From NCBI GenBank assembly GCA_041645145.1, contig JBAZQO010000001.1, forward strand, positions 2,327 through 66,326: DNA of 64,000 bases. The letters are read 5' to 3'. This document shows positions 1 to 64,000 of this stretch, one piece after another (positions within the stretch are counted from its first letter, which is position 1; each line of letters opens with the position of its first letter). The DNA is from Candidatus Omnitrophota bacterium. GTDB lineage: Bacteria; Omnitrophota; Gorgyraeia; Gygaellales; Profunditerraquicolaceae. The position numbers and the translations under genes are program-made. Below the pieces are notes generated by a model. That model did no database searches. It saw only the letters and a program-made list of their open reading frames with translations, and was not told the origin of the DNA.

Positions 1-1078
1 AAATGCACCTTTATACCTGACCTCTTTGTATATTCGATCATCTTTTTAGCATTAGCCAGGTTCATATCCTTTTTGCAGAGTTTTAAAACCTCGTCATTCG
101 CTGATTCAATCCCATATTTAACCGCGTATAAACCGGCACCGGCCATGGAGCGCAATAATTCTTCATCCATAAGGTCAACCCTTGCCATCGCTGCCCAGGG
201 AACTTTTATCTTTCTCTTCTTTATTTCTTCGCAAATGCCTAAAACATGGGTTTTGTCAATATTAAATGTATCGTCATCAAAATATACGGCTTTAAAATTG
301 AATTTCTCAATGAGCCAAGCCATCTCTTCAACGACATTTGCCGGATTTCTTTTCCTGTATTTATGCTCCCCATATATTACCTGCGGCCAAAGACAAAATG
401 TGCATTGGAAGGGACAACCGCGGCTTGACCACATTTGAACATTAGGGACAGGCAAGCCGGAAAAACCGTCATTATATCTGTAAATATCCGGAGCCTCCCT
501 TTGCGGATAAGGTAGGTCATCCAGGTTGCCTATTGCCGGCCTTGGTTTATTAACCACGATATTTTTATTATTTCTGTAGGCCAGGCCTAAAACGGATTTT
601 AGGTCTCTGGAGTTCTCCAACTCCTCTACTAAGCTTAATAAAGTATATTCGTACTCCCCCATCAAAATGTACTCTATATAATCATATTTACTCAAAATAT
701 CTTTTGCGTAGGTCGTGGCATGCGGGCCGCATAGAACTATTTGGGAATTTGGCCTTTTCTGCCTTATTCTATAAGCAAGCCTCATATCGTTGTAAAAAGA
801 AGGGGTTGAGATTTCTATAACTATGAGACCGGGCTTAGCCGCGTCAATTTCATCCATAACTCTTTGTTCATCCAGACCCCTGGCTATGGCATCAATTAAT
901 TTTACATCTTTATTCTTACTTTTTAAAAGAGAGGCGGCGTAGGCGAGAAAAAAGGGGAAGGGAATGTATTTAATATAATTGTTTTCTTCGGCTTCAGATG
1001 TAAAAGGCCAGCGCGAACCGGCTCTTACTCCCCAGCGATTATTTTTGCGCCAGGGAAGATTTAACAGTATTATGCGCA
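1..1078 (-). CDS. B12-binding (class B) radical SAM protein, partial (C-terminus beyond window start)
   Basis: Translating the minus strand from ATG near 1078 gives MRIILLNLPWRKNNRWGVRAGSRW..., typical of an N-terminal cobalamin-binding domain. Further on is SSRGCPFQCTFC, a CxxxCxxC radical SAM cluster motif. The frame stays open to position 1. The plus-strand track ORFs 73-438 and 246-428 are shadow ORFs inside this gene. Confidence 0.6.
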
Positions 1079-1516
1079 TTATTTCTTAAGATCCAGGTGC
1101 CTTTCAATTTGCTCAAAGAAAACCCTGATCTGTTGAATATTCTGATTCATATCTCTCGAATCACAATTCATCTGATCAAAATTATCTTTTATGGCTCCGA
1201 GCTTCTGAGCTATGGACTGAAGATTTTGAATAAGAGCTTCATCCTGGGCCTCCCCTGATTCTTTAGCCTGCCTGAATGAATTCTGGATATCCGCTTTTAT
1301 ATCAAATGTCATCTGCCCGATATTAGCAAACATTTTTATTAAAGCTGCCAAGAGCAAGCTGCCCATTAAAATCAAAAAACCATAAATAAATGCATTAATA
1401 TCCTTGAATTTGAATATCATCCATAAACTTCCGGCAGCAACACCGCAAATTGCGATGAAATAAGAAAAAAACAGCAAGATTATCGTAATCGGCATCTTGT
1501 TGGCAATCTTTATCAT
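1079..1516 (-). CDS. hypothetical small membrane protein with C-terminal coiled coil
   Basis: 145 aa. Two hydrophobic helices (ITIILLFFSYFIAICGVAAGSLW; FIYGFLILMGSLLLAALI) are followed by a charged, Q-rich helical tail. It is tightly packed between rSAM and GT2 genes on the same strand. Confidence 0.35.
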   Translation of the reverse strand: MIKIANKMPITIILLFFSYFIAICGVAAGSLWMIFKFKDINAFIYGFLILMGSLLLAALIKMFANIGQMTFDIKADIQNSFRQAKESGEAQDEALIQNLQSIAQKLGAIKDNFDQMNCDSRDMNQNIQQIRVFFEQIERHLDLKK

Positions 1517-1526
1517 CTAGTCCTCC

Positions 1527-2840
1527 TTAAGTTACAGTCATTGCCTGATCGGTTTCCCTGGCTGAGTTTTCGATTAATTTGCTTATACCGGAGAAGCGGC
1601 TTGCCAGGCTTTCTATACAAGATTTAAAATTGAGCAATAAAACCTCCAAGAACCCGCTATTGAGATTAACCTGCTGTTTTTTGATTAGCCCGCTCCAATC
1701 CTGGTGCAGTTGGGAGAGATTAAAGAATCTGTCCAATAGCCGGTCATCCCGTATTTTATAAACGGAGAAAAGTAAATGCCTGTGCAACGTTTTATTAAAC
1801 TCCCTATCACTGAATTTCATCCTCATAAAAATAGATAGGATCAGCCCCAAAGCCAAAAAATTCTGCGGAAAGGTATCTTCCTTTTGAATCAGGCTGGAAA
1901 GGTTTCTTTTTGAGCAATCAAAATGATAAAAAAAGGTTAAGTCCAGCAAAGAAAGCCAAAACGAGACCTTGGAATGCATAGCTATATTAAACTGACCCTG
2001 GCTACCGGGAAAATTAAAATAATCAAAATCCCTTAAAGAATGATGCAGGGCTATCAAAAAATCCAAATAAATTAATTTATATCTTTCATTATTCAGGTCT
2101 TCTTCTAAAAAACGGTTAGCCAATCCAATATTATCCTTGATCTTGAAAGCAAATCTTTCCGGATTTTTATAAAACCCTTCTTCCACATAAAAAGCAAAAT
2201 GCCATCTCCAGAAATTATTCAACAGTGAGAATAAATCATCTTCCCTTAAATGCCCTACGGCTGCTTGCGGCTCATAAACTAAATTATATCCGGTTTTCCT
2301 AAGACGCCTGGAAATATCCACATCTTCAAAGTTATTTCTATAGTTATCGTCGTAAAATCCTGCTGAGATCAGCGCCGCTTTGCGGAATAAAGTATTCGAA
2401 CCGAACAAAAAAGGAGGGTTGGTTTTCCGGCGCTCTCCCCAATGTTGCTGCATATGGACAGAGCGCCAAATGTCAAAGATACTAGAGGCCCCGGTTTCCA
2501 CAACTCTTCCCCCTGCTCCCGCCACATTTGACAGATTAATTCTTCCAACCAAATACTTAAGCCAATCTTTATCCGGCTTGCAATCGCTGTCTAAGGAAGC
2601 GATAAATTCGGCATCGGTATTTTTAATAGCGGTATTTCTTGCCGCTGCTAACCCCATGTTTTTAGCATGCTTAATGATCTTTACCGGATATTTCCCGGCA
2701 ATTGCAGCAGTCATATCGGTTGAGCCGTCATCAATAACCAGTATCTCATCCGCGGGCATACTCTGGTGCAACGCCCCCTCCAAACAAGCCCCCAGAGTCT
2801 TTTCTGAATTGAAGCAAGGAATACAGAGGGAGATTTTCAT
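1527..2840 (-). CDS. glycosyltransferase family 2 with long C-terminal extension
   Basis: N-terminus MKISLCIPCFNSEKTLGACLEGALHQS...ILVIDDGSTDMT is a GT2 (GT-A fold) signature including the DDG motif. Its ATG overlaps the stop of the upstream rSAM gene (2837-2840). Confidence 0.7.
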   Translation of the reverse strand: MKISLCIPCFNSEKTLGACLEGALHQSMPADEILVIDDGSTDMTAAIAGKYPVKIIKHAKNMGLAAARNTAIKNTDAEFIASLDSDCKPDKDWLKYLVGRINLSNVAGAGGRVVETGASSIFDIWRSVHMQQHWGERRKTNPPFLFGSNTLFRKAALISAGFYDDNYRNNFEDVDISRRLRKTGYNLVYEPQAAVGHLREDDLFSLLNNFWRWHFAFYVEEGFYKNPERFAFKIKDNIGLANRFLEEDLNNERYKLIYLDFLIALHHSLRDFDYFNFPGSQGQFNIAMHSKVSFWLSLLDLTFFYHFDCSKRNLSSLIQKEDTFPQNFLALGLILSIFMRMKFSDREFNKTLHRHLLFSVYKIRDDRLLDRFFNLSQLHQDWSGLIKKQQVNLNSGFLEVLLLNFKSCIESLASRFSGISKLIENSARETDQAMTVT

Positions 2841-4069
2841 AGCGAATGGATCTCTTCCCTTAATTTTCTTTTTAGCCGGCTGATCTCCGAAAGGATGATC
2901 TCTTTGTCTTCCCCGCCGCTTTCCCTTATGCGCCGGAATTTGTTAAAAATACCGGGTAGCCTCCTTTTGAGGAGGTTCGTTACCGAACCCTTGTAAGAAG
3001 AATAGAACCTGTACCTTAATTTCATTTTTATTACCTGGCTCTTTAAAAACTGCAAGGCCTTATTAGTCAGCTTTCGGTAACTGGCGATCCTTTTTACCTT
3101 TTTAGCCTTATCCAATATGTACGCTTTTGAGAATCGGCTGCCGAAAACTTCATCATAACAGCTCATCAGGCACCCGCTGCATCCGTTATTGATAATAGAA
3201 TTGATCAACTTCCTTCTTTTTTCAGACAACCATAATTCATACAGGCTTTCTTCCCTTATATTTCCAATCAGCTTATTATGCGAAGCTTCGATCCAACAAG
3301 GAAATATATCTCCGTTTGAATTAATGGGGCATGAATACCGAAGCGCGCCGCAATTATCCGGATGGAATTTCTTACCGGTTAAATATGCGGGTATTTTAAA
3401 TAAATAGTTTGCTGGATTAGTAGAAATTTTGCGTTCTTGAGAAATATCGATAAATCTGTGGATTATGTCCTCTATCTTCGGAATCTCCCGCTTATCTATT
3501 AAGAATTCACCCGCGCGTGCAGAATCCTTTAAAAAGATTGCATTAAAAGGCTGTAATCTTACGGTGGTAGCTCCGTACTCTCCAGCTATCTCTAAAACGT
3601 AAAGCAAGTCTTCATAATTATACCTTGATACAGTTGAAGCAACAGTAGTCTCTATTTTATATTTCCTGAGGTTGGCCAGGGCAGAGGCCGCTTTATCAAA
3701 ACTGCCGGGGCCCCTTAAGTAATCGTGCGTCCCCTTGGTTCCTTCTATAGAAATATTCACCACATTGGCCCCGGACGCGCTAAGCCTGGAGGCAACCTGC
3801 TCATCGATTAAACACCCGTTCGAAGTAACGCATGCGTTTAAATTATTCTTCTTTGCAAAGAAAATAAGTTCAAAAATATCCTCTCTTAATAGCGGCTCTC
3901 CTCCGCTAAAAACTACAGTCTGCGCTCCTAATCTAGAGGAGTCATTAATGACTTTTTTCCATTGATCAGTAGATAATTCCTCAATTTTTCCGCAAGGAAT
4001 ATCGCACATCCTGCATCGCAAATTACATCTATTGGTGATAGAAAATATGACTTCCTTTAGGTTAAGCAT
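2837..4069 (-). CDS. radical SAM / SPASM-domain protein (paralog 1)
   Basis: CNLRCRMC (CxxxCxxC) near the N-terminus; GGEPLLREDIFELI SAM-binding glycine-rich motif. The C-terminal Cys-rich region (CGALRYSCPINSNGDIFPC...GCSGCLMSC) is consistent with a SPASM or twitch auxiliary Fe-S domain. Confidence 0.75.
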   Translation of the reverse strand: MLNLKEVIFSITNRCNLRCRMCDIPCGKIEELSTDQWKKVINDSSRLGAQTVVFSGGEPLLREDIFELIFFAKKNNLNACVTSNGCLIDEQVASRLSASGANVVNISIEGTKGTHDYLRGPGSFDKAASALANLRKYKIETTVASTVSRYNYEDLLYVLEIAGEYGATTVRLQPFNAIFLKDSARAGEFLIDKREIPKIEDIIHRFIDISQERKISTNPANYLFKIPAYLTGKKFHPDNCGALRYSCPINSNGDIFPCWIEASHNKLIGNIREESLYELWLSEKRRKLINSIINNGCSGCLMSCYDEVFGSRFSKAYILDKAKKVKRIASYRKLTNKALQFLKSQVIKMKLRYRFYSSYKGSVTNLLKRRLPGIFNKFRRIRESGGEDKEIILSEISRLKRKLREEIHSL

Positions 4070-5205
4070 TCTTTCAGCAATTCTTCGTAATCTGTTAATT
4101 TGAATAATGCGGTAGATAATGATTCCTTTTTGCTTTTTCCATCAATATTATCTTTTTTCAGATCATAAATAAACGTATCAATAATGTTTGTCAATGAATC
4201 TGCCTTGGGATTGGCCCAGCAAGTTTGCAGGCAGGGTTTTTGACAATTCTTCATTGTTCTTCTGGCCTGATCAGCCTCCCTGGTTTTTAAACATTCCCCT
4301 AAACTCAAACCTTGGATATTTCCAAAGGCCGAGCCACAACTACGAACATTGCCGTCAGGGCCAACATTTACAAAAACAAACGGATTACATTTCCACTCTC
4401 TTTTGGTCAGTTCGCCCTTAAAATGCTTAACCCACATATACGGATCGTGAAGAAAAGCTACCAAACCATGATGTTTTTTATAATTAACTATTTTGTCAAT
4501 TTGCTGCTTTAATAACTCAATATCATTATCTTTAAGCCAAAAACGGGCTTTGGGCGAGGTATTCTGCATATCATCCTGATTAACAATAACCGGATGATAA
4601 ACTAAACACTCTGCGCCGGCTTCTTTAACAAGAAGTATGATATCAAAAAGTTCACCGACATTCTCCCTCATGATTGTAGCCCAAACTGATATTTGGGGGC
4701 CGGTCCCCAACTTACTCTTACTTTCGGCTAAATTATTAATAGCGGCTATGGCCTTATTAAAAGCCCCTTTTTGTCTTATGGCATCATGGGTCGCTTCTTC
4801 AGCTCCATCAAGTGAGATGGCGATATTCTTTAAACCGGATGATATAATCCTATCGGCTAAATCTTTAGTGATTAAAGCCCCGTTAGAAACAGCTTCTATT
4901 TTTAATCCTTTAGCGAATCCATATTCTACGATCTCAAATATATCGTTTCTTAAAAAAGCTTCTCCTCCGGTTATAACAACGGTCAAATCCCATCCCCAGG
5001 CAGCAATTTCATCAAATAGATTTTTCACTGCATCCTTATGCAATTCATAACCCTGCAAAATGTTGACTACCCCGCACATTTGGCAACGATAAGTACATTT
5101 ATGGCTAAGGCTTAAATAAATCCAAAGAGGCTTTGCCAAAGGCCTTTCCAATAACTCCGAGAAATAATACGCTAAGTCCTGCTCGAATCTTTTAATATAA
5201 CTCAT
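4057..5205 (-). CDS. radical SAM / SPASM-domain protein (paralog 2)
   Basis: CTYRCQMC; GGEAFLRNDIFEIV. C-terminal CNPFVFVNVGPDGNVRSCG...CQKPCLQTC. Overlaps its neighbour gene by 13 nt. Confidence 0.75.
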   Translation of the reverse strand: MSYIKRFEQDLAYYFSELLERPLAKPLWIYLSLSHKCTYRCQMCGVVNILQGYELHKDAVKNLFDEIAAWGWDLTVVITGGEAFLRNDIFEIVEYGFAKGLKIEAVSNGALITKDLADRIISSGLKNIAISLDGAEEATHDAIRQKGAFNKAIAAINNLAESKSKLGTGPQISVWATIMRENVGELFDIILLVKEAGAECLVYHPVIVNQDDMQNTSPKARFWLKDNDIELLKQQIDKIVNYKKHHGLVAFLHDPYMWVKHFKGELTKREWKCNPFVFVNVGPDGNVRSCGSAFGNIQGLSLGECLKTREADQARRTMKNCQKPCLQTCWANPKADSLTNIIDTFIYDLKKDNIDGKSKKESLSTALFKLTDYEELLKECLT

Positions 5206-5222
5206 AAGATAACTTTTTAAAA

Positions 5223-6512
5223 TTATGCCGCCAGTTTATAGTTTTTTAATACTTCTTTTTTAAGTATATTCAATTTATAAACCTCTAATCTTTTCTGATT
5301 AAAATTACCCAAGAAATTGGGCTTTACGCGCTTTAACAACTCATTGATACAATAATCTATCCTGGATATTATTCGTTCACGGGCATTAGCATTATCCAAG
5401 CATCCTTCTATTCCGGTAAGAAAATGTTTCACCTGCCCTGAAATATCCATGGGAAAATATACACAATCTTGAAGGCAATGAGCTTTGCATTTATTCACAG
5501 TATCTCTAATCTTTTGTGCTTGCAGCGAAAACCAAATCTGTCTTAAATTTTCTTTTTTAAAATCGCCATAGAGCCCCTTACAACTCCATAATTTACCATC
5601 GCACGTTATAACTATCCGCTTAATCCCCTCATAACATTTAAAACGCCTCCCAGGCTTTTTGCCCCTGAAATAACCAGGGATGGACTTCAATATGGCAGGG
5701 TCTGTGTATATGAGAATGTCCTTGGTTTCTTCTTTAATGTTGACTAGCTTACATATATTTTCCTCTAAAAGTGGCATCTCTTCCACCGATGGCCATAATG
5801 AATTTTTCTTACGTTCATACATGCTAACATTGCTCATCAAAACAGGCTGAAACACAACGGTATTGCATTTTTTGCTTTTGGCAAATTCAACGATCTTCAG
5901 CATATCGTTAATATTTTTATTCATGATGGTAAAATTTATGCCGATGGACGGACTGGTTACCTTCATTTTTTCTTTGTAATAATTCAATTTATCGATTGCA
6001 TCAACGGACTTAGCGAAAGAGCCTTCACCCCTTATCGCGTCATTTACTCCGGAAATACCGTCTAATGAAATAGTAACGTGGTTTAACCCCGAACCGATTA
6101 AACTTTGCGCCGCTTCATCATTGCATAATGCTCCGTTTGTAATAATATCCACCCAGGGAATACCGCTCTCCCTGGAAAATCTTATAAGCTCCGTAAGATC
6201 TCCGCGCAGCAGCGGCTCGCCTCCAGAGAAAATAAGATGTTTCACGCCTAAATCTTTTATTTGTAATATAATTTTCTTTATCTCGTCAGTATTCAACTCA
6301 TCTTCCTGCCTACCCGGAGATTTAGGTATATCGCACATAACACAGCGTAAACAACATCTATTGGTTAACGAGAAATAAACATGTTCAGGTGGCACCAGAG
6401 GATAAGAAACTATCCGGCTGGCATAGAATCCTATCATATCCTCGACTTTTATCAGTTCTCTTTCTAAGTACTTATCCATTACTGCCCTTGCCGGTAGATA
6501 TCCCAAATACAT
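5223..6512 (-). CDS. radical SAM / SPASM-domain protein (paralog 3)
   Basis: CCLRCVMC; GGEPLLRGDLTELI. C-terminal CYEGIKRIVITCDGKLWSC...CKAHCLQDC. The true start is probably an internal Met (M12 or M26), because the first 41 nt overlap the upstream gene. Confidence 0.75.
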   Translation of the reverse strand: MYLGYLPARAVMDKYLERELIKVEDMIGFYASRIVSYPLVPPEHVYFSLTNRCCLRCVMCDIPKSPGRQEDELNTDEIKKIILQIKDLGVKHLIFSGGEPLLRGDLTELIRFSRESGIPWVDIITNGALCNDEAAQSLIGSGLNHVTISLDGISGVNDAIRGEGSFAKSVDAIDKLNYYKEKMKVTSPSIGINFTIMNKNINDMLKIVEFAKSKKCNTVVFQPVLMSNVSMYERKKNSLWPSVEEMPLLEENICKLVNIKEETKDILIYTDPAILKSIPGYFRGKKPGRRFKCYEGIKRIVITCDGKLWSCKGLYGDFKKENLRQIWFSLQAQKIRDTVNKCKAHCLQDCVYFPMDISGQVKHFLTGIEGCLDNANARERIISRIDYCINELLKRVKPNFLGNFNQKRLEVYKLNILKKEVLKNYKLAA

Positions 6513-7527
6513 TCCTTAAGCTGGAAGATGATTCCCTGGAGTAACAGGATTGTAGACATAACTTTTCGCATTTTTTTGAATGCCTCCTCAATTCATGGGC
6601 CTCTTTTGATCTCCAGGCCCCTTTTAACGACATCATGTTCAAATTTCCGCATATCCCGTGGCAGGTATAAACAAGCGGTTCGTTCTTAGAAAAACATATG
6701 AATACAGTCTTAAGCCCTCCGAAACAAACCCAATCCGGTTTCTTAAGTGTGCCCTGATAATATTTAATTAATAATTCCGGGCGTGGTTCTTTTAACACAA
6801 CAATATGTTTCCATGCGGTTTTTTCTATTTTTTCAATTTGATCTCTTAATAACGGTATCTTCTCTGCGGCCACCCAGTTTTGCGGAATCTTTCTTTCCAC
6901 GAAATTGGCATTATCGCTGATCAGCGGCTGAAAGTTAATCACATCGACGTTTAGGTCATCGGCTAATTGCGCGATATCATGAAGCTGGGAAACATTTTCA
7001 TCCATAACCGTGACAGCGATACCCAATGAGAAATTCCTGCCTGCGGCCTTCTTCTTGCCAAGCAATTTAATGCCTTCAACGGTTTTAGCGAAAGTATGCT
7101 TTCCTCTGTAATAATCATTCGTATTTTCCAGGCCATCGAGCGAGAAATGGATATGGTCTAAGTTTGATCCAGCTATCCGCTCTGACATATCAGCGTCTAT
7201 AAGCACGCCGTTAGTAGTAATAATATTTCTCAATCCCTTGGCATGAGAATAATCGCATATACTAAACAGGTCTTTCCTTAAAAAAGGCTCCCCCCCTGTT
7301 AAAAGCAGCTCTTTTACCCCATAAGAAGCGGTTTCATCAACTACCCTGTATATCTGTTCGGTAGACAATTCTTCATCCGGCGGCAACAAATCAACTATAC
7401 TGCACATGCGGCACCTTAAGTTACACCTGTAACTAAGGGAGATTTGTACCACCTCCGGATGGATTAAAGGATAATTCATCTTCCGGGATAACCAATAAAA
7501 CAGGTTATTCATCATTTCTCTCCGCAA
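6472..7527 (-). CDS. radical SAM / SPASM-domain protein (paralog 4)
   Basis: CNLRCRMC; GGEPFLRKDLFSIC. C-terminal CFGGLKTVFICF...CHGICG...CEKLCLQSC. The N-terminus (FYWLSRKMNYPLIHPEVVQISLSYRC) closely parallels paralog 5. Confidence 0.75.
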   Translation of the reverse strand: MRREMMNNLFYWLSRKMNYPLIHPEVVQISLSYRCNLRCRMCSIVDLLPPDEELSTEQIYRVVDETASYGVKELLLTGGEPFLRKDLFSICDYSHAKGLRNIITTNGVLIDADMSERIAGSNLDHIHFSLDGLENTNDYYRGKHTFAKTVEGIKLLGKKKAAGRNFSLGIAVTVMDENVSQLHDIAQLADDLNVDVINFQPLISDNANFVERKIPQNWVAAEKIPLLRDQIEKIEKTAWKHIVVLKEPRPELLIKYYQGTLKKPDWVCFGGLKTVFICFSKNEPLVYTCHGICGNLNMMSLKGAWRSKEAHELRRHSKKCEKLCLQSCYSRESSSSLRNVFGISTGKGSNG

Positions 7528-7540
7528 AAACTACCCCTAA

Positions 7541-9517
7541 CTATTTCGTAGCCCAAAGAGTAATGGCCGGGCCATGTTCATGCTTCTCTTTCCCGATTAT
7601 CTCAATTGAATTAAAGCCCGCATCTCTGATTGCTGCAAGCAAATCTTCTTCAAATAACCAAAACACCCTTTTCTCCAAACCACACACAATATCATTGATA
7701 TTCTCATCAAAATATTTTCCGCGGTAAATGCGATTATTCCACCTGGTTCCTTCAGCCGGAGCGATAGGATAACTATCATTGGCGTAATGCGACCAGACAA
7801 AAAGGCTGTTGCAGAGCTGGCCAATTCGATAAAGCAGCGCAACTGGGTTATTTAGATGATATAGAACTCCTGATGCCAGGCATAAATCAAAATGACCGGA
7901 AAAAGAGCTTAACACTTCATTCGCGTCACCAAATAAAAATTCGCATTTATCTAATTTGAACGCATTCTTAACGATCAGCGCTTTCAGAAAGTTTTCTTTT
8001 CTGCCTTCGATAGAGATAACCTTTTTAGCTCCGTTCCCCTGCAGTAGAGATGAATGCATCCCTTCCAAACAACCCATATCCAGAATAGTTAACCCTTTCA
8101 GGTTTATTCTTTTTCTTATCTCATTGATCTTTGATTCAAAAGGAACGCCTGGTTTAGGCTGTCCCGAAACAGAAATCTCTTCAAACGAAAAATTACCCAC
8201 CCAATTTTGAAAAATCCCAAACCCATATAATTGGGATATTGTTAACGACCCCCTAAAAGAGTTGAGTATATTCTCTAATTTCTTTAACGTATTTACAATA
8301 TCGCTATCCGGCTCTTCAGTCTTTGAATTAAGGACCCCTCTCATTGATTGCAAAAAAAAGTATTCTTCTTTGCGAATGGTAATTTGGGCGTCCCGAGGCA
8401 AGTTTCTTATTTCTATCTCTAATTGTTCATGAATTAAACTAATGTCGTCCGATTGTGAGCGTTCTGAACAAAATTGGGTGCAGCTTTTTTTACAATTCTT
8501 GATCATTTCCCTGATTTTACCGGTATCCTCTGCATACCATAATTGTTTCAGGCTGTCTTTTTTGATATTCCCGAATGACTGTAAGCATACAAAACTCATA
8601 TCTCCCTGCGGATTTACAAAAATCCTGTTGAATCCCGCAAAACAGGTATTCTCAAATCCCTCTCCCCGGAAATGTTTGATGGTTTTCTCCGGCATGATAT
8701 CTATATGCATGAAACCTGAAAATTGTCTCTTTTTGGCAATCAAAATATCGAAAATTTGCTGCAGCCTGGGGATATCCTTTTCTTCAATCCAGAGTTCATT
8801 ATTTTCTAAAGGTGCGGGTAAATCCCCGTTATTCACCAAGGGCTGGAAGGCTATATAACAACAACCTATTTTTCTTGCCAAATCAGCCAAGGCAGGCAGT
8901 TCCTCCATATTCTTCTTCATGATCACGCTTACCATTGCAATATCCAAAACCCTATCTTCGCTATTACGGCCGCGGCCATATTTTTTTTTATAGTAATTAA
9001 GATACTCAATGGAACGCATCGCTTTCTCAAATATTCCTTCACCCCGGAAAAAATTATGCGTTTTGGGGCTTGCCCCGTCGATAGAAAAACTTATATTCCT
9101 TAATCTTGACCTTACTATTTTTTCAGCAGTCTCTTCGTTGATAAAACCACCATTAGTATTAATTGTAGTGACGATCCCAGGGCGAGCAGCGTAATCGATT
9201 AACTCAAATATGTCTTTTCGCAGGAGCGCTTCGCCTCCGGTAAAATAAATCGTCTTTATACCCATAGATAGGGCTTCATCAATAAACCTTTTAATGTCTT
9301 CTGCACCTGCTTCTTCCTGAAACCGCTGCTTCCATACATTACACATCTTACACTGAAGCTGACAACGGGACGTAACCATAAGCTGCAGCATATCAGGCTC
9401 AACCATTGCTTTATTTAATAAGCGGGAAAAATTAAACAAATAATCCCTTTTGTGCTTATTAAAAATTTCTTCCATCCTATCCACGACCATGATACTCCCC
9501 CATTCTGGAAATAACAA
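7541..9517 (-). CDS. fusion protein: N-terminal radical SAM/SPASM domain + C-terminal class I SAM-dependent methyltransferase domain
   Basis: N-terminal half: CQLQCKMC, GGEALLRKDIFELI, CFAGFNRIFVNPQGDMSFVC...CKKSCTQFC. C-terminal ~200 aa: LTILDMGCLEGMHSSLL resembles the Rossmann-fold methyltransferase motif I (hhDhGCGxG-like), followed by hydrophobic and acidic motifs. Confidence 0.65.
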   Translation of the reverse strand: MLFPEWGSIMVVDRMEEIFNKHKRDYLFNFSRLLNKAMVEPDMLQLMVTSRCQLQCKMCNVWKQRFQEEAGAEDIKRFIDEALSMGIKTIYFTGGEALLRKDIFELIDYAARPGIVTTINTNGGFINEETAEKIVRSRLRNISFSIDGASPKTHNFFRGEGIFEKAMRSIEYLNYYKKKYGRGRNSEDRVLDIAMVSVIMKKNMEELPALADLARKIGCCYIAFQPLVNNGDLPAPLENNELWIEEKDIPRLQQIFDILIAKKRQFSGFMHIDIMPEKTIKHFRGEGFENTCFAGFNRIFVNPQGDMSFVCLQSFGNIKKDSLKQLWYAEDTGKIREMIKNCKKSCTQFCSERSQSDDISLIHEQLEIEIRNLPRDAQITIRKEEYFFLQSMRGVLNSKTEEPDSDIVNTLKKLENILNSFRGSLTISQLYGFGIFQNWVGNFSFEEISVSGQPKPGVPFESKINEIRKRINLKGLTILDMGCLEGMHSSLLQGNGAKKVISIEGRKENFLKALIVKNAFKLDKCEFLFGDANEVLSSFSGHFDLCLASGVLYHLNNPVALLYRIGQLCNSLFVWSHYANDSYPIAPAEGTRWNNRIYRGKYFDENINDIVCGLEKRVFWLFEEDLLAAIRDAGFNSIEIIGKEKHEHGPAITLWATK

Positions 9518-9547
9518 TATTTCACATTAGCTTATAGGAAAAGAATA

Positions 9548-10912
9548 TTAAGAAATACCGCCCTTATAAACTCCTAAGATTTTAGCCAACCCGAATAACA
9601 TTCCTCTTCTTATTTCCCGGATCCTTGGGCTGTTCTTCCCCCTGATATACCATTCTGAGTTATTATTATAGCGGATATTCAAAGAACCCTGCTCTCTCCA
9701 TAACCGCGATTTATGCGGGATATAACAGCTGCTGACACTTACGAACTCATCAATATATTCCCGGTTATTAAATAAAAAGATCATAGTCTCTATAACGTCG
9801 CTCCATCTTTCCGCAGGATAGCCTACCATCCATAATGTATTAACCCTGATTCCGGAATCGTGAGTTCTCCGTAAAGCTTGAGAAATATGTTTTTTTAGCG
9901 GCTTGCCCATATGCGCCAGGACTCTGGCGGCCCCGCTTTCAATGCCATATGTAAAATAAATCCCGCCTGCTTTCTTTATTTTGCACAGAAATTCCTGCGA
10001 CATTTCTATCCGCGCCCGGGCCATACCTCCCCATTCAAAATTATTCTTACTGGCGATTATTTTATCCGTTAATTGCCCCAATTTCTCTAAATCTCCGTTA
10101 ATCATTAAATCGTTGCACTTAAAACGCCTGCGGCCAAAGAGCTCGCCATGCTTTATCATTTCTTCAAGGATGTTATCGGCGCTCCTCATGCGATACCTTC
10201 CCCACATAGGCGCGTCCGTACAGAATGCGCAGCTATAATTACATCCCCGGCTGAAAATAATCGGGATTTCTAATTTATTAGTATAGCGCTCGAGATCAAA
10301 TAGTTTTAGTGCAGGAGACAGGATGCTATCAACATCCAAAGGATTCGCATCCCAACCATTATCTTTGAAACCGGTGCCCGTATTAACCAATGTGCCTTCT
10401 AAGGCTAAATCCATTATGGATTCGCCACGCTCAATTATTTTCGCTATTCTACTAATGATCTTCTCGCCTTCCCCCCGGACATAAACATCAACATTGTTAT
10501 TCAACTCTCCGGATTCTATAATCTCCGTGCACAAGGGACCGCCAAATACAATACAGGCATCCTTCGCTTTCTTCTTTAATACATCCGCCAATAAATTAGC
10601 CAATATTCTGGAATGGCTGTTAACGCTTAAACCTATAATTTTTGGATCACACTCCAAAACGGTTTCTGTCCATTTTTCTACCAAATCCGAAACATTAAAA
10701 TTTCTATTTATTTTTTCTAAAGAAGCCCAGTGATCGGAATTTTCCCAGTCCCACAAAAATTGTTTATCTTTACTCTCTACGTATAGTTGAGAATTGAAAC
10801 AAAAAACAGAAACTTTATATCCGTCATTCATTAACTGGCTGGCTATATATGCTATGCCCAAAGGTGGCATATCAACTCCGTAGAGAGGAGGAAAGACCAA
10901 GGCTACATTCAT
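9548..10912 (-). CDS. B12-binding (class B) radical SAM protein
   Basis: The N-terminus MNVALVFPPLYGVDMPPLGIAYIASQL...GYKVSVF is typical of a cobalamin-binding domain. Further on is IIFSRGCNYSCAFCTD (CxxxCxxC). Its stop overlaps the next gene's start (ATGA). Confidence 0.75.
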   Translation of the reverse strand: MNVALVFPPLYGVDMPPLGIAYIASQLMNDGYKVSVFCFNSQLYVESKDKQFLWDWENSDHWASLEKINRNFNVSDLVEKWTETVLECDPKIIGLSVNSHSRILANLLADVLKKKAKDACIVFGGPLCTEIIESGELNNNVDVYVRGEGEKIISRIAKIIERGESIMDLALEGTLVNTGTGFKDNGWDANPLDVDSILSPALKLFDLERYTNKLEIPIIFSRGCNYSCAFCTDAPMWGRYRMRSADNILEEMIKHGELFGRRRFKCNDLMINGDLEKLGQLTDKIIASKNNFEWGGMARARIEMSQEFLCKIKKAGGIYFTYGIESGAARVLAHMGKPLKKHISQALRRTHDSGIRVNTLWMVGYPAERWSDVIETMIFLFNNREYIDEFVSVSSCYIPHKSRLWREQGSLNIRYNNNSEWYIRGKNSPRIREIRRGMLFGLAKILGVYKGGIS

Positions 10913-11970
10913 TTTTGCTTTCTAAAGTTATTTTTTAAGATATCCCTTAAGCTGGCTGATTCCTGCCGGGCGTGACAATCCTGAAGGCAGTAATTACGGC
11001 ATTTTTTGATTTTAACCCTTCTTTTCTTAGCCTTAAGAGAAAACCAATTATTTTTTACCGAAGGCTCTCTTCTTATATTCCCGATTTCTTCGCCGCACAT
11101 TTGGATTGAGCCGCCGGGGACTACTACAAACCTGCGATAACCTGCAAAACAAACCCAATCACCCTCACACAGATCCCTCCTGAAATATTTCTTTATTAAA
11201 TAAAAACTGGGATAGTTCAGGCCGTATCCTTTCTGTTGAAGAAGATCGATTTTATCTATCATCTCATCCAGCTTTTTTAAACGGTCACCAGTAATCCACA
11301 AATTTCCTTCACTGCTCCCAGAGTCCTGCTTATACAACTTAACATTGTTCAGGACAACAGAAGTTATATACAAGGCGTCAACCGACAAACCTTTGGCAAG
11401 ATGGAAATATTCCTCTAATTCATCAAGGTTATAATTAGATAGGGTCAATATCAATACCTTGATTAATTTCTTTTCCTCCGGGGAATTATTTAAATGCCTT
11501 ATTCCCTGCATTATTTTATCGTAAGCGCCGGGTTGGGCTCTAATTTTATCATGCGTTTTGCCTCTGGCGCCATCAAGGGATATCGTAATTACATCAAGCT
11601 TAGACTGAATTAACCTTCTTGCCACCTCTTCAGTTATCAGCGTGCCATTCGTGGTTAGAATAACGGTTAAGCCCAGCGATTTTGCATATTCTATAACATC
11701 AAAACATATCTCGCACAAAAGAGGCTCTCCTCCGCATAGATTGACTTCCTTAACCCCCCATTCGCGGCACTGATTCAGAATATCCTTAATTTCTTTAAGG
11801 GTTAATTCCTCGCTTATGTTTGCAGCCTTCCATACGCTACACATCTCGCATCTAAGATTGCATCTACTGGTAAGGGATATCTGCAGGGTATCGGGTGGAA
11901 CAAGAGGGAAATTAATCTTTCGCGACAGCCAAAATCCGAAATCCCTTTTTATTTTATCAATTTTATTCAT
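10909..11970 (-). CDS. radical SAM / SPASM-domain protein (paralog 5)
   Basis: CNLRCEMC; CGGEPLLCEICFDVI. C-terminal CFAGYRRFVVVPGGSIQMCGEEIGNI...CRNYCLQDC. Confidence 0.75.
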   Translation of the reverse strand: MNKIDKIKRDFGFWLSRKINFPLVPPDTLQISLTSRCNLRCEMCSVWKAANISEELTLKEIKDILNQCREWGVKEVNLCGGEPLLCEICFDVIEYAKSLGLTVILTTNGTLITEEVARRLIQSKLDVITISLDGARGKTHDKIRAQPGAYDKIMQGIRHLNNSPEEKKLIKVLILTLSNYNLDELEEYFHLAKGLSVDALYITSVVLNNVKLYKQDSGSSEGNLWITGDRLKKLDEMIDKIDLLQQKGYGLNYPSFYLIKKYFRRDLCEGDWVCFAGYRRFVVVPGGSIQMCGEEIGNIRREPSVKNNWFSLKAKKRRVKIKKCRNYCLQDCHARQESASLRDILKNNFRKQK

Positions 11971-11991
11971 AATCCAGCGGTAATGTTATTT

Positions 11992-13914
11992 TCAATCGCA
12001 AAAACAAGGCAAAAGACAGGGATTTTTGCACTCCCTGACCCTTTTTCTTGCCTGCACACTCTTTTCAGATTCGAAAATCTTTCTTAAGGAGTCTTTCCGG
12101 ATATTACCATAACTTTCAAAACAAGTAGCTACATCGCCGTTGTTAGCAACCAGAACCGTCTTAGCTGCATAAAGGCACTTTACATCGCCTTGGGATAAAT
12201 ACCCCCGGAAATATTTTTTTACAAGCCTGAGGTTATTCTCTGAATTACGCACAAGGAGATAATTATCTTTTTTAAATTCAAGCAATTTATCTATTACCGC
12301 ATCTAATACTGCCAGCCTCTCCTGAGGTATCCAGTATTTAGTTCCCCCCCTCCTCTCTTTCATTATTAGATTATTGGGAAGCAGGGGTTGAAACTGGATA
12401 GAATTAACATTGAGTGATTTTAAAAAAACAGCTAAGTCCAAAAGCTCTTCCAGATTCTCATTAAGAATTATAGAGATAGTGTTAAAATTTATACCTCGAC
12501 CCCTTTTCTTTAATCGGGAAAGTTTTTCCAGGGCAGCGGATGTCTTCTGGAAAGCTCCTTCGACCCCACGTATTTCATCATGAATTCCAGGGTTCAACGC
12601 GTCAAGTGAAATACTCAAAGAGAGGCTCCCCGAATTAAAATATGGCAGTAACTTATTAATAAAATATTCATTCAATATAATGCCATTAGTCAGCACGCCT
12701 ATATGGTAATTTTTTTCTTTTACAAAATCTAATATTTCAAAAATGTCCTCTCTTATAAAGGGTTCTCCGCCGGATAAAACAAATTCCCTGACTCCCCAGC
12801 CAATAGCTTCATTTATAAGATTTTTTATTTCATCCGAGGTGTACTCCCCGATTGGCTTATCTTTTCTTATTTCACAGATATTACATTTAAGATTACACCT
12901 GTGCGTAATATCCAAAATAATAACTTCCGGCTTGGGAGGATTGCTGACGGTGTTATTTTGGCCATTATTTAAGTCATTCTCCGGTATTTTTGCTGCTCTT
13001 ATATGCTCTACCGTATTACCGATTAAATAATTCACTTTATGCAACGCAAAATAAAGGAAAATTTGGAACTTTTCATATAAAGTAATGTGGGTAAGCGACC
13101 GGATTAAACGCCTGCCCAAAAGATAAGAAAAGCGCGGGATCTTGAAAAAATTTATGATTGACCCAAAAATAAAATAAGTGTTATTTTGAGTCTTTATTTC
13201 CTTTAATAGGGGGTGGTCTTTATGCACATGTTGCACCAAGTAATTCCCCCGGCCGTACATATACGCCTGTTTTAAAAATGAAATGATGTTTGTATGACAA
13301 TCGTGGAATATTTTTATATCTTGCTTATAGCTAAGCCTGCCGCCATTTTTAAAAATCCTCCAGAATAAATCTAGATCTTCACCTGCGGGAAAAGGGAACA
13401 GTTCATTGAAACCATTGACAAGATAATCTCGCTTAAAAGACACATTGCAAGTCGGGAAAAATATAGTTTCGGGCTTTCCCTTTATCTCGGTTGCTATTGC
13501 TCCGTCACTTAAAAATTGGCTAACCTTCGCCTTAATATTATGGCTGGCGACCTCAGTAGTACCCCCAATTGCTGCGATATGTTTCTCTAATCTATGCGCC
13601 TGAACCATCTGCCTGACCCAATCTTTATTCAAGATACAATCGCTATCCGTAAAACCGATTATTTCTGCAGATGCATATTTTATGCCTAAATTTCGCGCAA
13701 CAGCAGGGCCTTTGTGCTGTTGAATAAAATACCTCAAGTTAGGATTTATTTTAGAAAGCGCCTCAAGCATATCTTTAGTTCCATCATTAGAACCATCATC
13801 TATTACAATTATCTCAAAGGCATCTTTTGGATAAATCTGCGCGAATAAGGAATCGAGGCATTGTCTGAGTTTGAGCTTTCGATTATAAGTAGGAACTACT
13901 ATAGTAAAATCCAT
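11992..13914 (-). CDS. fusion protein: N-terminal GT2 glycosyltransferase + C-terminal radical SAM/SPASM domain
   Basis: N-terminus MDFTIVVPTYNRKLKLRQCLDSLFAQ...IIVIDDGSNDGT (GT2). C-terminal half: ILDITHRCNLKCNICEIR (CxxxCxxC), GGEPFIREDIFEIL, CLYAAKTVLVANNGDVATCFESYGNI...CKNPCLLPCFCD. Confidence 0.7.
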   Translation of the reverse strand: MDFTIVVPTYNRKLKLRQCLDSLFAQIYPKDAFEIIVIDDGSNDGTKDMLEALSKINPNLRYFIQQHKGPAVARNLGIKYASAEIIGFTDSDCILNKDWVRQMVQAHRLEKHIAAIGGTTEVASHNIKAKVSQFLSDGAIATEIKGKPETIFFPTCNVSFKRDYLVNGFNELFPFPAGEDLDLFWRIFKNGGRLSYKQDIKIFHDCHTNIISFLKQAYMYGRGNYLVQHVHKDHPLLKEIKTQNNTYFIFGSIINFFKIPRFSYLLGRRLIRSLTHITLYEKFQIFLYFALHKVNYLIGNTVEHIRAAKIPENDLNNGQNNTVSNPPKPEVIILDITHRCNLKCNICEIRKDKPIGEYTSDEIKNLINEAIGWGVREFVLSGGEPFIREDIFEILDFVKEKNYHIGVLTNGIILNEYFINKLLPYFNSGSLSLSISLDALNPGIHDEIRGVEGAFQKTSAALEKLSRLKKRGRGINFNTISIILNENLEELLDLAVFLKSLNVNSIQFQPLLPNNLIMKERRGGTKYWIPQERLAVLDAVIDKLLEFKKDNYLLVRNSENNLRLVKKYFRGYLSQGDVKCLYAAKTVLVANNGDVATCFESYGNIRKDSLRKIFESEKSVQARKRVRECKNPCLLPCFCD

Positions 13915-16629
13915 TTATTTATCTTGTATAGTTAGAAGACCGGAAAAATAATGATATTTGCCGGGGGAAAAATTTGTTTGCGCGGAAGAAGAGTATTGTA
14001 AAATCCTGCCGCGATGATATCTATCGGAATTTATTATTTTAAGATGCCATTGTGGATTTGATTTTTTGAGAGACAAAGAAACCCGCGGTAAATTATATAT
14101 AGGATTCTCTCTTAAGCTAATAATTCGATCGTCTTTTTTACCACTCCATAAACAATCCCAGTTATCATCAACATCATCTGCGAATTCGGGAAAGAAACCC
14201 TCTTCCTTGTCAACCAGCCATTGAGAAAATCTCTCAGAAAACATAATATTGGACTGAAGACAATCTACCTCAATTTCTTTTTCTACTTCCAGCCTGACCA
14301 TCCATTCAAATAACCCATCATCTTTAATCGCTATCTCCCATTCCTGAGACAAGGGCAGCTGGAGCCATTTGCCAACAGCTTTAATTTGCTGGCTATCTTT
14401 ATAGATAATTTTCCAAGAAGCAGAAGAAAAAGAGTCATGCCAACGCCCCTTTGAACGCATTGAGGTATAGAGGGCGATATTCTTGGTAAGCTCCTCACCG
14501 TTTTTATAAAACCTCCCGCTTCCTTTATTAAATACAAATCTGATATTTTTATCTTCGATGATATTATTAAGCTTATCAATGTCCGTTGTTTTGTTTCTAT
14601 CCAAAACAAACCGCGTCCTAAAGCATTCATATTTACCCGGGGAAAACATAACGTTTATTTCCGGCTCAACCTTTTCCAAATGTAAGAGCCTTGCTTTACT
14701 ATAATGATCGGAGTTAAAAACTTTTATAAAATTGCCTAATTTTTCGGAGAAAAACAAAGAGACCTGGGGGAGACTTCCCGTAGGATCCCTTAATCCCACT
14801 TCTCCCGTAGAAACACACCTTTGCAATAAATCTACCTCCGTATCATTAAATGTGTCGCTGAATTTCTCAGAAACAAACTTACTAAAGAAAAGCTTAAAAT
14901 CTGCGGGGAAAAAACACCTTAGGCGCTGATGTTCAATAGCGATATCCCGTTTGGCTTCAATATCAACATCCCAGGTAAAAGAAAGACCATTGCATATATT
15001 GATGCGCCATGTTTGAGAAATTCCAAGATCATCCCAGTTACCTCGGGCAATCAATATATTATCTGACTCTTTTTCTAGCGTCCAGCGAGCCAAATCTGAA
15101 GTAAACCATCTCTGCTTTGTAAAAAATGCGGAATACATATGGCCGGCCTTAGTTAAAGGGATGTTATCAAAGAATACACTTAGCCTGCCATTATCAAATA
15201 TCAATTTTAACTTTTTGTTTGAAATAATAAACTCGTTTTGTATCTTAGAGACATAATCATGAATATCGGCAATATTAACCTTTATCGCGCCTGAAAAACA
15301 GATAAACCTACTGGGCTGGTTAATTGGGTTGCTGGAGATAGGTATCGTTTTATACTGCAGTATACGTCCGGGATTCAAATAATCAGAATTTAATACGGTC
15401 CCCTGACCAAGATATCTTAAGCGGGATTGTTCAAAAAACAAAGCTGGAAGCTTACCGGAAGCAGATTCCTGCGGATATACGCCAATGCAGACACTGGGTC
15501 CATTCTTGAAAAATATGGATTTCCAGTTCTTATCCTCTTCTTTTATAACAGGAAATTCTCCTTGTTCCGAGTCAACAAACCACTGCTTATAGCCGTCAAC
15601 GAGCATAACGTTAGCGTATATCTGGTGTAATTGTATATCTGTCTCCGTTTCAATTTCTATGTCCCACTTAATCTCATAATTATCAGATACCTCTATCCTC
15701 CAAATCTGAGACAGTGCAAGATGATAAAACTTACCCGTTGCTACCAACTTACCATTTGATTCCTCAACATCCCATTCTGCCTGAGTAGAACTATACCATA
15801 CGCCGGATATTCCAAATGTCGTATAAACTCCGGGAAAAGACGTGATTAATTTACCTTCCCAATTCAACAATAGGCGGCCGTTATTGAATACAAGGCTAAG
15901 CTGTTTTCTCGCAACAATGGCTATTCCCTTCGGGCTGCCGACTGCCTGCGAATAAAAAGACGCTACCTTGGCCGTTTCTCCATCTTTAATCATCATTCCA
16001 TTTTTCAAAAATATCGTTCTTTTGCACAGTTTCTGCAGCATTGCCATATCGTGGGTAACGATGATAACTGTTTTGCCGCTTTCTCCCACTTTAAATATTT
16101 CTTTAATACATTTTTTTTGGAAATACTCATCTCCCACGGCAAGCGTATCATCTATCAGGAAAATTTCCGGCTCCATATGAATGGCTATGGCAAAAGCCAA
16201 CCGCACAAACATGCCTTGCGAATAACACTTTACCGGGGCGTCTATAAACTTGCCGATCTCGGCAAAGTCGATAATCTGCTGATACCTTTTATTAATTTCA
16301 TCGCGGCTTAAGCCAAATAATTCAGACTGTAAAAAAATATTCTCTCTTCCCGTAAGCTCCGCTTGAAAGCCCGCGCCCAATTCCAGGAGCCCCGATACGC
16401 TGCCGGAGATATTTGCCTGGCCGCGGTCAGGATTTAACATTCCGGCAATTAATTTTAAAATGGTCGACTTACCCGAACCATTCTCGCCGATAATCCCCAG
16501 CGACTCACCCCTCTCCATAGAAAAACTGATTCCCCGCAAGGCCCAGAAATTTTGCCATGAGGCCTTACCCTCAATAATAAACTTGATGCGATACATCTCC
16601 CATACATCATTAAATTTAATTATAGGCAT
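13915..16629 (-). CDS. wzt: Wzt/KpsT-type ABC transporter ATP-binding protein with ~670-aa C-terminal extension of three tandem repeat modules
   Basis: N-terminal ~235 aa: Walker A GENGSGKST, signature-like YSQGM, Walker B IFLIDD, H-loop VTHD. This is the polysaccharide-exporter ATPase family. The remaining ~670 aa form three ~220-aa repeats, each with an L.L.FNNGRL...W..L..SQ.WRI...W.V.IE...DI core and an NSD(Y/H/R)...RILQY...SPGKY(E/H)(C/Y)F tail. Confidence 0.75.
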   Translation of the reverse strand: MPIIKFNDVWEMYRIKFIIEGKASWQNFWALRGISFSMERGESLGIIGENGSGKSTILKLIAGMLNPDRGQANISGSVSGLLELGAGFQAELTGRENIFLQSELFGLSRDEINKRYQQIIDFAEIGKFIDAPVKCYSQGMFVRLAFAIAIHMEPEIFLIDDTLAVGDEYFQKKCIKEIFKVGESGKTVIIVTHDMAMLQKLCKRTIFLKNGMMIKDGETAKVASFYSQAVGSPKGIAIVARKQLSLVFNNGRLLLNWEGKLITSFPGVYTTFGISGVWYSSTQAEWDVEESNGKLVATGKFYHLALSQIWRIEVSDNYEIKWDIEIETETDIQLHQIYANVMLVDGYKQWFVDSEQGEFPVIKEEDKNWKSIFFKNGPSVCIGVYPQESASGKLPALFFEQSRLRYLGQGTVLNSDYLNPGRILQYKTIPISSNPINQPSRFICFSGAIKVNIADIHDYVSKIQNEFIISNKKLKLIFDNGRLSVFFDNIPLTKAGHMYSAFFTKQRWFTSDLARWTLEKESDNILIARGNWDDLGISQTWRINICNGLSFTWDVDIEAKRDIAIEHQRLRCFFPADFKLFFSKFVSEKFSDTFNDTEVDLLQRCVSTGEVGLRDPTGSLPQVSLFFSEKLGNFIKVFNSDHYSKARLLHLEKVEPEINVMFSPGKYECFRTRFVLDRNKTTDIDKLNNIIEDKNIRFVFNKGSGRFYKNGEELTKNIALYTSMRSKGRWHDSFSSASWKIIYKDSQQIKAVGKWLQLPLSQEWEIAIKDDGLFEWMVRLEVEKEIEVDCLQSNIMFSERFSQWLVDKEEGFFPEFADDVDDNWDCLWSGKKDDRIISLRENPIYNLPRVSLSLKKSNPQWHLKIINSDRYHRGRILQYSSSAQTNFSPGKYHYFSGLLTIQDK

Positions 16630-16630
16630 A

Positions 16631-17422
16631 TTAAATACGTTTTAAGGCGCTGGATTCAAGACAAACCGACACCGACAGCCCGATAAATAAACTGAAAAAA
16701 GCCCAACCGATAACCCCCAAGAACGTCCCGACATCCGGTATCCTGCCGTAAAGAATTATCTCCCGGTAACAGATAATAAACGGAGACATCGGATTAAAAT
16801 TAAAAGCCCACCGGAATTCAGGCGGAATCATCTCTATAGAGTAAAAAACAGGGGTGACCCAAAACCAAAACATAAGCAGGATTCCAAGCAAATGTTCCAG
16901 GTCACGGAAAAGAATGTTAATTACGCTAAATAACAAACTAATCCCGCAGGTAAAAAAATAAGTCAACAAAAATATAACCGGCAACAAAGGGGTCAGGGGG
17001 ATAATCTTGGGATTGTGGAAAGAAAATACCGGATAGACAATGCACCAACTCATAAGAAAACTCATAAAATAAGACAAGACAGAACTCAAGGGCAGTATCT
17101 CTTTCGGTAAACTGAATTGATGGAGGACGCTTTTCTGGACTAAAAGAGAGGGAGTGGCTTCGGATAGAGCCCCGGAAAAAAACATCCACGGTAAAATACC
17201 CGAAAGCACAAACAAAGCGAAATCTTTTACTCCGGTTTTAAAAACAGCGGTAAATACAAAGGTTATTACCAGCATCATGAGCAAAGGGTTTATTATCACC
17301 CAGAAAAAACCTAAAACAGAACCGGCGTATTTAGCCTTAAATTGCTTTAATGACATGCTCCATAAAGAGCGCCGGTAAGAATATATTTTCTGAATTCTTT
17401 TTATAATTAATTTTACGGGCAT
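16631..17422 (-). CDS. wzm: ABC-2 type polysaccharide exporter permease (Wzm/KpsM/TagG family)
   Basis: 263 aa with six predicted TM helices. It lies immediately downstream of the ABC ATPase, 1 nt apart, which is the typical Wzm-Wzt pair. Confidence 0.75.
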   Translation of the reverse strand: MPVKLIIKRIQKIYSYRRSLWSMSLKQFKAKYAGSVLGFFWVIINPLLMMLVITFVFTAVFKTGVKDFALFVLSGILPWMFFSGALSEATPSLLVQKSVLHQFSLPKEILPLSSVLSYFMSFLMSWCIVYPVFSFHNPKIIPLTPLLPVIFLLTYFFTCGISLLFSVINILFRDLEHLLGILLMFWFWVTPVFYSIEMIPPEFRWAFNFNPMSPFIICYREIILYGRIPDVGTFLGVIGWAFFSLFIGLSVSVCLESSALKRI

Positions 17423-17430
17423 TCCGCTCC

Positions 17431-18741
17431 CTACAGCTTAGGGCCTTTGTTCAACCTGGATATTTCATTGTCTATAAAACTTTTGCCTGAGGAAAGCTGC
17501 TTTGCTTTTTCTAAACTATTTAATGCTAAATCATGTTTATCCATTTTTTCGTATATCTTAGATATAGTAAGACGCGCCTGCCTGTAGCGGGGATACGTAG
17601 AAACCAAACCTTCTGCTATTTCCCGCGCCCTGCTTGATTCGCCGGCGCCATTTAACGCGTAGGCATAATTATTCAATAGAGCAGGATCTGCAGGTGAGTT
17701 TTTGAGTTTTTCCCGGCAATACTTTGCTTCTTGCCGGTATTCCGCAAGCGCCTGTTCACCTCTGCCCAAGTTAACATAAATATCAGCCAAGTCATTATGT
17801 AAATTGGGATAATCATTTTTTAACACCCTCACCTTATTATACTCCAATATTGCCTGATTAAACATTTTGTCATCGCGATATACACTCCCCAGGCTATAAA
17901 TATAATCCACATTATCCGGAGCCAGGCTGACTGCCTTCTGTAAATAAGGCAGCGCTTCTCTGTAACGTTCAAGGCGCATCAATAATAATCCCAGCTCATT
18001 GTAACTGGATGCGTCGTCGCTATCCAAAGATATTGTCTTTTGCGCGTAGAAAACTGCCTTCTCAATATCTCTTTTTCTAAAATAGATGTCAGAAAGCAAT
18101 CTGTAAGCATGGCGAAACTGCGGATCTATTGTGATAGATTTATTCAGGTTTATTTCGGCATTATTGTAATCCTGCCCGGAGAGATAATAATAGCCCAAGG
18201 TATAATACGCCAAGACGTTCCCCGGGCAGAAGAGAAGAACATTCTCCAGTATAGAGATCGCCTCTTTATTCTTCTGCGCCAGGTGCAACCCTGCGCTCGT
18301 GCCTAAGGCGCCGGCAAAATAGGTATCGCAGCAGTTTTTGAATGACTCCTTTATTCTTTCATCTGACGGATTTTCCTTCTGCCCCTGGAGTAAAATCCTC
18401 AGCGCTTCCGCGTAATTTCCCTCCTCATGATAGATGCGGGCTAAAGAATCATACGCCCTGGCGCAAAGAGGATTAATACCCAGCGCTTTTTTGTATTCCC
18501 GGGCTGAAGTCTGGTAATCCTTACTTTCCAAATAAAGATCTGCCAACCCTAAATGCGCCATCCAGGCTTTGGGATTAATCCTCAGAGAGTTTCTGTAAGC
18601 GGCCTCTGCTTTTTTGTAATCCCGGTGTTCAAAATAATAATTTCCCTGGTTACAAAAGAATGCCCCCAGCTTACCCCAGGCCGAGTATGCGAAGATCGCT
18701 AACAAAACCAAAAACAGTGAATATTCAATTGCCTTCTTCAT
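17431..18741 (-). CDS. TPR-repeat protein with N-terminal membrane anchor
   Basis: N-terminal hydrophobic helix (YSLFLVLLAIFAYSAWG) is followed by more than eight ~34-aa repeats with the TPR consensus (W/Y..LG..Y....Y..A...Y..AL...P). Confidence 0.7.
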   Translation of the reverse strand: MKKAIEYSLFLVLLAIFAYSAWGKLGAFFCNQGNYYFEHRDYKKAEAAYRNSLRINPKAWMAHLGLADLYLESKDYQTSAREYKKALGINPLCARAYDSLARIYHEEGNYAEALRILLQGQKENPSDERIKESFKNCCDTYFAGALGTSAGLHLAQKNKEAISILENVLLFCPGNVLAYYTLGYYYLSGQDYNNAEINLNKSITIDPQFRHAYRLLSDIYFRKRDIEKAVFYAQKTISLDSDDASSYNELGLLLMRLERYREALPYLQKAVSLAPDNVDYIYSLGSVYRDDKMFNQAILEYNKVRVLKNDYPNLHNDLADIYVNLGRGEQALAEYRQEAKYCREKLKNSPADPALLNNYAYALNGAGESSRAREIAEGLVSTYPRYRQARLTISKIYEKMDKHDLALNSLEKAKQLSSGKSFIDNEISRLNKGPKL

Positions 18742-20039
18742 AATTTGATTTCCCCGGCTGCCCTCCTGCCGTCAAGTATCGCATCCTCCATAGACATATA
18801 CTCCCAGCTTCCGTAACGGCCGCAGGCAATTATATTGTTGCGCGACAAGAATTCTTTTATTCCCGCGGTTGCCCGGGAATAATATTGATCATAAATGGGA
18901 TACCCGTATTTTATATCGTTTGTATCCAGAACCGCTATCCTGTTTTTTTTACTTAAGATCCCGGTTCTATGGAGGTCATTTAAAACCCGTTTAACAATAT
19001 TTTCCCTGTTGATAGGTTTGCTTTTTGAATATGAAACCTCCGCATATAAAGAGCTTGTACCGCCAGGAGCATTATTATGAGAAAAATTATGGAAGAATCC
19101 AACCCTGAAAAAAATGGTTTCTTTGCGCGGGAAGTACACCCAGTGCTTATTATCCTGGCAGCTTCCTTCTACGCCAAGATTCAAATTAAAAATCGAATTC
19201 CAGCGCAGCTTTTTAAGGCTGTTAATAATTTTATCAGGCAGCGGCTTAATTATCTTTATCAATTCGGGTAGAGGTATCGTCAAAATCAGGGTATCAAATC
19301 TTTCCGAACCAGCGCCTTTGATGGTTATCTCCTTTTTCTTAAGATCAATCCCGCTAACGCAACAATTCTTGGAGACATAGCCTATTTGTTTTTCAAATGC
19401 ACCAGCAAGCTGAGCGATCCCCCCTTTTCCGGGATACCAAAAAGTGGCGTTATAACCAAAACGGTCTCTGTTTTCCGCAAAGAACCCGTTAACCATATCG
19501 GCTAGGCTGGGCTGGGGAATAAATCTTTCTGACCACGGACAAGCCATCCGGCTTAAAGGAACTGTCCAGAATTTACTGTTATAAGGGATCATAAAATGCC
19601 TGGCTATGCCTTTGCCAAAGGTAGCATTTATCCATTTTAAGAAATCTGCCTGGCTATTACCTCTCCTGGGGAACTTGCCGGCCCAGATAAATTCCCATAA
19701 GCATTCCCAGGCTATTGGCCCAGGTAAGGCGCAGAGATTAGCCTGAAAGGGGTAGCGGCTAAAAATCCCGAAATTATTGACCCAGGCGCTCCTTTCATGG
19801 CGCGCCAGATTACCTTTCAATAGCCTTCTGGCCAATTGCAGCGTATAATTGTTTCTAAAATGCAGGAGGTGGCCGTCATAATCAAAAATAAAACCCTTGA
19901 TCTGCTTGGAACGGCACAGTCCGCCGACGGTGTCTTCTCTTTCAAATACGGCAGATTCTATCCCTCTTTTCTTAAGATGCCAGGCAGCGCTTAGGCCTGC
20001 CAGGCCCGCTCCTAAAATAATAATCTTCTTCTTAGCCAT
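18738..20039 (-). CDS. FAD-dependent oxidoreductase, UDP-galactopyranose mutase (Glf)-like
   Basis: N-terminal dinucleotide-binding motif IIILGAGLAGLSAAWHL...VFERED.VGG. GHLLHF... and the C-terminal ...ACGRYGSWEYMSMEDAI resemble UGM (GxHIFH...GRLAEYKYYDMHQ). Confidence 0.5.
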   Translation of the reverse strand: MAKKKIIILGAGLAGLSAAWHLKKRGIESAVFEREDTVGGLCRSKQIKGFIFDYDGHLLHFRNNYTLQLARRLLKGNLARHERSAWVNNFGIFSRYPFQANLCALPGPIAWECLWEFIWAGKFPRRGNSQADFLKWINATFGKGIARHFMIPYNSKFWTVPLSRMACPWSERFIPQPSLADMVNGFFAENRDRFGYNATFWYPGKGGIAQLAGAFEKQIGYVSKNCCVSGIDLKKKEITIKGAGSERFDTLILTIPLPELIKIIKPLPDKIINSLKKLRWNSIFNLNLGVEGSCQDNKHWVYFPRKETIFFRVGFFHNFSHNNAPGGTSSLYAEVSYSKSKPINRENIVKRVLNDLHRTGILSKKNRIAVLDTNDIKYGYPIYDQYYSRATAGIKEFLSRNNIIACGRYGSWEYMSMEDAILDGRRAAGEIKL

Positions 20040-21015
20040 TTACTTCTATCTTAATCAGTCTCTGAAATATGCCTATGCTAAATAAAAAAACCGCCATAAT
20101 GATGCCTGCTGCGGACAGATTGGTTACCCTTGTCAAAACAACACCGCAGACGGCAAAAATAGAACATAATAAATACATAATCAAAATTGTTTTGGTCCGC
20201 GAAAGCCCCAGGGCATCGATCTTTAATGCCATATGGTCATTACTTTTCTTAAAAGGCGGCCTTCTTTTGATTACCCTGAAGATAATAAGCAATATTGTAT
20301 CCATAATAGGCAGGCCGAGAATCATTACCGGGCTAAGCAGGGCAAAAACATTGTCTCTGGATGCATAATGCGTAATTAAGGCAATGCAAGAAATGAGCAT
20401 ACCCAAGAAATGGCTGCCGGAATTACCCAGATAGGCCTTGGCGGGAGGAAGGTTAAAGATTAAAAATCCGGTGCTTGAGGCGCATAAAATAAGGCTAAGG
20501 ATCTGCACATTTAAATCTGCGCTTAATAAACCTATGAGCAGGAATGCGCTACTTACAATCAAAGCCGTACCCGCGGCTAGCCCATCCATAATATCAAGCA
20601 GATTAAAGGCATTGGTCATGCCTAAAATCCAGAAAAAAGTAATTACGGCATTGCCCCAAAAACCAAAATAAATGATGTCGGTTCTTATACCAAATGAAAC
20701 TAATAAAACTGCGCAAAATGATTGGGCCAGAAATTTCTGCGTTACCGACAATTCCCTCAAATCATCTATTACGCCTAAAAATAGCACCAAGAGAGAAACG
20801 CCTGCTACCGCTAATATCTTAGTTAAAGAAAGCCCAAATACAAAAATACCTAAACACGAAGAGAAAATAAAAGACAGCCCTATTCCCGGACCCCCTGCCA
20901 AAGGAATATTCCCTACTTTAAGTATTTTATATCTTAAAGAAACTCTTGCTATTAAGAAAGTGCAAAGCAGACAGGAGATTAGGGCCGCGGTAAAGATAAT
21001 CAGGTATTTAAGCAT
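20032..21015 (-). CDS. polyprenyl-phosphate N-acetylhexosamine-1-phosphate transferase (WecA/MraY family, GT4 superfamily) - initiating glycosyltransferase
   Basis: Polytopic membrane protein of ~10 TM helices with the conserved NAFNLLDIMDGLAAG motif (N.xN.xDG.DGL) of the MraY/WecA/WbpL family. Confidence 0.75.
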   Translation of the reverse strand: MLKYLIIFTAALISCLLCTFLIARVSLRYKILKVGNIPLAGGPGIGLSFIFSSCLGIFVFGLSLTKILAVAGVSLLVLFLGVIDDLRELSVTQKFLAQSFCAVLLVSFGIRTDIIYFGFWGNAVITFFWILGMTNAFNLLDIMDGLAAGTALIVSSAFLLIGLLSADLNVQILSLILCASSTGFLIFNLPPAKAYLGNSGSHFLGMLISCIALITHYASRDNVFALLSPVMILGLPIMDTILLIIFRVIKRRPPFKKSNDHMALKIDALGLSRTKTILIMYLLCSIFAVCGVVLTRVTNLSAAGIIMAVFLFSIGIFQRLIKIEVNG

Positions 21016-22177
21016 TTTGTCCGTTTTTCCATAAATTAAAATATATTTCTTCGGTATTTTTAAGCATGTTACTTAATAAAAACTCCTCAGAATCGATGGC
21101 TATCCTGGATAGCCTTGCGAATTCATCTCTCTGCCGAGCGTCTTCTAATAGTTCCCTCACCCGGTTCCGCATGGATTGTATGTCCCCTGCCTTAATCAAA
21201 TAACCTGTTTTCCCGTTTACAACAACCTCGCCAATACCTCCGGTATCAGTAGCCACCAGCGGAACCCCCGCGGCCATTGCTTCCAAAGCAGCTATCGGCA
21301 GGCCCTCCCATCGTGAGGTAAGCACAAAAACATCCAGGCAGGATAAAATTAAAGGTATATCATTGCGCCAACCGGTTAAGATAACCGCCTCTTCCAAATT
21401 AAGTTTCTTGATCAGGGCGCAAACCTTCCTGCGCAACGCCCCATCGCCTGCGAGGATAAATCTAGTATCCGGGAAATCTTTTTTAACAGCACTGGCTAAT
21501 TTTATAAAATCCAAAGGGGATTTCTGTTTTTTAAGACAAGCAACCGTGCCTACGACTAAACCTGCCCCGGACAACCCCAGCTTTTCCCTGGCGGCAGAAG
21601 ATACAGCGCCACCCTTGAACTCCCGGGCATTTATGGCATATTTTACCAGCGCATATTTATCCCGGCTGCCGACTGCATGAGCTAATCCTTTATTTTTATC
21701 AGATTGGGAAACCACGATTATTTTGCTGGTAAAAACCGCGCATGCCTTTTCTAAAAACAGATACAAATGATACGCGACCTTATGCTGATAATCATGAAAA
21801 CTCCAACCGTGGACAGTATGGATAATAATCTTGATACCGGCCGCCTTGGCAGCCCACCTGCCCAAAATACCGGCTTTTGAGCTATGTGTATGTATAATAT
21901 CTATATTGTTATTTTTTATATAAAAATAAAGGGAAAATAAAGCCAGGGTGTCTTTAACCGGATGGATCGGGCGCTCAAGAAATCTGCAGCAGGTTAACTT
22001 TAGATTAGGAATCTTTGCCGCTGCGTCAAGCAGTAAGCCATCTTTTGCGGTAACAAGATGGGGGTTGAATCTTTCTTTGTTTAACCCTTGAATAAGGCTT
22101 AAAAGCTGCTTTTGGGCCCCGCCTAATTCCAGCTTGGTAATTACATAAAGGATATTGACTTTCCGCTCAAAGCCCAT
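21008..22177 (-). CDS. glycosyltransferase family 4 (GT-B, group 1)
   Basis: C-terminal EGLPIAALEAMAAGVPLVATDTGGIGEVVVNGKTGYL is the canonical GT4 E-x7-E region. Confidence 0.75.
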   Translation of the reverse strand: MGFERKVNILYVITKLELGGAQKQLLSLIQGLNKERFNPHLVTAKDGLLLDAAAKIPNLKLTCCRFLERPIHPVKDTLALFSLYFYIKNNNIDIIHTHSSKAGILGRWAAKAAGIKIIIHTVHGWSFHDYQHKVAYHLYLFLEKACAVFTSKIIVVSQSDKNKGLAHAVGSRDKYALVKYAINAREFKGGAVSSAAREKLGLSGAGLVVGTVACLKKQKSPLDFIKLASAVKKDFPDTRFILAGDGALRRKVCALIKKLNLEEAVILTGWRNDIPLILSCLDVFVLTSRWEGLPIAALEAMAAGVPLVATDTGGIGEVVVNGKTGYLIKAGDIQSMRNRVRELLEDARQRDEFARLSRIAIDSEEFLLSNMLKNTEEIYFNLWKNGQNA

Positions 22178-22201
22178 TTTATTATTATATTACCTTGGGA
22201 G

Positions 22202-22825
22202 TTAAACCGCAATGATATTAAGGCCGGCCAGGTCTTTGGTCAGCCCTAAGGTATCCCTAAAAATAAAGCTTTTAATTCCCAGGCTGGCGGCGCTTTCAAC
22301 CAATTCCGGCCGGTCGTCGGTGTAGAATATCTCTTCAGCTGATACACCAAGGCTTGAAATTACTTTCTGGTAAATCAGTTTGTCCGGCTTGGCCAAACCT
22401 AACTCGTAAGAAAAAAACAGCTTATGGAAGACATCAAAGACCGGAAAGTTCTTCTTCAAATATTCATAATGCAGAATGTTGATATTTGAAAGAAGCGCAG
22501 TCTGATAATCCGCTTTCAACAGGTTAAGCAGCGCATAAACCTTGCGGTTCCTTGCGCTTAAGAAGAATATATCATTCCATATGGGGACAAACGAATCATA
22601 GCTGAGTTTTAAATCAAGCATCTCTTTAACTTTAGAATAAAATTCCTGCGGGGCAATCTTTCCTTCTTCAAAGACTGCGGTTACCTGCGAATCAAAAAAG
22701 AGGTTATATATTTCAAGAGGGCTCCTCGCGCAGAAACCCGAGATCCTTTCTGCTGAGCGCTTATGGTTAAAATCCACCAGGACATTCCCCAGGTCAAACA
22801 AAACAACTTTTATCTGATCTGCCAT
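22202..22825 (-). CDS. HAD-superfamily hydrolase
   Basis: N-terminal motif I VVLFDLGNVLVDF (DxG with catalytic Asp); ~207 aa as expected for small HAD phosphatases. Confidence 0.6.
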   Translation of the reverse strand: MADQIKVVLFDLGNVLVDFNHKRSAERISGFCARSPLEIYNLFFDSQVTAVFEEGKIAPQEFYSKVKEMLDLKLSYDSFVPIWNDIFFLSARNRKVYALLNLLKADYQTALLSNINILHYEYLKKNFPVFDVFHKLFFSYELGLAKPDKLIYQKVISSLGVSAEEIFYTDDRPELVESAASLGIKSFIFRDTLGLTKDLAGLNIIAV

Positions 22826-22828
22826 TTT

Positions 22829-23800
22829 CTAATTTCCCTGCTCCTTATTCTTCCTAAATAGGTCCAGAAACCTGTCTTCATACTCCTTATAAACATTCCA
22901 TTTATCCAGTTCCGCTTTCAATACATTGGCCTTGGCTATCTCCAGCCTGCTTTCCTCAAAAAGTTTTTCGATCTTTTCTTTAACCGAACCCGGCAGTTTG
23001 GTAAGCTGGCTTAATGTTTTCTTGATCAACTCCACCTCCTCCTCACCGATAGGAGAAGATTGGCCGGGAGTGCCCAGCTTAAGAAAATCTAAAAGCTTGT
23101 TAATCTCATTCTCCATGACAAGCGCCTGCTCTTTTAACGGCTGCACATCTATCTGCATATTTAATATTTTTCCCAGGCCTTCGAGCACCGCGGCTGAAGC
23201 CTTGGGATTTTCAATCTGGATGGTATAAAGAGGAATATCCCCGAGCAGGCAGAACCCTTTTAATCCCGCTTTCTTGGCCAGGGTTAAGAATAGCCCGTTC
23301 ATCCCGCTGATCTGGCCATCCTCTAAAACGCTAAAATTATATTTCTTCAGATTTTCTTTTGTTTTCTGGTCCGTAGCCGCAAACCATACGCGCGAATCCT
23401 GCATGTGGTCGGTTGCCTGCGGCATAGAGGCAAAACTCACCACCGTCTCTACCTGGAATTTCTTAGCCAAGGTTAAAATCTCCCGGGAATACTCCTCCGC
23501 TTTGGAGAGATCAGGCTGGGCATTGCTTAAGAATATAATCAAGTCATTCTTTCCTGCCTTATTCCTCCAAAAATAGAATTTGCTCTCCGGCAATTGCGGC
23601 TTTTCCAAGATGCCGGACGCGATTACGCTGCCGGTAAGATAAAAAAATCCTTCAGCCTCTATACTGGCCAACTCCTCGGCTTTTAAATGTTCCACCAGGT
23701 AGTTGGCCGCCTTAAAAGCCACATCCCCCATCCCCGGCCAGGCCACAACCAGGTAAGGCTTCTTGAGGTGCACCCGGCGCTTGATCTTCAATGTTTCCAT
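22829..23800 (-). CDS. PAC2-family (proteasome assembly chaperone 2-like) protein
   Basis: KPYLVVAWPGMGDVAFKAANYLVEHL matches the conserved N-terminal hhh.PG.G.V...A..hL block of PAC2-family proteins. The C-terminal half is coiled-coil rich. Confidence 0.45.
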   Translation of the reverse strand: METLKIKRRVHLKKPYLVVAWPGMGDVAFKAANYLVEHLKAEELASIEAEGFFYLTGSVIASGILEKPQLPESKFYFWRNKAGKNDLIIFLSNAQPDLSKAEEYSREILTLAKKFQVETVVSFASMPQATDHMQDSRVWFAATDQKTKENLKKYNFSVLEDGQISGMNGLFLTLAKKAGLKGFCLLGDIPLYTIQIENPKASAAVLEGLGKILNMQIDVQPLKEQALVMENEINKLLDFLKLGTPGQSSPIGEEEVELIKKTLSQLTKLPGSVKEKIEKLFEESRLEIAKANVLKAELDKWNVYKEYEDRFLDLFRKNKEQGN

Positions 23801-23828
23801 TTTGTCTCCTTGTGATTTTTAAGAATTA

Positions 23829-24950
23829 TTAAAATTTGTAATTCTTAAGGAACCCGCTTAAAACCTCTGCCCCTTTATATAAATTGCTGATCCTGGCATA
23901 TTCATCCGCAACATGCGCGCAACCCTCGCTTCCAAAACCAGTAGCAACAGCCGGGATATTTCTGGCTTTAAAGAATGTAATTACGGTTGCTCCCTCCGAG
24001 CCGCTGATGCGCCCTTTAACCTTAGCCTTGCGCATCGCCGAAACCAAATGCGTAACCAACGGATGTTCAGGGTTAATATAATACGGCTCCTGGACACCCT
24101 GGATCTCAACCTTAAAATTACGGCTGTAGCGGGAGATGGTTTCTTTTAAGTTCCGCAAAATCCGCATCTGGCTTGTTCCGGGAAGGAAACGAAAATCCAG
24201 CTCAAATTCACACCAGTCGCTAACCACATTTACTTTATCCCCGCCTTTTATGGTGCCGACATTAACCGTAGGTTCCCGCAAATATTTGTTCTTTTGATAA
24301 CTTATTTTTTGATTTTTAAGGTCGGTAATTATCCTGGCTGCCATCTCTATGGCATTAACCCCCAGCCAAGGATAGGCCCCGTGCGCTTTTTTACCTTTAA
24401 TGGATACTTTTAGATGCATCAACCCTTTCTGCGTGACCACGATCTCGAAATCATCAGCATCCAGAACTACTGCCGCATCTACTTTTAAGATCAAGCGCTC
24501 CAGCAAAGGTATCAGCCCCAGGAATGAGCCACTTTCCTCATCGGCAGTAGCAGCAAAAACCAGATTATAATTAAGTTTAGCGCCCTCTTCAACCAGACTA
24601 TGGATAGCCTCCATAGCGCAGGCGACATTTCCCTTGCAATCCGTTGCCCCTAAGCCGTATATTTTATCCCCGCAAATTTTCCCCAGGAAAGGGTTGGTTT
24701 TCCAGCTTTTCCCGGCCGGGACAGTATCAAGATGCGGGGTAAGCAAAAGTGATTTAGCGGATTTACCATTAAGGACCGCAATTACATTGGCCCTTTTACT
24801 TTTAAAGCTATATGTTCTAACATCCAGGCCAAGCTTGCGCAAATACCGGGCTACAAAACCGGCTATCTTAGATTCATCGCCAGGAGGATTCTGGGAATCC
24901 AGGCTGATTAATTTCCGGATGGTTCTTATCAGGCGTTTTTTATTGACCAT
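23829..24950 (-). CDS. M20-family metallopeptidase (ArgE/DapE/acetylornithine deacetylase-like)
   Basis: HLDTVPAG and GATDCKGNVA (metal-binding His/Asp blocks of M20). ~373 aa. Confidence 0.7.
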   Translation of the reverse strand: MVNKKRLIRTIRKLISLDSQNPPGDESKIAGFVARYLRKLGLDVRTYSFKSKRANVIAVLNGKSAKSLLLTPHLDTVPAGKSWKTNPFLGKICGDKIYGLGATDCKGNVACAMEAIHSLVEEGAKLNYNLVFAATADEESGSFLGLIPLLERLILKVDAAVVLDADDFEIVVTQKGLMHLKVSIKGKKAHGAYPWLGVNAIEMAARIITDLKNQKISYQKNKYLREPTVNVGTIKGGDKVNVVSDWCEFELDFRFLPGTSQMRILRNLKETISRYSRNFKVEIQGVQEPYYINPEHPLVTHLVSAMRKAKVKGRISGSEGATVITFFKARNIPAVATGFGSEGCAHVADEYARISNLYKGAEVLSGFLKNYKF

Positions 24951-25581
24951 GGAGCGGGCAAATTACGCATTTAGGATCCTGCTTGCGGCAGTAATCCTTG
25001 CCCAACCTTACTAAAAGGGCATGGTATTCATTAAACATCTTCACGCTATTTTTAAGATTGCGCATAAAAATATCCTGCACCTGGGCGTAATCAGCTTCCT
25101 CTTTAATTAATCCGTGCCGGGAAAATATTCTTTTGGTGTAAGCATCCACCACGAATACCGGCTTATTCAAAGCATAGAGAAGGATCGAATCCGCTGTTTC
25201 CGGGCCTATTCCGTTTACCGAAAGCAAAAGCTTACGCAGTTGGCGGGGGTTAGCTTGCGACATTTTCTTAAGATCCCCCTTGTAAACCTCAAAAAAGAAC
25301 TTCAGGAACTCTTTAATCCGCCTGGCCTTAATATTATGGTAACCTGCGCTTTTAATCAGCGCGGAAATTTTAGCCGGGCTCATCCGGTAAAGTTTCTCCG
25401 GGCGCAACACTTTTTTAGCCTTAAGCCTGGCTATGGCTTTTTCCACATTCAACCAATTAGTACCCTGGGTAAGGATTGCTCCGATGATAACCTCAAAACT
25501 ATTCTCCGCAGGCCACCAGTGCTGCGGCCCAAATTTAGAATAAAGCCTGCGAAAAATAACCTTTAATTTCCGCTGCATCAA
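24940..25581 (-). CDS. HhH-GPD base-excision DNA glycosylase, endonuclease III-like with C-terminal 4Fe-4S cluster loop
   Basis: Helix-hairpin-helix GPD region LLSVNGIGPETADSILLYAL, catalytic Asp VVDAYTKRIF, and C-terminal Cys ladder CRKQDPKCVICPL. Confidence 0.65.
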   Translation of the reverse strand: MMQRKLKVIFRRLYSKFGPQHWWPAENSFEVIIGAILTQGTNWLNVEKAIARLKAKKVLRPEKLYRMSPAKISALIKSAGYHNIKARRIKEFLKFFFEVYKGDLKKMSQANPRQLRKLLLSVNGIGPETADSILLYALNKPVFVVDAYTKRIFSRHGLIKEEADYAQVQDIFMRNLKNSVKMFNEYHALLVRLGKDYCRKQDPKCVICPLHGQ

Positions 25582-27512
25582 TCAAGTTCCAGAGGGTTAT
25601 AACCGTAATAGGCAAAAATGGCATAAGCAGTCCCGGATACCGAACCGGTATACTTGCCTTTAGGGGTTCTCCAGCCATGCCCGGTATCCACAAAATCCTG
25701 CGTTGCGTACGGCAGGCAGCCTTCCCCCTGGCCCGAAGGAGAAGGGCTGGAAATAATCATATTCCCTAATTGTGCCAGGTAATTATCTGCTTTATCCCGA
25801 TAAGCAGCGGATTTAGCTGTTTGTCCTCCTTTAGAATAATAATCAGCCATAATTTTAAATGATACAGCCATCTGGGCTGTCCATTCGCTTGAGACCACCC
25901 CTCCCCGGGCAACATTGCGCTGCGGCGCAAAATCAAAACCCCGGATCTTAACTGTCTGGCCTCCCGGCCGGATAAAATCGACCTGGGCTTCGCAATTCTC
26001 CTCGACAAACTCCATTATTTTATCCGGGTCCATACCCAAGGTTTTAAGCCTTGCCGGGCCGATAGCGGCAATAGACCAGGCATAGGTATCTGTGGCAATC
26101 GTGGAATCACCTTTACCGCGCTTAACCGGCAGATCCTCCCGGCCATAAGTATTGCGCATCAGCCACCCTAATGTTTTTTCCGCGGCCCGGACATACTTTT
26201 CCTTATTGGTAACTTTAGCGAGCATCTCAAAAAAAGCATAAGCATCCAGATTATGCTCTGTGGAATACCAGCTCATCTGCGGGCCTCCGCGGATACCGCC
26301 ATCAACATCAGAATCCTGCAGCTTGATTATATTCCGGGCAATCTCTTCGGCTATCTCCAGGTAATTCCTGTCTTGGGTTTTCCGGGTATACTGGAGAATG
26401 GCAATACCCAGCCAGATATTCGGTCCGCAGTGCATGACATATTCCGCAGGGGAGCCGGTATCGGCATAATAAACATTAAAAAACCAACCGTTCTCCCTTT
26501 TGGCCTGATCGCTAAAAAAATCCAGCAGCTTCTTTGCCCGGTCATAATCACCGAAGTTATTAAAAATCTGGATCATCAGCGCCTGGTCATAAGTAAACGC
26601 CCAGCTGGCGATATCCTTGTCTCCTTCAAAACTCATTACTAAGCCCGTGCGTGGATTCTGGTGAATTTTAAGCCACTGGTACATCTTGTCCAGGTTTGCC
26701 TTTGTCAGGATTACCTTTTTACTATCCAAGCGCAGGGATTCTTCTTGAGCTGCCTTCTCGTTAATTTGCAACGCAGCCAGTTCCGCTTGAAAAAGATCCC
26801 TTTCCCTAACCAGCCTTAAAATTAAACCATTTAATTCCTTTGTCTTGTCAACGGCAGCAGGCGCCTGAACGCTCTTTGTCTGGGAGGCAGATTTAATTTG
26901 TGAAACCAGCGATTTGATCTTCTGCTGCAAAGCGCCTCTCTGCTGGGCTATCTGGTTTATCTTCTGCCTGGCAAGATCAGACTCATGCAATACGCCGACC
27001 AGCTCCTCAACGAGCATCTTATTCTTTTGGGTCAACTGTATATTTAAATAGGCGCCAAAAGCCAAAAAGAGGGTTAAGCAGGCGATAAACAAGGTTATTA
27101 CCGGTATAAACAGCTTCTTTGCCCGGGCATAACGCATAAGCATGTTATTCTCGGAGGGATTAATCTGTTCGTAGGATAAGCCGATAAGGTAGCGGTTGGG
27201 TGAGCCTGGAATTTCTTTTGTCCAGGCCACGCAGGTAAAAGCGACTATCGGGTTCCTAAATAAAGGCGCCTCTGTCTCTATGGATAATTTAACTTTTTTT
27301 TCTTTGATCAGGTTGAATAAATCGGGAGCAAGGCCGTTTACCGAAAGGCATATGCCACCGCGGCTGATACTGTTGGTAAATCCCTGCAGCCATGGCGAAA
27401 AAAACTGCGACCTATCCGGGCTTTCTAAACGGAACTGCACGGGAAAAACAGTATCCAGGCGGATATACTTTCTGCGCTCAAGGTCAAAATCAATTTTAGT
27501 TTTAAACCACAT
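25578..27512 (-). CDS. PilZ-domain membrane protein with coiled coil and C-terminal (alpha/alpha)6 glycoside-hydrolase-like domain
   Basis: N-terminus RRKYIRLDTVFPVQF...FTNSISRGGICL is the PilZ RxxxR...DxSxxG c-di-GMP-binding signature. One TM helix (LFIPVITLFIACLTLFLAFGAYL) and a ~130-aa heptad-rich segment follow. The ~370-aa C-terminal domain has recurring aromatic/Gly-rich helical hairpins resembling six-hairpin glycosidases. Confidence 0.5.
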   Translation of the reverse strand: MWFKTKIDFDLERRKYIRLDTVFPVQFRLESPDRSQFFSPWLQGFTNSISRGGICLSVNGLAPDLFNLIKEKKVKLSIETEAPLFRNPIVAFTCVAWTKEIPGSPNRYLIGLSYEQINPSENNMLMRYARAKKLFIPVITLFIACLTLFLAFGAYLNIQLTQKNKMLVEELVGVLHESDLARQKINQIAQQRGALQQKIKSLVSQIKSASQTKSVQAPAAVDKTKELNGLILRLVRERDLFQAELAALQINEKAAQEESLRLDSKKVILTKANLDKMYQWLKIHQNPRTGLVMSFEGDKDIASWAFTYDQALMIQIFNNFGDYDRAKKLLDFFSDQAKRENGWFFNVYYADTGSPAEYVMHCGPNIWLGIAILQYTRKTQDRNYLEIAEEIARNIIKLQDSDVDGGIRGGPQMSWYSTEHNLDAYAFFEMLAKVTNKEKYVRAAEKTLGWLMRNTYGREDLPVKRGKGDSTIATDTYAWSIAAIGPARLKTLGMDPDKIMEFVEENCEAQVDFIRPGGQTVKIRGFDFAPQRNVARGGVVSSEWTAQMAVSFKIMADYYSKGGQTAKSAAYRDKADNYLAQLGNMIISSPSPSGQGEGCLPYATQDFVDTGHGWRTPKGKYTGSVSGTAYAIFAYYGYNPLELD

Positions 27513-27588
27513 TTTTTCTACGGCTTAAGGGTGAATGTTACGGATTATATTTTATAACAAATGAAGTTTAATACAATGTGAATATTCC

Positions 27589-28410
27589 TTAGACAATCTC
27601 AAGGCTCAAAATATTATCTATGCGAAAGGTGCGCTCCTCTTTTTTTAAACAACAATATCCTGCAAGATACTTATGCCCCTTATCCTGTTTTATCTCTTTA
27701 GGGATAACCTGGCGCTCGGTTACTTCAGCGCTATGGGTAGAGAGGTAACGTATCTTTAATGTTGCCTTTAAATCGATGCATTCCCGGATTTTAGAGGCCT
27801 TCTGCTCGTTGAAACTTTCCAGCAAGCCGGGATTAAAAGCAAAAAGGTTGGAGAAGCCGGCAAAATCAGTTATCCCCTTGGCCTGGCAGATAGCTTTGAG
27901 TTTACCAAAAACATCCCAGGTCATCTCCACGTCGGAGAAAGCGCGGTGCTCCTGTTTTGATTTAACCCCCAGCTTATCCGCTACAAACCAAAGCGCGTAA
28001 CGGCTCAAGCCCGGTATAAGCCTTTTAGCCATAGTGAGCAGGTCAAAAACAACCATATTGTTAACCGCAGGAAGAGAGATGAGCTTAAGCTCATTATTCA
28101 AAAAACCTAAATCAAACTCCGCGTTATATGAACAAAGGCAGCTGCCCCGGATAAATTCCAAGAATTGCAGGATAACCTCTTTAGGTTCCCTGGCGCTTTG
28201 CAGCATCTGGAGAGTTATTCTATTTACCGCAAAGGCAGCTTCAGAAACAGGTTGTCCAGGATTAACCAAAGAGGAGAACGTGGCGATTCTCTCCTTGCCT
28301 TTAAACCTTAAGCCCGCTATCTCAACTATGCGGTCTCCGGTTTGCCAATTAAGCCCAGTAGTCTCAGTGTCAAATATAGTAAACTCTACATCATCAATAT
28401 CTTTATGCAT
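27589..28410 (-). CDS. DnaQ-like (DEDDh) 3'-5' exonuclease with C-terminal WYL-like domain
   Basis: Exo I FTIFDTETTGLN, Exo II SYNAEFDLGFL, Exo III H..FSDVEMT. C-terminal ~90 aa: ...KYLAGYCCLKKEERTFRIDNILSLEI resembles the WYL ligand-binding domain core. Confidence 0.6.
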   Translation of the reverse strand: MHKDIDDVEFTIFDTETTGLNWQTGDRIVEIAGLRFKGKERIATFSSLVNPGQPVSEAAFAVNRITLQMLQSAREPKEVILQFLEFIRGSCLCSYNAEFDLGFLNNELKLISLPAVNNMVVFDLLTMAKRLIPGLSRYALWFVADKLGVKSKQEHRAFSDVEMTWDVFGKLKAICQAKGITDFAGFSNLFAFNPGLLESFNEQKASKIRECIDLKATLKIRYLSTHSAEVTERQVIPKEIKQDKGHKYLAGYCCLKKEERTFRIDNILSLEIV

Positions 28411-29299
28411 TCCTGGTCACTATATAAGCGGGAATTAACCGCTCCGGGTGATATGAGAGTTTTGTTTTACGTAAATTCTCCAAGCCCGAATCATCCATAA
28501 TATTAATGTATTTATAACTCTTTAACCCTTCGCAGAACCTGCGGAAGATAAATTGCGCCAGGCCCTTGACAGAAAGGTCGGTTATCTCATAAAGCACGCA
28601 GAATGTATCATAGCTCAACCTATAGCCAAAAGTAAACCCCTTGATTTGTTTATTAACCTTAACGACAATCCCCTCAAAACCCAGCTGCCTGTAATTAGCC
28701 AGGGCGACTTTGATTACCTTACGGTTATCCTCAAGCATCCCGCAATAAATATCGTCACCGCCCTGCCCCTTACGCGCCTGTGCCCAGGAACTAAATAAGC
28801 CTAAACAATCCGCCGCGTCCGCCGGAAGCAACGCCCTTGAATCAAAATCATAATGCTTGATAAAATAATTATAAGAGGCGCGCTGGGATTTAAATTTATT
28901 TCCCCTTAATAGCGCCAAATCGCGACACACACAAAGATAATCCGGATATTTATCTTGAGCCAGATAACCTAAGGCGCGGTAATATCCCAAATCCTGCTGC
29001 CGGACATTTTCAATACGGGAGATATCTTTATTTTTATTAATACCGTCCATAATTTCAAAAGCCTGTTTTATAATTAAAGGGTTTGGCTCTTTTCCCAGCA
29101 CAGGAAGATACATGAAGCAGCCGATCTTATCGCGGAAGAATACGCAAAGGCTGTTTTGGATCAAAACCCATTGGATATCAAAGAGGGCTTTCCAGATGTA
29201 GATATCGGGAAAAGAAAACGCTGCCAGTTCGTGCCTGCCTTGGGCAAGGTATCGATTAAACAGCTTTTGGTCTTTTAAGGTTAGCTTATTCAGTTTCAT
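28403..29299 (-). CDS. DUF2156-like protein (fold related to the aminoacyl-tRNA-dependent C-terminal domain of MprF-type lysyl-phosphatidylglycerol synthases)
   Basis: The N-terminal block LTLKDQKLFNRYLAQGRHELAAFSFPDIYIWK is characteristic of the DUF2156 family. ~298 aa; overlaps the upstream gene by 8 nt. Confidence 0.4.
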   Translation of the reverse strand: MKLNKLTLKDQKLFNRYLAQGRHELAAFSFPDIYIWKALFDIQWVLIQNSLCVFFRDKIGCFMYLPVLGKEPNPLIIKQAFEIMDGINKNKDISRIENVRQQDLGYYRALGYLAQDKYPDYLCVCRDLALLRGNKFKSQRASYNYFIKHYDFDSRALLPADAADCLGLFSSWAQARKGQGGDDIYCGMLEDNRKVIKVALANYRQLGFEGIVVKVNKQIKGFTFGYRLSYDTFCVLYEITDLSVKGLAQFIFRRFCEGLKSYKYINIMDDSGLENLRKTKLSYHPERLIPAYIVTRNA

Positions 29300-29796
29300 G
29301 GGGTGAGCTTTAATTCAGCGACCTCTCTTACTTCTTCATAAGCCTGGATGATCTGCGGGTTATCTTTAAGAATTTTCAGCTGTTTTGGCGAGTTAAGGTA
29401 GGTGGAAAGATAGGTAATATAATCCTGCATCTTTGGGCTGTCTATTGTCTCGACGACATAAGGGCAGTTTAAATCAACGGTCAGAAGCACTTTGCCTTTG
29501 CGCAGATTGATCAGAAAAGGGTAGAGCTGGCATTCAAAGGGCCGCAGATTGTAAATGCGGCATTGGTTATTCGCGTTGTTAAAAAAGGGGCAAATAAATC
29601 CATCGCCGCCAGGATCAGCCACAGCTTGGATACGCCGGTCTATAGATATAGAGGCTGCGGGTATGCCTTCCCTGTCCACCAACTCCTGCATCTCCTCATC
29701 CAATAAGCATGGGCTCCACACTGAATTTGCTTCTTTAAAGCGACAGCAAGAGCGGCATTTAAGGCAAAACTCCTGCGGCACAAATTGTTTGATCAT
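29296..29796 (-). CDS. YkgJ-family putative zinc/iron-chelating CxxCxxCC protein
   Basis: N-terminal CLKCRSCCRF matches the CxxCxxCC motif of PF03692-type proteins. Additional conserved Cys at CPFF, CRIY, CQLY, CPYV. Confidence 0.5.
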   Translation of the reverse strand: MIKQFVPQEFCLKCRSCCRFKEANSVWSPCLLDEEMQELVDREGIPAASISIDRRIQAVADPGGDGFICPFFNNANNQCRIYNLRPFECQLYPFLINLRKGKVLLTVDLNCPYVVETIDSPKMQDYITYLSTYLNSPKQLKILKDNPQIIQAYEEVREVAELKLTP

Positions 29797-29929
29797 TTAA
29801 CAATGCTCCCTCGGCCACCTAAATCCACGGTTAAAATCAATAATTTATCCGCGTTCGGATGGTCATTCACCTCTTTTATCTCCCCAATCCTTAACTCTAA
29901 CTTCCTGAAATCTTCAACAGTAACCATCT
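29795..29929 (-). pseudogene. 44-codon ORF encoding only the N-terminal part of a tRNA-binding (Trbp111/CsaA/MetRS C-terminal) domain - likely gene remnant
   Basis: Minus strand has AGGAGG, 7 nt, then ATG. The ORF encodes MVTVEDFRKLELRIGEIKEVNDHPNADKLLILTVDLGGRGSIVK, which is the conserved start of the OB-fold tRNA-binding domain. It ends at a TGA overlapping the ykgJ-like ATG. It is absent from the ORF track because it is under 60 aa. Coordinates +/-2. Confidence 0.35.
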
Positions 29930-29939
29930 TAAATCCTCC

Positions 29940-31454
29940 TTAGAATTTTAATTCCGCATAAAATTCAATCTGGTAAGCGTTATTCGCCCGGCCATCCCCG
30001 CGCACAAAAGGGCTAAACAGGCTTCCCTCTGCATCATCGCGGCTTTCTTTATAAAACCTGCCCGGGAAAAAACAACCACCCAGAAAACCAACCGTCATAT
30101 GCCTGTTTATCTTATAATCAATATAAAGATCCGCTTCATATCCCAGGTCGCGGGAGAGGTATTTCCCCTGGCCGTCTAAAGTTCCCACCGGACGGTTAAA
30201 TGCCCTTAGATAATAGCCGTACAAACTTACGCAAAGCTTATCCGTAAAATTATAATCAAAGCCTATTGAAGGCATGATTAGGTTTTCAAAATCACCTGAG
30301 AAAAATGTTTTTGGCCGCGGTACTCCGTAATTCAGACCATAACCTCCACCCATCGCTACAATAGGAAGCATATCTGCATTACTGCTGCTTATTGTATCCC
30401 CCAGGTTCATGTTGGTGGGGGAAAAATAACTAAAAGCGCGGTTTTTCCCCGAAACATACAGTGCCGTCGGGTCCCCCGCCATATCCGGCGTTACTTTATT
30501 GCCCGAGCAAAGCAAGAACTGCAATTCCGGGACGAATTTTCCCAGCACATAATCCAATCCGGAATAAAACATGTATCCGGTGTGCGCGATATCTTTATAA
30601 GCGCTATCCTGGCTCTGGGCGTATCCGAAATTATGCGCTGCCTCTAACTTTAAAGAGAAATCCTCTCCCTTAAACTTCCAGGCAGTGCCAAATGTCCCCA
30701 ACAGGTCTCTTTTTATGGGCGCCGCAAAAAGATTATCCCGCTTGCCATTAGAGGTATAATCCGCCAACATGCCTACATACGGCCAAAAAGTCTGCTTACC
30801 CGCGGTGATCTTAACGTCCGTAGAGAAGAAATTAGCCGCGTTAGGTTCGTATTTCTGGCCCTGCTCATTTTCCTGTTTAATATACGGGCCTAATTGATTT
30901 TTGTAAACCAGGTCCGAGCGGCAATAATAAAGGCGCCAGAGTAAATCTTGCGTTTCTTTATACAGGGTAATCCCGTAATTTTCATAATTGCCGTTAAGAC
31001 TGAAACCATTGCCTACTTCGTAGATATACAGCCCGGCTTTAAGGCCAAAGTTACCAAATATCCGGGAATCAAACCAGAATTCTTCAATCTGCGGAAGCAG
31101 TTCTGCGTTACGGTATTTCTCAATCCTGCCCCCGGAATTAATCAGCGTGTTGTGGATAAAAATAGGCGCGCTGTAATCATAAGGGCCGTTGCGCTCAAGC
31201 TTGATAAAAAACTTGTTTCCTGAATCTTTAAAATCCGCGCTAAAAGCAAAACTGTAATCTATCCCCAGATAGGTGGTATGGTCATCTTTATTGTGGCTAT
31301 CCAGATCCGCTACGTTCTTAAAACTTACCAGGTCGGTGCGCAAATAGGTATCTAATCCCAACGCCAGATGCTCAGTATTCAGCAGTTCGTAGCTGTGTGC
31401 GCAAGGAATAAAACTCAGGGCTAAAATTAAAACAAGCCAGGATTTTCTTAACAT
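29940..31454 (-). CDS. outer-membrane beta-barrel protein (secreted, C-terminal Phe)
   Basis: Signal peptide MLRKSWLVLILALSFIPCAHS. Alternating amphipathic beta-strand pattern rich in Y/G/N, and a terminal ...YAELKF aromatic residue typical of BamA-dependent OMPs. Confidence 0.5.
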   Translation of the reverse strand: MLRKSWLVLILALSFIPCAHSYELLNTEHLALGLDTYLRTDLVSFKNVADLDSHNKDDHTTYLGIDYSFAFSADFKDSGNKFFIKLERNGPYDYSAPIFIHNTLINSGGRIEKYRNAELLPQIEEFWFDSRIFGNFGLKAGLYIYEVGNGFSLNGNYENYGITLYKETQDLLWRLYYCRSDLVYKNQLGPYIKQENEQGQKYEPNAANFFSTDVKITAGKQTFWPYVGMLADYTSNGKRDNLFAAPIKRDLLGTFGTAWKFKGEDFSLKLEAAHNFGYAQSQDSAYKDIAHTGYMFYSGLDYVLGKFVPELQFLLCSGNKVTPDMAGDPTALYVSGKNRAFSYFSPTNMNLGDTISSSNADMLPIVAMGGGYGLNYGVPRPKTFFSGDFENLIMPSIGFDYNFTDKLCVSLYGYYLRAFNRPVGTLDGQGKYLSRDLGYEADLYIDYKINRHMTVGFLGGCFFPGRFYKESRDDAEGSLFSPFVRGDGRANNAYQIEFYAELKF

Positions 31455-31540
31455 CTTCCGGATTTTGGGATACCTTCGCTTAAAGACTTAGGTTTATGCT
31501 AACACTTGCGGCGGGAAAACTCAAGGAAAACAAAATTAAG

Positions 31541-31616
31541 CGGGGCCGACGAGATTCGGACTCGCGATCTCCTCCGTGACAGGGAGGCGCTTTAAACCAG
31601 GCTAAGCTACGACCCC
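31541..31616 (-). tRNA. tRNA-Asp (anticodon GTC)
   Basis: Minus-strand cloverleaf with a 7-bp acceptor GGGGTCG/CGGCCCC containing one G-U pair. D-arm GCTT/AAGC. Anticodon arm CCTCC-CTGTCAC-GGAGG with anticodon GTC. 5-nt variable loop. T-arm GCGAG-TCCGAAT-CTCGT. Discriminator G, no encoded CCA. Confidence 0.8.
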
Positions 31617-31690
31617 CGCATTAACTAAAATTTTAGAAATTTATTATACTTTCTTTTGAATCAAAGTCCACTATTTATTTTGCAATTTAA

Positions 31691-31767
31691 TGGTGGGCGA
31701 TAGAGGACTTGAACCCCTGACCCTTTGCGTGTAAAGCAAATGCTCTAACCAACTGAGCTAATCGCCC
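31691..31767 (-). tRNA. tRNA-Val (anticodon TAC)
   Basis: Reverse complement reads GGGCGATTAGCTCAGTTGGTTAGAGC ATTTGCTTTACACGCAAAG GGTCAGGGGTTCAAGTCCTCTATCGCCCACCA. Anticodon loop TTTACAC gives TAC. Canonical GTTCAAGTC T-arm. CCA encoded. Confidence 0.85.
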
Positions 31768-31772
31768 AAAAT

Positions 31773-32231
31773 TTATAATCCGGATAGCTTCCCCAGGATA
31801 ATCAGAGTAAAAACCATTACAAAAAGCGCAACCGTTTCAGTAATACCCAAAACTGCCAGGTAATTTCCGAAACCCTTGCCAGTCTCACCCATAGCATCGC
31901 AGGCACAGGCAGCGCATTTACCTTGGAAATAAGCGGAAAGGCCTATTGCCATGCCGGCAAAAGCACCTACTCCCCAAAGATATTGCCCTTTATTGGCCAG
32001 TTCGATCATCTTGGTCATTACGATATTGCCATAAATTGTCTGCGTTAGAGGCGCACCGACCAAAGCAACCAGCAAGAATGAAGCGCTTTTATTCTGGTTG
32101 AAGTTTTTCTTCCATGCCCCTATTGCAGCCATTCCTGCTACACCTGCCCCTGCGGCAGAGCCCAAAGCTGAAAGACCAAGCACTAGCCCTAACCCCAAAT
32201 CCTTAAACTGTATTAAAGCCCCTGTTTCCAT
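31773..32231 (-). CDS. atpK: V/A-type ATP synthase proteolipid subunit K (duplicated 4-TM c subunit)
   Basis: 152 aa with four hydrophobic helices. Helix 2 carries LTQTIYG, helix 3 carries YFQG, and helix 4 carries GITETVALF with the conserved carboxylate. Confidence 0.8.
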   Translation of the reverse strand: METGALIQFKDLGLGLVLGLSALGSAAGAGVAGMAAIGAWKKNFNQNKSASFLLVALVGAPLTQTIYGNIVMTKMIELANKGQYLWGVGAFAGMAIGLSAYFQGKCAACACDAMGETGKGFGNYLAVLGITETVALFVMVFTLIILGKLSGL

Positions 32232-32314
32232 CTTAATTCTCCTTTAAATGAGCACTAAACTTACGGGGTACGAAGTCACGAAGTGAGGCGTAAGTTTATG
32301 TGCGGGAACATACT

Positions 32315-34090
32315 TTATTCTTCCTTACAAAACGGTTTATAGGCAAAACCATCCCAGACAACATTGGCGTGGCTGCAAAACTCCAGCACATTAAGCCTTA
32401 CCCCATGGACTAAAACCGACATCGGCCCCAAGATAATATTAAGTGCATGCCCACAGGCAATAATTAAAGCGGCTATAATTATAGTTAAAAAGTCGCCTTT
32501 TTTAATTATTCCGGCAGCCATGGCGTTAAAAGCATCTGCGATAGCTACGCCTGCCAAACCCACCGCAAAAAGACGGATATAGGAAACTACGTCGGTAAAG
32601 TTATTTACCAGGGTTAAAGCTATTGTACCTAAGCCTGCGCCGATTGTCTTAAATATGTTTTTTTGCGGGTTGGTAAAAAATAAAATCAAAATTAAGCCGG
32701 CTATAATCAACCAGTTTCCGAATAATGGGAAAGCATTGCTCAAAAGCAAGCTTTTGGCTAAGAAAAATACTGCCCAGATAATAAAAATCCAGCCTATATC
32801 CGCCAGGGCTGATAATGTCGGAGCCTTTAGTATTGCCCTCCAGCCATGAGCCAGAGATAGGTGTAGCGCACCAATAAAAAAACATAACGCCTGGACAAAG
32901 GCCGCATTATGCAGCGCCGGAACCAGAGGTTTTACCCCTATATCGAACAACCATTCCTGGCCAAAAAATGTTCCAGTCAATAACCCCCATATAATAGCGC
33001 AAAAACTCAGGTTATAAAAGAGAAAAAATACGCTTTTATCTTTAACTTTATATCCAATTTTCTTCTGTAGCCAAAAGTTAAGCAGCAAATAAACCGCTCC
33101 GTATCCAGCATCACCAATAAGCATGCCAAAAAAAATACTAAAAAATATAATAAAAAGCGGGCTGATATCAAGTTCACGGTACCCCGGAATAAGCTCCAGC
33201 AGTTTTAGTACCGGTTTTATAAGTGAAATCCAGGCGGGATTACGGACCAAGGTTGGTACGGCATCTTCCTCATTGGGCTCAAGGGTTAAGATTCCCCAGC
33301 CGTTTTGTTTTGCCTGCTTAACCAACATATCTTCTACATCAATTGGTATATAGCCTTTCAAATATACAATCTCATTTGCCTGCCCCATACCTTTTAAGAC
33401 AGAATAAAAATCTTTTTGATTTAAAAAGGCTTCTTCGACGGCAATAAAATCACGATTATAAACCAAATGCGCGGATAGCTCTTCTCTTATGTTTTGCATA
33501 ACCTTAGTATCTTCACTAAACTTGTTTCTCATGCCAGATAGTGATAATTTAGGTAATTCTAATTCCTTAAAACCAATCTCTATATTTTCTGTTGCCACAA
33601 CTAGACAATTTATTAATGCGCCCTGTACAGAAATCTTCTTTAATAGTATACCTGGCGGCAAACTTTTGATCTTATCCTTGGGAATCTGGTAAAATTTAAT
33701 CAGAACATTCTTTTGTTGCAGAGCCTTTATCTGGGCAGGGTCAAAATCACCCCAAGACTCCCATAAATCTATCCAGTTATTCAAGGTTACCGAATACTCC
33801 CTTAATTGATCATACCTTTTCTGTAAATCAATGACGTGGCGACAGACGGCATCCAAATCTTCTGATTTACGGATTATATGTTTTCCCGGATGTTTCTGGT
33901 TAGCCGCCGATAAAACAGACCTGGCTTGTTCAATCAGATTTAGCTTCTCGCTGATTTCATTAAGCTCAGAGCCACAAGGAATATTCTCGTGCTCAACATG
34001 AACTACCCCCAAGACACGTAAATCATCCAAAGCGCCTTGGGCATGGTTCTGCTGGATAAGCAGAAATACTTTTTTCATTTTAACAATCAT
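32315..34090 (-). CDS. atpI: V/A-type ATP synthase subunit I (a-subunit)
   Basis: 591 aa. A soluble N-terminal coiled-coil half is followed by a polytopic C-terminal half containing the conserved Arg-bearing helix (...SYIRLFAVGLAG...). Confidence 0.8.
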   Translation of the reverse strand: MIVKMKKVFLLIQQNHAQGALDDLRVLGVVHVEHENIPCGSELNEISEKLNLIEQARSVLSAANQKHPGKHIIRKSEDLDAVCRHVIDLQKRYDQLREYSVTLNNWIDLWESWGDFDPAQIKALQQKNVLIKFYQIPKDKIKSLPPGILLKKISVQGALINCLVVATENIEIGFKELELPKLSLSGMRNKFSEDTKVMQNIREELSAHLVYNRDFIAVEEAFLNQKDFYSVLKGMGQANEIVYLKGYIPIDVEDMLVKQAKQNGWGILTLEPNEEDAVPTLVRNPAWISLIKPVLKLLELIPGYRELDISPLFIIFFSIFFGMLIGDAGYGAVYLLLNFWLQKKIGYKVKDKSVFFLFYNLSFCAIIWGLLTGTFFGQEWLFDIGVKPLVPALHNAAFVQALCFFIGALHLSLAHGWRAILKAPTLSALADIGWIFIIWAVFFLAKSLLLSNAFPLFGNWLIIAGLILILFFTNPQKNIFKTIGAGLGTIALTLVNNFTDVVSYIRLFAVGLAGVAIADAFNAMAAGIIKKGDFLTIIIAALIIACGHALNIILGPMSVLVHGVRLNVLEFCSHANVVWDGFAYKPFCKEE

Positions 34091-34725
34091 GCTATCGCCT
34101 CTTCTAAAGCCAGCTCCTCAATCTTTCTTTTAGCAATTTTACAGCGGCCCACGGCATTAGCCATCTGGTCACCTATATAAATCTTAATCAACCGAATATC
34201 CTCTTCTGCCTGCGGAATTTTAACCTTTTCAAAAAGATTAACCCGTTGAGTCGTAATGCGCAGTTCATGCCGCAATATGGCAATACCTTCCTGACGCATC
34301 AAGATCTCTTTTTTTAAAATAATAGTTTCCCTAAGCGCCTCGATTGCTGCGTCAATCCATAAAGGGGTAGAGAACAAATCATATTCGCCTGTGTCAAATT
34401 CCAACGCATCAAATACAGGGATATCCACACCGGCGATATTCTTAAAATGGGTATTTGTTTTGCTTGGCAATAAAAATGGTTTCAGGTCAACTTCCGGCTG
34501 ATTGAGCAAACCAATCCAGTGGTCAATCGCCTGTCTTTTTTTAATCAGAGATTGTTTTCTTTCTTCGAGGATTAAATTCTGCTGCAGGATTTCCAGCTGC
34601 AACTGCTGTTTTTTCAATTGCAAAGTAGGTAGATAGCGCTGGAATTGTTTTAATGCATCGCGCTGCCTCTTTAATTCACCCTTAGTAAGCCTTATCTTTG
34701 CCATTATTTCTTCAGCCAGCCCCAT
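34087..34725 (-). CDS. atpD: V/A-type ATP synthase subunit D (central stalk)
   Basis: 212 aa, highly helical with long coiled coil (LQLKKQQLQLEILQQNL...). It sits between B and I as in V-type operons. Confidence 0.7.
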   Translation of the reverse strand: MGLAEEIMAKIRLTKGELKRQRDALKQFQRYLPTLQLKKQQLQLEILQQNLILEERKQSLIKKRQAIDHWIGLLNQPEVDLKPFLLPSKTNTHFKNIAGVDIPVFDALEFDTGEYDLFSTPLWIDAAIEALRETIILKKEILMRQEGIAILRHELRITTQRVNLFEKVKIPQAEEDIRLIKIYIGDQMANAVGRCKIAKRKIEELALEEAIA

Positions 34726-34775
34726 TAGAAACAGGTTACCAGAGGCAACCGTGAGGTATCTCTGATGTATTGTTT

Positions 34776-36068
34776 CTAACGGGGCCAGTACTGCTCAACA
34801 ATTGAACGCTTGATCCCGGTTTCCTCCGGGCTGAAAGAATCCGCTAAGATTTGCCAACCCAGATCTAAGGCTTTTTCCAAAGGGATATTTACTTTAAGCG
34901 ACATCATGTTCTTTTCAAAAAGCTCCCCGTATTTAAGCAGTTTCTTATCCCAGGCGCTCATCTGAAAACCCATGGATTGTTTTTCAACAGTCTGGCGATA
35001 GCTGGCAAAAAGCTGGATCATCGTATCCATAATAGCGCGGTGGTCTGGCCGGGTCTTACCGTTTACCTGCTGCTTGAGCCGGCTTAATGAACCAAACGGT
35101 TCAATAACCCCATCTTTAAGATAAAACTGGCCCTCCGTAATATAACCTGTATTATCCGGGACAGGGTGTGTTACATCATCGCCCGGCATGGTAGTTGCCG
35201 CAAGAATCGTGATCGAACCTGCCCCTTCAAAATCAACTGCCTTTTCATAACGGCTGGCCAACTGACTGTAAAGATCCCCGGGATAACCGCGGTTAGAGGG
35301 GACCTGTTCCATGGTTATGGAGATTTCTTTTAAGGCGTCGGCAAAATTGGTCATATCGCTTAACAGGACTAATACGCGTTGGCCTTTTAAAGCAAAATCC
35401 TCGGCTACTGCCAGGGCCATATCCGGCACTAAAAGGCATTCCACCACCGGATCAGAAGCGGTATGCATAAAAAATATGGAACGGCTTAAAGCCCCGTGCT
35501 GCTTTAATGTCTCCTTAAAAAATAAATAATCATCATATTTTAGGCCCATGCCGCCTAGAATAATAATGTCGATCTCGGCCTGAATAGCGATCCTGGCTAA
35601 TAGTTCATTGTAAGGCTGGCCGGCAATGGAGAAAATAGGCAGCTTCTGCGATTCCACCAAAGAATTAAATACATCGATCATGGGGATGCCGGTGCGGATC
35701 ATCTTATTAGGCACGATTCTTTTTACCGGGTTAACCGGCGGGCCGCCTATATCAATCATATTCTCGGAAAGTTCCGGGCCACGGTCTAAAGGCATACCGC
35801 TGCCGTTAAATATGCGGCCTAATAGATTCTCTCCCGTGCCTACGCGCATAGGGCGGCCTAAGAAACGCACCTTATCCCCCGTAGAAATACCCCGGCTTCC
35901 GGCAAAGACTTGCAAAGACACTTTCCTGCCGTCAATACGGATGACCTGGGCAAAGCTTGAGCCCTGGCGCACCGAGACCTGGGCGACATCATTATAACCT
36001 ACCCCTTCAGCCTCAACGGTGATCACGTCTCCGGCAATCTGAATAATATTGGTATATACCTTTTGCAT
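34776..36068 (-). CDS. atpB: V/A-type ATP synthase subunit B (regulatory)
   Basis: 430 aa. The nucleotide-binding fold lacks a full P-loop, as expected for B subunits. Conserved blocks [32 protein letters not shown]. Confidence 0.85.
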
Positions 36069-36069
36069 T

Positions 36070-37824
36070 TTATTTTTCTTCCGGGATTCTCTTCTCTTCC
36101 AGTAATATAGAGATCTCTTCTTCGGTCTGCCTAAACTCTGCGCTCATCCAGGCGCTTGAATTCCAGGTACGCAACAGCTGCCTTAATCTCTGAAAAAAGC
36201 GCAAAGCCTTTTCTTTGTCCTCTAATTTAAAGTCGCTAAGCAGTATATTATGGATAAAATCAAATATATAAACCTGCCTTTCTTGAGATGTGGCCTCATC
36301 CACCGCATCAAAAGCATTCTGCTGCAGATAAACAAAATCAAAAAACTCACCCTTAAGATACCCTATGTAATCTTTAAGTGAGATCCCTTCCTCTCCGATA
36401 ACCTTCATCATCTGGGAGATCTCATAGCTTCTGCGCAAGGCCTCATGCCCGTAATTTTCTTTTTTCTCGTCGATAAATCCCTTATATTTGCTCCAGCTGA
36501 TCAGCGGGTCGATCGCCGGATACCTGCGCGCATCGGAACGTTCGCGGGAAAGGCCGTGAAATGCCCCCACTACTTTAAGCGTGGCCTGGGTAACCGGCTC
36601 TTCGAAGTTTCCTCCGGCAGGGCTGACTGCCCCTCCGATAGTAACCGAACCGAAAGAGCCGTCATGCAACCTGACTAACCCGGCCCTTTCATAAAAAGAG
36701 GCGATGCGCGATTCAAGATAGGCAGGAAATGCCTCTTCTCCCGGAATCTCTTCTAATCTTCCGGACATCTCGCGCATGGCCTGGGCCCAGCGCGAAGTTG
36801 AATCCGCAAGCAGCAAAACATTTAAACCCATCTGGCGGTAATACTCCGCCAGTGTCACCGCGGTATAAACGCTGGATTCCCTGGCAGCAACAGGCATAGA
36901 GCTTGTATTGCAGATGATCACTGTGCGGTCAATAAGCGGTGAGTTTGTGCGCGGATCAATTATCTCAGGGAAGCTCTTAAGTGTCTCAACTACCTCTCCG
37001 GCGCGCTCGCCGCAGGCGGCAATAATCACAATATCCACCTCTGCGTGGCGGCTGGTTAGTTGCTGTAAAACGGTTTTTCCCGCGCCAAACGGCCCGGGTA
37101 TGCAATAAGTGCCTCCGCGGGCCACCGGAAACAAGGAATCAATAAGGCGCATCTTGGTTATCAGCGGCTCGCCGGGCTTTAGTTTCTCGGCATATGCCTG
37201 GATAGGAATCTTAACCGGCCAAATCTGTTGTAAAAAAACATCATGTATTCTCCCCGCGGCATTTCTAACTTGAGCAATCGATTGCTTTAAATTATACTTT
37301 CCTGGCGCAGCGACATTTGTTACCTCTAGACTACCAGAAAGCGCGAAAGGAACCATAATATAATGCTTAAAGATTTTCTCTGGGACAAAACCCAACCAAC
37401 TGCCGGCTAAAACTTTATCCCCTAGTTTTACCAAAGGAGTAAAATCCCATTGCGCTTCATCAGAAAGAGCTTCGAGATATACGCCACGTTTAAGAAAAAA
37501 ACCACATTTTTCCGCCAATGCCGGAAGAGGATTTTGCAAACCGTCAAAAATCTGACCCAACAATCCCGGGCCCAACTCAACAGAAAGCAATTCATCACTA
37601 AATTCAACTTCTTGGCCAACCCTTAAACCCGCGGTATTTTCATAAACCTGCATCTCGGCGCGATTTTCTCTTACGCGGATTACCTCTGCCTTTAAACGCT
37701 CAGCGCCATGCAAAATATAGGCAACCTCATTCTGAATAATATGGCCATCGACTTCTGCGACAACCATATTGGCATTAACTTTTACGACGCGCCCGGTTCT
37801 TTTCTTTTCCATATTAGTTTGCAA
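36070..37824 (-). CDS. atpA: V/A-type ATP synthase catalytic subunit A
   Basis: 584 aa. P-loop GPFGAGKT. N-terminal beta-barrel plus the non-homologous insert typical of A subunits. Walker B region [17 protein letters not shown]. Confidence 0.9.
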
Positions 37825-38344
37825 CTACTTGATTAAATAAACGTTCTTTATCCGTCTTTTGTGCTTTATCCCAACGCTCTAAAATCTTCAGTTTTAAAAG
37901 ATAAGTCAGAAGAAAATCAAAATCAAAATAATGGCCAAGGCTTAAAGATTCTAGAAAATTCCACCTGGCTTGATCCAGGATCTTTTCCGCTCCCAATATA
38001 GAGGTGCTTCTATAAGCAGTCATAGCTACATGGATAATATACGCCTCGGGATCATCGGGAAGACGGGTAAATTTTAAAGCATCTACCTTCTTACGCCTGG
38101 CCCGCGCGCGGGCCAATTCATTTCTTAAGCCTATCTCAAAGTTAGCCCATTTCCCCAGAATGCCTGTTGCTGCGGCGTTTAAAAAAGATGCCTCTTTATA
38201 ACAGGCATTACGCAAAAGCTCAATCTCTGTTTCCGGGATTAACCCCTTACACTTAGCAAAGAAGTCCTCTAAGCTAAAAGGCGGCCGGGAAGCAAAACTA
38301 AGCATTGGCAGGCTAGAGATCAGATATGTATAATAAGCTCCCAT
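37814..38344 (-). CDS. hypothetical protein at the subunit C/F position of the V-ATPase operon (DUF2764-like?)
   Basis: 176 aa, helical. Conserved location between atpE and atpA, which mirrors the chlamydial atpE-hypothetical-atpA arrangement. Confidence 0.4.
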   Translation of the reverse strand: MGAYYTYLISSLPMLSFASRPPFSLEDFFAKCKGLIPETEIELLRNACYKEASFLNAAATGILGKWANFEIGLRNELARARARRKKVDALKFTRLPDDPEAYIIHVAMTAYRSTSILGAEKILDQARWNFLESLSLGHYFDFDFLLTYLLKLKILERWDKAQKTDKERLFNQVVAN

Positions 38345-38947
38345 TTATTCGGATTTTAAGACCCTGTTTAGCTCAGGCCTTAAGGAGCCGGATATATACT
38401 CTGTTAAAGCCTGGGTGCTAAAATCAAAGGTGGACTTACCGGAATCAAAGCTGATCATAAACCCGCTATCAATTTCATCCGCGGACTTTAAGATTATCTG
38501 TTTTTTTGTTTCCTCCGCCAACTGCTTTAAAAATCCCTTTTCTAATTTATCCTTATCTTGCCGAGCAAGGGAAATAACAATCTGGCTGCCTAAAGAAAGC
38601 GGCGCGTTCTTAATCAAGTCCCTAATAATTCTGGTTAATTCTTCTACGGTCAAAGCCTGACGTATATTTAACTTAACCAACCTGTCCAGCATAGAATTGA
38701 TTTCTTTTCTTAAACTAATCAGTAAATCTCGGCCTGCCTGTTTTAGAGAGGCGTTGGTGGAATTATCCAGTTTTTTCGCCTCAAAGTTAGCCTGCTCAAT
38801 AATTTTCTCAGCCTGCATTTTTGCCTCAGCAATTATTCTTTGAGCCCTGGAATCTGCTTCAGCTTTTATTTGCGCAGCCTGCTTTTCAGCCGCCACTATC
38901 CCTTCCTGTTGTATCTTGGCAATCAAATCCTTAATCTCTTCTGCCAT
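38345..38947 (-). CDS. atpE: V/A-type ATP synthase subunit E (peripheral stalk)
   Basis: 200 aa. N-terminal long charged helix MAEEIKDLIAKIQQEGIVAAEKQAAQIKAEADSRAQRIIAEAKMQAEKI typical of subunit E. First gene of the V-ATPase block. Confidence 0.7.
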   Translation of the reverse strand: MAEEIKDLIAKIQQEGIVAAEKQAAQIKAEADSRAQRIIAEAKMQAEKIIEQANFEAKKLDNSTNASLKQAGRDLLISLRKEINSMLDRLVKLNIRQALTVEELTRIIRDLIKNAPLSLGSQIVISLARQDKDKLEKGFLKQLAEETKKQIILKSADEIDSGFMISFDSGKSTFDFSTQALTEYISGSLRPELNRVLKSE

Positions 38948-39626
38948 ATAAATCTCCTAAAAGTTCTTCTGTTTTCGCCAGTGGGTTATCCGCCTTTAAT
39001 ATCGGCCTGCCAATTACCAAAAAATCGCTTCCTGCTTTTACTGCCTGCTTAACGGTGGCGGTTCTTTTTTGATCATCCGCGGCAGATTTATCCGGCCGTA
39101 TCCCGGGCGTAATGATAAAAAAATCTTTTTTTATTTTCTTACGCAAAAGACCGGCCTCTTTAACTGAACAGACTATGCCGTCTAAACCGCTCTCTATGCC
39201 TTTTCTTGCTAAAACCAGCACCTCTTTGGGTTTTGCATGGCTGCTGGTTAAAACCGTGACCCCGATCAATAATGGCCTGGTTGCGTTTGTTGCCTTTGCC
39301 TCTGCTTCTGCGGAAACAACAGCAGCCTCTAGCATTTCTTTGCCTCCGGAAATATGCAAGGTAAGCATCCTGACTTTATGGCGGACTGCCGCAGCCACTG
39401 CCTGGGCTACGGTATTGGGAATATCAAAATACTTCAGGTCTAGGAAAACCTCGGCGCCTTTTTTATGGATCAATTCAATGATCTGGGGGCCGTAAGCAGT
39501 AAAAAGATGGCTGCCTACCTTATAAATCTTTATCTTTGGATAAAGCTTGTCCACAAAACCTGCGGCGCTCTCTATAGTATCTACGTCCAAAGCAAGGATA
39601 ATCTCAGGCTTTCTTAGCTCTCGCAT
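38931..39626 (-). CDS. pyrF: orotidine-5'-phosphate decarboxylase
   Basis: IILALDVDTIESAAGFVDKL...KIYKVG, FLDLKYFDIPNTV (catalytic Lys in DxKxxD), ~231 aa. Overlaps atpE start by 17 nt. Confidence 0.8.
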   Translation of the reverse strand: MRELRKPEIILALDVDTIESAAGFVDKLYPKIKIYKVGSHLFTAYGPQIIELIHKKGAEVFLDLKYFDIPNTVAQAVAAAVRHKVRMLTLHISGGKEMLEAAVVSAEAEAKATNATRPLLIGVTVLTSSHAKPKEVLVLARKGIESGLDGIVCSVKEAGLLRKKIKKDFFIITPGIRPDKSAADDQKRTATVKQAVKAGSDFLVIGRPILKADNPLAKTEELLGDLYGRRD

Positions 39627-40537
39627 GCCTTTAAACTTCCGATAAGATTGTTTAAATTATGGATATTGTTATCCGCCATATATTCCTTTAACCCGGAAAT
39701 AATCTCCAGACTTGCCCGGGGATTAATGAAGTTTGCTGTCCCTACGCTTATAGCAGTAGCGCCGGCAATAAAAAATTCCAAAGCACTTTGAATATCTATT
39801 ATACCACCTGAGCCGATAATGGGAATCTTAATTTTATTATACGCCTCCCAGACCATCTTCACTGCCACCGGCCTGATTGCCGGGCCGCTTAAGCCGCCTG
39901 ACCATGAGCCTATTTTAGGGGTGCGCTTATCTACATCAATGCTCATACCGCCAAGCGTATTAATCAAAGCCACGGCATCACTACCAGCTCTTTCGGCAGC
40001 TAAAGCGATCTCTGAAGCTGAAGTAACATTAGGAGACAGCTTGGTGATCAGGCATTTTTCCGTAAGTTTGCGCACTGCACTGACCAATGCAAAGGTATCT
40101 TTAGCATCCTGAGAGATTAGCCTCTCTTTGTGTAGGTTGGGGCATGAAATATTCAATTCAATAGCGGAAACTTCTTTTATTCTATCCAGCTGTTTAACCA
40201 GGATAGTAAATTCTCCCGGGTCGTCAACGCTGGCGATACTTACAATAACCGGGATACCCAGCTTCTTTAAGAAGGGCATTTTCTCTTTGATAAATTTATC
40301 TATTCCGGGGTTTTCCAGGCCGATAGAATTAAGCATACCGGAGGGAGTTTCGCAGGTTCGGGGAGGAAGGTTGCCTAGCCGCGGCTTAATAGTAATAGTT
40401 TTAGTAACAATAGCGCCGAGTTTTTTTAAGTCGATAAAATCCCCGAACTCTTCGGCATAACCAAAGGTTCCGGAGGCAACCATCACCGGATTCTTTAAGT
40501 CAAGCTTTCCTATTCTTACGCTTAAATCTGGCTTCAT
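39614..40537 (-). CDS. pyrD: dihydroorotate dehydrogenase catalytic subunit (class 1B)
   Basis: DLSVRIGKLDLKNPVMVASGTFGY, NISCPN (active-site Cys), GGIIDIQSALEFFIAGATAISVGTA. Confidence 0.85.
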   Translation of the reverse strand: MKPDLSVRIGKLDLKNPVMVASGTFGYAEEFGDFIDLKKLGAIVTKTITIKPRLGNLPPRTCETPSGMLNSIGLENPGIDKFIKEKMPFLKKLGIPVIVSIASVDDPGEFTILVKQLDRIKEVSAIELNISCPNLHKERLISQDAKDTFALVSAVRKLTEKCLITKLSPNVTSASEIALAAERAGSDAVALINTLGGMSIDVDKRTPKIGSWSGGLSGPAIRPVAVKMVWEAYNKIKIPIIGSGGIIDIQSALEFFIAGATAISVGTANFINPRASLEIISGLKEYMADNNIHNLNNLIGSLKACES

Positions 40538-40542
40538 CTGTT

Positions 40543-41325
40543 TTACCAGGTTAACTCCTTGCCTGAAAAAACCGGGCCATCCTTACAGACTCTTTTGTAG
40601 CCGGATTTAGTAGATACAACGCAGCCTAAACAAGCCCCGATCCCGCAGGCCATATGCTCTTCCAAGGAAAGCTGGCTATCAATATTGTTTTCGCAGGCCA
40701 TCCGGGAAACAGCCTTTAACATGGCTCCCGGGCCGCAGGCGTATATAGCTAATTGCCTGGCGCCTTGAGCCTGGCGCAGAACCTGGCCTAATAACTCTGT
40801 AACCCTGCCTTTAAATCCGGCTGAGCCGTCATCAGTGGCTATTTTTACCGCGCAACCTAAAGCTTTGAATTCTTGCAAACAAAGAATTTGCTTCTTTGTC
40901 TTAGCACCGATTAAAACCAGCGGTTTCTTTAACTTTATGCTCTCGGCCAGAAAAACCAGCGGCGCAACCCCCATGCCTCCGGCAACTAATATGGTCGCTT
41001 GTCGCTTGTCGCTTGTCGCTTGTAAATCAAAGCCGTTACCCAGCGGCCCGATAACATCTAAAAGCTCGCCCGGCTTTCTGCTTGATAAAATCTGCGTGCC
41101 TTTGCCTATAACTTCGTAAAAAAGCTTAACCTTCGGGCCTTTTGTCCCGTGGATACTGATCGGTCTTCTTAATAGCGGATCAATACTACTATTTACTTTT
41201 ATATTTACAAACTGGCCGGGCAGGGCATGCATGGCAATTAAGCCGGACTCAAACTCTAAATGCCAGTAATTATCTTTAAATCTTTTATTGGAAATTATCT
41301 TAGCTTTTATTTGTGCCTGGTTCAT
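40543..41325 (-). CDS. pyrK: dihydroorotate dehydrogenase electron-transfer subunit (FAD / 2Fe-2S)
   Basis: Ferredoxin-reductase-type FAD/NAD fold (RRPISIH, ILVAGGMGVAPL) and C-terminal cluster loop MACGIGACLGCVV. Confidence 0.8.
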   Translation of the reverse strand: MNQAQIKAKIISNKRFKDNYWHLEFESGLIAMHALPGQFVNIKVNSSIDPLLRRPISIHGTKGPKVKLFYEVIGKGTQILSSRKPGELLDVIGPLGNGFDLQATSDKRQATILVAGGMGVAPLVFLAESIKLKKPLVLIGAKTKKQILCLQEFKALGCAVKIATDDGSAGFKGRVTELLGQVLRQAQGARQLAIYACGPGAMLKAVSRMACENNIDSQLSLEEHMACGIGACLGCVVSTKSGYKRVCKDGPVFSGKELTW

Positions 41326-42016
41326 CCCTTTTATCCGTCAATTTGCTAAGCAGGGTTACGAAAATAATAAATAAAGCAAATGTAAAAAACAGCCAGAGAG
41401 ACTGCCTAAGATAAGCCGCGATGCCTTCCTGGTAGATGTCCTCCCAGGATTCCGCTAATAAAGTAAGGAAAAGAAGCGCAGAAATCGAGCCGATCTCTTT
41501 TTTAAACCAGGACAATTTTATTGGCAGATACTCACTTATATCCAGATCGATTATACTGGATAATTTCGGAAAAATGCAGGGTATCCTTCCGCGGTATTCC
41601 CGGTATGCGTCTGGGAATGCCGCCAAAAGTTTCTTTTCCTCCTTGCGGATAAGAAGTATATAGCGCATCGCAAAAACCGCGAGAAAGATAATCGCTACCC
41701 ACAATTTAAAAACTGCCAATACTACGCCTAAGCCGATGAAAAGTATACCTAGATACATGGGGTTGCGCACAACCTGATAAGGCCCGCCCTGGATTAATGC
41801 CTGGCTTTCCCGGGAATGCTCTGCCTTATATCCCCGCGCGGAAACGCGGATGATTTGTCCCAGGAAAATAAGGGAAAAACCCAGAATCTCTATATATTCC
41901 TGTATCGTGCCGCTAGCATTGTTACGAAAGAAAACACGGGGGAAAAACGCGACTATAATTGCGGCGCAGACCATAATTATCCCGTTTATTTTAAGGCGTT
42001 GTTTCATTTTTGACAC
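41300..42016 (-). CDS. isoprenylcysteine carboxyl methyltransferase (ICMT)/phospholipid methyltransferase-family membrane protein
   Basis: Polytopic membrane protein. C-terminal region VVRNPMYLGILFIGLGVVL matches the conserved SAM-binding block of the ICMT/PEMT family. Confidence 0.55.
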   Translation of the reverse strand: MSKMKQRLKINGIIMVCAAIIVAFFPRVFFRNNASGTIQEYIEILGFSLIFLGQIIRVSARGYKAEHSRESQALIQGGPYQVVRNPMYLGILFIGLGVVLAVFKLWVAIIFLAVFAMRYILLIRKEEKKLLAAFPDAYREYRGRIPCIFPKLSSIIDLDISEYLPIKLSWFKKEIGSISALLFLTLLAESWEDIYQEGIAAYLRQSLWLFFTFALFIIFVTLLSKLTDKRDEPGTNKS

Positions 42017-42804
42017 TTAGGGCAGAAATAAGTTCCTCTGCCTCCCTGGGCAATCCTTTTAACCGGGTTTCCACATACAAAACAGGGTTTACCGTCCCGG
42101 CCATAAACCTGATGAAACCGCGCATAATCCCCGGGTTTCCCTGAAACCCGCACGTAATTATCTACCGAAGAGCCCCCATGCTTAATCGCGCTGCTTAATA
42201 CCTGTTTTGTTTCCTTATACAGGGTCTCTTTTTCTTTCCCGGTTAAGCTTTGGCTGGATCTTTCCGGATTAATCTTTGCCCGGAATAAAATCTCGGCAGC
42301 ATAGAGATTACCAATGCCTGAGATAAAACCCTGCTCCATAAGCAAAGGCTTGATCTTAGTTTTCTTCTTAGAAAGCATATCCTTAAAATCTGCGGAAGTC
42401 AAATCAAAAGGTTCCGGGCCCAGGCCTTGCACAAATTTCAGCTTTTTCCAGTCGCGAACTACGCGCAGCTCGCCGAATAAACGCTGGTCATTAAAATCTA
42501 AAACTTTTCCTCCGGAAAGATGAAAAGCCACGCGGCTGTTCTTGGCTTTTCCCGGATAAACCAATTGTCCGGTCATTTTTAAATGTATTGTCAGGGCCTG
42601 GCCGTTGGATAATTCCAAAATTAACAGTTTCGCCCGGCGCAGGATATTCTTTATAGTTGCGCCTTCAAGAGACTTTTTAAATGCCGCGGGCGAAGGCTCG
42701 CGGATAACCATAGGATTATTCACGCAAACCTCGGTTATTTTTTTGCCCAGGATTACCTTTTCTAAGTCCCTTTTTATGGTTTCAACCTCTGGAAGTTCAG
42801 GCAT
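42004..42804 (-). CDS. mutM: formamidopyrimidine-DNA glycosylase
   Basis: The N-terminus MPELPEVE (catalytic Pro2/Glu3) is canonical Fpg. The H2TH region and C-terminal zinc finger CFVCGNPV...YFCPKCQ are present. Confidence 0.85.
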   Translation of the reverse strand: MPELPEVETIKRDLEKVILGKKITEVCVNNPMVIREPSPAAFKKSLEGATIKNILRRAKLLILELSNGQALTIHLKMTGQLVYPGKAKNSRVAFHLSGGKVLDFNDQRLFGELRVVRDWKKLKFVQGLGPEPFDLTSADFKDMLSKKKTKIKPLLMEQGFISGIGNLYAAEILFRAKINPERSSQSLTGKEKETLYKETKQVLSSAIKHGGSSVDNYVRVSGKPGDYARFHQVYGRDGKPCFVCGNPVKRIAQGGRGTYFCPKCQK

Positions 42805-42834
42805 AATCTTTCCCTATATTCTGGCTACTACCTG

Positions 42835-44409
42835 TTATCTGCCCTTCTTATTCTTTGTCTTATAATACTCCTGCAAAGATTTGACTCTGAGTTTTTTCTT
42901 CAGCAGCACCTCTATACCGCCGACCGTGGCAAACGCCCCGAATATGGTCGTGGTATAAGGTATGCCATACAAAATAACCTGCGAGCGGATTTTTACCTCA
43001 TCAAGCCGGGGGATCCTGCCTGAGGGTGTATTGATCACCAGCTGGATCTTACCCTCCTTCATCAGGTCCAATATGTTTGTTTTCCCCTCGGAGATCTTAG
43101 GCAAAACCTTTGCAGAAATACTGCTCTTTACTAATGCCGCGGCTGTCCCGGCTGAGGCATAGATCTTAAAACCCATATCTTTTAGCTTCTTAGCCACCAG
43201 GATAACATCCCTCTTGTCCCGGTCATGCACGGAGATAAAGACATTGCCTTTTTTGGGCAGCTTCTGGCCTGCGGCTAACTGGCTCTTTATATACGCCTGG
43301 CCAAAATCCGCGTCAATACCCATAACCTCGCCGGTAGATTTCATCTCCGGGCCAAGAATTATATCAACCCCCGGGAAACGGTTAAAAGGGAACACCGATT
43401 CTTTGATCGACACGTGTTTAGGAATAATTTCTTTGGTAAAGCCGAGCCTTTTTAATTTTCTGCCCAGCATAACCTTGGTAGCCAGCTTTGCCAAAGGCAC
43501 CCCGATCGCTTTTGAAACAAAAGGCACGGTGCGGCTGGCCCGCGGATTGACCTCTAAGACATAAACCAGGTTATCCTTTACCGCATACTGCACATTCATT
43601 AACCCCACCACATTCAATTCTTTAGCCATAGCCACGGTTGCCTGGCGGATATTCTTTAATACTTCGGAGGATAGAGTGTAGGTGGGAATGGACATGGCTG
43701 CGTCGCCGGAATGAACCCCGGCCTGCTCAATATGCTCCATTATCCCGCCGATTATAAAATCCTGGCCGTCTCCAATTAAATCAACGTCAACCTCAATAGC
43801 ATCTTCCAGGAATTTATCAACCAGGATAGGATGCTCCCCGGAAACCTCCGCTGCCTCTTTGATAAATCTTTCCAGCACGCTCTGGTCATAAACAATCTCC
43901 ATGGCCCGGCCGCCTAATACATATGAAGGCCGCACCAACACCGGATATCCAATCCTGCTGGCTATCTCCTTTGCTTCGCTAAATGTAAATGCCGTGCCGT
44001 TAACCGGCTGCAAAAGGCCAAGTTTATCCAGCATCTGCTTAAAGCGCTTGCGGTCCTCGGCAATATCAATGCTATCAGCGCTTGTCCCAAGAAGATTGAC
44101 CCCGGCCTGGCGCAAAGGAACAGCCAGGTTAAGCGGGGTCTGGCCGCCAAACTGCACGATCACGCCAAACGGCTTCTCCAACTCAATAATATTCATGATA
44201 TCTTCAAAGGTAAGCGGCTCAAAATAAAGCCGGTCCGAGGTATCATAATCAGTGGAAACTGTTTCCGGATTACAGTTGACCATAATGCTAACAGCGCCTT
44301 CCTCTTTAAGCGCGTATGCCGCATGGCAACAGCAGTAATCAAACTCAATGCCCTGGCCAATCCTGTTCGGCCCGCCTCCTAAAATAACCACCTTTTTCTT
44401 CATTATCAA
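42835..44409 (-). CDS. carB: carbamoyl-phosphate synthase large subunit, C-terminal half (split carB: second ATP-grasp + MGS-like domain)
   Basis: 524 aa starting KVVILGGGPNRIGQGIEFDYCCCHAAYALKEEG, which corresponds to the start of the second CPSase ATP-grasp repeat (~residue 550 of full-length CarB). C-terminal MGS-like domain GNVFISVHDRDK...GFKIYASAGTA. No N-terminal half is present in this window. Confidence 0.8.
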   Translation of the reverse strand: MIMKKKVVILGGGPNRIGQGIEFDYCCCHAAYALKEEGAVSIMVNCNPETVSTDYDTSDRLYFEPLTFEDIMNIIELEKPFGVIVQFGGQTPLNLAVPLRQAGVNLLGTSADSIDIAEDRKRFKQMLDKLGLLQPVNGTAFTFSEAKEIASRIGYPVLVRPSYVLGGRAMEIVYDQSVLERFIKEAAEVSGEHPILVDKFLEDAIEVDVDLIGDGQDFIIGGIMEHIEQAGVHSGDAAMSIPTYTLSSEVLKNIRQATVAMAKELNVVGLMNVQYAVKDNLVYVLEVNPRASRTVPFVSKAIGVPLAKLATKVMLGRKLKRLGFTKEIIPKHVSIKESVFPFNRFPGVDIILGPEMKSTGEVMGIDADFGQAYIKSQLAAGQKLPKKGNVFISVHDRDKRDVILVAKKLKDMGFKIYASAGTAAALVKSSISAKVLPKISEGKTNILDLMKEGKIQLVINTPSGRIPRLDEVKIRSQVILYGIPYTTTIFGAFATVGGIEVLLKKKLRVKSLQEYYKTKNKKGR

Positions 44410-44864
44410 TTATCTCCTAAGATTTTTTTGGACTGCGCAAGGGCTTCTTCGACCGTAGAAACTTTAATAACCCCCTTAATATCCCAGGAGCCTAAACTAA
44501 TCACCGGGATCCCAAACTGCAAACAATAGGCGATCTCAGAAAGCGTGCCGGCCTCACCCGGAAGGGCTATTACCAGGTCCGCAGCCTTTACCACCAGCAC
44601 ATTCCTGGCTAGCCCCATGCCTGTGGGGATAACTATATCTACAAATGCATTGGCGTCTTTCTTGTTATAACCAGGTATAATACCAATAGTTAGGCCGCCT
44701 CCAGCTTTAAATCCCTGGCAAACCGCCTTCATTGTTCCCCCTAAACCGCCAGATACAAGGATATCAACCACTTTAGCCAATTTTATGCCTAAATTATGGG
44801 CTAATTGCTCCACTTCTGCATTACAAATGCGTCCACCGATCACTGAGACTATCTTTTTTTGCAT
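44406..44864 (-). CDS. LOG-family / TIGR00725-like Rossmann-fold nucleotide-binding protein
   Basis: 152 aa. VSVIGG...VSGGLGGTMKAV...PGEAGTLSE blocks resemble the LOG/YvdD/DprA-like phosphoribohydrolase fold. Confidence 0.45.
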   Translation of the reverse strand: MQKKIVSVIGGRICNAEVEQLAHNLGIKLAKVVDILVSGGLGGTMKAVCQGFKAGGGLTIGIIPGYNKKDANAFVDIVIPTGMGLARNVLVVKAADLVIALPGEAGTLSEIAYCLQFGIPVISLGSWDIKGVIKVSTVEEALAQSKKILGDN

Positions 44865-44871
44865 ATTTTTT

Positions 44872-44943
44872 TGCGCCTGGCAGGAATTGAACCTGCACCA
44901 CCAGCTTCGGAGGCTGGTGCGCTATCCGTTGCGCTACAGGCGC
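44872..44943 (-). tRNA. tRNA-Arg (anticodon CCG)
   Basis: Reverse complement reads GCGCCTGTAGCGCAACGGATAGCGCA CCAGC CTCCGAA GCTGG TGGT GCAGGTTCAATTCCTGC CAGGCGCA. Anticodon loop CTCCGAA gives CCG. 72 nt, no encoded CCA. Confidence 0.8.
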
Positions 44944-44947
44944 ATAT

Positions 44948-46186
44948 TTAGAATAAACTTAACTGCTGCTCGCCTCTCCCCTCTTTTTTATCATCCTCAA
45001 ATATGGAGATCGTGCCATATTCGCCGTCAAAACCGGCTTTAATATTAACCTTACCTTGGCGCACCCGCAAAACTCCCTCTGCAACCTTTTTCGGCAGGCT
45101 CTTAAGTAGTTCTTCTTTTGATGCCCTAAGCAAAACCTCAAACTCTGTTCCGAACTTGGCCAGATAGCCGTGATAATCCCTTGCCACGCTTACCGAGGCC
45201 TTACCCACACCTTTTGCCTCGGCAATTATTTCCTCAAAGGGGATCAAATTCTTAAAGGGTATGGCGTTCTCCGGCTTAAAACCTTCCGGGCGGTCAGCAA
45301 GTTTTTCTACGCGATTGGCCACGCCTACTGTGACGGGTTTTCCGCATTTAGGACACCTGCCGTTATTTTGCCTGGTTTCCTCCGGCGAGAAGCGCACCCC
45401 GCAGAGGCGGTGGCCGTCAAAATGGTATTTACCTTCTTCGGGAAAGAATTCAATAGTATATAAAAATCTCTTCCTGTCCTTGGTTTTTAAAACCTCGCGG
45501 ATAGTTTGGTAATCTAATTCGCAATTAAAGACATTGGCCTCGCGGCCGATTTTAGACGGGGAATGCGAATCGCTGTTTGAGATCAAGGTGAATTTATCTA
45601 AAGCGGAAAGCCGCCAATTCATACCAGGATCCGAGCTTAATCCCGTCTCCAGCGCAAAGATTTTCGGCGTCTGTTCCTCAAAACAATCCTGGATTCTATC
45701 AAATCCTGACATAGACCCAAATAGAGAAAACCAGGGGGTCCAGATATGGCCCGGGACGATCATGCAGTTTTCGTCAATATCAAAGACAATACGCGCTAAC
45801 TCCGCCGCGTCTAAACCCAATATCGGACGGCCGTCGCTGGCCAGGTTCCCTATCCTGCTTAAACGCTCATTTATCTTGTCTACGCTTTTAAATGAAGGGC
45901 TAAAAATCAAATTATGGATACGGTATGTGCGCCCCCCCTTGGAATAAATACTGCTTACCTCGGCGGTAAGCATAAAATATATTCCTGCGTGCTTAAACAG
46001 GCCGTTTCCGCAATCCTCTAATGTATGCTTTAACTCTTCCAGCCAGAGATGATGCGTAAAATCTCCGGTGCCCATCAAAGTTATGCCTTTTAATCTCGCC
46101 CACTCTGCCAAATGCTTAATATCCATATCCCGGCTGGTTGCCCGGGAGTATTTTGAGTGGATATGAAAATCAGCGATAAATTCCAT
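44948..46186 (-). CDS. PHP-domain endonuclease Q-like protein (EndoQ family) with C-terminal zinc finger
   Basis: MEFIADFHIHSKYS (PHP metal-binding His), GTGDFTH, SNSDSHSP, IGREANVF, then GKYHFDGHRLCG...CPKCGKP zinc ribbon, ending ...LSLF. Block order matches archaeal EndoQ as far as I can recall it. Confidence 0.6.
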   Translation of the reverse strand: MEFIADFHIHSKYSRATSRDMDIKHLAEWARLKGITLMGTGDFTHHLWLEELKHTLEDCGNGLFKHAGIYFMLTAEVSSIYSKGGRTYRIHNLIFSPSFKSVDKINERLSRIGNLASDGRPILGLDAAELARIVFDIDENCMIVPGHIWTPWFSLFGSMSGFDRIQDCFEEQTPKIFALETGLSSDPGMNWRLSALDKFTLISNSDSHSPSKIGREANVFNCELDYQTIREVLKTKDRKRFLYTIEFFPEEGKYHFDGHRLCGVRFSPEETRQNNGRCPKCGKPVTVGVANRVEKLADRPEGFKPENAIPFKNLIPFEEIIAEAKGVGKASVSVARDYHGYLAKFGTEFEVLLRASKEELLKSLPKKVAEGVLRVRQGKVNIKAGFDGEYGTISIFEDDKKEGRGEQQLSLF

Positions 46187-46188
46187 GT

Positions 46189-47463
46189 TTACTTTTTATA
46201 TACTATTTTTCCGTTACAGATCGTGTAATCCACCACGCCTTTTAAAATGCGGCCAAGAAATGCGCAGTTTTTGGATTTAGAAATCAGCTCGCTTTTTCTA
46301 ACCTCCCATTCTTCTTCGCTAGAGATAACCACTATATCCGCGGCCTTACCTTCACTTAAGGTGCCTTTATCTATGCCTAAAATCCTGGCGGGATTAAGAG
46401 AGAACTTTTCAAACAGTTTCCCCCAGTCCAATACCTTAAGATGAACCAGCTCGGTTACACCCACGGCTAATTCGGTTTCTAAACCAACCACCCCGAACTC
46501 CGCGCGCTCAAACTCAATATCCTTTTCATTCTCCGTATGCGGGGCATGATCGGAAGCAATCGCGTCAATGGTCCCGTCTTTTAATCCCTGTTTTATCGCC
46601 GCGAGGTCCTCTTTGCTTCTTAAAGGTGGATTCATCTTCATATTTGTATCATACCCTAAAAGAGCATCCTCAGTAAGAGAAAAATAATGCGGGGTAGTTT
46701 CGCAGGTTACCTTAATGCCTTTTTTCTTGGCCTTAGAGATTATCTCTACTGATTCCCGGCAGCTTACATGAGCAATGTGCACTGCTGCACCGGCTTTTTC
46801 TGCCAACTCAATATCCCGCTCTATTCTTTTATACTCTGATGCATTTGATATCCCGCGCAGGCCCAAGCGCGTAGAATTAAAACCCAGGTTAATTACCCCC
46901 TTGCCGGAAAGTTTTTTATCCTCAGAATGGCAGATAGTTAAAATTCCGGCCTGGCTTGCTTTCTTAAATGCCTCCAGCATCAGCTCATCGCTATCCACTG
47001 AGCAACCATCGTCAGATATGGCATAAACCCCGCTTTTCTTTAACGCAGGGATCTCGCATAATTCTTTGCCCAGGCGTGCCTTGGTAATCGCCCCGCAGAT
47101 AAGCACATTGACTTTCGCGTCTTTTCTGATTATTCCTTTTAACAATTCAATACTCTCCGCGCAATCCATAGCCGGATTAGTATTCGGCATGGCTAAAACA
47201 GTAGTCACCCCGCCTTTGGCAGCGGCAGCTGTGGCAGTAGCCACTGTCTCTTTATCTTCTCTTCCGGGCTGGCGCAGATGCACGTGCATATCAATGATCC
47301 CCGGGGCAACAATTTTACCTGCCGCATCAATTACGCTATCTGCCTGCGCTTTAATATTTTTGGCAACCTTGGATATTTTTTTATCCTCAATTAAAATATC
47401 CAGCAGGGCGTCAATTTTTTTCGCCGGGTCAATTACCCTTCCGCCTTTAACCAGTATACTCAT
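46189..47463 (-). CDS. pyrC: dihydroorotase
   Basis: Amidohydrolase metal ligands DMHVHLRQPG, carboxylated-Lys region, AIASDHAPH. 424 aa. Start overlaps pyrB stop (4 nt). Confidence 0.8.
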   Translation of the reverse strand: MSILVKGGRVIDPAKKIDALLDILIEDKKISKVAKNIKAQADSVIDAAGKIVAPGIIDMHVHLRQPGREDKETVATATAAAAKGGVTTVLAMPNTNPAMDCAESIELLKGIIRKDAKVNVLICGAITKARLGKELCEIPALKKSGVYAISDDGCSVDSDELMLEAFKKASQAGILTICHSEDKKLSGKGVINLGFNSTRLGLRGISNASEYKRIERDIELAEKAGAAVHIAHVSCRESVEIISKAKKKGIKVTCETTPHYFSLTEDALLGYDTNMKMNPPLRSKEDLAAIKQGLKDGTIDAIASDHAPHTENEKDIEFERAEFGVVGLETELAVGVTELVHLKVLDWGKLFEKFSLNPARILGIDKGTLSEGKAADIVVISSEEEWEVRKSELISKSKNCAFLGRILKGVVDYTICNGKIVYKK

Positions 47464-48392
47464 GTTTTTGCTTCCCTTGCCTGGGCTACCAGGAATAAAA
47501 CCGCCATTCTTACGGCAATACCATTGGTTACCTGCTCTAAAATCACCGAATTTGCCCCATCCGCTACTTCGCTGGACATCTCAATCCCCCGGTTAATCGG
47601 GCCGGGGTGCATAACAACTATATCTTTTTTGGCCTTGGCTAATCTTTCTCCGGTAATCCCGAACCTCTTAAAATAATCCAGCTGCTCGGGGAATGCCGCG
47701 CCTTCATCGCGCTCAAACTGCATCCTTAAGACATTTACCGCGTCAGCGTTTTTTAAAGCCTCATCAATACTGCTGGAAGCCCTCACCCCGGTTTTTTCTA
47801 TTCCAACCGGAAGCAGCATCTCAGGTGCGCATACCGTAACATTGGCGCCTAACTTAGTCAACCCCCAGATATTAGAGCGGGCAACCCGCGAATGCGCGAT
47901 ATCACCTACGATAGTTACATTCAAGCCTTTTATTTTCCCCAGTTTTTCTTTGAGCGTAAAAATGTCCAGCAGTGCCTGGGTGGGATGCTCATGCCAGCCA
48001 TCCCCGGCATTTACCACGCTGATATCCAGCGCGCGGGCAAGCATGTTCGCCGCCCCTGAGCAGTTATGCCGCATAATAATTATATCGGCTTTTAGCGCCT
48101 GGATATTCTTCCCTGTATCAATCAAGGTCTCCCCTTTACGCACGCTGGAGGTTTCTGTTGCAATATTAATTACGTCCGCGGATAATCTTTTTGCCGCTAC
48201 TTCAAAAGAAACCCTTGTCCTGGTAGACGGCTCGTAGAAAAGATTTACCGCGGTCTTGCCGCGCAAGGCCGGGACCTTCTTGATCTCTCTTGTAGAAACC
48301 TCTTTGAAGGAATCCGCGGTATCTAAAATTAACTCAATCTCTTCTTGTGTTAAATACTCCAATCCTAAGAGATCCTTCTTTGTCCAAAACAT
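47460..48392 (-). CDS. pyrB: aspartate carbamoyltransferase catalytic subunit
   Basis: STRTR carbamoyl-phosphate motif (EPSTRTRVSFE), HPTQ, and HCLP-equivalent region. 310 aa. Confidence 0.9.
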   Translation of the reverse strand: MFWTKKDLLGLEYLTQEEIELILDTADSFKEVSTREIKKVPALRGKTAVNLFYEPSTRTRVSFEVAAKRLSADVINIATETSSVRKGETLIDTGKNIQALKADIIIMRHNCSGAANMLARALDISVVNAGDGWHEHPTQALLDIFTLKEKLGKIKGLNVTIVGDIAHSRVARSNIWGLTKLGANVTVCAPEMLLPVGIEKTGVRASSSIDEALKNADAVNVLRMQFERDEGAAFPEQLDYFKRFGITGERLAKAKKDIVVMHPGPINRGIEMSSEVADGANSVILEQVTNGIAVRMAVLFLVAQAREAKT

Positions 48393-48931
48393 TATTCCTT
48401 CTCCGCAATTAATACTTCATCACTACCATCGGATTCTTGCAAATGCACTTCCACAGATTCTTTTTTTGAAGTAGGAATATTCTTGCCTACAAAATCCGCG
48501 CGAATGGGTAACTCGCGGTGGCCGCGATCAACTAAAACTGCCAGCTGTATGGACTTAGGCCGGCCAAAATCAATTAAAGCATCTAAAGCAGCCCTGATTG
48601 TACGGCCCGTATAAAGTACATCATCAACCAACACCAGGTTTTTATTATTAATATCAAAATCTATCTCCGTCTTACGCACCAAAGGCTGGCCGCTGGCTAA
48701 AGCCAGGTCGTCACGATAAAGCGTGATATCTAACGCCCCAGTTGCAATCTCCTTGCCTTCAATCTTTTTAATGCATTCTGCCAGGCGCAAAGCGATATAA
48801 ACCCCGCGGTTCCTAATGCCTATAACGCATAACTCTGTAGTTCCCTTATTTTTCTCAATAATTTCATGCGCAATGCGCATGATCGCGCGATTAATACCTT
48901 CCTGATCTAGTATTTTAGCTTTTTCTTTCAT
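48392..48931 (-). CDS. pyrR: bifunctional pyrimidine operon regulator / uracil phosphoribosyltransferase PyrR
   Basis: PRPP-binding loop [18 protein letters not shown]-terminus [24 protein letters not shown] matches the PyrR start. The track ORF extends 30 nt further ([10 protein letters not shown]), but those codons are the attenuator poly-U tract, so the start is called at the internal ATG near 48931. Confidence 0.85.
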
Positions 48932-48942
48932 GGACTTAGGAG

Positions 48943-48974
48943 CAAAAAAAATCCGCCACATTATTTTGGCGGAT
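48943..48974 (-). terminator. PyrR-type transcription attenuator: intrinsic terminator hairpin + U8 tract in the pyrR leader
   Basis: Minus-strand RNA reads GCAUCCGCCA aaauaaug UGGCGGAU UUUUUUUU, an 8-bp GC-rich stem, 8-nt loop and U8, ending 11 nt before the pyrR ATG. Confidence 0.6.
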
Positions 48975-48984
48975 GCTTTTACAA

Positions 48985-49045
48985 TGATACAATTTTATTT
49001 TCATTTTATTTACCTTGCCAGCTTCACGGAGCCGGACTTAAAGGT
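48985..49045 (-). promoter_or_regulatory. candidate PyrR-binding anti-terminator region of the pyr leader
   Basis: The leader RNA contains AAGUCCGGCUCCGUGAAGCUGGCAAGG, with a CCGGCU/AGCUGG stem and purine-rich flank GCAAGG. This resembles PyrR binding-loop consensus elements (UCC...GAGGCU...GCAAGG) and lies upstream of the terminator. Confidence 0.35.
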
Positions 49046-49057
49046 TTATTTATTTAC

Positions 49058-49092
49058 ATAAATATAGCATCTAAAAAATAGCTTGTCAAGCC
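49058..49092 (-). promoter_or_regulatory. putative sigma70-type promoter for the pyr operon
   Basis: Minus strand has TTGACA (plus ~49085-49090), then 19 nt, then TATATT (plus ~49060-49065). Perfect -35 but the spacer is 1-2 nt longer than optimal. Confidence 0.35.
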
Positions 49093-49108
49093 ATTAATTC
49101 ACAGGCTC

Positions 49109-49138
49109 GTAGGTAACAGGCATGCCTGTTACCTACGA
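49109..49138. terminator. perfect 30-nt palindrome (13-bp stem, CATG loop)
   Basis: cgtaggtaacagg catg cctgttacctacg. The two arms are exact reverse complements. It lies between the giant-gene stop and the pyr promoter. Confidence 0.5.
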
Positions 49139-49150
49139 ATTTCGCAAATA

Positions 49151-49218
49151 AAAGGGACGCTTAATTGGAGACCTTCTTATTGGCTGATAAACCTTTGGGA
49201 AGGTTAGCGTCCCTTTTA
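49151..49218 (-). terminator. long-range stem (12 bp) enclosing an inner hairpin, immediately 3' of the giant ORF stop
   Basis: aaaagggacgct ...45 nt... agcgtccctttt. The inner part has ccttc..gaagg pairing. On the minus strand it is followed by UUAUUUG. Confidence 0.45.
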
Positions 49219-52200
49219 TTGAGCTATCAATTGTGGCTCTTTAGCGAGAACCTGCACCTTTGCTAATGCCAGTCTTAATTCATTTACCGGTTTATCCGAT
49301 TCAAGTAGAACCAGGATTTCTCTTAAAGATGATTCCGTGTAACAGGCCTTTTCTTCCTCCTGCCTTAGGATATCCGCAATGCAGGCAAGAACCTTATCTA
49401 CCTGGCTATTTGGATCTTGCAAAGACAAAAGATATTCTCTTAAGCGTTCGCAGGAGGGAGCTATGCCTGAATTTGCCATCCTCTCTATCTCCTGCCATTC
49501 TTTATCAGAAACAGGGACAGGCCCCTTCGGGGACAGTCCCTGTTTTAAAGCTTTTGATGCCGCCATCGGCTGGATAACCGTATTCTTGGACAATGACCGC
49601 ATATCAATTCCGCCGACATTTTCTTCAAGTGGGCTAGCGGTCTTAGTTTTATCATATACTGCATCATATTGCTCCAGGGTGGCACCGTTGATTCTCCGCC
49701 AATGCCAACGCTCTCCTCCATCAATAATTTCCTTTGTTGGATCCTCGTAGCCATCGAAATGTGGCGCAAATCTTCCTCCAGCTCCGGTAACAACAGGCGA
49801 GGTATAAATATCACTGAACGGTTTACCTCGTTCTTCAATCTCTTTTTTTACAACTGCTTGAATAAAATTAGCAGGTATATTGTTAATACCGGATTCGCGT
49901 AAGCTTCTTACTTCTTTTTTCTTTCTCTCAATATATTCCAACTTCAAAATTTCTCCTTCTTGTCGAATATGCGTATAGACAGCTACACTATTATTAACAA
50001 CTCCAAAATATAGTTTTCCGCCTGTTGATGGCCTAATTAAAGCCAATGCCTGGTCATATTGTTTGCCCGACAATTCTCCAAGTAGACTGATTTCAATTTC
50101 ATTGTCATTTGCGGCGATAGCAACATCTTGCCCAAGCTGTTGCTCTAGGCTAGCAGATCGATCTTGCGTGGCAACCGGCGAGCCGGCTGACTCACCGTAT
50201 ATGCGTTTCTCAGTATAATTATACTTCTGGCCATCATTTAGGCTGCCAACTTTTTCTTTTAACCTCCAGAAATCGCCATTTACCGGATTTATGATATTTT
50301 CGTAGAGATCCTTTATTTGTTCGTCATTTTGACAGGAAAAAAATGCTCTGCGATTTTTCACATATCTTGCATCGTTCCCCCAATAATACTCTAATGACAA
50401 ATATAACTTAATCAGACGGCTATAATATGCTCCTTCGGGATTTTTGGTAACATCAATGAGGCTGTTTAAGTCGGTTTTTAGTATGGCTATTTGGTTCAGG
50501 ATTACTTGCTCGCGTTGCCCCGAAGAATGAAGCCAGTTTACGACCTGGATATTTATGTCCATGTTGTCAGCCAATCCCGATATCCCCATGGAACTAACTG
50601 ATTGTTTAATTTTATCGGATAATTCGCGCTTGAACCCAAATTCCTCGCCTCGTTTTGCCCAGGGCACAGCAATATCTATATCTCTGATAGAATCTAGGGG
50701 CACCAACCCCGATTCATCCGCCAAATATCTGGCGCTGCCTACCAAGACAGCATCGCTACCTGCAGCTTCCTTCAACATAGATTCAAATAATCTTATGTTC
50801 AACCAAATGCTCCCGTCTTCTTTAGCTATAGTTAATCCGCTAACAGGAGAACTGGCGGGCTTGCCTGCAACCGGCGAGCCGGCGGATTGCTGCTGCATCC
50901 GACCAGCTATTACTTCTCCATAATTATTTTTAATCCAGGACAATATGTAATCCCTTCGATGTTTCAAGGTGTCTTGCAAATAAGTCCGGTCAACTCTGCT
51001 CATGCGTATACTATCCACTAAGGTGTTAATAGCGTCATCAGTTAGCCGTGTTTTTAAAACCGCTCCTTGTTCAATAATATCTTTTGGGGTTAGTCCATAT
51101 GCTTCATAGGCCTGGCGCATACCATAGCCTAATCTCTCAAAATTATCACCTCTTTCGAGTTCTCGAACGGGAGCCTGTGGCCCAAACAAATCTTTGTCCT
51201 TTCTTTGTCCGCGTGCACGGAAAAGTAGTGCGCCTCCATTATCTATCCTATAGAGCAACCCTCCGGAAATCAATGTATTGCGATCTATAGCGTAAGGAAT
51301 ATCCCAGTTAGCCATTAAGGTATCTGCCAAAAATCCATGGATAACCAGCTGCTTATGTGCCTCGAGAGTAGCTGTCATGTCAAGGGGCAATATCCTAGAG
51401 GCATGCCCATAGTTTCCGGCGACTTTAACGATTTTTGTTTCAGGAACAGGGATTCCGAGAACTCTGTACAACTTATTTGCCAAATCCTCTACCCAAATAT
51501 GTGACTCCTCTTCATGCTGGGCAAACTTCACATAATATGGTGAAGGACCGCTATCTGTAGGAACGGTGAATTCTGCTCCGGGATTGCTTCCTTTTTGTTC
51601 GCCTGTCTTTAGAGAATAATCCCATACTTCAACTGGAACTGAATAGTTGAAGTTTGAACGGATAGAATCATATTCATCAGCGCTGAATAATAACGTTCCT
51701 TGCAAATTATAAAGAGGAATATAAAAGCCATTTTCTACAATTGCTCTCTTGACCTTTTCCAATGTCTTATCGGGACTACGCAAGACGATTGATGCTATCT
51801 CAGTTGCTGGCATTCCTCCTAAAAGTAGCGAGTGATGAGAAGAAGGCCCATACTCTTTCCCTTCCTCCCAACATCCCTTTCCGCGATGATATACATACCA
51901 TAACTGACCATCTGACCCTAATAAACCTCTACCCCCATAACCGTTTGAAAGTGATGCGGTGATAATACGCTCCGTCTCCTGGTGCAGCCCTATAAAATCC
52001 CGCGTAAGACGGGTGAAATCTACATGGAATGGATATGAATCGGTTGTCGCTCCTTCACCCAATGCCTCTCTAGGAAGATTGCCGTTTCTAAGCACAGATT
52101 CAAGGACATCAACTGTCGAACCATGCAAATAATCTCCGTCTTGCAAACTTAATTTCTTAATGACGACTTGCCGGTTTCGTGCATCTGCTTCGGCTTTACT

Positions 52201-55200
52201 TTTCTCGTCCTGACTTGTTTCTATTGTTTGTTTTAAATAGTGCCGAAAAATCCACGGCTTATAGTCAGTTTCCAGTTCCGAAAATGGAATAGAATGAATT
52301 TGTCCAGACTCTAGCTGGGTAATCAAGGACTGATTAACAACTATGCCCTCTAATCGCGTCTTTGTGTTCGGATTGTTCTGTTTAGCCGCTATATGTTCTG
52401 CGACAATATCAGTCAAAGGAACAACTGTCCCATCTTCAAATGCTATCTCAGTTAACGGATACTCAGACGCAGCAGATCTTAATTGCGAACCAAGCCGCGT
52501 CTCAGCAAAAAGAAACAATTGCTGCCAATACGCTGTGGGCTTCGTAAATATTGATTCAATTACCTGGGCTCTAGCTACCGCATTATCATTGGAGAAAATA
52601 TCCTGCATGATAAGCATGCGGTTTTCATGTAAAGGGCCACCAACTTGCAAAAGACTAAAAAGATTTGGTGCGTATTCCGATAGAGATACGATTTCATTAA
52701 TCTTGTCTGGCCTGCGCGCCAGATATGCCAACACAGCTTTATCTAAATAAAAATCTTGATGTACGTATAACTTCCCGTTCGGCTCAAAAAGATTCATAAG
52801 CAACATCTGTACGGCTTTATTAAATAAAACATGGTGCTTCTCGTCCGCTGTCCTGTAATCCCACCTTGCTTTCAATTGATAATCAGTAGAGCCTAACCAC
52901 TTCAAGATTCCATTAGTTAACGCCTGCGATAGAAAACCCTGCGCTTGCTGGATTGTATAGAGATGATAAAAGAACGGCCGTAGGCCTTCATTCCTATTAG
53001 CGTAAAATCGCATCAAATTCTCATACGGATCTATAATAAAAATCCTATCGTAGCCTCTCGGGCTATCCTTATTGTTTTCTATTTCATAAAATAAGTGGTA
53101 CTGAAAATCGGGGGATATCTTTTTAATTTCGTAAAGCGCACTGATTATGTCGGCTTTTTGTTCATATATCCCTGGCAAAATCTTATAATGCTCAATAGAG
53201 AACAAGTATCCAAGGGGTCTCAAATCTTCTATGCATTGTACAATTTCATCTCGGTTAGCTAACATAATATACTGTTTAAGATATTCAGGATCATAGAAGC
53301 CCCCATATCCGGTTTCATAGATATCGCGGACTCTTTTAAGAAATGAAATTGTTTTTTTCAAGGCCTGAATCTTTTGTCTAGTGGAAGCGTGAGGAGGAAA
53401 ATAATCATCCCCTAAAGCGGGGATGAATAAACTAATCTCGGAGTCTGCAATACCCTCCTTTTCTATAGTAGCCAAAAACATCTGGGGTGCAAGAGCACGG
53501 ATTTTCTCCTGCAGGTAATCTGGCACATGTGTGAAACTACGCAGGACGACCTCCACAGCGGCAAAGTTATTCGGATCATCGAAGTATCGTGATTTAAAGA
53601 CGACCATGTCTAAAAGCTCTGCCTGCAACCGATGATTACGCGAAGTCCGTAAAATATCTTCCATAATTGCGTATCCTAGGCTCAAATTTACATCCTTGAG
53701 GCGCTCGAGAAGCGCCATAACAAAAAACTGTTTAGCTTCATTATATCCTCCTCTCCCATCTCTCTCCCGGAGGAAAGTTATACACATCTCTGCTAAATTT
53801 TGCTTAATTTGCTTATAAATAGGATTGTCTACAAGAGATGCGGACATTGTTCTATCCTTAACAATACCTGGCTGCATACCGATATCTTTACAGGCGCTCT
53901 CAATCGCTTCCCGCAAAGATAAAACTGTGTCTCTTCTTCCTATTTCCCAAATTGTCTCCTCTCTGCCTTCTTGATAAGCAAACATTAACTCATCAAATTT
54001 GTCTATGTTAGGAGAAAAATACCTTTTCTCAAACGCTTCTTTTAATCGTTTCCATTCAGGATTGTCAATCATCAACGCGCTATAAGTATTAGGGTGAGTG
54101 CGTACTGTCTCAATGATTTCTATTAAACCCGGGATATTTTTCTGCTTTAAGGTAATTCGTTCGCTTTCAGTCAGAGACAATATGAAATAGGTCACCCGCC
54201 CTGGGAGAAAAGGATACTCTCCTGAATAGCCCGGCTCTCTCCAAGAATTCATAATAATTAAAGGTGCCAATTCTACTTTTAATCCCGGGCTTTCTTCTGC
54301 TAACCAGAATAATCGATATCCTAAGTCGATTGATTCATTTGTATGTTCTTTTTCCTCAAGCAGATCATTAACCGTTCGCTTAGCAAGTGTTCGCTCAAGC
54401 GCATCGAACGTATAGTCGCCAAACATACTTTTGATTTTAGGGTTAGCCTTGAATGTACTCCAGCGTTGCTTGAAGCTTTCATTTATAAAATGATCTTTAA
54501 GAATTGCTTTAGGCATCAATGAGATATCCAACGGCAAATTCTCTCGGTGTTCGCTAATATGCCGTTCAACATTGGCCGTGATATTTCCTGATCCTATCCG
54601 GATAAATTCTTTTCTCATTGTATTTTGTTTAGCTTCGCTTTGGCCTAATGTGTCTCTGATTATTTCTTTTACTTGGTTCACCAAAGATATGGGTAAATTT
54701 TCCGCTTCAAGAGCATTGATAAAACTCAAGAGCAATTCATGCGCATGTTGTCTTATCAATAAATCGGTTATTCTCCCATATGCTTTATCTTGGTCGCCCC
54801 GTTGTAGACCGATCTGTCCGCCTAATTCACTTAGTTTAAAACTACACTCTCGATTTAATTCATCGAGCCTGTTATTCCGCTGGCGAACGCGATCGCTCTC
54901 TTCCTGGCTTCCCCCCCATCCACTATATATTGCGGCAATTCCTTCTCTTAGCTGTTCTCTTGCAAGCGCCAAGTACTCCTTGGCCTGCTCAGGAGTTATA
55001 TTTCCTTTTCGCTCTAACTCACGAAGCCCCGGCATTATTTTCTTATCTATCAATTCTTCATTTAATTCTGCGTATAAGCTATCATTATTTACTAAAGACT
55101 CTTCCGCCCGAGTATATTTTGCCAAAACCCCAGTTATAATGCTCTTTATTTTATCAAGATATTCCACACATTTATCGTCCATTTCGTTTTGCAACGACTC

Positions 55201-56853
55201 TGTTCTTGAGTTGAGCTGATTAATCTCATTGGCGATTTCTTGTTTCTTATTTTCTAACTGCAACTGGAGAGTATCAATTTCTGACTGCATTCGTGTTATA
55301 TTTTGCTTTGTGTCTTTTCGCATCCCCCAACTCTTGAACCAAATCAACCAGGGCTTATTTTTTTCATCACGCAAAATCTGTTTTTCCTTTTCTATATTAC
55401 CTTGGATTTCTTCTATTTTTGTTTTAGATATAAAATCTGCCTGTTCTCTTTGTTTTATCAAGATAGCTATTCTCTGTTCACGTGCTTTCTTCTCTTGTTC
55501 TAATCCTTTAATTCTTTCTTTAAGCCCAGCAATGTTTATTAGATCATTTTTAAAAACCGCTTCTATCTCTATGCCGATAGTACCTAAGGGAAAACTGGTC
55601 GACTTGGACTGTAAAGTCGCCGACGAGCTGGCGGCGGGCGGCTGCTCAACCGCAGATGAAGCTAGCTCTGTTTCCCCATCAAAAGGATTGCTTACAATAC
55701 CACCTTTAAATTTAAAGCCTAATCCATATGGCCGAATTAACGCCTTAGCATCTCTCCGCAGTACAAGTCCTTGCGTAATCGCTGAAGATACTGATGCCAA
55801 AGCAATGCCACCACTCATATAGCTCCTGATAGTCTGACCATAGGGAGTGTAGCGCGGCTCTTTAATGTTATATTCTCCTTGCTGGAAAGAAGCTTTGTAG
55901 GCATTAAAGTAAGTTGTTTTAGACCAAGAGGTTTTGGAGGTTAAACCAGTCAGGTTGTGTCTGTCTATGAGGTAGGGATATACGCCTGATTTACCGTAGA
56001 ATTTCTGTTTAAACCACTGCGCCAGGATAAGTGAATAGTAAACCTGCCTTAAGGGAGCGTATCTTTTGGAGGAATTAATTTCTTTGGTTAACTTAGGAAT
56101 AATGGTTTCTCTGATGAGTTGTGAGGAGTATTCGTTCAGAGCTTTGGAGCGCTCATCCTTGAAATTATAGGTAGATGAATCCTTAAGATAGTCTTGCTCA
56201 AGCATGACCTTCAGCGTGGCTTTGTAGATGTAAGCATTGTCAGAGCTCTCTCTGATGATGATTTCATCCGGGACTATCCATGGACGAGTGAGCGTAGGAA
56301 TGGTTATATTTTCAGAACCGTAGAGCTCTTCTGCTTTCTTGTAAAGCTTGTCCCAATAGTCTTTTCCTTCTAGAGTTTGGGGGGAGGTAAAATTAGCGGT
56401 ATCTTTCTTTAGCTGGAGGTCTGCCTCAAGCAGAATCTTTCCTACGTCAGTTTCGCCCAGTTCGCTATCTATAATGTTGTCTTCTGCATCTGGCCTTAAA
56501 TTTACCCAAAAGGCTTCATTGGGCAAGGATATGCCGATGAAAAAATAATTGAGCAGGGTTTTGGTTTCTTGTTGCAAACTCTCCTTAGGGTCAGTTCCCT
56601 TCGGGGACAGACCCTTCACAAAATCTCCTTTGTCTAGAAGCAGATTAAAGTTGTTGACGCTTGGGTCATAAGAGAGGTACCTTAAATGAAGAGGCCGGAA
56701 TCTGTCCTGAATGAAGCTATTTCGCAGGGCAAGAAAATGGCTTGAGAGATCCAACTCTCCGGCAATTTGGGCAAAGCCGGATTGCTCAAATACCATGAAA
56801 AAACATATGGCAATAGCAATGATTTTAAATAATTTACTAGATTTAATCTTCAT
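49216..56853 (-). CDS. giant secreted/surface protein (2545 aa), largely alpha-helical with coiled-coil segments; contains an atypical kinase-like motif region
   Basis: Signal peptide MKIKSSKLFKIIAIAICFFMVFEQSGFAQIA. Heptad-rich region around residues 430-560. Low-complexity linkers (PPAASSSATLQS; GESAGSPVA twice). Region ~1700-1790 HGFLADTLMANWD...LLYRIDNGGALLFRARG has the D-x4-N ... D-x-G spacing seen in protein-kinase-like folds. Confidence 0.6.
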   Translation of the reverse strand: MKIKSSKLFKIIAIAICFFMVFEQSGFAQIAGELDLSSHFLALRNSFIQDRFRPLHLRYLSYDPSVNNFNLLLDKGDFVKGLSPKGTDPKESLQQETKTLLNYFFIGISLPNEAFWVNLRPDAEDNIIDSELGETDVGKILLEADLQLKKDTANFTSPQTLEGKDYWDKLYKKAEELYGSENITIPTLTRPWIVPDEIIIRESSDNAYIYKATLKVMLEQDYLKDSSTYNFKDERSKALNEYSSQLIRETIIPKLTKEINSSKRYAPLRQVYYSLILAQWFKQKFYGKSGVYPYLIDRHNLTGLTSKTSWSKTTYFNAYKASFQQGEYNIKEPRYTPYGQTIRSYMSGGIALASVSSAITQGLVLRRDAKALIRPYGLGFKFKGGIVSNPFDGETELASSAVEQPPAASSSATLQSKSTSFPLGTIGIEIEAVFKNDLINIAGLKERIKGLEQEKKAREQRIAILIKQREQADFISKTKIEEIQGNIEKEKQILRDEKNKPWLIWFKSWGMRKDTKQNITRMQSEIDTLQLQLENKKQEIANEINQLNSRTESLQNEMDDKCVEYLDKIKSIITGVLAKYTRAEESLVNNDSLYAELNEELIDKKIMPGLRELERKGNITPEQAKEYLALAREQLREGIAAIYSGWGGSQEESDRVRQRNNRLDELNRECSFKLSELGGQIGLQRGDQDKAYGRITDLLIRQHAHELLLSFINALEAENLPISLVNQVKEIIRDTLGQSEAKQNTMRKEFIRIGSGNITANVERHISEHRENLPLDISLMPKAILKDHFINESFKQRWSTFKANPKIKSMFGDYTFDALERTLAKRTVNDLLEEKEHTNESIDLGYRLFWLAEESPGLKVELAPLIIMNSWREPGYSGEYPFLPGRVTYFILSLTESERITLKQKNIPGLIEIIETVRTHPNTYSALMIDNPEWKRLKEAFEKRYFSPNIDKFDELMFAYQEGREETIWEIGRRDTVLSLREAIESACKDIGMQPGIVKDRTMSASLVDNPIYKQIKQNLAEMCITFLRERDGRGGYNEAKQFFVMALLERLKDVNLSLGYAIMEDILRTSRNHRLQAELLDMVVFKSRYFDDPNNFAAVEVVLRSFTHVPDYLQEKIRALAPQMFLATIEKEGIADSEISLFIPALGDDYFPPHASTRQKIQALKKTISFLKRVRDIYETGYGGFYDPEYLKQYIMLANRDEIVQCIEDLRPLGYLFSIEHYKILPGIYEQKADIISALYEIKKISPDFQYHLFYEIENNKDSPRGYDRIFIIDPYENLMRFYANRNEGLRPFFYHLYTIQQAQGFLSQALTNGILKWLGSTDYQLKARWDYRTADEKHHVLFNKAVQMLLMNLFEPNGKLYVHQDFYLDKAVLAYLARRPDKINEIVSLSEYAPNLFSLLQVGGPLHENRMLIMQDIFSNDNAVARAQVIESIFTKPTAYWQQLFLFAETRLGSQLRSAASEYPLTEIAFEDGTVVPLTDIVAEHIAAKQNNPNTKTRLEGIVVNQSLITQLESGQIHSIPFSELETDYKPWIFRHYLKQTIETSQDEKSKAEADARNRQVVIKKLSLQDGDYLHGSTVDVLESVLRNGNLPREALGEGATTDSYPFHVDFTRLTRDFIGLHQETERIITASLSNGYGGRGLLGSDGQLWYVYHRGKGCWEEGKEYGPSSHHSLLLGGMPATEIASIVLRSPDKTLEKVKRAIVENGFYIPLYNLQGTLLFSADEYDSIRSNFNYSVPVEVWDYSLKTGEQKGSNPGAEFTVPTDSGPSPYYVKFAQHEEESHIWVEDLANKLYRVLGIPVPETKIVKVAGNYGHASRILPLDMTATLEAHKQLVIHGFLADTLMANWDIPYAIDRNTLISGGLLYRIDNGGALLFRARGQRKDKDLFGPQAPVRELERGDNFERLGYGMRQAYEAYGLTPKDIIEQGAVLKTRLTDDAINTLVDSIRMSRVDRTYLQDTLKHRRDYILSWIKNNYGEVIAGRMQQQSAGSPVAGKPASSPVSGLTIAKEDGSIWLNIRLFESMLKEAAGSDAVLVGSARYLADESGLVPLDSIRDIDIAVPWAKRGEEFGFKRELSDKIKQSVSSMGISGLADNMDINIQVVNWLHSSGQREQVILNQIAILKTDLNSLIDVTKNPEGAYYSRLIKLYLSLEYYWGNDARYVKNRRAFFSCQNDEQIKDLYENIINPVNGDFWRLKEKVGSLNDGQKYNYTEKRIYGESAGSPVATQDRSASLEQQLGQDVAIAANDNEIEISLLGELSGKQYDQALALIRPSTGGKLYFGVVNNSVAVYTHIRQEGEILKLEYIERKKKEVRSLRESGINNIPANFIQAVVKKEIEERGKPFSDIYTSPVVTGAGGRFAPHFDGYEDPTKEIIDGGERWHWRRINGATLEQYDAVYDKTKTASPLEENVGGIDMRSLSKNTVIQPMAASKALKQGLSPKGPVPVSDKEWQEIERMANSGIAPSCERLREYLLSLQDPNSQVDKVLACIADILRQEEEKACYTESSLREILVLLESDKPVNELRLALAKVQVLAKEPQLIAQ

Positions 56854-56896
56854 TTTTTATAAAGGTCTATCAGCCTTGGTTATATTATAAGTTTAT

Positions 56897-56924
56897 ATTA
56901 TAGGTAAGCGATTACAAGGACAAA
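56897..56924 (-). promoter_or_regulatory. putative promoter of the giant gene
   Basis: Minus strand has TTTGTC/TTGTCC, then 15-16 nt, then TATAAT (perfect -10; plus ~56897-56902), ~45 nt upstream of the ATG at 56853. Confidence 0.3.
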
Positions 56925-56948
56925 AAGGTGGTTTTGGGAAAGCGCTTG

Positions 56949-57602
56949 CTAAATGACTATTACAAATTCACCGCGGGGTTTTTGTTGCCGGAATTCTTCT
57001 AACAGAAGCTGGGGGTTAGCGCGTCTTATTTCTTCAAATTTTTTAGTCAATTCCCTGGCGCAGACTATCTCTTGTTCGCCAAAGACTTCCTTGATATCCT
57101 GGAGGGTTTTTAGAATACGGTGGCAGGATTCATAAAAAACTAAGGTGCAGCCAATCTTTTTTAGCCTTTCCAGCTGGTTTTTGCGCGCCTGAGAGCGATT
57201 CGGAAGAAACCCGGCAAAGAAAAATTCATGAGCTGGCTTCCCGGAAAGCACGAGGGCATTTATAAAAGCCGCGGCTCCCGGGATAAAAGTCATTTCCAGA
57301 TTATTTTTTATCGCCAGATTAATCAGGTTATAGCCAGGATCAAGTATGCCAGGCGTGCCGGCATCAGAAACCAAGGCAACATTTTTGCCTGCTTGCAACA
57401 GGCCGATAATATATGCGCCTTTGCTGAATCTGTTATGCTGATAAAAGCTTGTAGTAGGGGTTTTGATGCCGTAATGTTGGAGCAGGATTTTGGTATGCCG
57501 GGTATCTTCACAGGCAATTAAATCTACATTTTTTAAAACCTCGATTGCCCGCAAAGTTATATCTTTTAAATTCCCTACCGGCGTGGCGACAATATAAAAC
57601 AT
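56949..57602 (-). CDS. rsmI: 16S rRNA (cytidine1402-2'-O)-methyltransferase RsmI (tetrapyrrole-methylase fold)
   Basis: MFYIVATPVGNLKDITLRAIEVLKNVDLIACEDTRHTKILL is the canonical RsmI N-terminus. Its start abuts the glmS stop. Confidence 0.75.
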   Translation of the reverse strand: MFYIVATPVGNLKDITLRAIEVLKNVDLIACEDTRHTKILLQHYGIKTPTTSFYQHNRFSKGAYIIGLLQAGKNVALVSDAGTPGILDPGYNLINLAIKNNLEMTFIPGAAAFINALVLSGKPAHEFFFAGFLPNRSQARKNQLERLKKIGCTLVFYESCHRILKTLQDIKEVFGEQEIVCARELTKKFEEIRRANPQLLLEEFRQQKPRGEFVIVI

Positions 57603-59437
57603 TATTCCACGGTTACTGATTTAGCGAGGTTGCGCGGTTGGTCCACGTCGCATCCGCGTTTTACTGCGATATGGTATGCTAATAACTGCAGCGGCAATAC
57701 TACCAGGAGAGGAGAAAACAGCTCCTCGCATTTAGGGATATAAATTACCTCTGCGGTCAGCTCCTTGATATTAGAATCTCCATCAGTGGCAATAGCAATG
57801 ATTTTGCCGCGCCGGGAGCGGATCTCCTGGATGTTGGAAGCCATCTTTTCATATACCTTGGACTCCGGGGTAATGCAGACCACGGCGCGGTATTCATCAA
57901 TTAAAGCGATGGGGCCATGCTTCATCTCTCCGGCGGCATAACCTTCTGCCGGGATATACGAAATTTCTTTTAATTTCAGCGCCCCCTCCAAAGCTGACGG
58001 ATAATTTATATTTCTACCTAAATACAAAAATGAACCAAAATGCGAATGCCTGCGGGATAAACGGGCAATGTCATCCTGTTCTTTAAGGATCGCCGCCTGC
58101 TTCTTAGGTATACCTCTTAACTCTTCGAGTAATTTATTTATTTTATTCTGTGGGATTATATCGCGCACCTCTGCCAGATACAAGGCAAATAAATAAATCG
58201 CGGCCAGCTGCGCAGTATAGGCCTTAGTAGATGCAACCCCGATTTCCGGGCCGGCGTGGGTATACATCACCCCGTCTGATTCGCGGGTTAAGGTTGAGCC
58301 CAGGACATTACATATAGAAATTACCGAAGCGCCCAGCTTTTTCGCCTCCCTGATTCCTGCCAGAGTATCCGCGGTCTCGCCGGACTGGCTGATCGCCAAT
58401 ACCAGGGTATCCTTATCAATAAGCAGGTCCCGATAACGGAATTCGCTTGAAACATCTATATGCGTGGGTATTTTACAGAGGGATTCTAAGGCATATTTGC
58501 CTACCAGGCCCGCATGATAAGCTGTGCCGCAGGCAACGATAAAAATACTCTTTATGCTTTTCAACTTTTCAAGCGGGATATCCTGCTCCTGGAAAAGAAT
58601 GCCGTTGTCGTTTTGTATCCTCAGGCCGAGCAGGTCCTCGATGATCTTAGGCTGCTCATTAATTTCTTTGAGCATAAAATACTTATACCCCTGCTTCTGC
58701 GCCTGCTCAATATCCCAGTTGAGCCGCACTGCCTCCCTGATTACTGTCTTGCCGTTAAGATCCGTTATTTTGCAGCTGTTTTTGCTTAACACCACCACCT
58801 CGTTCTCATCCAGGAAAATTATATCTTTGGTGTGTTCAAGGATTGCCGGAGCATCCGAGGCAAGAAAATTCTCATTTTCCCCTATTCCTATTATCAAAGG
58901 GCTTCCTGAGCGAGCGCCGACCAATTTTCCTGGCTCACGCTTAGCGATAACCGCAATGGCAAAAGAACCGGTGACTAATTTCAGGGCTTTGCGCACCGCG
59001 TCTTCTAATGGAATATTTTTATAAAACTTCTCGATAAGATGCACGATGACTTCGGTATCAGTCTGGCTGCGAAAGACATGCCCCTCCTTAAGCAGCTGCG
59101 CTTTAAGGGGCTCGTAGTTTTCGATTATTCCGTTATGCACAAGCGCTATTTCATTTTCACAGTCAGTATGCGGATGGGCATTATTTTGGGTAGGCGCGCC
59201 ATGGGTAGCCCAGCGGGTATGCGCAATGCCTACTGTTCCTGCAAGGGGTTTTGATTTAAGCAATTTATCCAGGGCGCTGATCTTACCGGGAGACTTTCTG
59301 ACAGAAGGAGTGTTTTTAGCGGGGAGAATAACGGCTATACCGCTGGAATCATAACCGCGGTACTCCAGGCGCTTAAGGCCAGTCAAGAGTATTTCTTGCG
59401 CTGGCCTTTCACCGATATATCCGACTATTCCGCACAT
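57602..59437 (-). CDS. glmS: glutamine--fructose-6-phosphate aminotransferase (isomerizing)
   Basis: MCGIVGYIG catalytic Cys2 N-terminus. The start is called at this internal Met; the track ORF carries a spurious 30-codon leader. Two SIS domains and C-terminal ...SVTVE. Confidence 0.9.
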   Translation of the reverse strand: MCGIVGYIGERPAQEILLTGLKRLEYRGYDSSGIAVILPAKNTPSVRKSPGKISALDKLLKSKPLAGTVGIAHTRWATHGAPTQNNAHPHTDCENEIALVHNGIIENYEPLKAQLLKEGHVFRSQTDTEVIVHLIEKFYKNIPLEDAVRKALKLVTGSFAIAVIAKREPGKLVGARSGSPLIIGIGENENFLASDAPAILEHTKDIIFLDENEVVVLSKNSCKITDLNGKTVIREAVRLNWDIEQAQKQGYKYFMLKEINEQPKIIEDLLGLRIQNDNGILFQEQDIPLEKLKSIKSIFIVACGTAYHAGLVGKYALESLCKIPTHIDVSSEFRYRDLLIDKDTLVLAISQSGETADTLAGIREAKKLGASVISICNVLGSTLTRESDGVMYTHAGPEIGVASTKAYTAQLAAIYLFALYLAEVRDIIPQNKINKLLEELRGIPKKQAAILKEQDDIARLSRRHSHFGSFLYLGRNINYPSALEGALKLKEISYIPAEGYAAGEMKHGPIALIDEYRAVVCITPESKVYEKMASNIQEIRSRRGKIIAIATDGDSNIKELTAEVIYIPKCEELFSPLLVVLPLQLLAYHIAVKRGCDVDQPRNLAKSVTVE

Positions 59438-59579
59438 TTGAGCACACTCCTGGGCTTGCCTAACGGCAAGCCCATTTAGCGAAATCCCGACGAATGCTGC
59501 AAAATTTTGGAACAAAATTTTGCGCATCTTATGAGTCGGGAGTGGCTACCTGTAATCCCTAAAACGCCGGCAAATTTAA

Positions 59580-59654
59580 TGACCCTGACGGGATTTGAAC
59601 CCGTGTCGAGAGCTTGAAAAGCTCTTGTCCTAGACCAGGCTAGACGACAGGGTC
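59580..59654 (-). tRNA. tRNA-Glu (anticodon TTC)
   Basis: Reverse complement reads GACCCTGTCGTCTAGCCTGGTCTAGGACA AGAGC TTTTCAA GCTCT CGAC ACGGGTTCAAATCCCGT CAGGGTCA. Anticodon loop TTTTCAA gives TTC. The D-arm TCGTCTAG...GGAC is typical of tRNA-Glu. No CCA. Confidence 0.8.
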
Positions 59655-59659
59655 GGAAT

Positions 59660-62600
59660 TTACTCTTCCTCCTCGGCGATTACCGGGGCAACGCAGGAAA
59701 CCCGGTCTTTATCCTGCAGCTTAATCAACCGAACACCTTGCGCTGAACGACCGGTTTCACGGATATCCTTTATGGCGCAGCGCAAGAATATGCCATTTTG
59801 AGTAATTACCATAAGCTCATCATTGTCATTTACGGTCTTTAAATTTACTGCCTGGCCGTTCTTATCCGTAACCTTAATATTGATCACCCCTTTGCCGCCG
59901 CGGCTGGTTAAGCGATACTCATCAATGGTGGTGCGTTTTGCAAAACCCAATGCCGTAACCGTCAATATTGTAGAATCCTTTTGCGGGACAACCATATCGA
60001 TAACTTCGTCCTTTTTAGCCAGAGATATCGCGCGCACGCCATGCGCCCCCCTGCCCATATCGCGCACATTTTCCTCAGAAAATCTTATGGCCTTACCTTG
60101 CCTGGTCCCGATAAGCAGTTCCTGTTTTCCGTCGGTCATCTCCACGCCGATCAACGCGTCATCCTTATCTAAGGTAATCCCGATAATCCCGCCTTTGCGC
60201 GGATTACCATAAGCCTCTAGCTTAGTTTTCTTAATTTGCCCCAGCTTAGTCACCATGACCAAATATTTATCCGGTGAAAAATCCTTAACCGGAATAGTAG
60301 AGCTAATTTTCGCTACCTGCTCCATCTGCACCAAATTCACAATAGCCTTGCCCTTAGAGACACGGCTAGCTTGGGGTATCTCATAAACCTTTAGCCAGTG
60401 CACCTGTCCTTTATCTGTAAAAATCAAAAGGTAGTCTTTGGTAGAAGCCACAAAAAGATGTTCACTAAAATCTTCCTCTTTTAAATCCGCTCCGGTTGCC
60501 CCTGTGCCCCCGCGTTTTTGCTTACGGTATGCGCTTACCGGCAGGCGCTTAATATAGCCACCATGACTAATTGTCACCACTACATCCTCATCGGCAATTA
60601 AATCCTCAACCTCCAACTCTTCTGCTTCACCCACTATATCTGTACGCCTTTGGTCACCATATTTTTTCTTTAAATTATCCAGCTCTTCCTTAATAATCCC
60701 TTCAATTTTTTTATCCGAACCTAAGATCGCCCGGCAGATTTCAATTTTCTTTAAAAGCTCGGCATACTCCGCGTCAATTTTATCGCGCTCAAGAGCAGTT
60801 AAGCGCTGCAACTGCATTTCAAGAATTGCCTGCGACTGCAACTCCGAAAGCTCAAACTCCTTCATTAAGTTTACCTTGGCCGCCTCAACACTCTTAGAGG
60901 TCTTAATGACTTTGATAATCCGGTCAATAAACTTAAGCGCTATCTTTAAACCTTCTAAAATATGCGCGCGCCTTAAAGCCTTGTCTAATTCAAACTGGGT
61001 GCGTCGGCGGATAACAATCTTGCGATGCTCAATATAACAATCTAATACCTGGCGTAAATTTAATACCCTGGGCCGATTATCCACCAGAGCCAGCATAATA
61101 ATGCCAAATGTGGTTTCCAGTTGAGTATGTTTAAAAAGTTGATTCAAAACAATCTGGGATTCGATATCACGCTTAAGTTCAACCACAATGCGCATGCCAT
61201 CCTTATCAGATTCATCGCGGATATCAGATATGCCTTCAATTTTTTTATCATCAACCAAAGCCGCAATAGCTTCAATAAGCCCCGATTTCTGCACCTGATA
61301 AGGAATTTCAGTAATAATAATTAAATCTTTGCCATTCTTTTGATGCTCTACAGTTGCCCGGGAACGTATGAGTAATTTACCTCTTCCGGTAGTATACGCA
61401 TCTTTAATCCCCGCCTTGCCGCAGATTAATCCTCCAGTAGGAAAATCCGGCCCTTTTACATAACGCATCAGGTCCTTAATCTCTGCCTCGGGGTGATCAA
61501 GTAGATAAATAATGGCATCACAAACTTCATTTAAATTATGCGGCGGTATATTGGTGGCCATGCCCACGGCAATACCGCTTGAGCCGTTGACTAAAAGATT
61601 GGGAAGGCTCGCCGGTAAAAGTAAAGGCTCCTTTAAAGAAGAATCAAAGTTCGGACCAAAATTAACGGTTTCTTTTTCAATATCACCAAGCATCTCTTCA
61701 GAAACCGCAGCCAGGCGGGCCTCGGTATTATGACTTATGAATCCATTGGATACAAATGAGTGACATGGACTATCCACTTTAATTGAATAGACTCTTTTCT
61801 TACCGGCATCTTCTATCGAAACAATTTTATCAAAGATATATCTATTTTTTATCAAACCCTCAAACAAACTAACATCGTCTTTATCAAGAGCCCTTCTTAG
61901 CCTAGGCCAGTATTTTTCTATTTTTGGGTACCTATCGATGTTGTGTTTTTTTAGCCATTCTATGTTCCCCCAATATTTTCTCCTGCACCGTGTGCTTTTT
62001 TTACGAATATAGTCGGCGATGTAGGGAATAAAATCTGTCTTGGACATAGCCCAATCAGTTTTATTGCGATTACAAATATCTATCAGCCTTTCACGACTTT
62101 TCTTGGTAGCAAAATTTATTTGATTTTTAAATAAATCGAGATTATTGCGGCCTCTAATAAACAACCTAAAATAGTTTTTTTGCTTATGAAATCTATGCGA
62201 AGAATCGATGCCAAACATTAGCAGAAAAACTTGTAAACCTTGAATCAATTTTCCGCTGGTTGATATCAAGCTAACATCGGGGTTTCTCTTGCCAACACAA
62301 ATACTACCATCTCCCTCCGCATAACCTTTTATAAATGCAGCAACCGATTTTTTCGAGGAAGAAAAAATTATATCTGGAATGGTTTTATCATAAGCTCGCA
62401 ACTGGCGTAACCCTAGATTTTTCAAAAAATCTATAACATGCATTGAATGAATTTCTAAATAAGTACACTTCTTTTTCCCATAACCCAATGGTTTTCTTAC
62501 AAATTCATGCAGCCTGCAATCGGGGAATACTCGCTGGAAGCACGATTTAAATTCCCGTAGAAACTCTTTATCCCCATTACAGAATCCAATTTGTTCTTTG

Positions 62601-63415
62601 CTAATAGAACCTTCTGAAATTAGCGCTCCCAAAATAAAGGCCAGATCTGCATTCATAGCGCGAGGGAGTTTATGACCCTGCCTTCTGTTTCGAAGTTCTG
62701 GATAAAATTTCTTTAATAAAGGTTCCCTTGAAGGGAATAACAAACCGCTCCTGCTGACTACGACAAAATCGCCATTTTCTACATTATTCAATAGTGTCCA
62801 AACTAATTTTGGCTTTGTTCCATTGCGTTGCCACGTTAAAATAGGATGATTCAGGCTCCCGCATAAGCTAAAACCTCTAAAGGTAGTAATTTTTTTAGTT
62901 AAATGCTCTCCGGAATCAAACCATTTTGAAACATGATTTATCTTATTATTGCATGAAAGTACTCGAAAATCTGTTTTGGAATGATGGGGCAGCTCGTCTA
63001 TTCTTTGCAGTCCTTTATCTGTAACAATCAGGGCGTCGCCGGTGACGCAGTATCTCATCGCCGCAGCTGCGTCCCCGTCGACCGATCCGAAATTTCCTTG
63101 ACCATCCACGAGCGGATAGCGCAGGGAAAAATCTTGTGCCATGCGCACCAGGGTATCATAAATAGCCACATCACCATGTGGATGATACTTACCCATGGTT
63201 TCACCGACAATACGCGCACATTTCTTATAAGGCTTAGAGTGTTCGAGATTAAGCTCCTGCATTGCGTAAAGAATTCTGCGATGCACCGGCTTTAACCCGT
63301 CGCGCACATCAGGCAGGGCTCGACCGACAATTACGCTCATTGCATAATTCAAATAGGAGTCTTTAACCTCGTCCTCAATATAAACCGGAATTATTTTTTC
63401 GTTGCGTGTATACAT
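59660..63415 (-). CDS. gyrA: DNA gyrase subunit A interrupted by an in-frame intein (1251 aa precursor; ~810-aa mature GyrA)
   Basis: The N-terminus has the GyrA-box region through ...[10 protein letters not shown] (catalytic Tyr). Canonical GyrA resumes at [10 protein letters not shown].... C-terminal beta-pinwheel repeats and acidic tail are present. Confidence 0.9.
61727..63049 (-). mobile_element. GyrA intein (441 aa) with LAGLIDADG homing-endonuclease domain, inserted directly after the active-site Tyr
   Basis: Starts CVTGDALIV (Cys1, block A). Ends ...[11 protein letters not shown] (block G His-Asn), followed by extein Thr+1. Two LAGLIDADG motifs ([14 protein letters not shown]; [14 protein letters not shown]). 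Coordinates +/-2. Confidence 0.8.
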
Positions 63416-63416
63416 A

Positions 63417-64000
63417 TTAAATATCCAAATTCTTTACTTGATGCGCGTAATCTTCTATAAATTGACGGCGCGGCTCAACCTGGTCACCCATTAAAACCGT
63501 AAACATCTTATCCGCCGCAACCGCATCCTCTAAGATCACCTGTAAAATCGTTCTTTTTTCCGGATCCATAGTAGTATCCCAAAGCTGACGTGGATTCATT
63601 TCACCCAGGCCTTTGTATCTTTGGATGTGCATGCCTTTTGTCGCCACTTCTTTAATATACACCAGAACCTCTTTTAAACTAAAAACCTCTTTTGCGTCCT
63701 CTTCATTAGTAATGCGGTAAACTGCCTTTAATTTTTTCTCCCCTTCTTTAACTGTGCCGGCCTTAGGAACTATAATGCCGCTAAAATAAGTTTCAATCCC
63801 CAGGCCGAGTTTTTCAATCTTAGCTACTACCTCCTCAACCTCCTGAGATTCAAAGAGCTGCAAAACATCCTGCTCTAACCCTTTACCTTCTTGCTCAGTG
63901 AGGGCAGCAAGTTCTTTATCAGAATATAGAAAATGGTCTTTTCCATCCACTTTTACCCTATAAACTGGCATTTTTTTGGTCTTTTGGTGCCTAAAACCCA
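63417..64000 (-). CDS. gyrB: DNA gyrase subunit B, C-terminal part (5' end beyond window)
   Basis: Ends with the conserved GyrB C-terminus ...[27 protein letters not shown]...[13 protein letters not shown]. The frame stays open to position 64000. Confidence 0.85.

Follow-up and report, generated by a model that had tools for sequence, protein, structure and literature searches.

The genome of an Omnitrophota bacterium, assembled from a metagenome, contains a glycan export locus that is rich in radical S-adenosylmethionine (rSAM) enzymes and points to an undescribed chemical tailoring of a cell-surface polysaccharide. Judged from sequence, and with a probability of about two-thirds, a lipid-linked glycan that contains galactofuranose is tailored by the soluble rSAM enzymes and only then exported by the ABC transporter Wzm/Wzt. 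The diversity of surface polysaccharides normally arises from nucleotide-sugar enzymes together with glycosyltransferases, and no published description of an rSAM-rich glycan export locus was found.

The analysed window is a contiguous stretch of 64,000 nucleotides, of which positions 1-22177 form a single operon with every gene on the minus strand. Its genes are, as the initial annotation stated, co-oriented and tightly packed: neighbours lie no more than 30 nt apart or overlap by 1-41 nt. The operon encodes a GT4 glycosyltransferase, a WecA-type initiating transferase, a UDP-galactopyranose mutase, Wzm, Wzt, two GT2 domains and nine rSAM domains. Five of the rSAM domains belong to stand-alone twitch/SPASM-like proteins, one is fused to a methyltransferase, one is fused to a GT2 domain and two are B12-binding, one of which crosses the window edge.

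1..1079, minus strand: B12-binding (class B) radical SAM enzyme, N-terminal 359 aa, continuing past the window start (CPFQCTFC; PF02310 E 2.5e-10, PF04055 E 1.5e-14)
1079..1516, minus strand: 145-aa protein with two predicted transmembrane helices and a polar tail that may form a coiled coil (hydropathy)
1527..2840, minus strand: GT2 glycosyltransferase, 437 aa (PF00535 E 1.9e-32), with an uncharacterised C-terminal half of ~215 aa
2837..4069, minus strand: rS1, rSAM with an abridged SPASM/twitch domain, 410 aa (Pfam)
4057..5205, minus strand: rS2, rSAM with a C-terminal Cys cluster, 382 aa (Pfam)
5223..6512, minus strand: rS3, rSAM-SPASM-like, 429 aa (Pfam)
6472..7527, minus strand: rS4, rSAM-SPASM-like, 351 aa (Pfam)
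7541..9517, minus strand: fusion of rSAM-SPASM-like and class I SAM methyltransferase domains, 658 aa (Pfam)
9548..10912, minus strand: B12-binding (class B) radical SAM enzyme, 454 aa (PF02310 E 1.2e-10, PF04055 E 3.1e-13)
10909..11970, minus strand: rS6, rSAM with a C-terminal Cys cluster, 353 aa (Pfam)
11992..13914, minus strand: fusion of GT2 and rSAM-twitch/SPASM-like domains, 640 aa, the signature gene of the locus (Pfam)
13915..16629, minus strand: Wzt, 904 aa, ABC ATPase (residues 1-235) and three tandem galactose-mutarotase-like domains of ~220 aa
16631..17422, minus strand: Wzm, ABC-2 permease, 263 aa (PF01061)
17431..18741, minus strand: TPR protein anchored in the membrane at its N-terminus (Pfam, hydropathy)
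18738..20039, minus strand: UDP-galactopyranose mutase (Glf), eukaryote-type (4dsg E 1.5e-43; 3uka E 2.9e-42)
20032..21015, minus strand: polyprenyl-phosphate HexNAc-1-phosphate transferase (WecA/MraY family), polytopic (PF00953 E 7e-31)
21008..22177, minus strand: GT4 (GT-B) glycosyltransferase, conserved in position and marking the upstream end of the locus (PF00534 E 6.6e-39)

A Pfam search of the 64-kb window identified no rSAM domain in any of the ~40 other genes, and the clustering of these enzymes is therefore not a matter of chance.

The glycan genes listed in the initial annotation (GT2 and GT4 glycosyltransferases, a WecA-type transferase, a Glf-like flavoenzyme and Wzm/Wzt) were recovered by Pfam and PDB matches. 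The exporter pair is recognised by PF01061 and PF00005; the ATPase domain of Wzt is closest to the O-antigen Wzt of Aquifex in a PDB sequence search (E 6e-64), and its best NCBIfam matches, which lie below the equivalog cut-offs, are the TagH and galactan Wzt models. Glf aligns over its full length with solved mutases (4dsg over residues 4-415; NAD_binding_8 E 1.1e-15). A PF00953 initiating transferase, Wzm with Wzt, and cytoplasmic glycosyltransferases (GT4 and two GT2) together have the composition of a Wzm/Wzt locus, and Pfam detected no Wzx or Wzy-type family in any gene of the 64-kb window. Such pathways that include Glf are known from the Klebsiella O1/O2 D-galactan I cluster (wzm-wzt-wbbM-glf-wbbNO) and from the Wzm/Wzt system of mycobacterial galactan. 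The Omnitrophota locus shares with them WecA-type initiation on polyprenyl phosphate, extension by GT-A and GT-B enzymes, the mutase, and export by Wzm and Wzt without Wzx/Wzy. By contrast, it has nine embedded rSAM domains, including one joined to a GT2, a Wzt enlarged to 904 aa by three galactose-mutarotase-like modules, and no conventional NDP-sugar tailoring genes: the dehydratases, aminotransferases and epimerases usual for O-antigen diversification were not found in the locus by Pfam. No component for acceptor ligation or outer-membrane export (WaaL, KpsD/E-like, LCP) was found in the 64-kb window, which counts against the glycan-export reading, although such genes may lie in another part of the genome.

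The C-terminal extension of Wzt consists of three modules (residues 242-471, 472-693 and 694-904), each of ~220 aa with a galactose-mutarotase-like supersandwich fold. No PDB chain matches it in sequence, the known Wzt carbohydrate-binding domains among them, and it resembles the solved C-terminal domains in neither sequence nor fold. The carbohydrate-binding domains of Wzt from E. coli O9a, Raoultella terrigena and Aquifex aeolicus read a chain-terminating cap. Like them, the extension is carried on the ATPase and plausibly binds the exported glycan; however, it differs in fold, occurs in 1-8 tandem copies, and has rSAM and GT-C enzymes as further fusion partners. The three modules would bind the finished glycan and couple its export through Wzm, as is suggested by their fold, their fusions and the analogy with carbohydrate-binding domains of Wzt.

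The motif CxxxCxxC is present in 9/9 rSAM domains, which bears out the total of nine given in the initial annotation when the B12-binding enzyme crossing the window start is included. The same annotation listed six stand-alone SPASM-type paralogues, so that its own list summed to ten; the paralogues are there, but they number five. It also ascribed a GGEP-type motif to all the enzymes, whereas GGE(P/A) is limited to the seven SPASM-type domains (five with GGEP and two with GGEA) and is absent from both B12 enzymes. The Cys-rich C-terminal domains that it described are present in abridged form, with 5-6 conserved Cys as opposed to the 7-8 of canonical SPASM. The rSAM-SPASM-methyltransferase protein, the GT2-rSAM-SPASM protein and the two B12-binding enzymes were all found by Pfam as described. 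In relatives, the two halves of the methyltransferase fusion are separate genes (a 415-aa rSAM and a 237-aa methyltransferase in locus L021).

All the rSAM enzymes score below the cut-offs of every curated family among the NCBIfam models, and the reaction types proposed below are therefore guesses. A structure-similarity search identified BlsE, a sugar decarboxylase, as the nearest solved structure to the rSAM domain, and BlsE is also the nearest PDB sequence to rS2 (E 5e-12), the paralogue conserved in the largest number of loci (21/31). The scores against the BlsE family model TIGR04466 are 55-67 bits relative to a cut-off of 400, and the likeness to BlsE-type twitch enzymes is structural only. 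The two class B enzymes (9548-10912 and 1-1079) combine an N-terminal B12-binding domain with a CxxxCxxC rSAM core; because neither reaches the cut-off of a characterised subfamily, their activity as methyltransferases is a prediction.

Other close structural neighbours of the rSAM domain are SkfB, SuiB, CteB and PqqE, which could indicate that the SPASM-like enzymes mature a RiPP or a later-glycosylated surface protein, with the glycosyltransferases and exporter serving that product, as in glycocins or the MftC and MftF pair of mycofactocin. The locus resembles RiPP and mycofactocin clusters in pairing rSAM-SPASM-type enzymes with a GT2; MftF is among the best NCBIfam matches of the GT2 domains, 5/31 loci encode PMT_2-type GT-C enzymes, and the small membrane protein is conserved in the 3' module. 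However, a listing of small ORFs in 1-22177 contains no precursor peptide gene adjoining the rSAM genes, and the intergenic gaps of at most 30 nt leave no space for a hidden one. The locus has no PF05402 match that would indicate an RRE/PqqD domain, and there is no N-terminal room for one in the stand-alone enzymes because CxxxCxxC begins at residue 15-53. The best RiPP maturase scores, as well as that of MftF, are far below the cut-offs (StsB 119 bits with a cut-off of 625, MftC 117 with 265, PqqE 99 with 381). A leader peptidase and a peptide-type ABC exporter are both absent, the Cys set is abridged, and the exporter is of the Wzm/Wzt glycan type with sugar-binding modules. The peptide explanation is very improbable.

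Anaerobic sulfatase-maturing enzymes were also considered and rejected: the 64-kb window encodes no sulfatase, the SPASM domains lack the full set of 7-8 Cys that binds two auxiliary clusters, and no NCBIfam model of these enzymes comes near its cut-off. The initial annotation largely confined SPASM enzymes to the maturation of peptides or sulfatases, but their range is wider, as BtrN, BlsE, DesII, AhbD/NirJ and MoaA illustrate. Its assignment of the enzymes to a glycan pathway instead of a peptide or sulfatase system is supported by synteny, fusions, the BlsE-like structure and the absence of precursor-peptide and sulfatase genes.

Independent gene fusions support a connection of the rSAM enzymes to glycosyltransferases, the Wzt ATPase and the sugar-binding domain of Wzt. 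In 77 sequences of the GT2-rSAM fusion, the DxD, ED, CxxxCxxC and GGE motifs and five C-terminal Cys are invariant; its AF2 model has a pLDDT of 88.7. According to a fold search, its GT2 domain resembles GT-A enzymes with polymer- or lipid-linked acceptors (TarP/TarS, WrtF, PcManGT and GlfT2). TarS, TarP and RmlT (Foldseek E about 1e-14) decorate the lipid-linked wall-teichoic-acid polymer in the cytoplasm before its export by the ABC transporter TarGH, but they act on a different polymer and have no rSAM partner or fusion. Elsewhere, single proteins combine GT2+GT2+GT4-type+rSAM (L072), B12-rSAM+GT2+rSAM-SPASM (L016), the Wzt ATPase with five repeats and rSAM-SPASM (P0337), B12-rSAM with rSAM-SPASM and two repeats (P0363), and PMT_2 (GT-C) with four repeats (P0384). 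In a second, independent GT2-rSAM fusion, a homologue of the 1527..2840 GT2 is joined to rSAM-SPASM (L083).

These partners, which handle sugar (GT2, GT4 and galactose-mutarotase-like domains) and are not lipid-binding, make it very improbable that the rSAM enzymes have a lipid substrate, either a membrane lipid or the polyprenyl carrier, and yield a radical-tailored glycolipid for export, in the manner of hopanoid tailoring by HpnH, HpnJ, HpnP and HpnR or of tetraether lipid synthases. Lipid rSAM families score far below their cut-offs and under many other families, and hydropathy indicates neither transmembrane segments in the rSAM and GT2 proteins nor membrane-interacting segments in the rSAM enzymes.

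Another explanation takes soluble nucleotide-sugar precursors as the substrates of the rSAM enzymes, so that unusual monosaccharides are made first and polymerised conventionally, as DesII and BlsE might suggest. Most characterised sugar-acting rSAM enzymes take small molecules, BlsE is the closest structure, and with no conventional NDP-sugar tailoring genes, diversity needs another source. The sugar-acting enzymes of antibiotic pathways (BlsE, BtrN, DesII, AprD4 and the B12-dependent GenK/GenD1) catalyse single small-molecule steps in secondary-metabolite clusters; by contrast, up to nine paralogues, and elsewhere at least 16, are located here in a primary cell-envelope export operon. The fusions to glycosyltransferases, Wzt and multi-copy glycan-binding modules fit polymer or lipid-linked substrates better, nucleotidyltransferase genes are absent from the locus, and glycosyltransferases are few (four in the window) relative to the nine rSAM domains. 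Action on nucleotide sugars is unlikely.

We infer both the reactions and their target, which could be the polymer, a lipid-linked oligosaccharide or a nucleotide sugar. In the preferred reading of tailoring before export, the WecA-type enzyme, whose family assignment is firm, would prime polyprenyl phosphate with HexNAc-1-phosphate as the presumed substrate; the mutase would provide UDP-Galf, and the chain would be extended by the GT4, both GT2 domains and additional GT2s past the window edge. The seven rSAM domains of BlsE/BtrN-like type, with their auxiliary Fe-S clusters, may abstract hydrogens from sugar C-H bonds, resulting in oxidation, epimerisation, deoxygenation, decarboxylation, or C-C or C-O bond formation, while the two B12-dependent enzymes and one conventional methyltransferase may add methyl groups. 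The target would be the glycan itself or its lipid-linked intermediates, reached by soluble, cytoplasmic rSAM enzymes. In the Wzm/Wzt route the whole polymer is assembled in the cytoplasm, which is the only compartment where oxygen-sensitive enzymes dependent on SAM and reductant can reach it.

The GT2-rSAM fusion is full-length in 49 species-level genomes, and Wzm and Wzt are nearly always upstream of it (37/40 and 34/40 loci, respectively). Farther upstream, loci with enough sequence usually contain Glf (24/31), WecA (22/31) and GT4 (21/31), counts that are lower bounds, with soft absences, since the 10-kb flank limit cuts many loci. The TPR protein is accessory and restricted to closer relatives (6/31 loci). 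Downstream of the fusion, the set of rSAM genes varies, with 2-8 or more members within 10 kb; locus L081 has at least 16 in 21 kb. A conserved 3' module has the order rS2-rS1-GT2-small transmembrane protein-B12 rSAM: homologues of the 1079..1516 protein occupy the equivalent position elsewhere, and orthologues of the 1..1079 enzyme, of ~452 aa, follow it in at least 12 loci. Glycosyltransferase genes are present in every homologous locus examined and Wzm/Wzt in most; however, locus L080 has the 3' module without Wzm/Wzt within 7 kb upstream, which counts against the glycan-export reading. Few multi-gene features in this analysis are as conserved across Omnitrophota as this locus. The rSAM set varies by species like a serotype cassette and therefore probably diversifies the surface structure.

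A broader proposal, which we advance tentatively and at somewhat less than even odds, is that Omnitrophota, and possibly some DPANN archaea through gene transfer, produce polysaccharides tailored by radical chemistry. In combinatorial cassettes, 3 to at least 16 rSAM enzymes would functionalise C-H bonds of an assembled lipid-linked galactofuranose-containing glycan, with C-methylation, oxidation or epimerisation, deoxygenation, and C-C or ether cross-links as candidate reactions, and a new multi-copy, galactose-mutarotase-like reader domain of Wzt would gate export. The compact operon (about 23 kb or more) and the solubility of its parts make the locus accessible to direct tests.

If the proposal is true, radical-enzyme arrays would represent a new layer of glycan chemistry, the equivalent for glycans of what maturation is for RiPPs. 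Numerous uncharacterised rSAM families would gain a defined substrate class, and a new glycan-binding module controlling ABC export would be defined. Omnitrophota are ultra-small bacteria, mostly uncultured and probably dependent on hosts, and the cell surface is likely to be central to their lifestyle.

Every gene in the window from 1 to 27.5 kb is located on the minus strand, and from 22177 down to 1 the genes either overlap by 1–41 nt or are separated by gaps of at most 30 nt.

Genes of the locus in order of transcription, with domain assignment
21008–22177, minus strand: GT4 glycosyltransferase (Pfam)
20032–21015, minus strand: WecA/MraY-type transferase (PF00953)
18738–20039, minus strand: FAD enzyme, UDP-galactopyranose mutase, Glf (PDB 4dsg, E 1.5e-43)
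17431–18741, minus strand: TPR protein (Pfam)
16631–17422, minus strand: Wzm, ABC-2 permease (Pfam)
13915–16629, minus strand: Wzt, ABC ATPase, 904 aa (Pfam)
11992–13914, minus strand: GT2-rSAM-SPASM fusion (Pfam)
10909–11970, minus strand: radical-SAM (rSAM) enzyme (Pfam)
9548–10912, minus strand: B12-binding rSAM (Pfam)
7541–9517, minus strand: rSAM-SPASM-methyltransferase (Pfam)
6472–7527, minus strand: rSAM (Pfam)
5223–6512, minus strand: rSAM (Pfam)
4057–5205, minus strand: rSAM, rS2 (Pfam)
2837–4069, minus strand: rSAM, rS1 (Pfam)
1527–2840, minus strand: GT2 glycosyltransferase (Pfam)
1079–1516, minus strand: two-TM protein, 145 aa
1–1079, minus strand: second B12-binding rSAM, starting at 1079 and continuing past the window edge (Pfam)

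The nine rSAM domains are encoded within 13.9 kb, and none is present in the approximately 40 remaining genes of the window. The initial annotation counted six stand-alone SPASM-type enzymes where there are five, and the remainder of its inventory is accurate; it ascribed GGEP(L/F)L to all rSAM enzymes, but GGE(P/A) occurs in the seven SPASM-type domains alone. The possibility that the ninth domain is part of the long Wzt was ruled out because Wzt lacks CxxxCxxC; the ninth domain belongs to the truncated gene 1–1079. The GC content of the locus is 0.40, compared with 0.44 in the remaining window, and that of the rSAM part (1–13914) is 0.39 versus 0.44 in 22178–64000, which fits the low values that typify surface-glycan islands of a variable or horizontally exchanged kind. 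The locus is flanked by housekeeping genes (HAD, PAC2, M20, V/A-ATPase operon, pyrimidine synthesis, GlmS, and GyrA), of which HAD and PAC2 are retained as flanks in close relatives only. The PAC2 (proteasome-assembly-chaperone-like) gene (22829–23800, minus strand) is directly upstream of the locus, and the V/A-type ATPase operon is farther along the window (31773–38947, minus strand). The gene for the 1251-aa GyrA (59660–63415, minus strand) is split by an intein that contains a LAGLIDADG homing-endonuclease domain (PF14890, PF14528). No Pfam family matches a 2545-aa ORF (49216–56853, minus strand) at E 1e-5, and its product may be one of the very long orphan proteins reported in Omnitrophota (bioRxiv 10.64898/2026.06.07.730766).

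The seven SPASM-type domains share 25–35% pairwise identity over more than 310 residues, and identity between the two B12 enzymes is 25%. Orthologues from other genomes are 40–88% identical to the rSAM enzymes of the window. Therefore, the enzymes are old paralogues with separate roles. All orthogroups retain CxxxCxxC, the GGE motif, and five to six C-terminal cysteines, arranged as two upstream cysteines and a CxxxCxxxC-type triad. These cysteines would be sufficient for at least one auxiliary cluster and are fewer than the seven to eight of canonical SPASM domains. When every protein of the cluster was scanned with NCBIfam, none of the rSAM enzymes came near a curated cut-off, so that no functional name can be transferred to them.

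Among proteins of solved structure, rS1 is closest in sequence to SkfB and BlsE, and rS2 to BlsE. Readings of the enzymes as sulfatase-maturing (anSME) or RiPP-maturing were rejected, since the partners and motifs that these require are missing. The gaps in the locus are too short to hold a precursor peptide gene, its proteins contain no PqqD/RRE domain detectable with Pfam, the rSAM enzymes have no N-terminal extension, no leader peptidase or peptide exporter was found, and there is no sulfatase across the 64 kb. The glycan context originally proposed for the locus is supported, and a peptide or protein is a most improbable substrate.

The GT2 half of the fusion is similar to GT-A enzymes whose acceptors are polymers or lipid-linked (TarS/TarP, RmlT, WrtF, PcManGT, and GlfT2), and the DxD, ED, CxxxCxxC, and GGE motifs are invariant across 77 fusion sequences. 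Further gene fusions occur in homologous loci of other genomes. A 1532-aa protein combines GT2, GT2, GT4-type, and rSAM domains (L072), and one of 1170 aa joins B12-rSAM, GT2, and rSAM-SPASM (L016). Locus L083 encodes a 963-aa GT2+rSAM+rSAM-SPASM protein together with an independent second GT2-rSAM-SPASM fusion of 880 aa. B12-rSAM+rSAM proteins are present in L034 and L063, and tandem rSAMs in several loci, whereas the methyltransferase that is fused to an rSAM in the window is a stand-alone gene in relatives. The probable substrate of the rSAM enzymes is the glycan or lipid-linked intermediates of it, with an estimated probability of about 65%. Nucleotide sugars are unlikely to be their substrates. 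Modification of the lipid moiety is very unlikely.

The fusion is identical (100%) to a protein from a Candidatus Omnitrophota MAG. Its homologues number 282 at E ≤ 1e-10, the best 120 of which are all at least 49% identical to it; among these 120 matches listed, those with a named taxon all bear the label Omnitrophota or Omnitrophica. When one genome was scanned for each GTDB species, the fusion was identified in approximately 70 genomes, nearly all Omnitrophota. Open reading frames of the loci were classified by BLAST against the window proteins. Upstream of the full-length fusion (49 loci), Wzm is present in 37 of 40 and Wzt in 34 of 40; Glf, WecA, and GT4 occur in 24, 22, and 21 of 31 loci with a full-length fusion. 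The 10 kb downstream contain two to eight rSAM genes, including zero to three of B12 types. The locus is composed of a conserved 5′ module (GT4-WecA-Glf-(TPR)-Wzm-Wzt-fusion), a variable middle in which the families of rSAM and B12-rSAM differ and which includes methyltransferase and, in some loci, PMT_2 GT-C enzymes, and a recurrent 3′ module (rS2-rS1-GT2-small TM protein-452-aa B12 rSAM-GT2). On one scaffold of 235 kb, at least 16 rSAM genes are spread across 21 kb surrounding the 3′ module. Gene order is identical in a 95%-identical relative (L082), in which two short ORFs (5192–6413) take the place of an intact TPR gene between Glf and Wzm. This split, together with the presence of TPR in just 6 of 31 loci, suggests that the TPR protein is dispensable.

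Some MAGs with the locus bear labels such as 'Planctomycetales' or 'Paceibacterota'; the PAC2/HAD flanks of one locus (L006) match those of the window, which suggests a mislabelled taxon. The fusion, rS2/rS1-like, and B12 rSAM genes are also found on Nanoarchaeota/Woesearchaeota-labelled contigs (L055, 1–21854; L046; L050), and in L055 the rSAM genes adjoin an archaeal Hel308-type helicase (PF21280), a MurA-like gene, and a GT2-MurB fusion. These loci could be the product of gene exchange between Omnitrophota and DPANN archaea, or of mis-binning. An Ignavibacteriales-labelled contig (L080, 4597–13037) contains the 3′ module (rS2-rS1-GT2-small protein-B12 rSAM), whose neighbours are an FGE-sulfatase-family gene (PF03781), a transposase, and genes for a CBM30-like protein and a GDSL hydrolase. 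No Wzm/Wzt was found within 7 kb upstream, and the 3′ module may move independently. In L083 (708–6220 and 12942–14027), two Peptidase_U32 genes and a B12-rSAM precede Wzt, and the rSAM array encloses a gene for a GDSL/SGNH hydrolase. Fe-S hydroxylases that work independently of O2, such as UbiU/UbiV, belong to the Peptidase_U32 family. GDSL genes are also present in L055 and L080.

The ATPase domain of Wzt is most similar to that of the O-antigen Wzt of Aquifex aeolicus (E 6e-64). Residues 242–904 form three tandem repeats of approximately 220 aa each, which are invisible to self-BLAST of the tail and were recovered by motif search and MAFFT. The tail is not the known Wzt carbohydrate-binding domain. 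It has no Pfam or PDB sequence match, including by profile search, and its AlphaFold model (53 homologues, pLDDT 85.8) consists of three all-beta domains. A profile of the three repeats retrieved 580 cluster representatives from 1.84 billion proteins, with one to eight copies per protein. Among seven representatives scanned with Pfam, three are Wzt-type ATPases carrying just the repeats, and a fourth has no Pfam match. The others combine Wzt, five repeats, and rSAM-SPASM (P0337); B12-rSAM, rSAM-SPASM, and two repeats (P0363); and a PMT_2 GT-C enzyme with four repeats (P0384). One sugar-binding-fold domain is therefore joined to an exporter as well as to rSAM enzymes and a periplasmic glycosyltransferase. 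The shared domain is the strongest evidence that the three act on one glycan substrate.

No description of such a system was found in the literature searched on rSAM enzymes in connection with Omnitrophota, O-antigen/LPS, galactofuranose, Wzt, B12, GT-rSAM fusion, or BlsE. The sole precedent found is one uncharacterised rSAM gene in a LOS-related plasmid block of Brachyspira (PMC4267127). Every component belongs to a known superfamily and the export logic is classical. Three elements appear to be undescribed: rSAM arrays embedded in an operon for Wzm/Wzt export, the conservation of GT2-rSAM fusions, and a multi-copy galactose-mutarotase-like module on Wzt.

All rSAM and GT2 proteins lack transmembrane segments, and the cytoplasm would be the place where oxygen-sensitive, SAM- and reductant-dependent enzymes reach the glycan. 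In the proposed pathway, WecA would prime the carrier, and GT4 and GT2 enzymes would add Galf and further sugars to the growing chain. Tailoring may follow, in which the BlsE/BtrN-like rSAMs, B12-rSAMs, and methyltransferase modify it at the level of C-H bonds, before the triple reader domain of Wzt recognizes the glycan for export by Wzm/Wzt. Structural diversity of the glycan would originate from the variable rSAM cassette, which may stand in for the nucleotide-sugar tailoring genes that the locus lacks.

Follow-up and report, generated by a model that had tools for sequence, protein, structure and literature searches.

A radical SAM-rich operon for a probable exported glycan in Omnitrophota, with two class-B-type enzymes that appear to differ in role

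The window, by which we mean the whole 64-kb stretch of DNA analysed, opens with 17 genes (g0–g16; positions 1–22177) that all lie on the minus strand with gaps of −41 to +30 nt and make up a single, tightly packed operon in an Omnitrophota bacterium. The phylum Omnitrophota is widespread and uncultivated, and its cells are very small and may depend on a host. The 22-kb operon, of at least 17 genes, encodes a WecA-like primer, a UDP-galactopyranose mutase (UGM) homolog, a Wzm/Wzt exporter and four glycosyltransferase domains, and includes nine radical SAM genes (Table 1). Its G+C content is 0.37–0.41 across 1–18 kb, against 0.42–0.47 across 18–52 kb. Three PF00535 (GT2) domains fall within the window and one further GT2 lies just past its edge; PF00953, PF00534/PF13439, PF00535, PF01061 and PF00005 make the Wzm/Wzt glycan pathway set complete in one cluster. 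An earlier note on this DNA had assigned its genes to a glycan operon, and the WecA/MraY-family primer, the GT4 and GT2 transferases, the ABC-2 exporter of Wzm/Wzt type and the UGM homolog bear this out: the operon very probably makes an exported glycan. The literature searches yielded no published description of such a cluster and no Omnitrophota glycan structure.

Table 1 Genes of the operon, numbered from the start of the window
Gene	Position	Strand	Product and features
g0	1..1079	minus	N-terminal 359 aa of 452-aa radical SAM protein, class-B architecture, HpnJ/AprD4-like; core gene
g1	1079..1516	minus	145 aa; hydrophobic N-terminal half, polar C-terminal half
g2	1527..2840	minus	GT2 glycosyltransferase; PF00535 113 bits; core
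g3	2837..4069	minus	Radical SAM with SPASM-like C-terminal domain; PF04055 87.9, PF13186 35.7 bits; core
g4	4057..5205	minus	Radical SAM, paralog family of g3; PF04055 69.1 bits; core
g5	5223..6512	minus	Radical SAM/SPASM paralog; PF04055 89.1, PF13186 22.9 bits; variable block
g6	6472..7527	minus	Radical SAM/SPASM-like paralog; PF04055 92.9, SPASM 20.2 bits (just below cutoff); variable block
g7	7541..9517	minus	Radical SAM/SPASM and class-I SAM methyltransferase fusion, 658 aa; variable block
g8	9548..10912	minus	454-aa radical SAM protein, class-B architecture; orphan clade; accessory gene, variable block
g9	10909..11970	minus	Radical SAM paralog; PF04055 93.9 bits; variable block
g10	11992..13914	minus	GT2 and radical SAM/SPASM fusion, 640 aa; core, cluster hallmark
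g11	13915..16629	minus	Wzt-like ABC ATPase, 904 aa; ABC_tran 73 bits
g12	16631..17422	minus	Wzm-like ABC-2 permease; PF01061 43.3 bits
g13	17431..18741	minus	TPR-repeat protein, hydrophobic N-terminus
g14	18738..20039	minus	FAD enzyme, homolog of eukaryote-type UDP-galactopyranose mutase
g15	20032..21015	minus	WecA/MraY-family polyprenyl-phosphate sugar-1-phosphate transferase (primer); PF00953 107.8 bits
g16	21008..22177	minus	GT4-family glycosyltransferase; PF00534 133.6, PF13439 66.3 bits; first assigned cluster gene

The gene order recurs in the Omnitrophota loci L004, L042 and L043, and an Elusimicrobiota locus, L045, holds an analogous cluster. The set of primer, glycosyltransferase, ABC-2 permease and ATPase is found again in L042, L043 and L046, as is the UGM homolog, and the Wzm/Wzt-type transporter always stands alongside a WecA-like primer. 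The core is conserved across Omnitrophota and the radical SAM block between the core genes is species-variable, with 7 to at least 11 radical SAM genes per cluster according to species. Among the assembly genes, g15 scores 86 bits against the WecA model TIGR02380, below its cutoff, and L043 has a GT4 gene at the position of g16. The product of g14 matches the PDB entries 4DSG (E 1.5e-43, residues 4–415) and 3UKA (E 2.9e-42), and its orthologs are 45–62% identical; an FAD protein of L045 shares its Pfam domains with g14, yet tblastn at E 1e-10 gave no match between the two. Orthologs of g2 (42–71% identity) occur in L004 and L043. For g1, which reaches no Pfam or NCBIfam family cutoff, the N-terminal half likely consists of membrane helices and the C-terminal half is possibly a coiled-coil; the protein is 65% identical in L004, and L043 has a different, 247-aa protein in its place. 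The TPR-repeat gene g13 is present in L042 and not in L043.

Only g0 and g8 carry a B12-binding domain in the 64-kb window, with the seven other radical SAM genes between and beside them. Of these seven, g3, g5, g7 and g10 score above the PF13186 cutoff, g6 scores narrowly below it, and g4 and g9 give no match. With respect to the seven-cysteine SPASM motif, four cysteines are invariant among the seven paralogs and six of the seven have a fifth (C274, C292, C324, C328 and C332 in the numbering of g9, which has the C-terminal cysteines common to the family), and the C-terminal domain of these proteins may be an abbreviated, twitch-like one. The product of g4 is 30–33% identical to those of g5, g6, g7 and g9 and 25% identical to that of g3; the best PDB match of g9 by sequence is BlsE (7VOB, E 1.8e-13). 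Orthologs of g3 and g4 are 45–74% and 55–66% identical, respectively, and those of g5 (47–49%) are restricted to L042 and L043, the matches in L004 being at paralog level (at most 32%). Two of the seven are fusions. In g7, PF04055 (residues 48–174) and PF13186 (292–347) are followed by methyltransferase families (463–636), and the L042 ortholog aligns to residues 16–370 only, without the methyltransferase domain. In g10, a GT2 domain (PF00535, residues 4–165) precedes PF04055 (336–497) and PF13186 (580–630), a fusion that ties radical chemistry to glycosyl transfer. Of the 120 protein clusters listed, nearly all have this fusion, aligned along almost the full query with no less than 49% identity, and all 13 of the listed matches that bear an organism name are from Omnitrophota.

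Both class-B candidates begin with a B12-binding domain followed by CxxxCxxC, as the earlier note had read from the two minus-strand ORFs. Searches with the B12-binding and radical SAM models that it proposed gave, for g0 and g8 respectively, 40.7 bits (E 2.5e-10) and 41.6 bits (E 1.2e-10) against PF02310 (gathering cutoff 32.1 bits), and 54.9 and 50.7 bits against PF04055 (cutoff 29.5 bits). The motif is CPFQCTFC at residue 222 of g0 and CNYSCAFC at residue 224 of g8, its cysteines are invariant in both family alignments, and these domain and motif matches lie well beyond chance expectation. The ORF at the edge, given as 1–1078, is real and runs past the window start, with its ATG at 1079 and 359 aa visible; its full-length, 452-aa product is P0121 (100% identical). 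An N-terminal pattern, hhh.PP...G..Y...L...G..V, had been ascribed to both proteins; g8 fits it (ALVFPP...PPLGIAYIASQLMNDGYKV) and g0 does so only loosely, with LLNLPW followed by an insert of ~25 residues kept within the g0 family (GVRAGSRWPF...YIPFPFF).

AlphaFold2 models of g0 (pLDDT 88.6) and g8 (pLDDT 95.0) predict a radical SAM barrel preceded by a Rossmann-type domain. Both models match TsrM, OxsB, QCMT, CysS, TokK and AprD4, and class-B architecture stands for both proteins by profile and by fold. AprD4 is the top or joint-top structural match of each, and the modelled fold does not tell cobalamin binders from AprD4-like proteins; AprD4 has a Rossmann-like domain yet binds no cobalamin (PMC12931638). 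In every solved class-B member the protein leaves the lower face of the cofactor without direct contact (PMC12931638), so a conserved axial ligand motif is not available as a marker. The matches to B12 models, the absence of which was to count against the class-B assignment, leave that assignment standing but are not diagnostic either, and "cobalamin-binding" is used for g0 and g8 as the label of a domain family, binding itself being putative. The two proteins are 25–29% identical and fall, as judged from their sequences, into unrelated clades, so a shared function is not required.

By profile, g0 is closest to HpnJ (TIGR03471; 286.3 bits, E 4.5e-85, residues 17–421), at half of the 577.6-bit cutoff, followed by BchE (198 bits); the AprD4 family model (NF033070) gives 116.1 bits, below its cutoff of 500. 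Methyltransferase profiles also score well (ApyD 177, Sden_1168 154, PhpK 145 bits). AprD4 is the best PDB match by sequence (E 7e-27) and the top Foldseek match (E 8e-25, TM 0.78 both ways, 24% identity). Orthologs of g0, 51–80% identical, are present in all four compared loci that cover this end of the cluster, and one or two GT2 genes directly follow the g0 ortholog in L003–L006 and L043. HpnI is a GT2-family enzyme, and the GT2 adjoining g0 gave no NCBIfam HpnI match at E ≤1e-8. HpnI makes N-acetylglucosaminyl-BHT, and HpnJ makes BHT cyclitol ether from glucosaminyl-bacteriohopanetetrol (PMC12324291). Like g0, HpnJ works beside a glycosyltransferase step, and it rearranges a sugar with no methylation; unlike the HpnJ system, the window has no hopanoid genes. 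AprD4 of the apramycin pathway (PDB 6FD2) is a radical SAM 1,2-diol dehydratase that acts on the aminoglycoside sugar paromamine (PMC5461906). It shares with g0 the Rossmann-like N-terminal domain and radical SAM barrel over a full-length fold match, and it works on the sugar ring of a glycoside. However, g0 sits in a Wzm/Wzt glycan operon and not in an aminoglycoside pathway, it has the conserved N-terminal insert, and its cluster contains neither a counterpart of AprD3, the reductase partner of AprD4, nor any short-chain dehydrogenase/reductase gene.

For g8, the best NCBIfam matches are ApyD, BchE, a RiPP C-methyltransferase subfamily, PhpK and QCMT, at 70–91 bits, far under the cutoffs; QCMT (9CCB, E 1.9e-8) is the best PDB match by sequence, and cobalamin-bound TsrM, OxsB and QCMT are the top Foldseek matches. 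ApyD is a Tyr C-beta methyltransferase (10.1101/2023.10.30.564719). Orthologs are found in L042 (60% identity) and L043 (50%); in L004 the position is held by two other B12-domain radical SAM proteins, and in L046 a g8-like protein is fused to an SGNH hydrolase and a g0-like protein to a radical SAM–SPASM paralog. Methylation by g8 is plausible because most of the families closest to it are C- or P-methyltransferases, and by this analogy methyltransferase activity would be the likeliest single guess, though one we hold with reservation. GenK, GenD1/GntE, MoeK5 and Fom3, compared by description, have the same class-B architecture and offer a precedent for methylating unactivated sugar carbons (PMC12931638). 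Unlike these enzymes of small-molecule antibiotic pathways, g8 belongs to an exported-polymer operon, and its best curated matches are peptide- or phosphinate-directed methylases at no more than 91 bits. No family score comes near its curated cutoff, and every function considered here is therefore an analogy at 15–30% identity.

On balance, we favor an exported-glycan operon with radical SAM tailoring in which g0 and g8 play different roles. Co-transcription is no proof of a common substrate, and we think it probable that the radical SAM enzymes act on the glycan of the operon or its sugar precursors. The nine enzymes would use radical chemistry to modify sugars, or the glycan as it grows, ahead of export. 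g0 is a conserved core enzyme, always beside the terminal GT2 gene or genes, in which the 5'-deoxyadenosyl radical is predicted to take a hydrogen from a sugar and set off a redox-neutral rearrangement; the predicted outcome is either ring contraction or loss of water from a 1,2-diol to give a deoxy-keto sugar, with no methyl transfer. g8 is an accessory enzyme of the species-variable block of proposed tailoring genes, from a class-B clade with no characterised member, its likeliest activity being cobalamin-dependent methylation of an unactivated glycan carbon. The 64-kb window showed no gene for an electron donor to these enzymes. Many radical SAM enzymes on one polymer have a precedent in the proteusin polytheonamide, which is tailored by radical SAM epimerases together with several C-methyltransferases of the B12 radical SAM type. 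Like the proteusin pathway, the operon combines SPASM-like and class-B enzymes on what is presumably one polymeric substrate; this is an analogy only, as the proteusin substrate is a ribosomal peptide and the partners here are glycan assembly and export genes.

The earlier note had gone from class B to methyltransferases and on to C-methylated sugars. As stated this step is not supported: the strongest relatives of g0 by profile, sequence and structure, HpnJ, BchE and AprD4, are non-methylating, AprD4 also being cobalamin-free (PMC12931638); by analogy with them g0 probably does not methylate, and the methyltransferase reading survives for g8 as a plausible guess from its nearest families. That both are cobalamin-dependent C-methyltransferases of the GenK/Fom3 type, each contributing C-methylated sugars to the glycan, is therefore unlikely, even though most characterised class-B enzymes are methyltransferases, several of them acting on sugars (PMC12931638), and methyltransferase profiles match both proteins as do the B12-binding model and the radical SAM motif; no profile attains its curated cutoff. 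We give more weight, while still doubting it, to the possibility that the Rossmann domain of g0, g8 or both is a cobalamin-free scaffold, as in AprD4 and ArsL, and that the proteins concerned are ordinary radical SAM enzymes descended from class B. Against this, both proteins pass the Pfam cutoff and each family keeps its N-terminal domain strongly conserved; a review counts BchE, another family close to g0, among the cobalamin-dependent radical SAM enzymes (PMC12931638). Neither a cobalamin riboswitch nor a gene for cobalamin uptake or synthesis was found in the 64-kb window, which is too small to show that a cobalamin supply is absent.

The substrate might also lie outside the glycan. The seven paralogs best match SPASM peptide maturases and NirJ/AhbD-type haem enzymes (~100–140 bits), the GT2 genes best match the mycofactocin transferase MftF, and radical SAM-rich neighbourhoods with proposed tetrapyrrole substrates are known from Elusimicrobia (10.1101/765248), all of which would suit a battery that matures a ribosomal peptide or a tetrapyrrole-like cofactor for export by the ABC transporter. 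Yet these family scores are all far under their cutoffs, no RiPP precursor peptide gene lies beside the maturases, and every intergenic gap is 30 nt or less, which leaves no space for one; g1, the only non-enzyme gene beside the maturases, encodes a predicted membrane protein that L043 does not conserve, and the cluster has neither a leader peptidase nor a nitrogenase-like gene. The ABC-2 transporter with its constant WecA-like primer, the recurrent UGM homolog and the GT2–radical SAM fusion likewise argue for a glycan, and we regard the peptide or cofactor reading as highly improbable. Equally remote, in our judgment, is modification of a lipid (a polyprenyl carrier, or a hopanoid-like or membrane-spanning lipid) instead of sugars, to give an exported glycolipid. 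HpnJ, the best family of g0, acts on a hopanoid-linked sugar (PMC12324291), but it rearranges the sugar part and not the lipid, and the ORFs of the window include no squalene-hopene cyclase, HpnH/I/K or other lipid synthesis gene. Mss homologs have been reported in some Omnitrophota MAGs (PMC11868695), and there are matches to a ladderane-lipid B12 radical SAM protein and the tetraether synthase Tes; these are weak, at 130 bits against a cutoff of 360 and 71 bits against a cutoff of 450, respectively.

With sugar tailoring as the preferred reading, we tentatively propose that radical editing diversifies the exported surface glycans of Omnitrophota and of one or more Elusimicrobiota lineages, with a species-specific battery set on a conserved core. 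The assembly and export core would make a simple polymer, probably containing galactofuranose, whose sugars 7 to at least 11 radical SAM enzymes would rewrite while lipid-linked in the cytoplasm. The battery would draw on several class-B clades, on a new clade with an abbreviated SPASM domain and on the GT2, methyltransferase and SGNH fusions, and its reactions might include epimerisation, deoxygenation, ring contraction, C-methylation or crosslinking. Variation of the surface glycan would then arise mainly from radical SAM gene content and not from glycosyltransferase or nucleotide-sugar genes.

Most known cases of radical SAM enzymes acting on sugars come from small-molecule antibiotic pathways (AprD4, GenK) and the hopanoid head group (HpnJ); BtrN and DesII are further such enzymes of antibiotic pathways. 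We know of no bacterial cell-surface polysaccharide cluster built on a radical SAM battery. If the enzymes do act on the glycan, Omnitrophota would have surface sugars beyond the reach of nucleotide-sugar pathways and a new route to surface-antigen diversity, and several new enzyme clades would be available for carbohydrate C–H functionalisation. For annotation, g0 and g8 caution that a B12-binding domain with a radical SAM domain does not equal "methyltransferase", nor even "binds cobalamin".

The closest counterparts of the assembly and export genes are the Klebsiella O1/O2 D-galactan I (rfb) and mycobacterial galactan (Wzm/Wzt, Glf) systems, which make ABC-transporter-dependent, galactofuranose-containing glycans. 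They share with the operon WecA-type priming, a UDP-galactopyranose mutase gene, cytoplasmic polymerisation by GT2 and GT4 enzymes and Wzm/Wzt export. Galactan-export models are among the best NCBIfam matches of both exporter subunits, well below cutoffs: g12 scores 53.6 bits against the galactan export permease Wzm/RfbD (cutoff 380 bits), and g11 matches teichoic-acid and galactan export ATPases. To our knowledge those galactan clusters contain no radical SAM genes, whereas the operon has nine, and in two of these the radical SAM part is joined to another domain of the glycan pathway. Its UGM homolog also differs in being long and eukaryote-like. The Wzt-like ATPase g11 is distinguished by three C-terminal copies (residues 238–451, 468–670 and 691–901) of an uncharacterised domain of ~210 aa, which has no match in Pfam or the PDB; a search with this domain returned 467 representative matches among 1.84 billion proteins.

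The two class-B-type radical SAM proteins, g0 and g8, are encoded in an operon of 17 genes that is read from position 22177 to position 1, with intergenic gaps of −41 to +30 nt. All notable ORFs in the window lie on the minus strand, and a promoter and terminator scan of 1–20 kb found terminator-like sites at chance level.

Genes of the operon in transcription order, followed by other features of the window
Order	Gene	Coordinates	Strand	Product
1	g16		−	GT4 glycosyltransferase
2	g15		−	WecA/MraY-family primer
3	g14	18738–20039	−	FAD enzyme
4	g13		−	TPR protein
5	g12		−	Wzm permease
6	g11	13915–16629	−	Wzt ATPase, 904 aa
7	g10		−	GT2::radical SAM/SPASM fusion
8	g9		−	Radical SAM
9	g8	9548–10912	−	Class-B-type radical SAM, 454 aa
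10	g7		−	Radical SAM/SPASM::class-I methyltransferase fusion
11–14	g6, g5, g4, g3		−	Radical SAM(/SPASM), four genes
15	g2		−	GT2
16	g1		−	Small membrane protein
17	g0	1–1079	−	Class-B-type radical SAM
	g3–g7, g9, g10	2837–13914	−	Seven non-B12 radical SAM paralogs
		49216–56853	−	2545-aa ORF
		59660–63415	−	GyrA, 1251 aa

An earlier note had read both proteins as cobalamin-binding enzymes on the basis of a B12-type N-terminus followed by CxxxCxxC. Pfam and a motif search bear out both features. PF02310 (B12-binding) and PF04055 (Radical_SAM) matched above their gathering cutoffs in g0 (40.7 and 54.9 bits) and in g8 (41.6 and 50.7 bits), and each protein has a single CxxxCxxC, CPFQCTFC in g0 and CNYSCAFC in g8. 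The N-terminal motif quoted in that note is a good fit to g8, but g0 has LLNLPW and then an insert of ~25 residues that is invariant in its family. The g0 ORF is likewise real, although its ATG lies one base further, at 1079, than the 1–1078 originally assigned; the ORF shares one base with the upstream gene's stop codon, and 359 codons fit in before the window edge. An identical database protein, P0121, supplied the missing C-terminus, giving a full length of 452 aa. The two proteins share 25–29% identity, chiefly within the radical SAM core. The class-B architecture is thus real in g0 and g8, which add two new proteins to a known superfamily; architecture alone is insufficient to establish cobalamin binding.

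Both proteins were placed among the class-B families by curated-profile scores, used as a proxy for phylogeny. The ranking for g0 was HpnJ (286 bits), BchE (198), ApyD (177), Sden_1168 (154), PhpK (145) and AprD4 (116). Membership of the HpnJ family, whose cutoff is 577.6 bits, was rejected on score and gene context, as was membership of the AprD4 family, where g0 also falls below the curated cutoff. When a full-length ortholog from the comparison locus L004, 80% identical to g0, was compared with PDB sequences, AprD4 (6FD2) was the best match (E 7e-27), with QCMT, TokK, CysS, OxsB and TsrM behind. A Foldseek search with the AlphaFold2 model of P0121 (pLDDT 88.6) also returned AprD4 as the best hit (E 8e-25; full-length alignment at 24% identity, with TM 0.78 either way). 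Bacteriohopanetetrol receives its cyclitol ether head group from HpnJ (PMC12324291), and AprD4, a radical SAM 1,2-diol dehydratase, works together with a reductase on paromamine (PMC5461906). Judged by these relatives, the known chemistry nearest to g0 is sugar rearrangement or dehydration, not methylation, and g0 itself, with over 120 relatives sharing ≥58% identity, is predicted with reasonable confidence to carry out a reaction of this kind and not to methylate.

No close curated family was found for g8, whose highest scores were to ApyD (91 bits), BchE (86), a RiPP C-methyltransferase subfamily (83), PhpK (81) and QCMT (70). The first of these, ApyD, methylates the C-beta of tyrosine in a cobalamin-dependent reaction (10.1101/2023.10.30.564719). 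We tentatively predict an accessory tailoring role for g8, methylation being the leading guess. The protein has ~40 relatives at ≥40% identity. A distant homolog from a Bdellovibrionales genome occurs on its own, so the association with the cluster is limited to the close g8 family and does not extend to every relative.

The seven non-B12 radical SAM proteins are mutually paralogous (25–35% identity over ~310–340 residues), and two of them are fusions, with a GT2 in one case and a class-I methyltransferase in the other. Their C-terminal cysteines comprise four that are invariant and one that is near-invariant (C-x17-C ... C-x3-C-x3-C), whereas canonical SPASM has seven. Curated SPASM families matched them weakly, at ~100–140 bits against cutoffs of 265–650. 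Two paralogs, g9 and g5, were searched against PDB sequences; BlsE was the best match for g9 and PqqE for g5 (with BlsE fourth), and SkfB, MoaA and viperin were also among the matches.

The core of the operon resembles the ABC-transporter-dependent galactan clusters that occur in Klebsiella and mycobacteria, the resemblance lying in g14. The FAD enzyme that g14 encodes shows clear homology to UDP-galactopyranose mutases of the eukaryote type (T. cruzi 4DSG, E 1.5e-43, near full length; A. fumigatus 3UKA, E 2.9e-42), a result that points to furanose sugars. Orthologs of g14 lie beside the radical SAM battery in three comparison loci (L042, L043 and L046); the FAD protein of L045 shares its Pfam family, yet gave no BLAST match to g14. 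In the Wzt protein g11, the ABC domain is followed by three tandem repeats of ~210 aa (residues 238–901; 27–29% identical pairwise) with no relative in Pfam or the PDB. Among 1.84 billion representative proteins searched, only 467 matched; these are 450–1400 aa long and carry 1–6 tandem copies that mostly start near residue 240. The repeats are an uncharacterised family of Wzt C-terminal domains and may be a glycan-binding module.

Three longer orthologous loci (L004, L042 and L043) keep the gene order of the window. The conserved core consists of the primer, mutase, Wzm, Wzt, GT2::radical SAM fusion, g4, g3, GT2, g0 and a terminal GT2. Almost all of the 120 protein clusters listed for the GT2 fusion match it at ≥49% identity over nearly the whole query, and all those with an organism name are from Omnitrophota. 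Between the fusion gene and g4 lies a variable block, represented in the window by g9, g8, g7, g6 and g5 and in L043 by g8 with genes resembling g6 and g5; in L042 the radical SAM genes number at least 11 overall. A g8 ortholog is missing from L004, where the block (2928–5851) instead encodes a different pair of B12-domain radical SAM proteins (500 and 479 aa; 29–30% identical to g8). In L046, two fusion proteins are encoded beside counterparts of the primer, mutase, Wzm and Wzt genes: one of 910 aa (5355–8087) joins a g0-like part (47% identity) to a SPASM paralog, and one of 772 aa (10001–12319) joins a g8-like part to an SGNH/GDSL hydrolase. The Elusimicrobiota locus L045 (567–12514) has seven radical SAM genes beside an ABC-2 exporter, the related FAD enzyme and a GT2. 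Directly downstream of the g0 ortholog in related Omnitrophota genomes come one or two GT2 genes and then two Ddl-like ATP-grasp genes (L004 12491–15666; also L003, L005 and L006), 88–94% identical between genomes, indicating that the glycan cluster continues for about one gene past the window edge. L004 additionally has a lysine-2,3-aminomutase-like radical SAM gene after the cluster. In the Omnitrophota MAGs L003, L005 and L006, only 270–440 nt of contig precede the g0 ortholog, and the radical SAM block may be a place where assemblies are prone to break, perhaps through paralog repeats or strain variation.

From the observed gene set, for which we infer the chemistry, a pathway can be proposed. 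The primer would place a sugar phosphate onto undecaprenyl phosphate, and the chain would be extended in the cytoplasm by the GT4 and GT2 enzymes from donors including a furanose made by the mutase homolog. The radical SAM enzymes would modify the sugars or the nascent chain, with g0 as a core enzyme linked to the last glycosyl transfer, before Wzm/Wzt exports a product that the three Wzt repeats, as candidates, might recognize in its finished form. Radical SAM enzymes are oxygen-sensitive and depend on cytoplasmic reductants, which fits tailoring before export. That the glycan is their substrate is probable, the best evidence being the radical SAM fusions to GT2, methyltransferase and SGNH domains and the constant association with the export core. 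Taken together, the cluster appears to be an ABC-transporter-dependent glycan operon around a variable radical SAM battery, a combination not found in the searchable literature. The radical-SAM-rich loci described in Elusimicrobia differ in context, adjoining nitrogenase paralogs.

Other readings were weighed against this one. The original proposal, that g0 and g8 are both C-methylases supplying C-methylated sugars, now seems unlikely: the class-B architecture holds for both, but the kinship of g0 with HpnJ and AprD4 weakens it. Service in a peptide or cofactor pathway is still less probable, since there is no precursor gene, the gaps are too short to contain one and the exporter belongs to the polysaccharide type; a RiPP reading was rejected on the same absence of a precursor ORF from the cluster. 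We consider a lipid target equally improbable, as the window holds no lipid pathway genes. Greater weight, roughly a third, goes to Rossmann domains that are cobalamin-free, as in AprD4, which a 2026 review describes as lacking bound cobalamin despite its Rossmann-related domain and its clustering with class-B enzymes (PMC12931638). Neither a cobalamin gene nor a cobalamin riboswitch was found within the window, where the sole matches of an RNA-family search were four tRNAs, but 64 kb is too small to settle cobalamin supply.

G+C content is 0.37–0.41 over the operon's tailoring and export genes (1–18000) versus 0.42–0.47 over the next 34 kb (18000–52000). Low G+C is frequent in polysaccharide loci. 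Housekeeping genes fill the remainder of the window (V-type ATPase, pyrimidine synthesis, GlmS and gyrase). An intein carrying a LAGLIDADG homing-endonuclease domain splits the GyrA gene. No Pfam domain matched the 2545-aa ORF at E ≤1e-5; Omnitrophota are reported to have very long proteins (10.64898/2026.06.07.730766).

Follow-up and report, generated by a model that had tools for sequence, protein, structure and literature searches.

Radical-SAM gene array and its neighbours

Seven neighbouring minus-strand genes (R1 to R7, 2837–13914) were identified in the window, the whole 64-kb stretch of DNA analysed here, each of which encodes a homologous radical-SAM domain. These genes and those around them are as follows.

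1–1076, minus strand: B12b, second B12-binding radical-SAM protein, truncated by the window edge to its N-terminal 359 aa (frame translation)
1079–1516, minus strand: small membrane/coiled-coil protein, 145 aa
1527–2840, minus strand: GT2a, stand-alone GT2 glycosyltransferase, 437 aa (Pfam)
2837–4069, minus strand: R1, radical-SAM protein, 410 aa, the outlier paralogue
4057–5205, minus strand: R2, radical-SAM protein, 382 aa; CQKPCLQTC at 4219–4245; orthologue identity 58–70 %
5223–6512, minus strand: R3, radical-SAM protein, 429 aa; CKAHCLQDC at 5463–5489; orthologue identity 47–85 %
6472–7527, minus strand: R4, radical-SAM protein, 351 aa; CEKLCLQSC at 6544–6570
7541–9517, minus strand: R5-methyltransferase fusion, 658 aa; the ORF carries CKKSCTQFC
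8249–9517, minus strand: radical-SAM domain of R5, aa 1–423 of the fusion; CKKSCTQFC at 8468–8494
7541–8245, minus strand: class I SAM methyltransferase domain, aa 425–658, fused in-frame to R5 (Pfam Methyltransf_9/31/23/11)
9548–10912, minus strand: B12a, B12-binding radical-SAM protein, 454 aa (Pfam B12-binding and Radical_SAM)
10909–11970, minus strand: R6, radical-SAM protein, 353 aa; CRNYCLQDC at 10975–11001; part of a variable block
11992–13914, minus strand: R7, GT2/radical-SAM fusion, 640 aa; CKNPCLLPC at 12004–12030
13915–16629, minus strand: Wzt-like ABC ATPase, 904 aa (Pfam and NCBIfam)
16631–17422, minus strand: Wzm ABC-2 permease (Pfam PF01061 and NCBIfam)
18738–20039, minus strand: flavin amine-oxidase-family protein, an upstream conserved pathway gene
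20032–21015, minus strand: WecA/MraY-family polyprenyl-phosphate sugar-phosphate transferase (PF00953 7e-31; WecA 86 bits)
21008–22177, minus strand: GT4 glycosyltransferase, an upstream conserved pathway gene

The true start of R3 is probably about 12 codons downstream of the one listed, the gene call in the related locus L015 being 417 aa. In R7, the GT2 domain covers approximately aa 1–300 (13015–13914) and the radical-SAM domain approximately aa 320–640 (11992–12957), with Pfam matches to Glycos_transf_2 (6e-34), Radical_SAM (2e-22), and SPASM (2.7e-5). An earlier note had ended the family at 11970, a range of 2837–11970 that omits R7; this gene carries one of the motifs on which that note relied, so the correct end point is 13914. 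Membership of the family was considered for the B12-binding radical-SAM genes and rejected, as they have no significant similarity to R1–R7; B12a belongs to a different class. B12b is 60–82 % identical to the genes at the equivalent position in the related loci L001 and L002.

The neighbouring genes include the components of Wzm/Wzt-dependent glycan assembly: a PF00953 transferase, a GT4, three GT2 domains, a PF01061 Wzm, and a PF00005 Wzt, the last scoring 156–191 bits against TagH/Wzt models, under their equivalog cut-offs. The order of the amine-oxidase-family, WecA-like, and GT4 genes is kept in L014 and L015. GT2a is a conserved partner downstream of R1 (orthologues 41–68 % identical, position kept), and the 145-aa protein, which has no family match, is likewise conserved (orthologues 26–60 % identical). 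Wzt has a C-terminal extension of 650 aa made of three repeated modules, as judged from local alignment of three segments picked by eye, with shuffled sequences as controls (z 16–27); self-BLAST of this region found no repeats at E≤1e-3, it has no Pfam family match, and the known Wzt carbohydrate-binding domain was not detected in it. More than 110 clusters conserve the GT2–radical-SAM fusion of R7, with more than 110 full-length orthologues of 49–95 % identity, and fusions of the form GT2-rSAM-rSAM and B12rSAM-GT2-rSAM recur among the global relatives.

Conserved cysteines and N-terminal segment

Each of the six cysteine motifs quoted in the earlier note is found once, in the six minus-strand ORFs R2–R7 and at equivalent columns of the MAFFT alignment. 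A regular-expression search of the six-frame translation of the window found C-x3-C-x3-C exactly six times, once in each of these genes, and the pattern is therefore not due to chance. The signature had been given as C-x3-C-L-Q-x-C and as shared across the family. Its three cysteines are invariant in R2–R7, but the L-Q pair occurs in just four of the six, with T-Q in R5 and L-L in R7, and R1 lacks the motif, having C-x2-C-x3-C instead. The C-terminus of R1 is the most SPASM-like of the set (C240-x6-C247-x10-C258 ... C297-x2-C300-x3-C304, with CSGCLMSC at 3158–3181).

Invariant residues are C35/C39/C42 and the GGE motif (G78-G79-E80), both assessed across 100 sequences, together with C268, C289, C320, C324, and C328; the orthologues of R4 have two additional conserved cysteines, C278 and C293. 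Group-specific conserved positions, identified by sequence, cluster at 274, 293, 323, 327, 329, and 330, and each paralogue has residues near the C-terminal cysteine motif that are conserved in its own group. At the other end of the proteins, R2–R6 do share an N-terminal segment (conservation of 90 % or more at S14, R15, P20, and P24 of alignment A1), as had been noted; however, it is not a leader peptide but corresponds to the N-terminal helix and strand 1 in the AF2 model of R4 (pLDDT 93). R1 is without the helix.

Relationship among the paralogues

The seven domains are true paralogues, as proposed, with 25–35 % identity over approximately 300–340 aa (E 1e-26 to 1e-58), and R2–R7 align with one another at full length (27–33 % identity, 139–183 bits). 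Against these scores, R4 reaches at most 100 bits with the radical-SAM proteins of 72,556 plasmids and at most 52 bits with PDB entries, the latter in the N-terminal core only, so identity among R2–R7 is better than that to random radical-SAM/SPASM proteins. A search of 1.84 billion representatives with R4 gave 45,871 matches at E≤1e-3, just 128 of them at E≤1e-30. Orthologues of R2, R3, R5, R6, and R7 are all within the best 150 of the 45,871, and 88 of these 150 contain C-x3-C-x3-C. This ranking, in which R2–R7 lie within about the 130 best relatives, supports a real subfamily rather than independent acquisitions.

That the operon was assembled from unrelated radical-SAM/SPASM genes of separate acquisition is, on this evidence, very improbable. 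In its favour, R1 matches MftC (117 bits) and an Agathobacter radical-SAM protein (123 bits) about as well as most of its paralogues in the window (97–155 bits), making its case for membership marginal by the same comparison, and three extra cassette paralogues of related loci (L004_x351, L001_x370, and L001_x384) cluster loosely with a radical-SAM protein from Clostridium. Against it stand the scores and rankings of R2–R7, and their motif, found nowhere else in the window and not shared by the canonical SPASM outgroups, where CX2CX5CX3C and a trailing cysteine occur instead. In a neighbour-joining tree (Kimura distances, 100 bootstraps), from which no order of duplications is claimed, the orthologue clades have 97–100 % bootstrap support and the deep nodes between groups 10–53 %; monophyly of all seven against every other radical-SAM family is therefore not proven. 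Adjacent genes in the array are not mutual closest paralogues.

Orthologues, gene order, and age of the array

The earlier note attributed the array to tandem duplication and divergence within the operon. The genes are indeed adjacent, co-oriented, and homologous. However, each is matched, with gene order kept, by a one-to-one orthologue (45–89 % identity) on other Omnitrophota contigs (loci L001–L006 and L013–L015), whereas its second-best, paralogous match there is 25–35 % identical. These syntenic orthologues, the support for their clades, and relatives with more copies do not support expansion local to this operon; recent duplication within this genome is already refuted by synteny and orthology and is hardly credible as an origin. 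The duplications are instead, as read from these comparisons, older than the split of the sampled Omnitrophota lineages.

Orthologue identity for the outlier R1 is 45–69 %. The gene orders indicate that R7, R4, R3, R2, and R1 form a core inherited in fixed order, while R5, R6, and further paralogues occupy blocks that gain and lose genes. Among the relatives examined, R6 has orthologues (74–80 % identity) only in the closest, L004, L006, and L015, the last assigned by gene order and orthologue grouping. The number of radical-SAM domains is about ten in L001, nine in L004, and about 15 in L013. There are fewer copies in the window than in L004 and L006, two paralogues having been lost in its lineage through an in-frame deletion. 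The R5-methyltransferase fusion is an exact derivative of this kind: in L004, R5 is a stand-alone gene of 415 aa (88.9 % identity to the R5 domain) and the methyltransferase a separate gene of 237 aa (80.8 % identity), 3.3 kb downstream of R5. L015 and L016 have the fusion too, and it has been seen in three independent assemblies.

The earlier note had also raised diversifying selection among the paralogues. There is no gene-wide sign of it; Nei-Gojobori dN/dS is 0.08–0.17 in all seven genes, indicating purifying selection, as a gene-wide measure for which dS is near or beyond saturation in several pairs. The seven enzymes are an old, phylum-wide, uncharacterised subfamily that is inherited as a block.

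Assignment to radical-SAM families

All seven proteins belong to the radical SAM superfamily (PF04055), scoring 69–94 bits against a cut-off of 29.5 and having both CxxxCxxC and GGE; for R1 the Pfam values are 1.1e-24 for Radical_SAM and 1e-8 for SPASM. Assignment to SPASM (PF13186) is less straightforward. The threshold of 21.5 is passed by four of the seven (R1, R3, R5, and R7), R4 falls short at 20.2, and neither R2 nor R6 has a match. The seven-cysteine SPASM motif, CX9-15GX4C-gap-CX2CX5CX3C-gap-C, binds two auxiliary clusters (PMC6231123). In R1–R7, the hairpin C...C pair is retained, there are three cysteines rather than four in the second block, and no trailing cysteine is conserved in the alignment; the SPASM enzymes anSME, MftC, PqqE, AlbA, SuiB, and CteB, which are among the closest known systems, differ from R1–R7 in this respect. 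The C-terminus is thus predicted to be a reduced, Twitch-like SPASM domain, with five or six cysteines in place of seven.

A Twitch domain is a truncated SPASM domain with one auxiliary cluster, as in BtrN, MoaA, and SkfB, which are among the closest known systems. The five invariant C-terminal cysteines are compatible with one auxiliary cluster. Against the NCBIfam twitch model (NF033640, cut-off 170), R4 scores 68 and R5 52.

No curated family model reaches its cut-off for any of R1–R7. For most paralogues, the best-scoring are AhbD, NirJ, and NirJ2 (TIGR04545, TIGR04051, and TIGR04055), at 93–141 bits against cut-offs of 500–650; the best, R1 with NirJ2, has 141 bits against 500, and the others have 93–115 bits. 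Most of these matches cover just the N-terminal half, the cassette contains no haem d1 or alternative-haem genes, and there are no tetrapyrrole genes near the array. For MftC (TIGR03962), R1 scores 116.9 against 265; the GT2 proteins score 121–135 against an MftF cut-off of 280, and the cassette has no MftA, MftB, MftD, or MftE genes. Sub-threshold matches such as these should not be used to label R1–R7 as haem, PQQ, or mycofactocin maturases.

The closest solved fold to the array enzymes is BlsE, the cytosylglucuronate decarboxylase of the blasticidin S pathway (PDB 7VOB). Sequence identity is 17–18 %, the match is confined to the N-terminal core (profile 68 bits), and scores against the NCBIfam BlsE model are 55–67 bits with a cut-off of 400. 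BlsE is a single enzyme of a nucleoside antibiotic pathway, whereas here an array lies in a glycan-export locus.

Candidate substrates

SPASM and Twitch radical-SAM enzymes are known mainly as tailoring enzymes of peptides, cofactors, and small molecules. Maturation of a peptide, or of the small membrane protein at 1079–1516, whose product would be glycosylated by the GT2 enzymes and exported, would accord with the usual role of SPASM enzymes and with the Pfam SPASM matches. The best curated matches include sactipeptide, MftC, and other peptide maturases, both GT2s best match MftF, and SkfB, SuiB, ChlB, and CteB are close structural neighbours. This reading is nonetheless improbable. All curated scores are far under their cut-offs. 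Unlike the SPASM peptide enzymes, this cassette has neither an RRE (PqqD-like) domain, with no Pfam match in any of its ten proteins and just 10–50 aa ahead of CxxxCxxC, nor an adjacent precursor peptide gene, for which intergenic gaps of 30 nt or less leave no room. The exporter belongs to the Wzm/Wzt glycan type and is accompanied by a WecA-like initiating transferase.

It is also unlikely that the substrate is a lipid (a polyprenol, a hopanoid-like, or a membrane-spanning lipid) instead of sugars. There are weak matches to Tes, HpnH, HpnJ, and a ladderane-type B12 radical-SAM protein, the amine-oxidase-family flavoprotein weakly matches HpnE/CrtI, and GDGT-MAS is among the structural neighbours; however, all of these scores are far under the cut-offs, the conserved frame has no lipid-synthesis genes, the covalent fusions that recur are with GT2 domains, and the exporter is of the polysaccharide type.

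The WecA-like transferase, the GT4, the three GT2 domains, the two B12-radical-SAM genes, and Wzm/Wzt suggest that an exported glycan undergoes serial radical tailoring, which we infer to be the role of the array. It is fairly probable that R1–R7 are an old reduced-SPASM radical-SAM subfamily, in a conserved Omnitrophota cassette for a polyprenol-linked, Wzm/Wzt-exported surface glycan, that tailors its sugars. The same chemistry applied to different sugars or positions, as suggested earlier, fits the genomic context. With SAM and the CxxxCxxC cluster, each enzyme would remove a hydrogen atom at its own sugar or position, on the growing glycan or its nucleotide-sugar precursors, with an auxiliary cluster on the conserved C-terminal cysteines handling an electron or positioning the substrate. 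Oxidation, epimerisation, decarboxylation, deoxygenation, and cross-linking are possible outcomes. The enzymes would act alongside the GT2s, one of which is fused to R7, the two B12-radical-SAM enzymes, which are probable C-methylases, and the fused methyltransferase, and the tailored product would then be exported by Wzm/Wzt.

Implications for Omnitrophota

Wzm/Wzt pathways for O-antigen and other glycopolymers likewise have a WecA-family transferase, GT4, GT2, Wzm, and a Wzt with a long C-terminus; to our knowledge, no characterised one has an array of 7–15 radical-SAM enzymes. Literature searches returned no paper describing the cassette or arrays of radical-SAM genes at glycan loci; in a preprint on complete Omnitrophota genomes, radical SAM is mentioned just as a domain within giant proteins.

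A broader proposal is put forward tentatively, at somewhat less than even confidence. The phylum may possess an assembly line in which an expandable array of seven to about 15 reduced-SPASM enzymes, some fused to GT2 domains or to each other, carries out serial radical C–H functionalisation of a polyprenol-linked polysaccharide before export by Wzm/Wzt. The triple-module Wzt C-terminus may read the modified glycan, and radical-SAM gene gain and loss would generate glycan diversity. If true, the polysaccharide would be tailored in a way that has no characterised precedent.

The phylum Omnitrophota is widespread and almost without cultured members; its bacteria are very small and in part host-dependent. 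By its sequences and gene neighbourhoods, the array represents a distinct, unnamed radical-SAM subfamily with C-x3-C-x3-C, arrayed in a conserved polysaccharide-export locus and repeatedly fused to glycosyltransferases. The variable copy number and the in-frame deletion in the window suggest a route to surface-glycan variation. If the enzymes act on the glycan, the Omnitrophota surface polymer would be unusually dense in radical-installed modifications, and the family would be a source of new carbohydrate C–H chemistry.

Gene organization

At its left end, the window holds a single minus-strand operon of 22 kb, in which the cassette genes adjoin or overlap and the intergenic gaps in the radical-SAM block are no longer than 30 nt. 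It contains seven radical-SAM domains (R1 to R7), those of R5 and R7 being in fusion proteins.

Genes of the operon, in order of transcription.
21008–22177, minus: GT4 glycosyltransferase, first in transcription order
20032–21015, minus: WecA/MraY-family polyprenyl-phosphate sugar-phosphate transferase
18738–20039, minus: flavin amine-oxidase-family protein
17431–18741, minus: TPR protein
16631–17422, minus: Wzm ABC-2 permease
13915–16629, minus: Wzt-like ABC ATPase, 904 aa
11992–13914, minus: R7, GT2 and radical-SAM fusion
10909–11970, minus: R6
9548–10912, minus: B12a, B12-binding radical-SAM protein
7541–9517, minus: R5, radical-SAM and class I methyltransferase fusion
6472–7527, minus: R4
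5223–6512, minus: R3
4057–5205, minus: R2
2837–4069, minus: R1
1527–2840, minus: GT2a glycosyltransferase
1079–1516, minus: 145 aa membrane/coiled-coil protein
1–1076, minus: B12b, second B12-binding radical-SAM protein, N-terminal 359 aa only, truncated by the window start

B12b runs past the window start and therefore the conserved cassette extends beyond the window; in relatives, the next gene is another GT2. The Wzt-like protein has a 650 aa C-terminal extension (residues ~244–904), for which a Pfam search gave no match. Three modules related to one another make it up, with starts at aa 244, 474, and 696 (z 16–27 versus shuffles in local alignment); it is kept in the related locus L014 (51 % identity), and may be a triple glycan-recognition domain.

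Elsewhere in the window, an intein that includes a LAGLIDADG homing-endonuclease domain (Pfam Intein_splicing, LAGLIDADG_3) splits the gyrA gene (59660–63415, minus; 1251 aa). For a 2545 aa ORF (49216–56853, minus), Pfam offers no credible domain; numerous very long proteins are reported to be encoded by Omnitrophota (bioRxiv 10.64898/2026.06.07.730766). The 644 aa protein at 25578–27512 (minus) has weak N-terminal PilZ and weak GH76-like matches, both under Pfam thresholds, and may be c-di-GMP-responsive and glycan-related.

Domain type and cysteine signature

All seven domains pass Pfam Radical_SAM and four of them pass Pfam SPASM. Against NCBIfam (18,950 models), every score falls short of the model's cut-off, the highest being that of R1 with NirJ2 (141 bits versus 500). 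SPASM is a seven-Cys motif, CX9-15GX4C-gap-CX2CX5CX3C-gap-C, with two auxiliary clusters, and the Twitch domain is a shortened SPASM with one (PMC6231123). The named outgroups, MftC and the GDL-motif maturase, have the canonical CX2CX5CX3C plus the trailing Cys, as do two anonymous proteins from Firmicutes, whereas R2 to R7 have C-x3-C-x3-C and lack the trailing Cys. R1 resembles MftC in its C-x6-C-x10-C, but differs from it in its C-x2-C-x3-C. Judged by these motifs, the family is best described as reduced SPASM and is probably Twitch-like.

The six C-terminal Cys strings quoted in the earlier note were all found, one in each of R2 to R7 and in identical alignment columns. A regex scan of the six-frame translation of the 64 kb window for C-x3-C-x3-C yields exactly these six sites and no others, therefore the recurrence is not due to chance. 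The narrower form proposed, C-x3-C-L-Q-x-C, is correct for the three Cys, but two of the six motifs lack L-Q. Nor is the signature common to all seven domains, R1 having CSGCLMSC instead and no N-terminal helix, and the range given for the family, 2837–11970, stops short of R7, which carries one of the quoted motifs. The N-terminal segment reported as a shared leader is indeed common to R2 to R6, but it is not a leader peptide; it forms helix 2–17 and strand 1 in the AlphaFold model and is therefore part of the enzyme. When R4, 94 of its orthologues, and five window paralogues were aligned (100 sequences), the invariant columns were C35/C39/C42, which form the radical-SAM triad, G78-G79-E80, a small number of core residues, and five C-terminal Cys (C268, C289, C320, C324, and C328).

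Relationships among the paralogues

Pairwise, R1 to R7 share 25–35 % identity across ~300–340 aa (BLASTP, E 1e-26 to 1e-58), and R4 matches R2, R3, R5, R6, and R7 over the full length at 144–183 bits. By comparison, the closest relatives of R4 in 72,556 plasmids are NirJ (100 bits, restricted to the N-terminal 64 %), PqqE (~78 bits), and anonymous radical-SAM proteins (≤91 bits); among PDB sequences SkfB is best, at 52 bits, or 86 bits using a family profile, in the N-terminal core only. A search of 1.84 billion representatives with R4 gave 45,871 matches at E≤1e-3 and 128 at E≤1e-30. The best 150 of the 45,871 include clear orthologues of R6 (65 %), R2 (62 %), R3 (49 %), R5 (88 %), and R7 (66 %), with C-x3-C-x3-C in 88 and the exact C-x3-C-L-Q-x-C in 39. 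R2 to R7 are thus much closer to one another than R4 is to plasmid or PDB proteins, as the paralogy proposed earlier requires; since the family scores exceed those to plasmid and PDB radical-SAM proteins and the ortholog groups rank high, independent acquisition of these genes is highly improbable. The membership of R1 is marginal: it scores 97–124 bits with R2 and R4 to R7 and 155 bits with R3 (BLASTP), against 117 bits with MftC and 123 bits with an Agathobacter radical-SAM protein.

One family member (cluster P0144, 36 % identity, motif CRTPCLNFC) carries the label Candidatus Woesearchaeota archaeon, which may be a binning error or may mean that the subfamily extends past Omnitrophota to archaea of the DPANN group.

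Age of the duplications

Eight related loci were compared: L001, L002/L003, L013, L014, and L015 (Logan, JGI, NCBI, and ENA) and L004, L005, and L006 (GTDB). Where a taxon label is given it is Omnitrophota, except for one contig labelled Paceibacterota. In the common frame, Wzt is followed by R7 and a variable set of genes, then by R4 and R3, in some loci by extra genes, and after these by R2, R1, GT2, the small protein, and B12 radical-SAM. There are seven radical-SAM domains in the window and in L015 (95 % identical), nine in L004, ~10 in L001, and ~15 in L013, where one protein is an 810 aa double domain. In some relatives, a GH44-family glycoside hydrolase lies between Wzt and the GT2-radical-SAM fusion (L002 1–2137, L014 5957–8125); the window lacks this gene.

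The expansion had been considered local, through tandem duplication, and this is not borne out. Each window paralogue has a 1 : 1 orthologue elsewhere with 45–89 % identity, the next-best match, a paralogue, having 25–35 %; recent local duplication is therefore hardly credible. Neighbouring genes are not each other's nearest paralogues (pairwise BLASTP). In a neighbour-joining tree with the named outgroups, each ortholog group has 97–100 % bootstrap support, and the nodes between groups 10–53 %. Because the clades are well supported across loci, the duplications must predate the divergence of the sampled lineages, with a branching order among groups that lacks bootstrap support.

Fusion and mosaic divergence

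Residues 9–423 of R5 align with the stand-alone 415 aa R5 of L004 through its final residue, and residues 425–658 align, from residue 4 on, with a separate 237 aa methyltransferase in L004, the gene for which is 3.3 kb downstream of R5 beyond two radical-SAM genes and one other. The fusion arose by a precise in-frame deletion of ~3.3 kb, from the R5 stop codon to methyltransferase codon 3, removing these three genes, all present in L004 and L006 (compare L004 4714–9986); the array has contracted in the window lineage. L015 and L016, which are independent assemblies, carry the same 649 aa fusion, and it is therefore not an assembly artefact.

Amino-acid identity to the L004 orthologues is 89 % for R5, 85 % for R4, 83 % for B12a, 80 % for R3 and R6, 75 % for R7, 70 % for R2, 69 % for R1, and 67.5 % for GT2a, and dS along the cassette (1527–13914) ranges from 0.54 to saturation. 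This mosaic divergence is suggestive of recombination inside the cassette, with a breakpoint that separates R3 from R2.

Selection

Diversifying selection, suggested earlier as a test, gave no gene-wide signal in the seven genes. Against the L004 and L001 orthologues, all seven domains have dN/dS of 0.08–0.17 (Nei–Gojobori), with dS near saturation, resembling the neighbouring GT2 and B12 genes, and purifying selection maintains all seven. Positions conserved within and differing among ortholog groups are concentrated in the C-terminal Cys domain (R4 274, 293, 323, 327, 329, and 330), with two more in the barrel (R4 104 and 169), which fits stable sub-specialization.

Predicted role

The conserved frame, with its WecA-like initiator, GT4, GT2s, and Wzm/Wzt, is that of a glycan pathway dependent on an ABC transporter. 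More than 110 R7 ortholog clusters (49–95 % identity) all retain the GT2 fusion, and distant relatives have GT2-rSAM-rSAM, rSAM-rSAM, triple rSAM, and B12rSAM-GT2-rSAM fusions (rSAM, radical-SAM). From gene content, the best reading is that each paralogue is a tailoring enzyme for a polyprenol-linked glycan or its precursors. Each would abstract a hydrogen atom, SAM-dependently, from a different sugar or position of the glycan, or alternatively from its nucleotide-sugar precursors, acting with the probable B12-dependent C-methylases and the methyltransferase ahead of export. Modification of a lipid is unlikely, there being no lipid-pathway gene in the cassette; no tetrapyrrole-pathway gene was found there either. 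Maturation of a peptide or protein is more doubtful still, as no RRE domain was found in the cassette proteins and gaps of ≤30 nt leave no space for a precursor peptide gene.

The radical-SAM/SPASM-Twitch architecture is already known, and literature searches found nothing on the subfamily, the array, or the glycan-locus setting. What is new is a subfamily with its own motif and no curated model or characterized member, a variable array of seven to ~15 genes, and its placement in a locus for glycan export that is conserved across Omnitrophota. Although the claim of local expansion was wrong, this radical-SAM system merits experimental follow-up.
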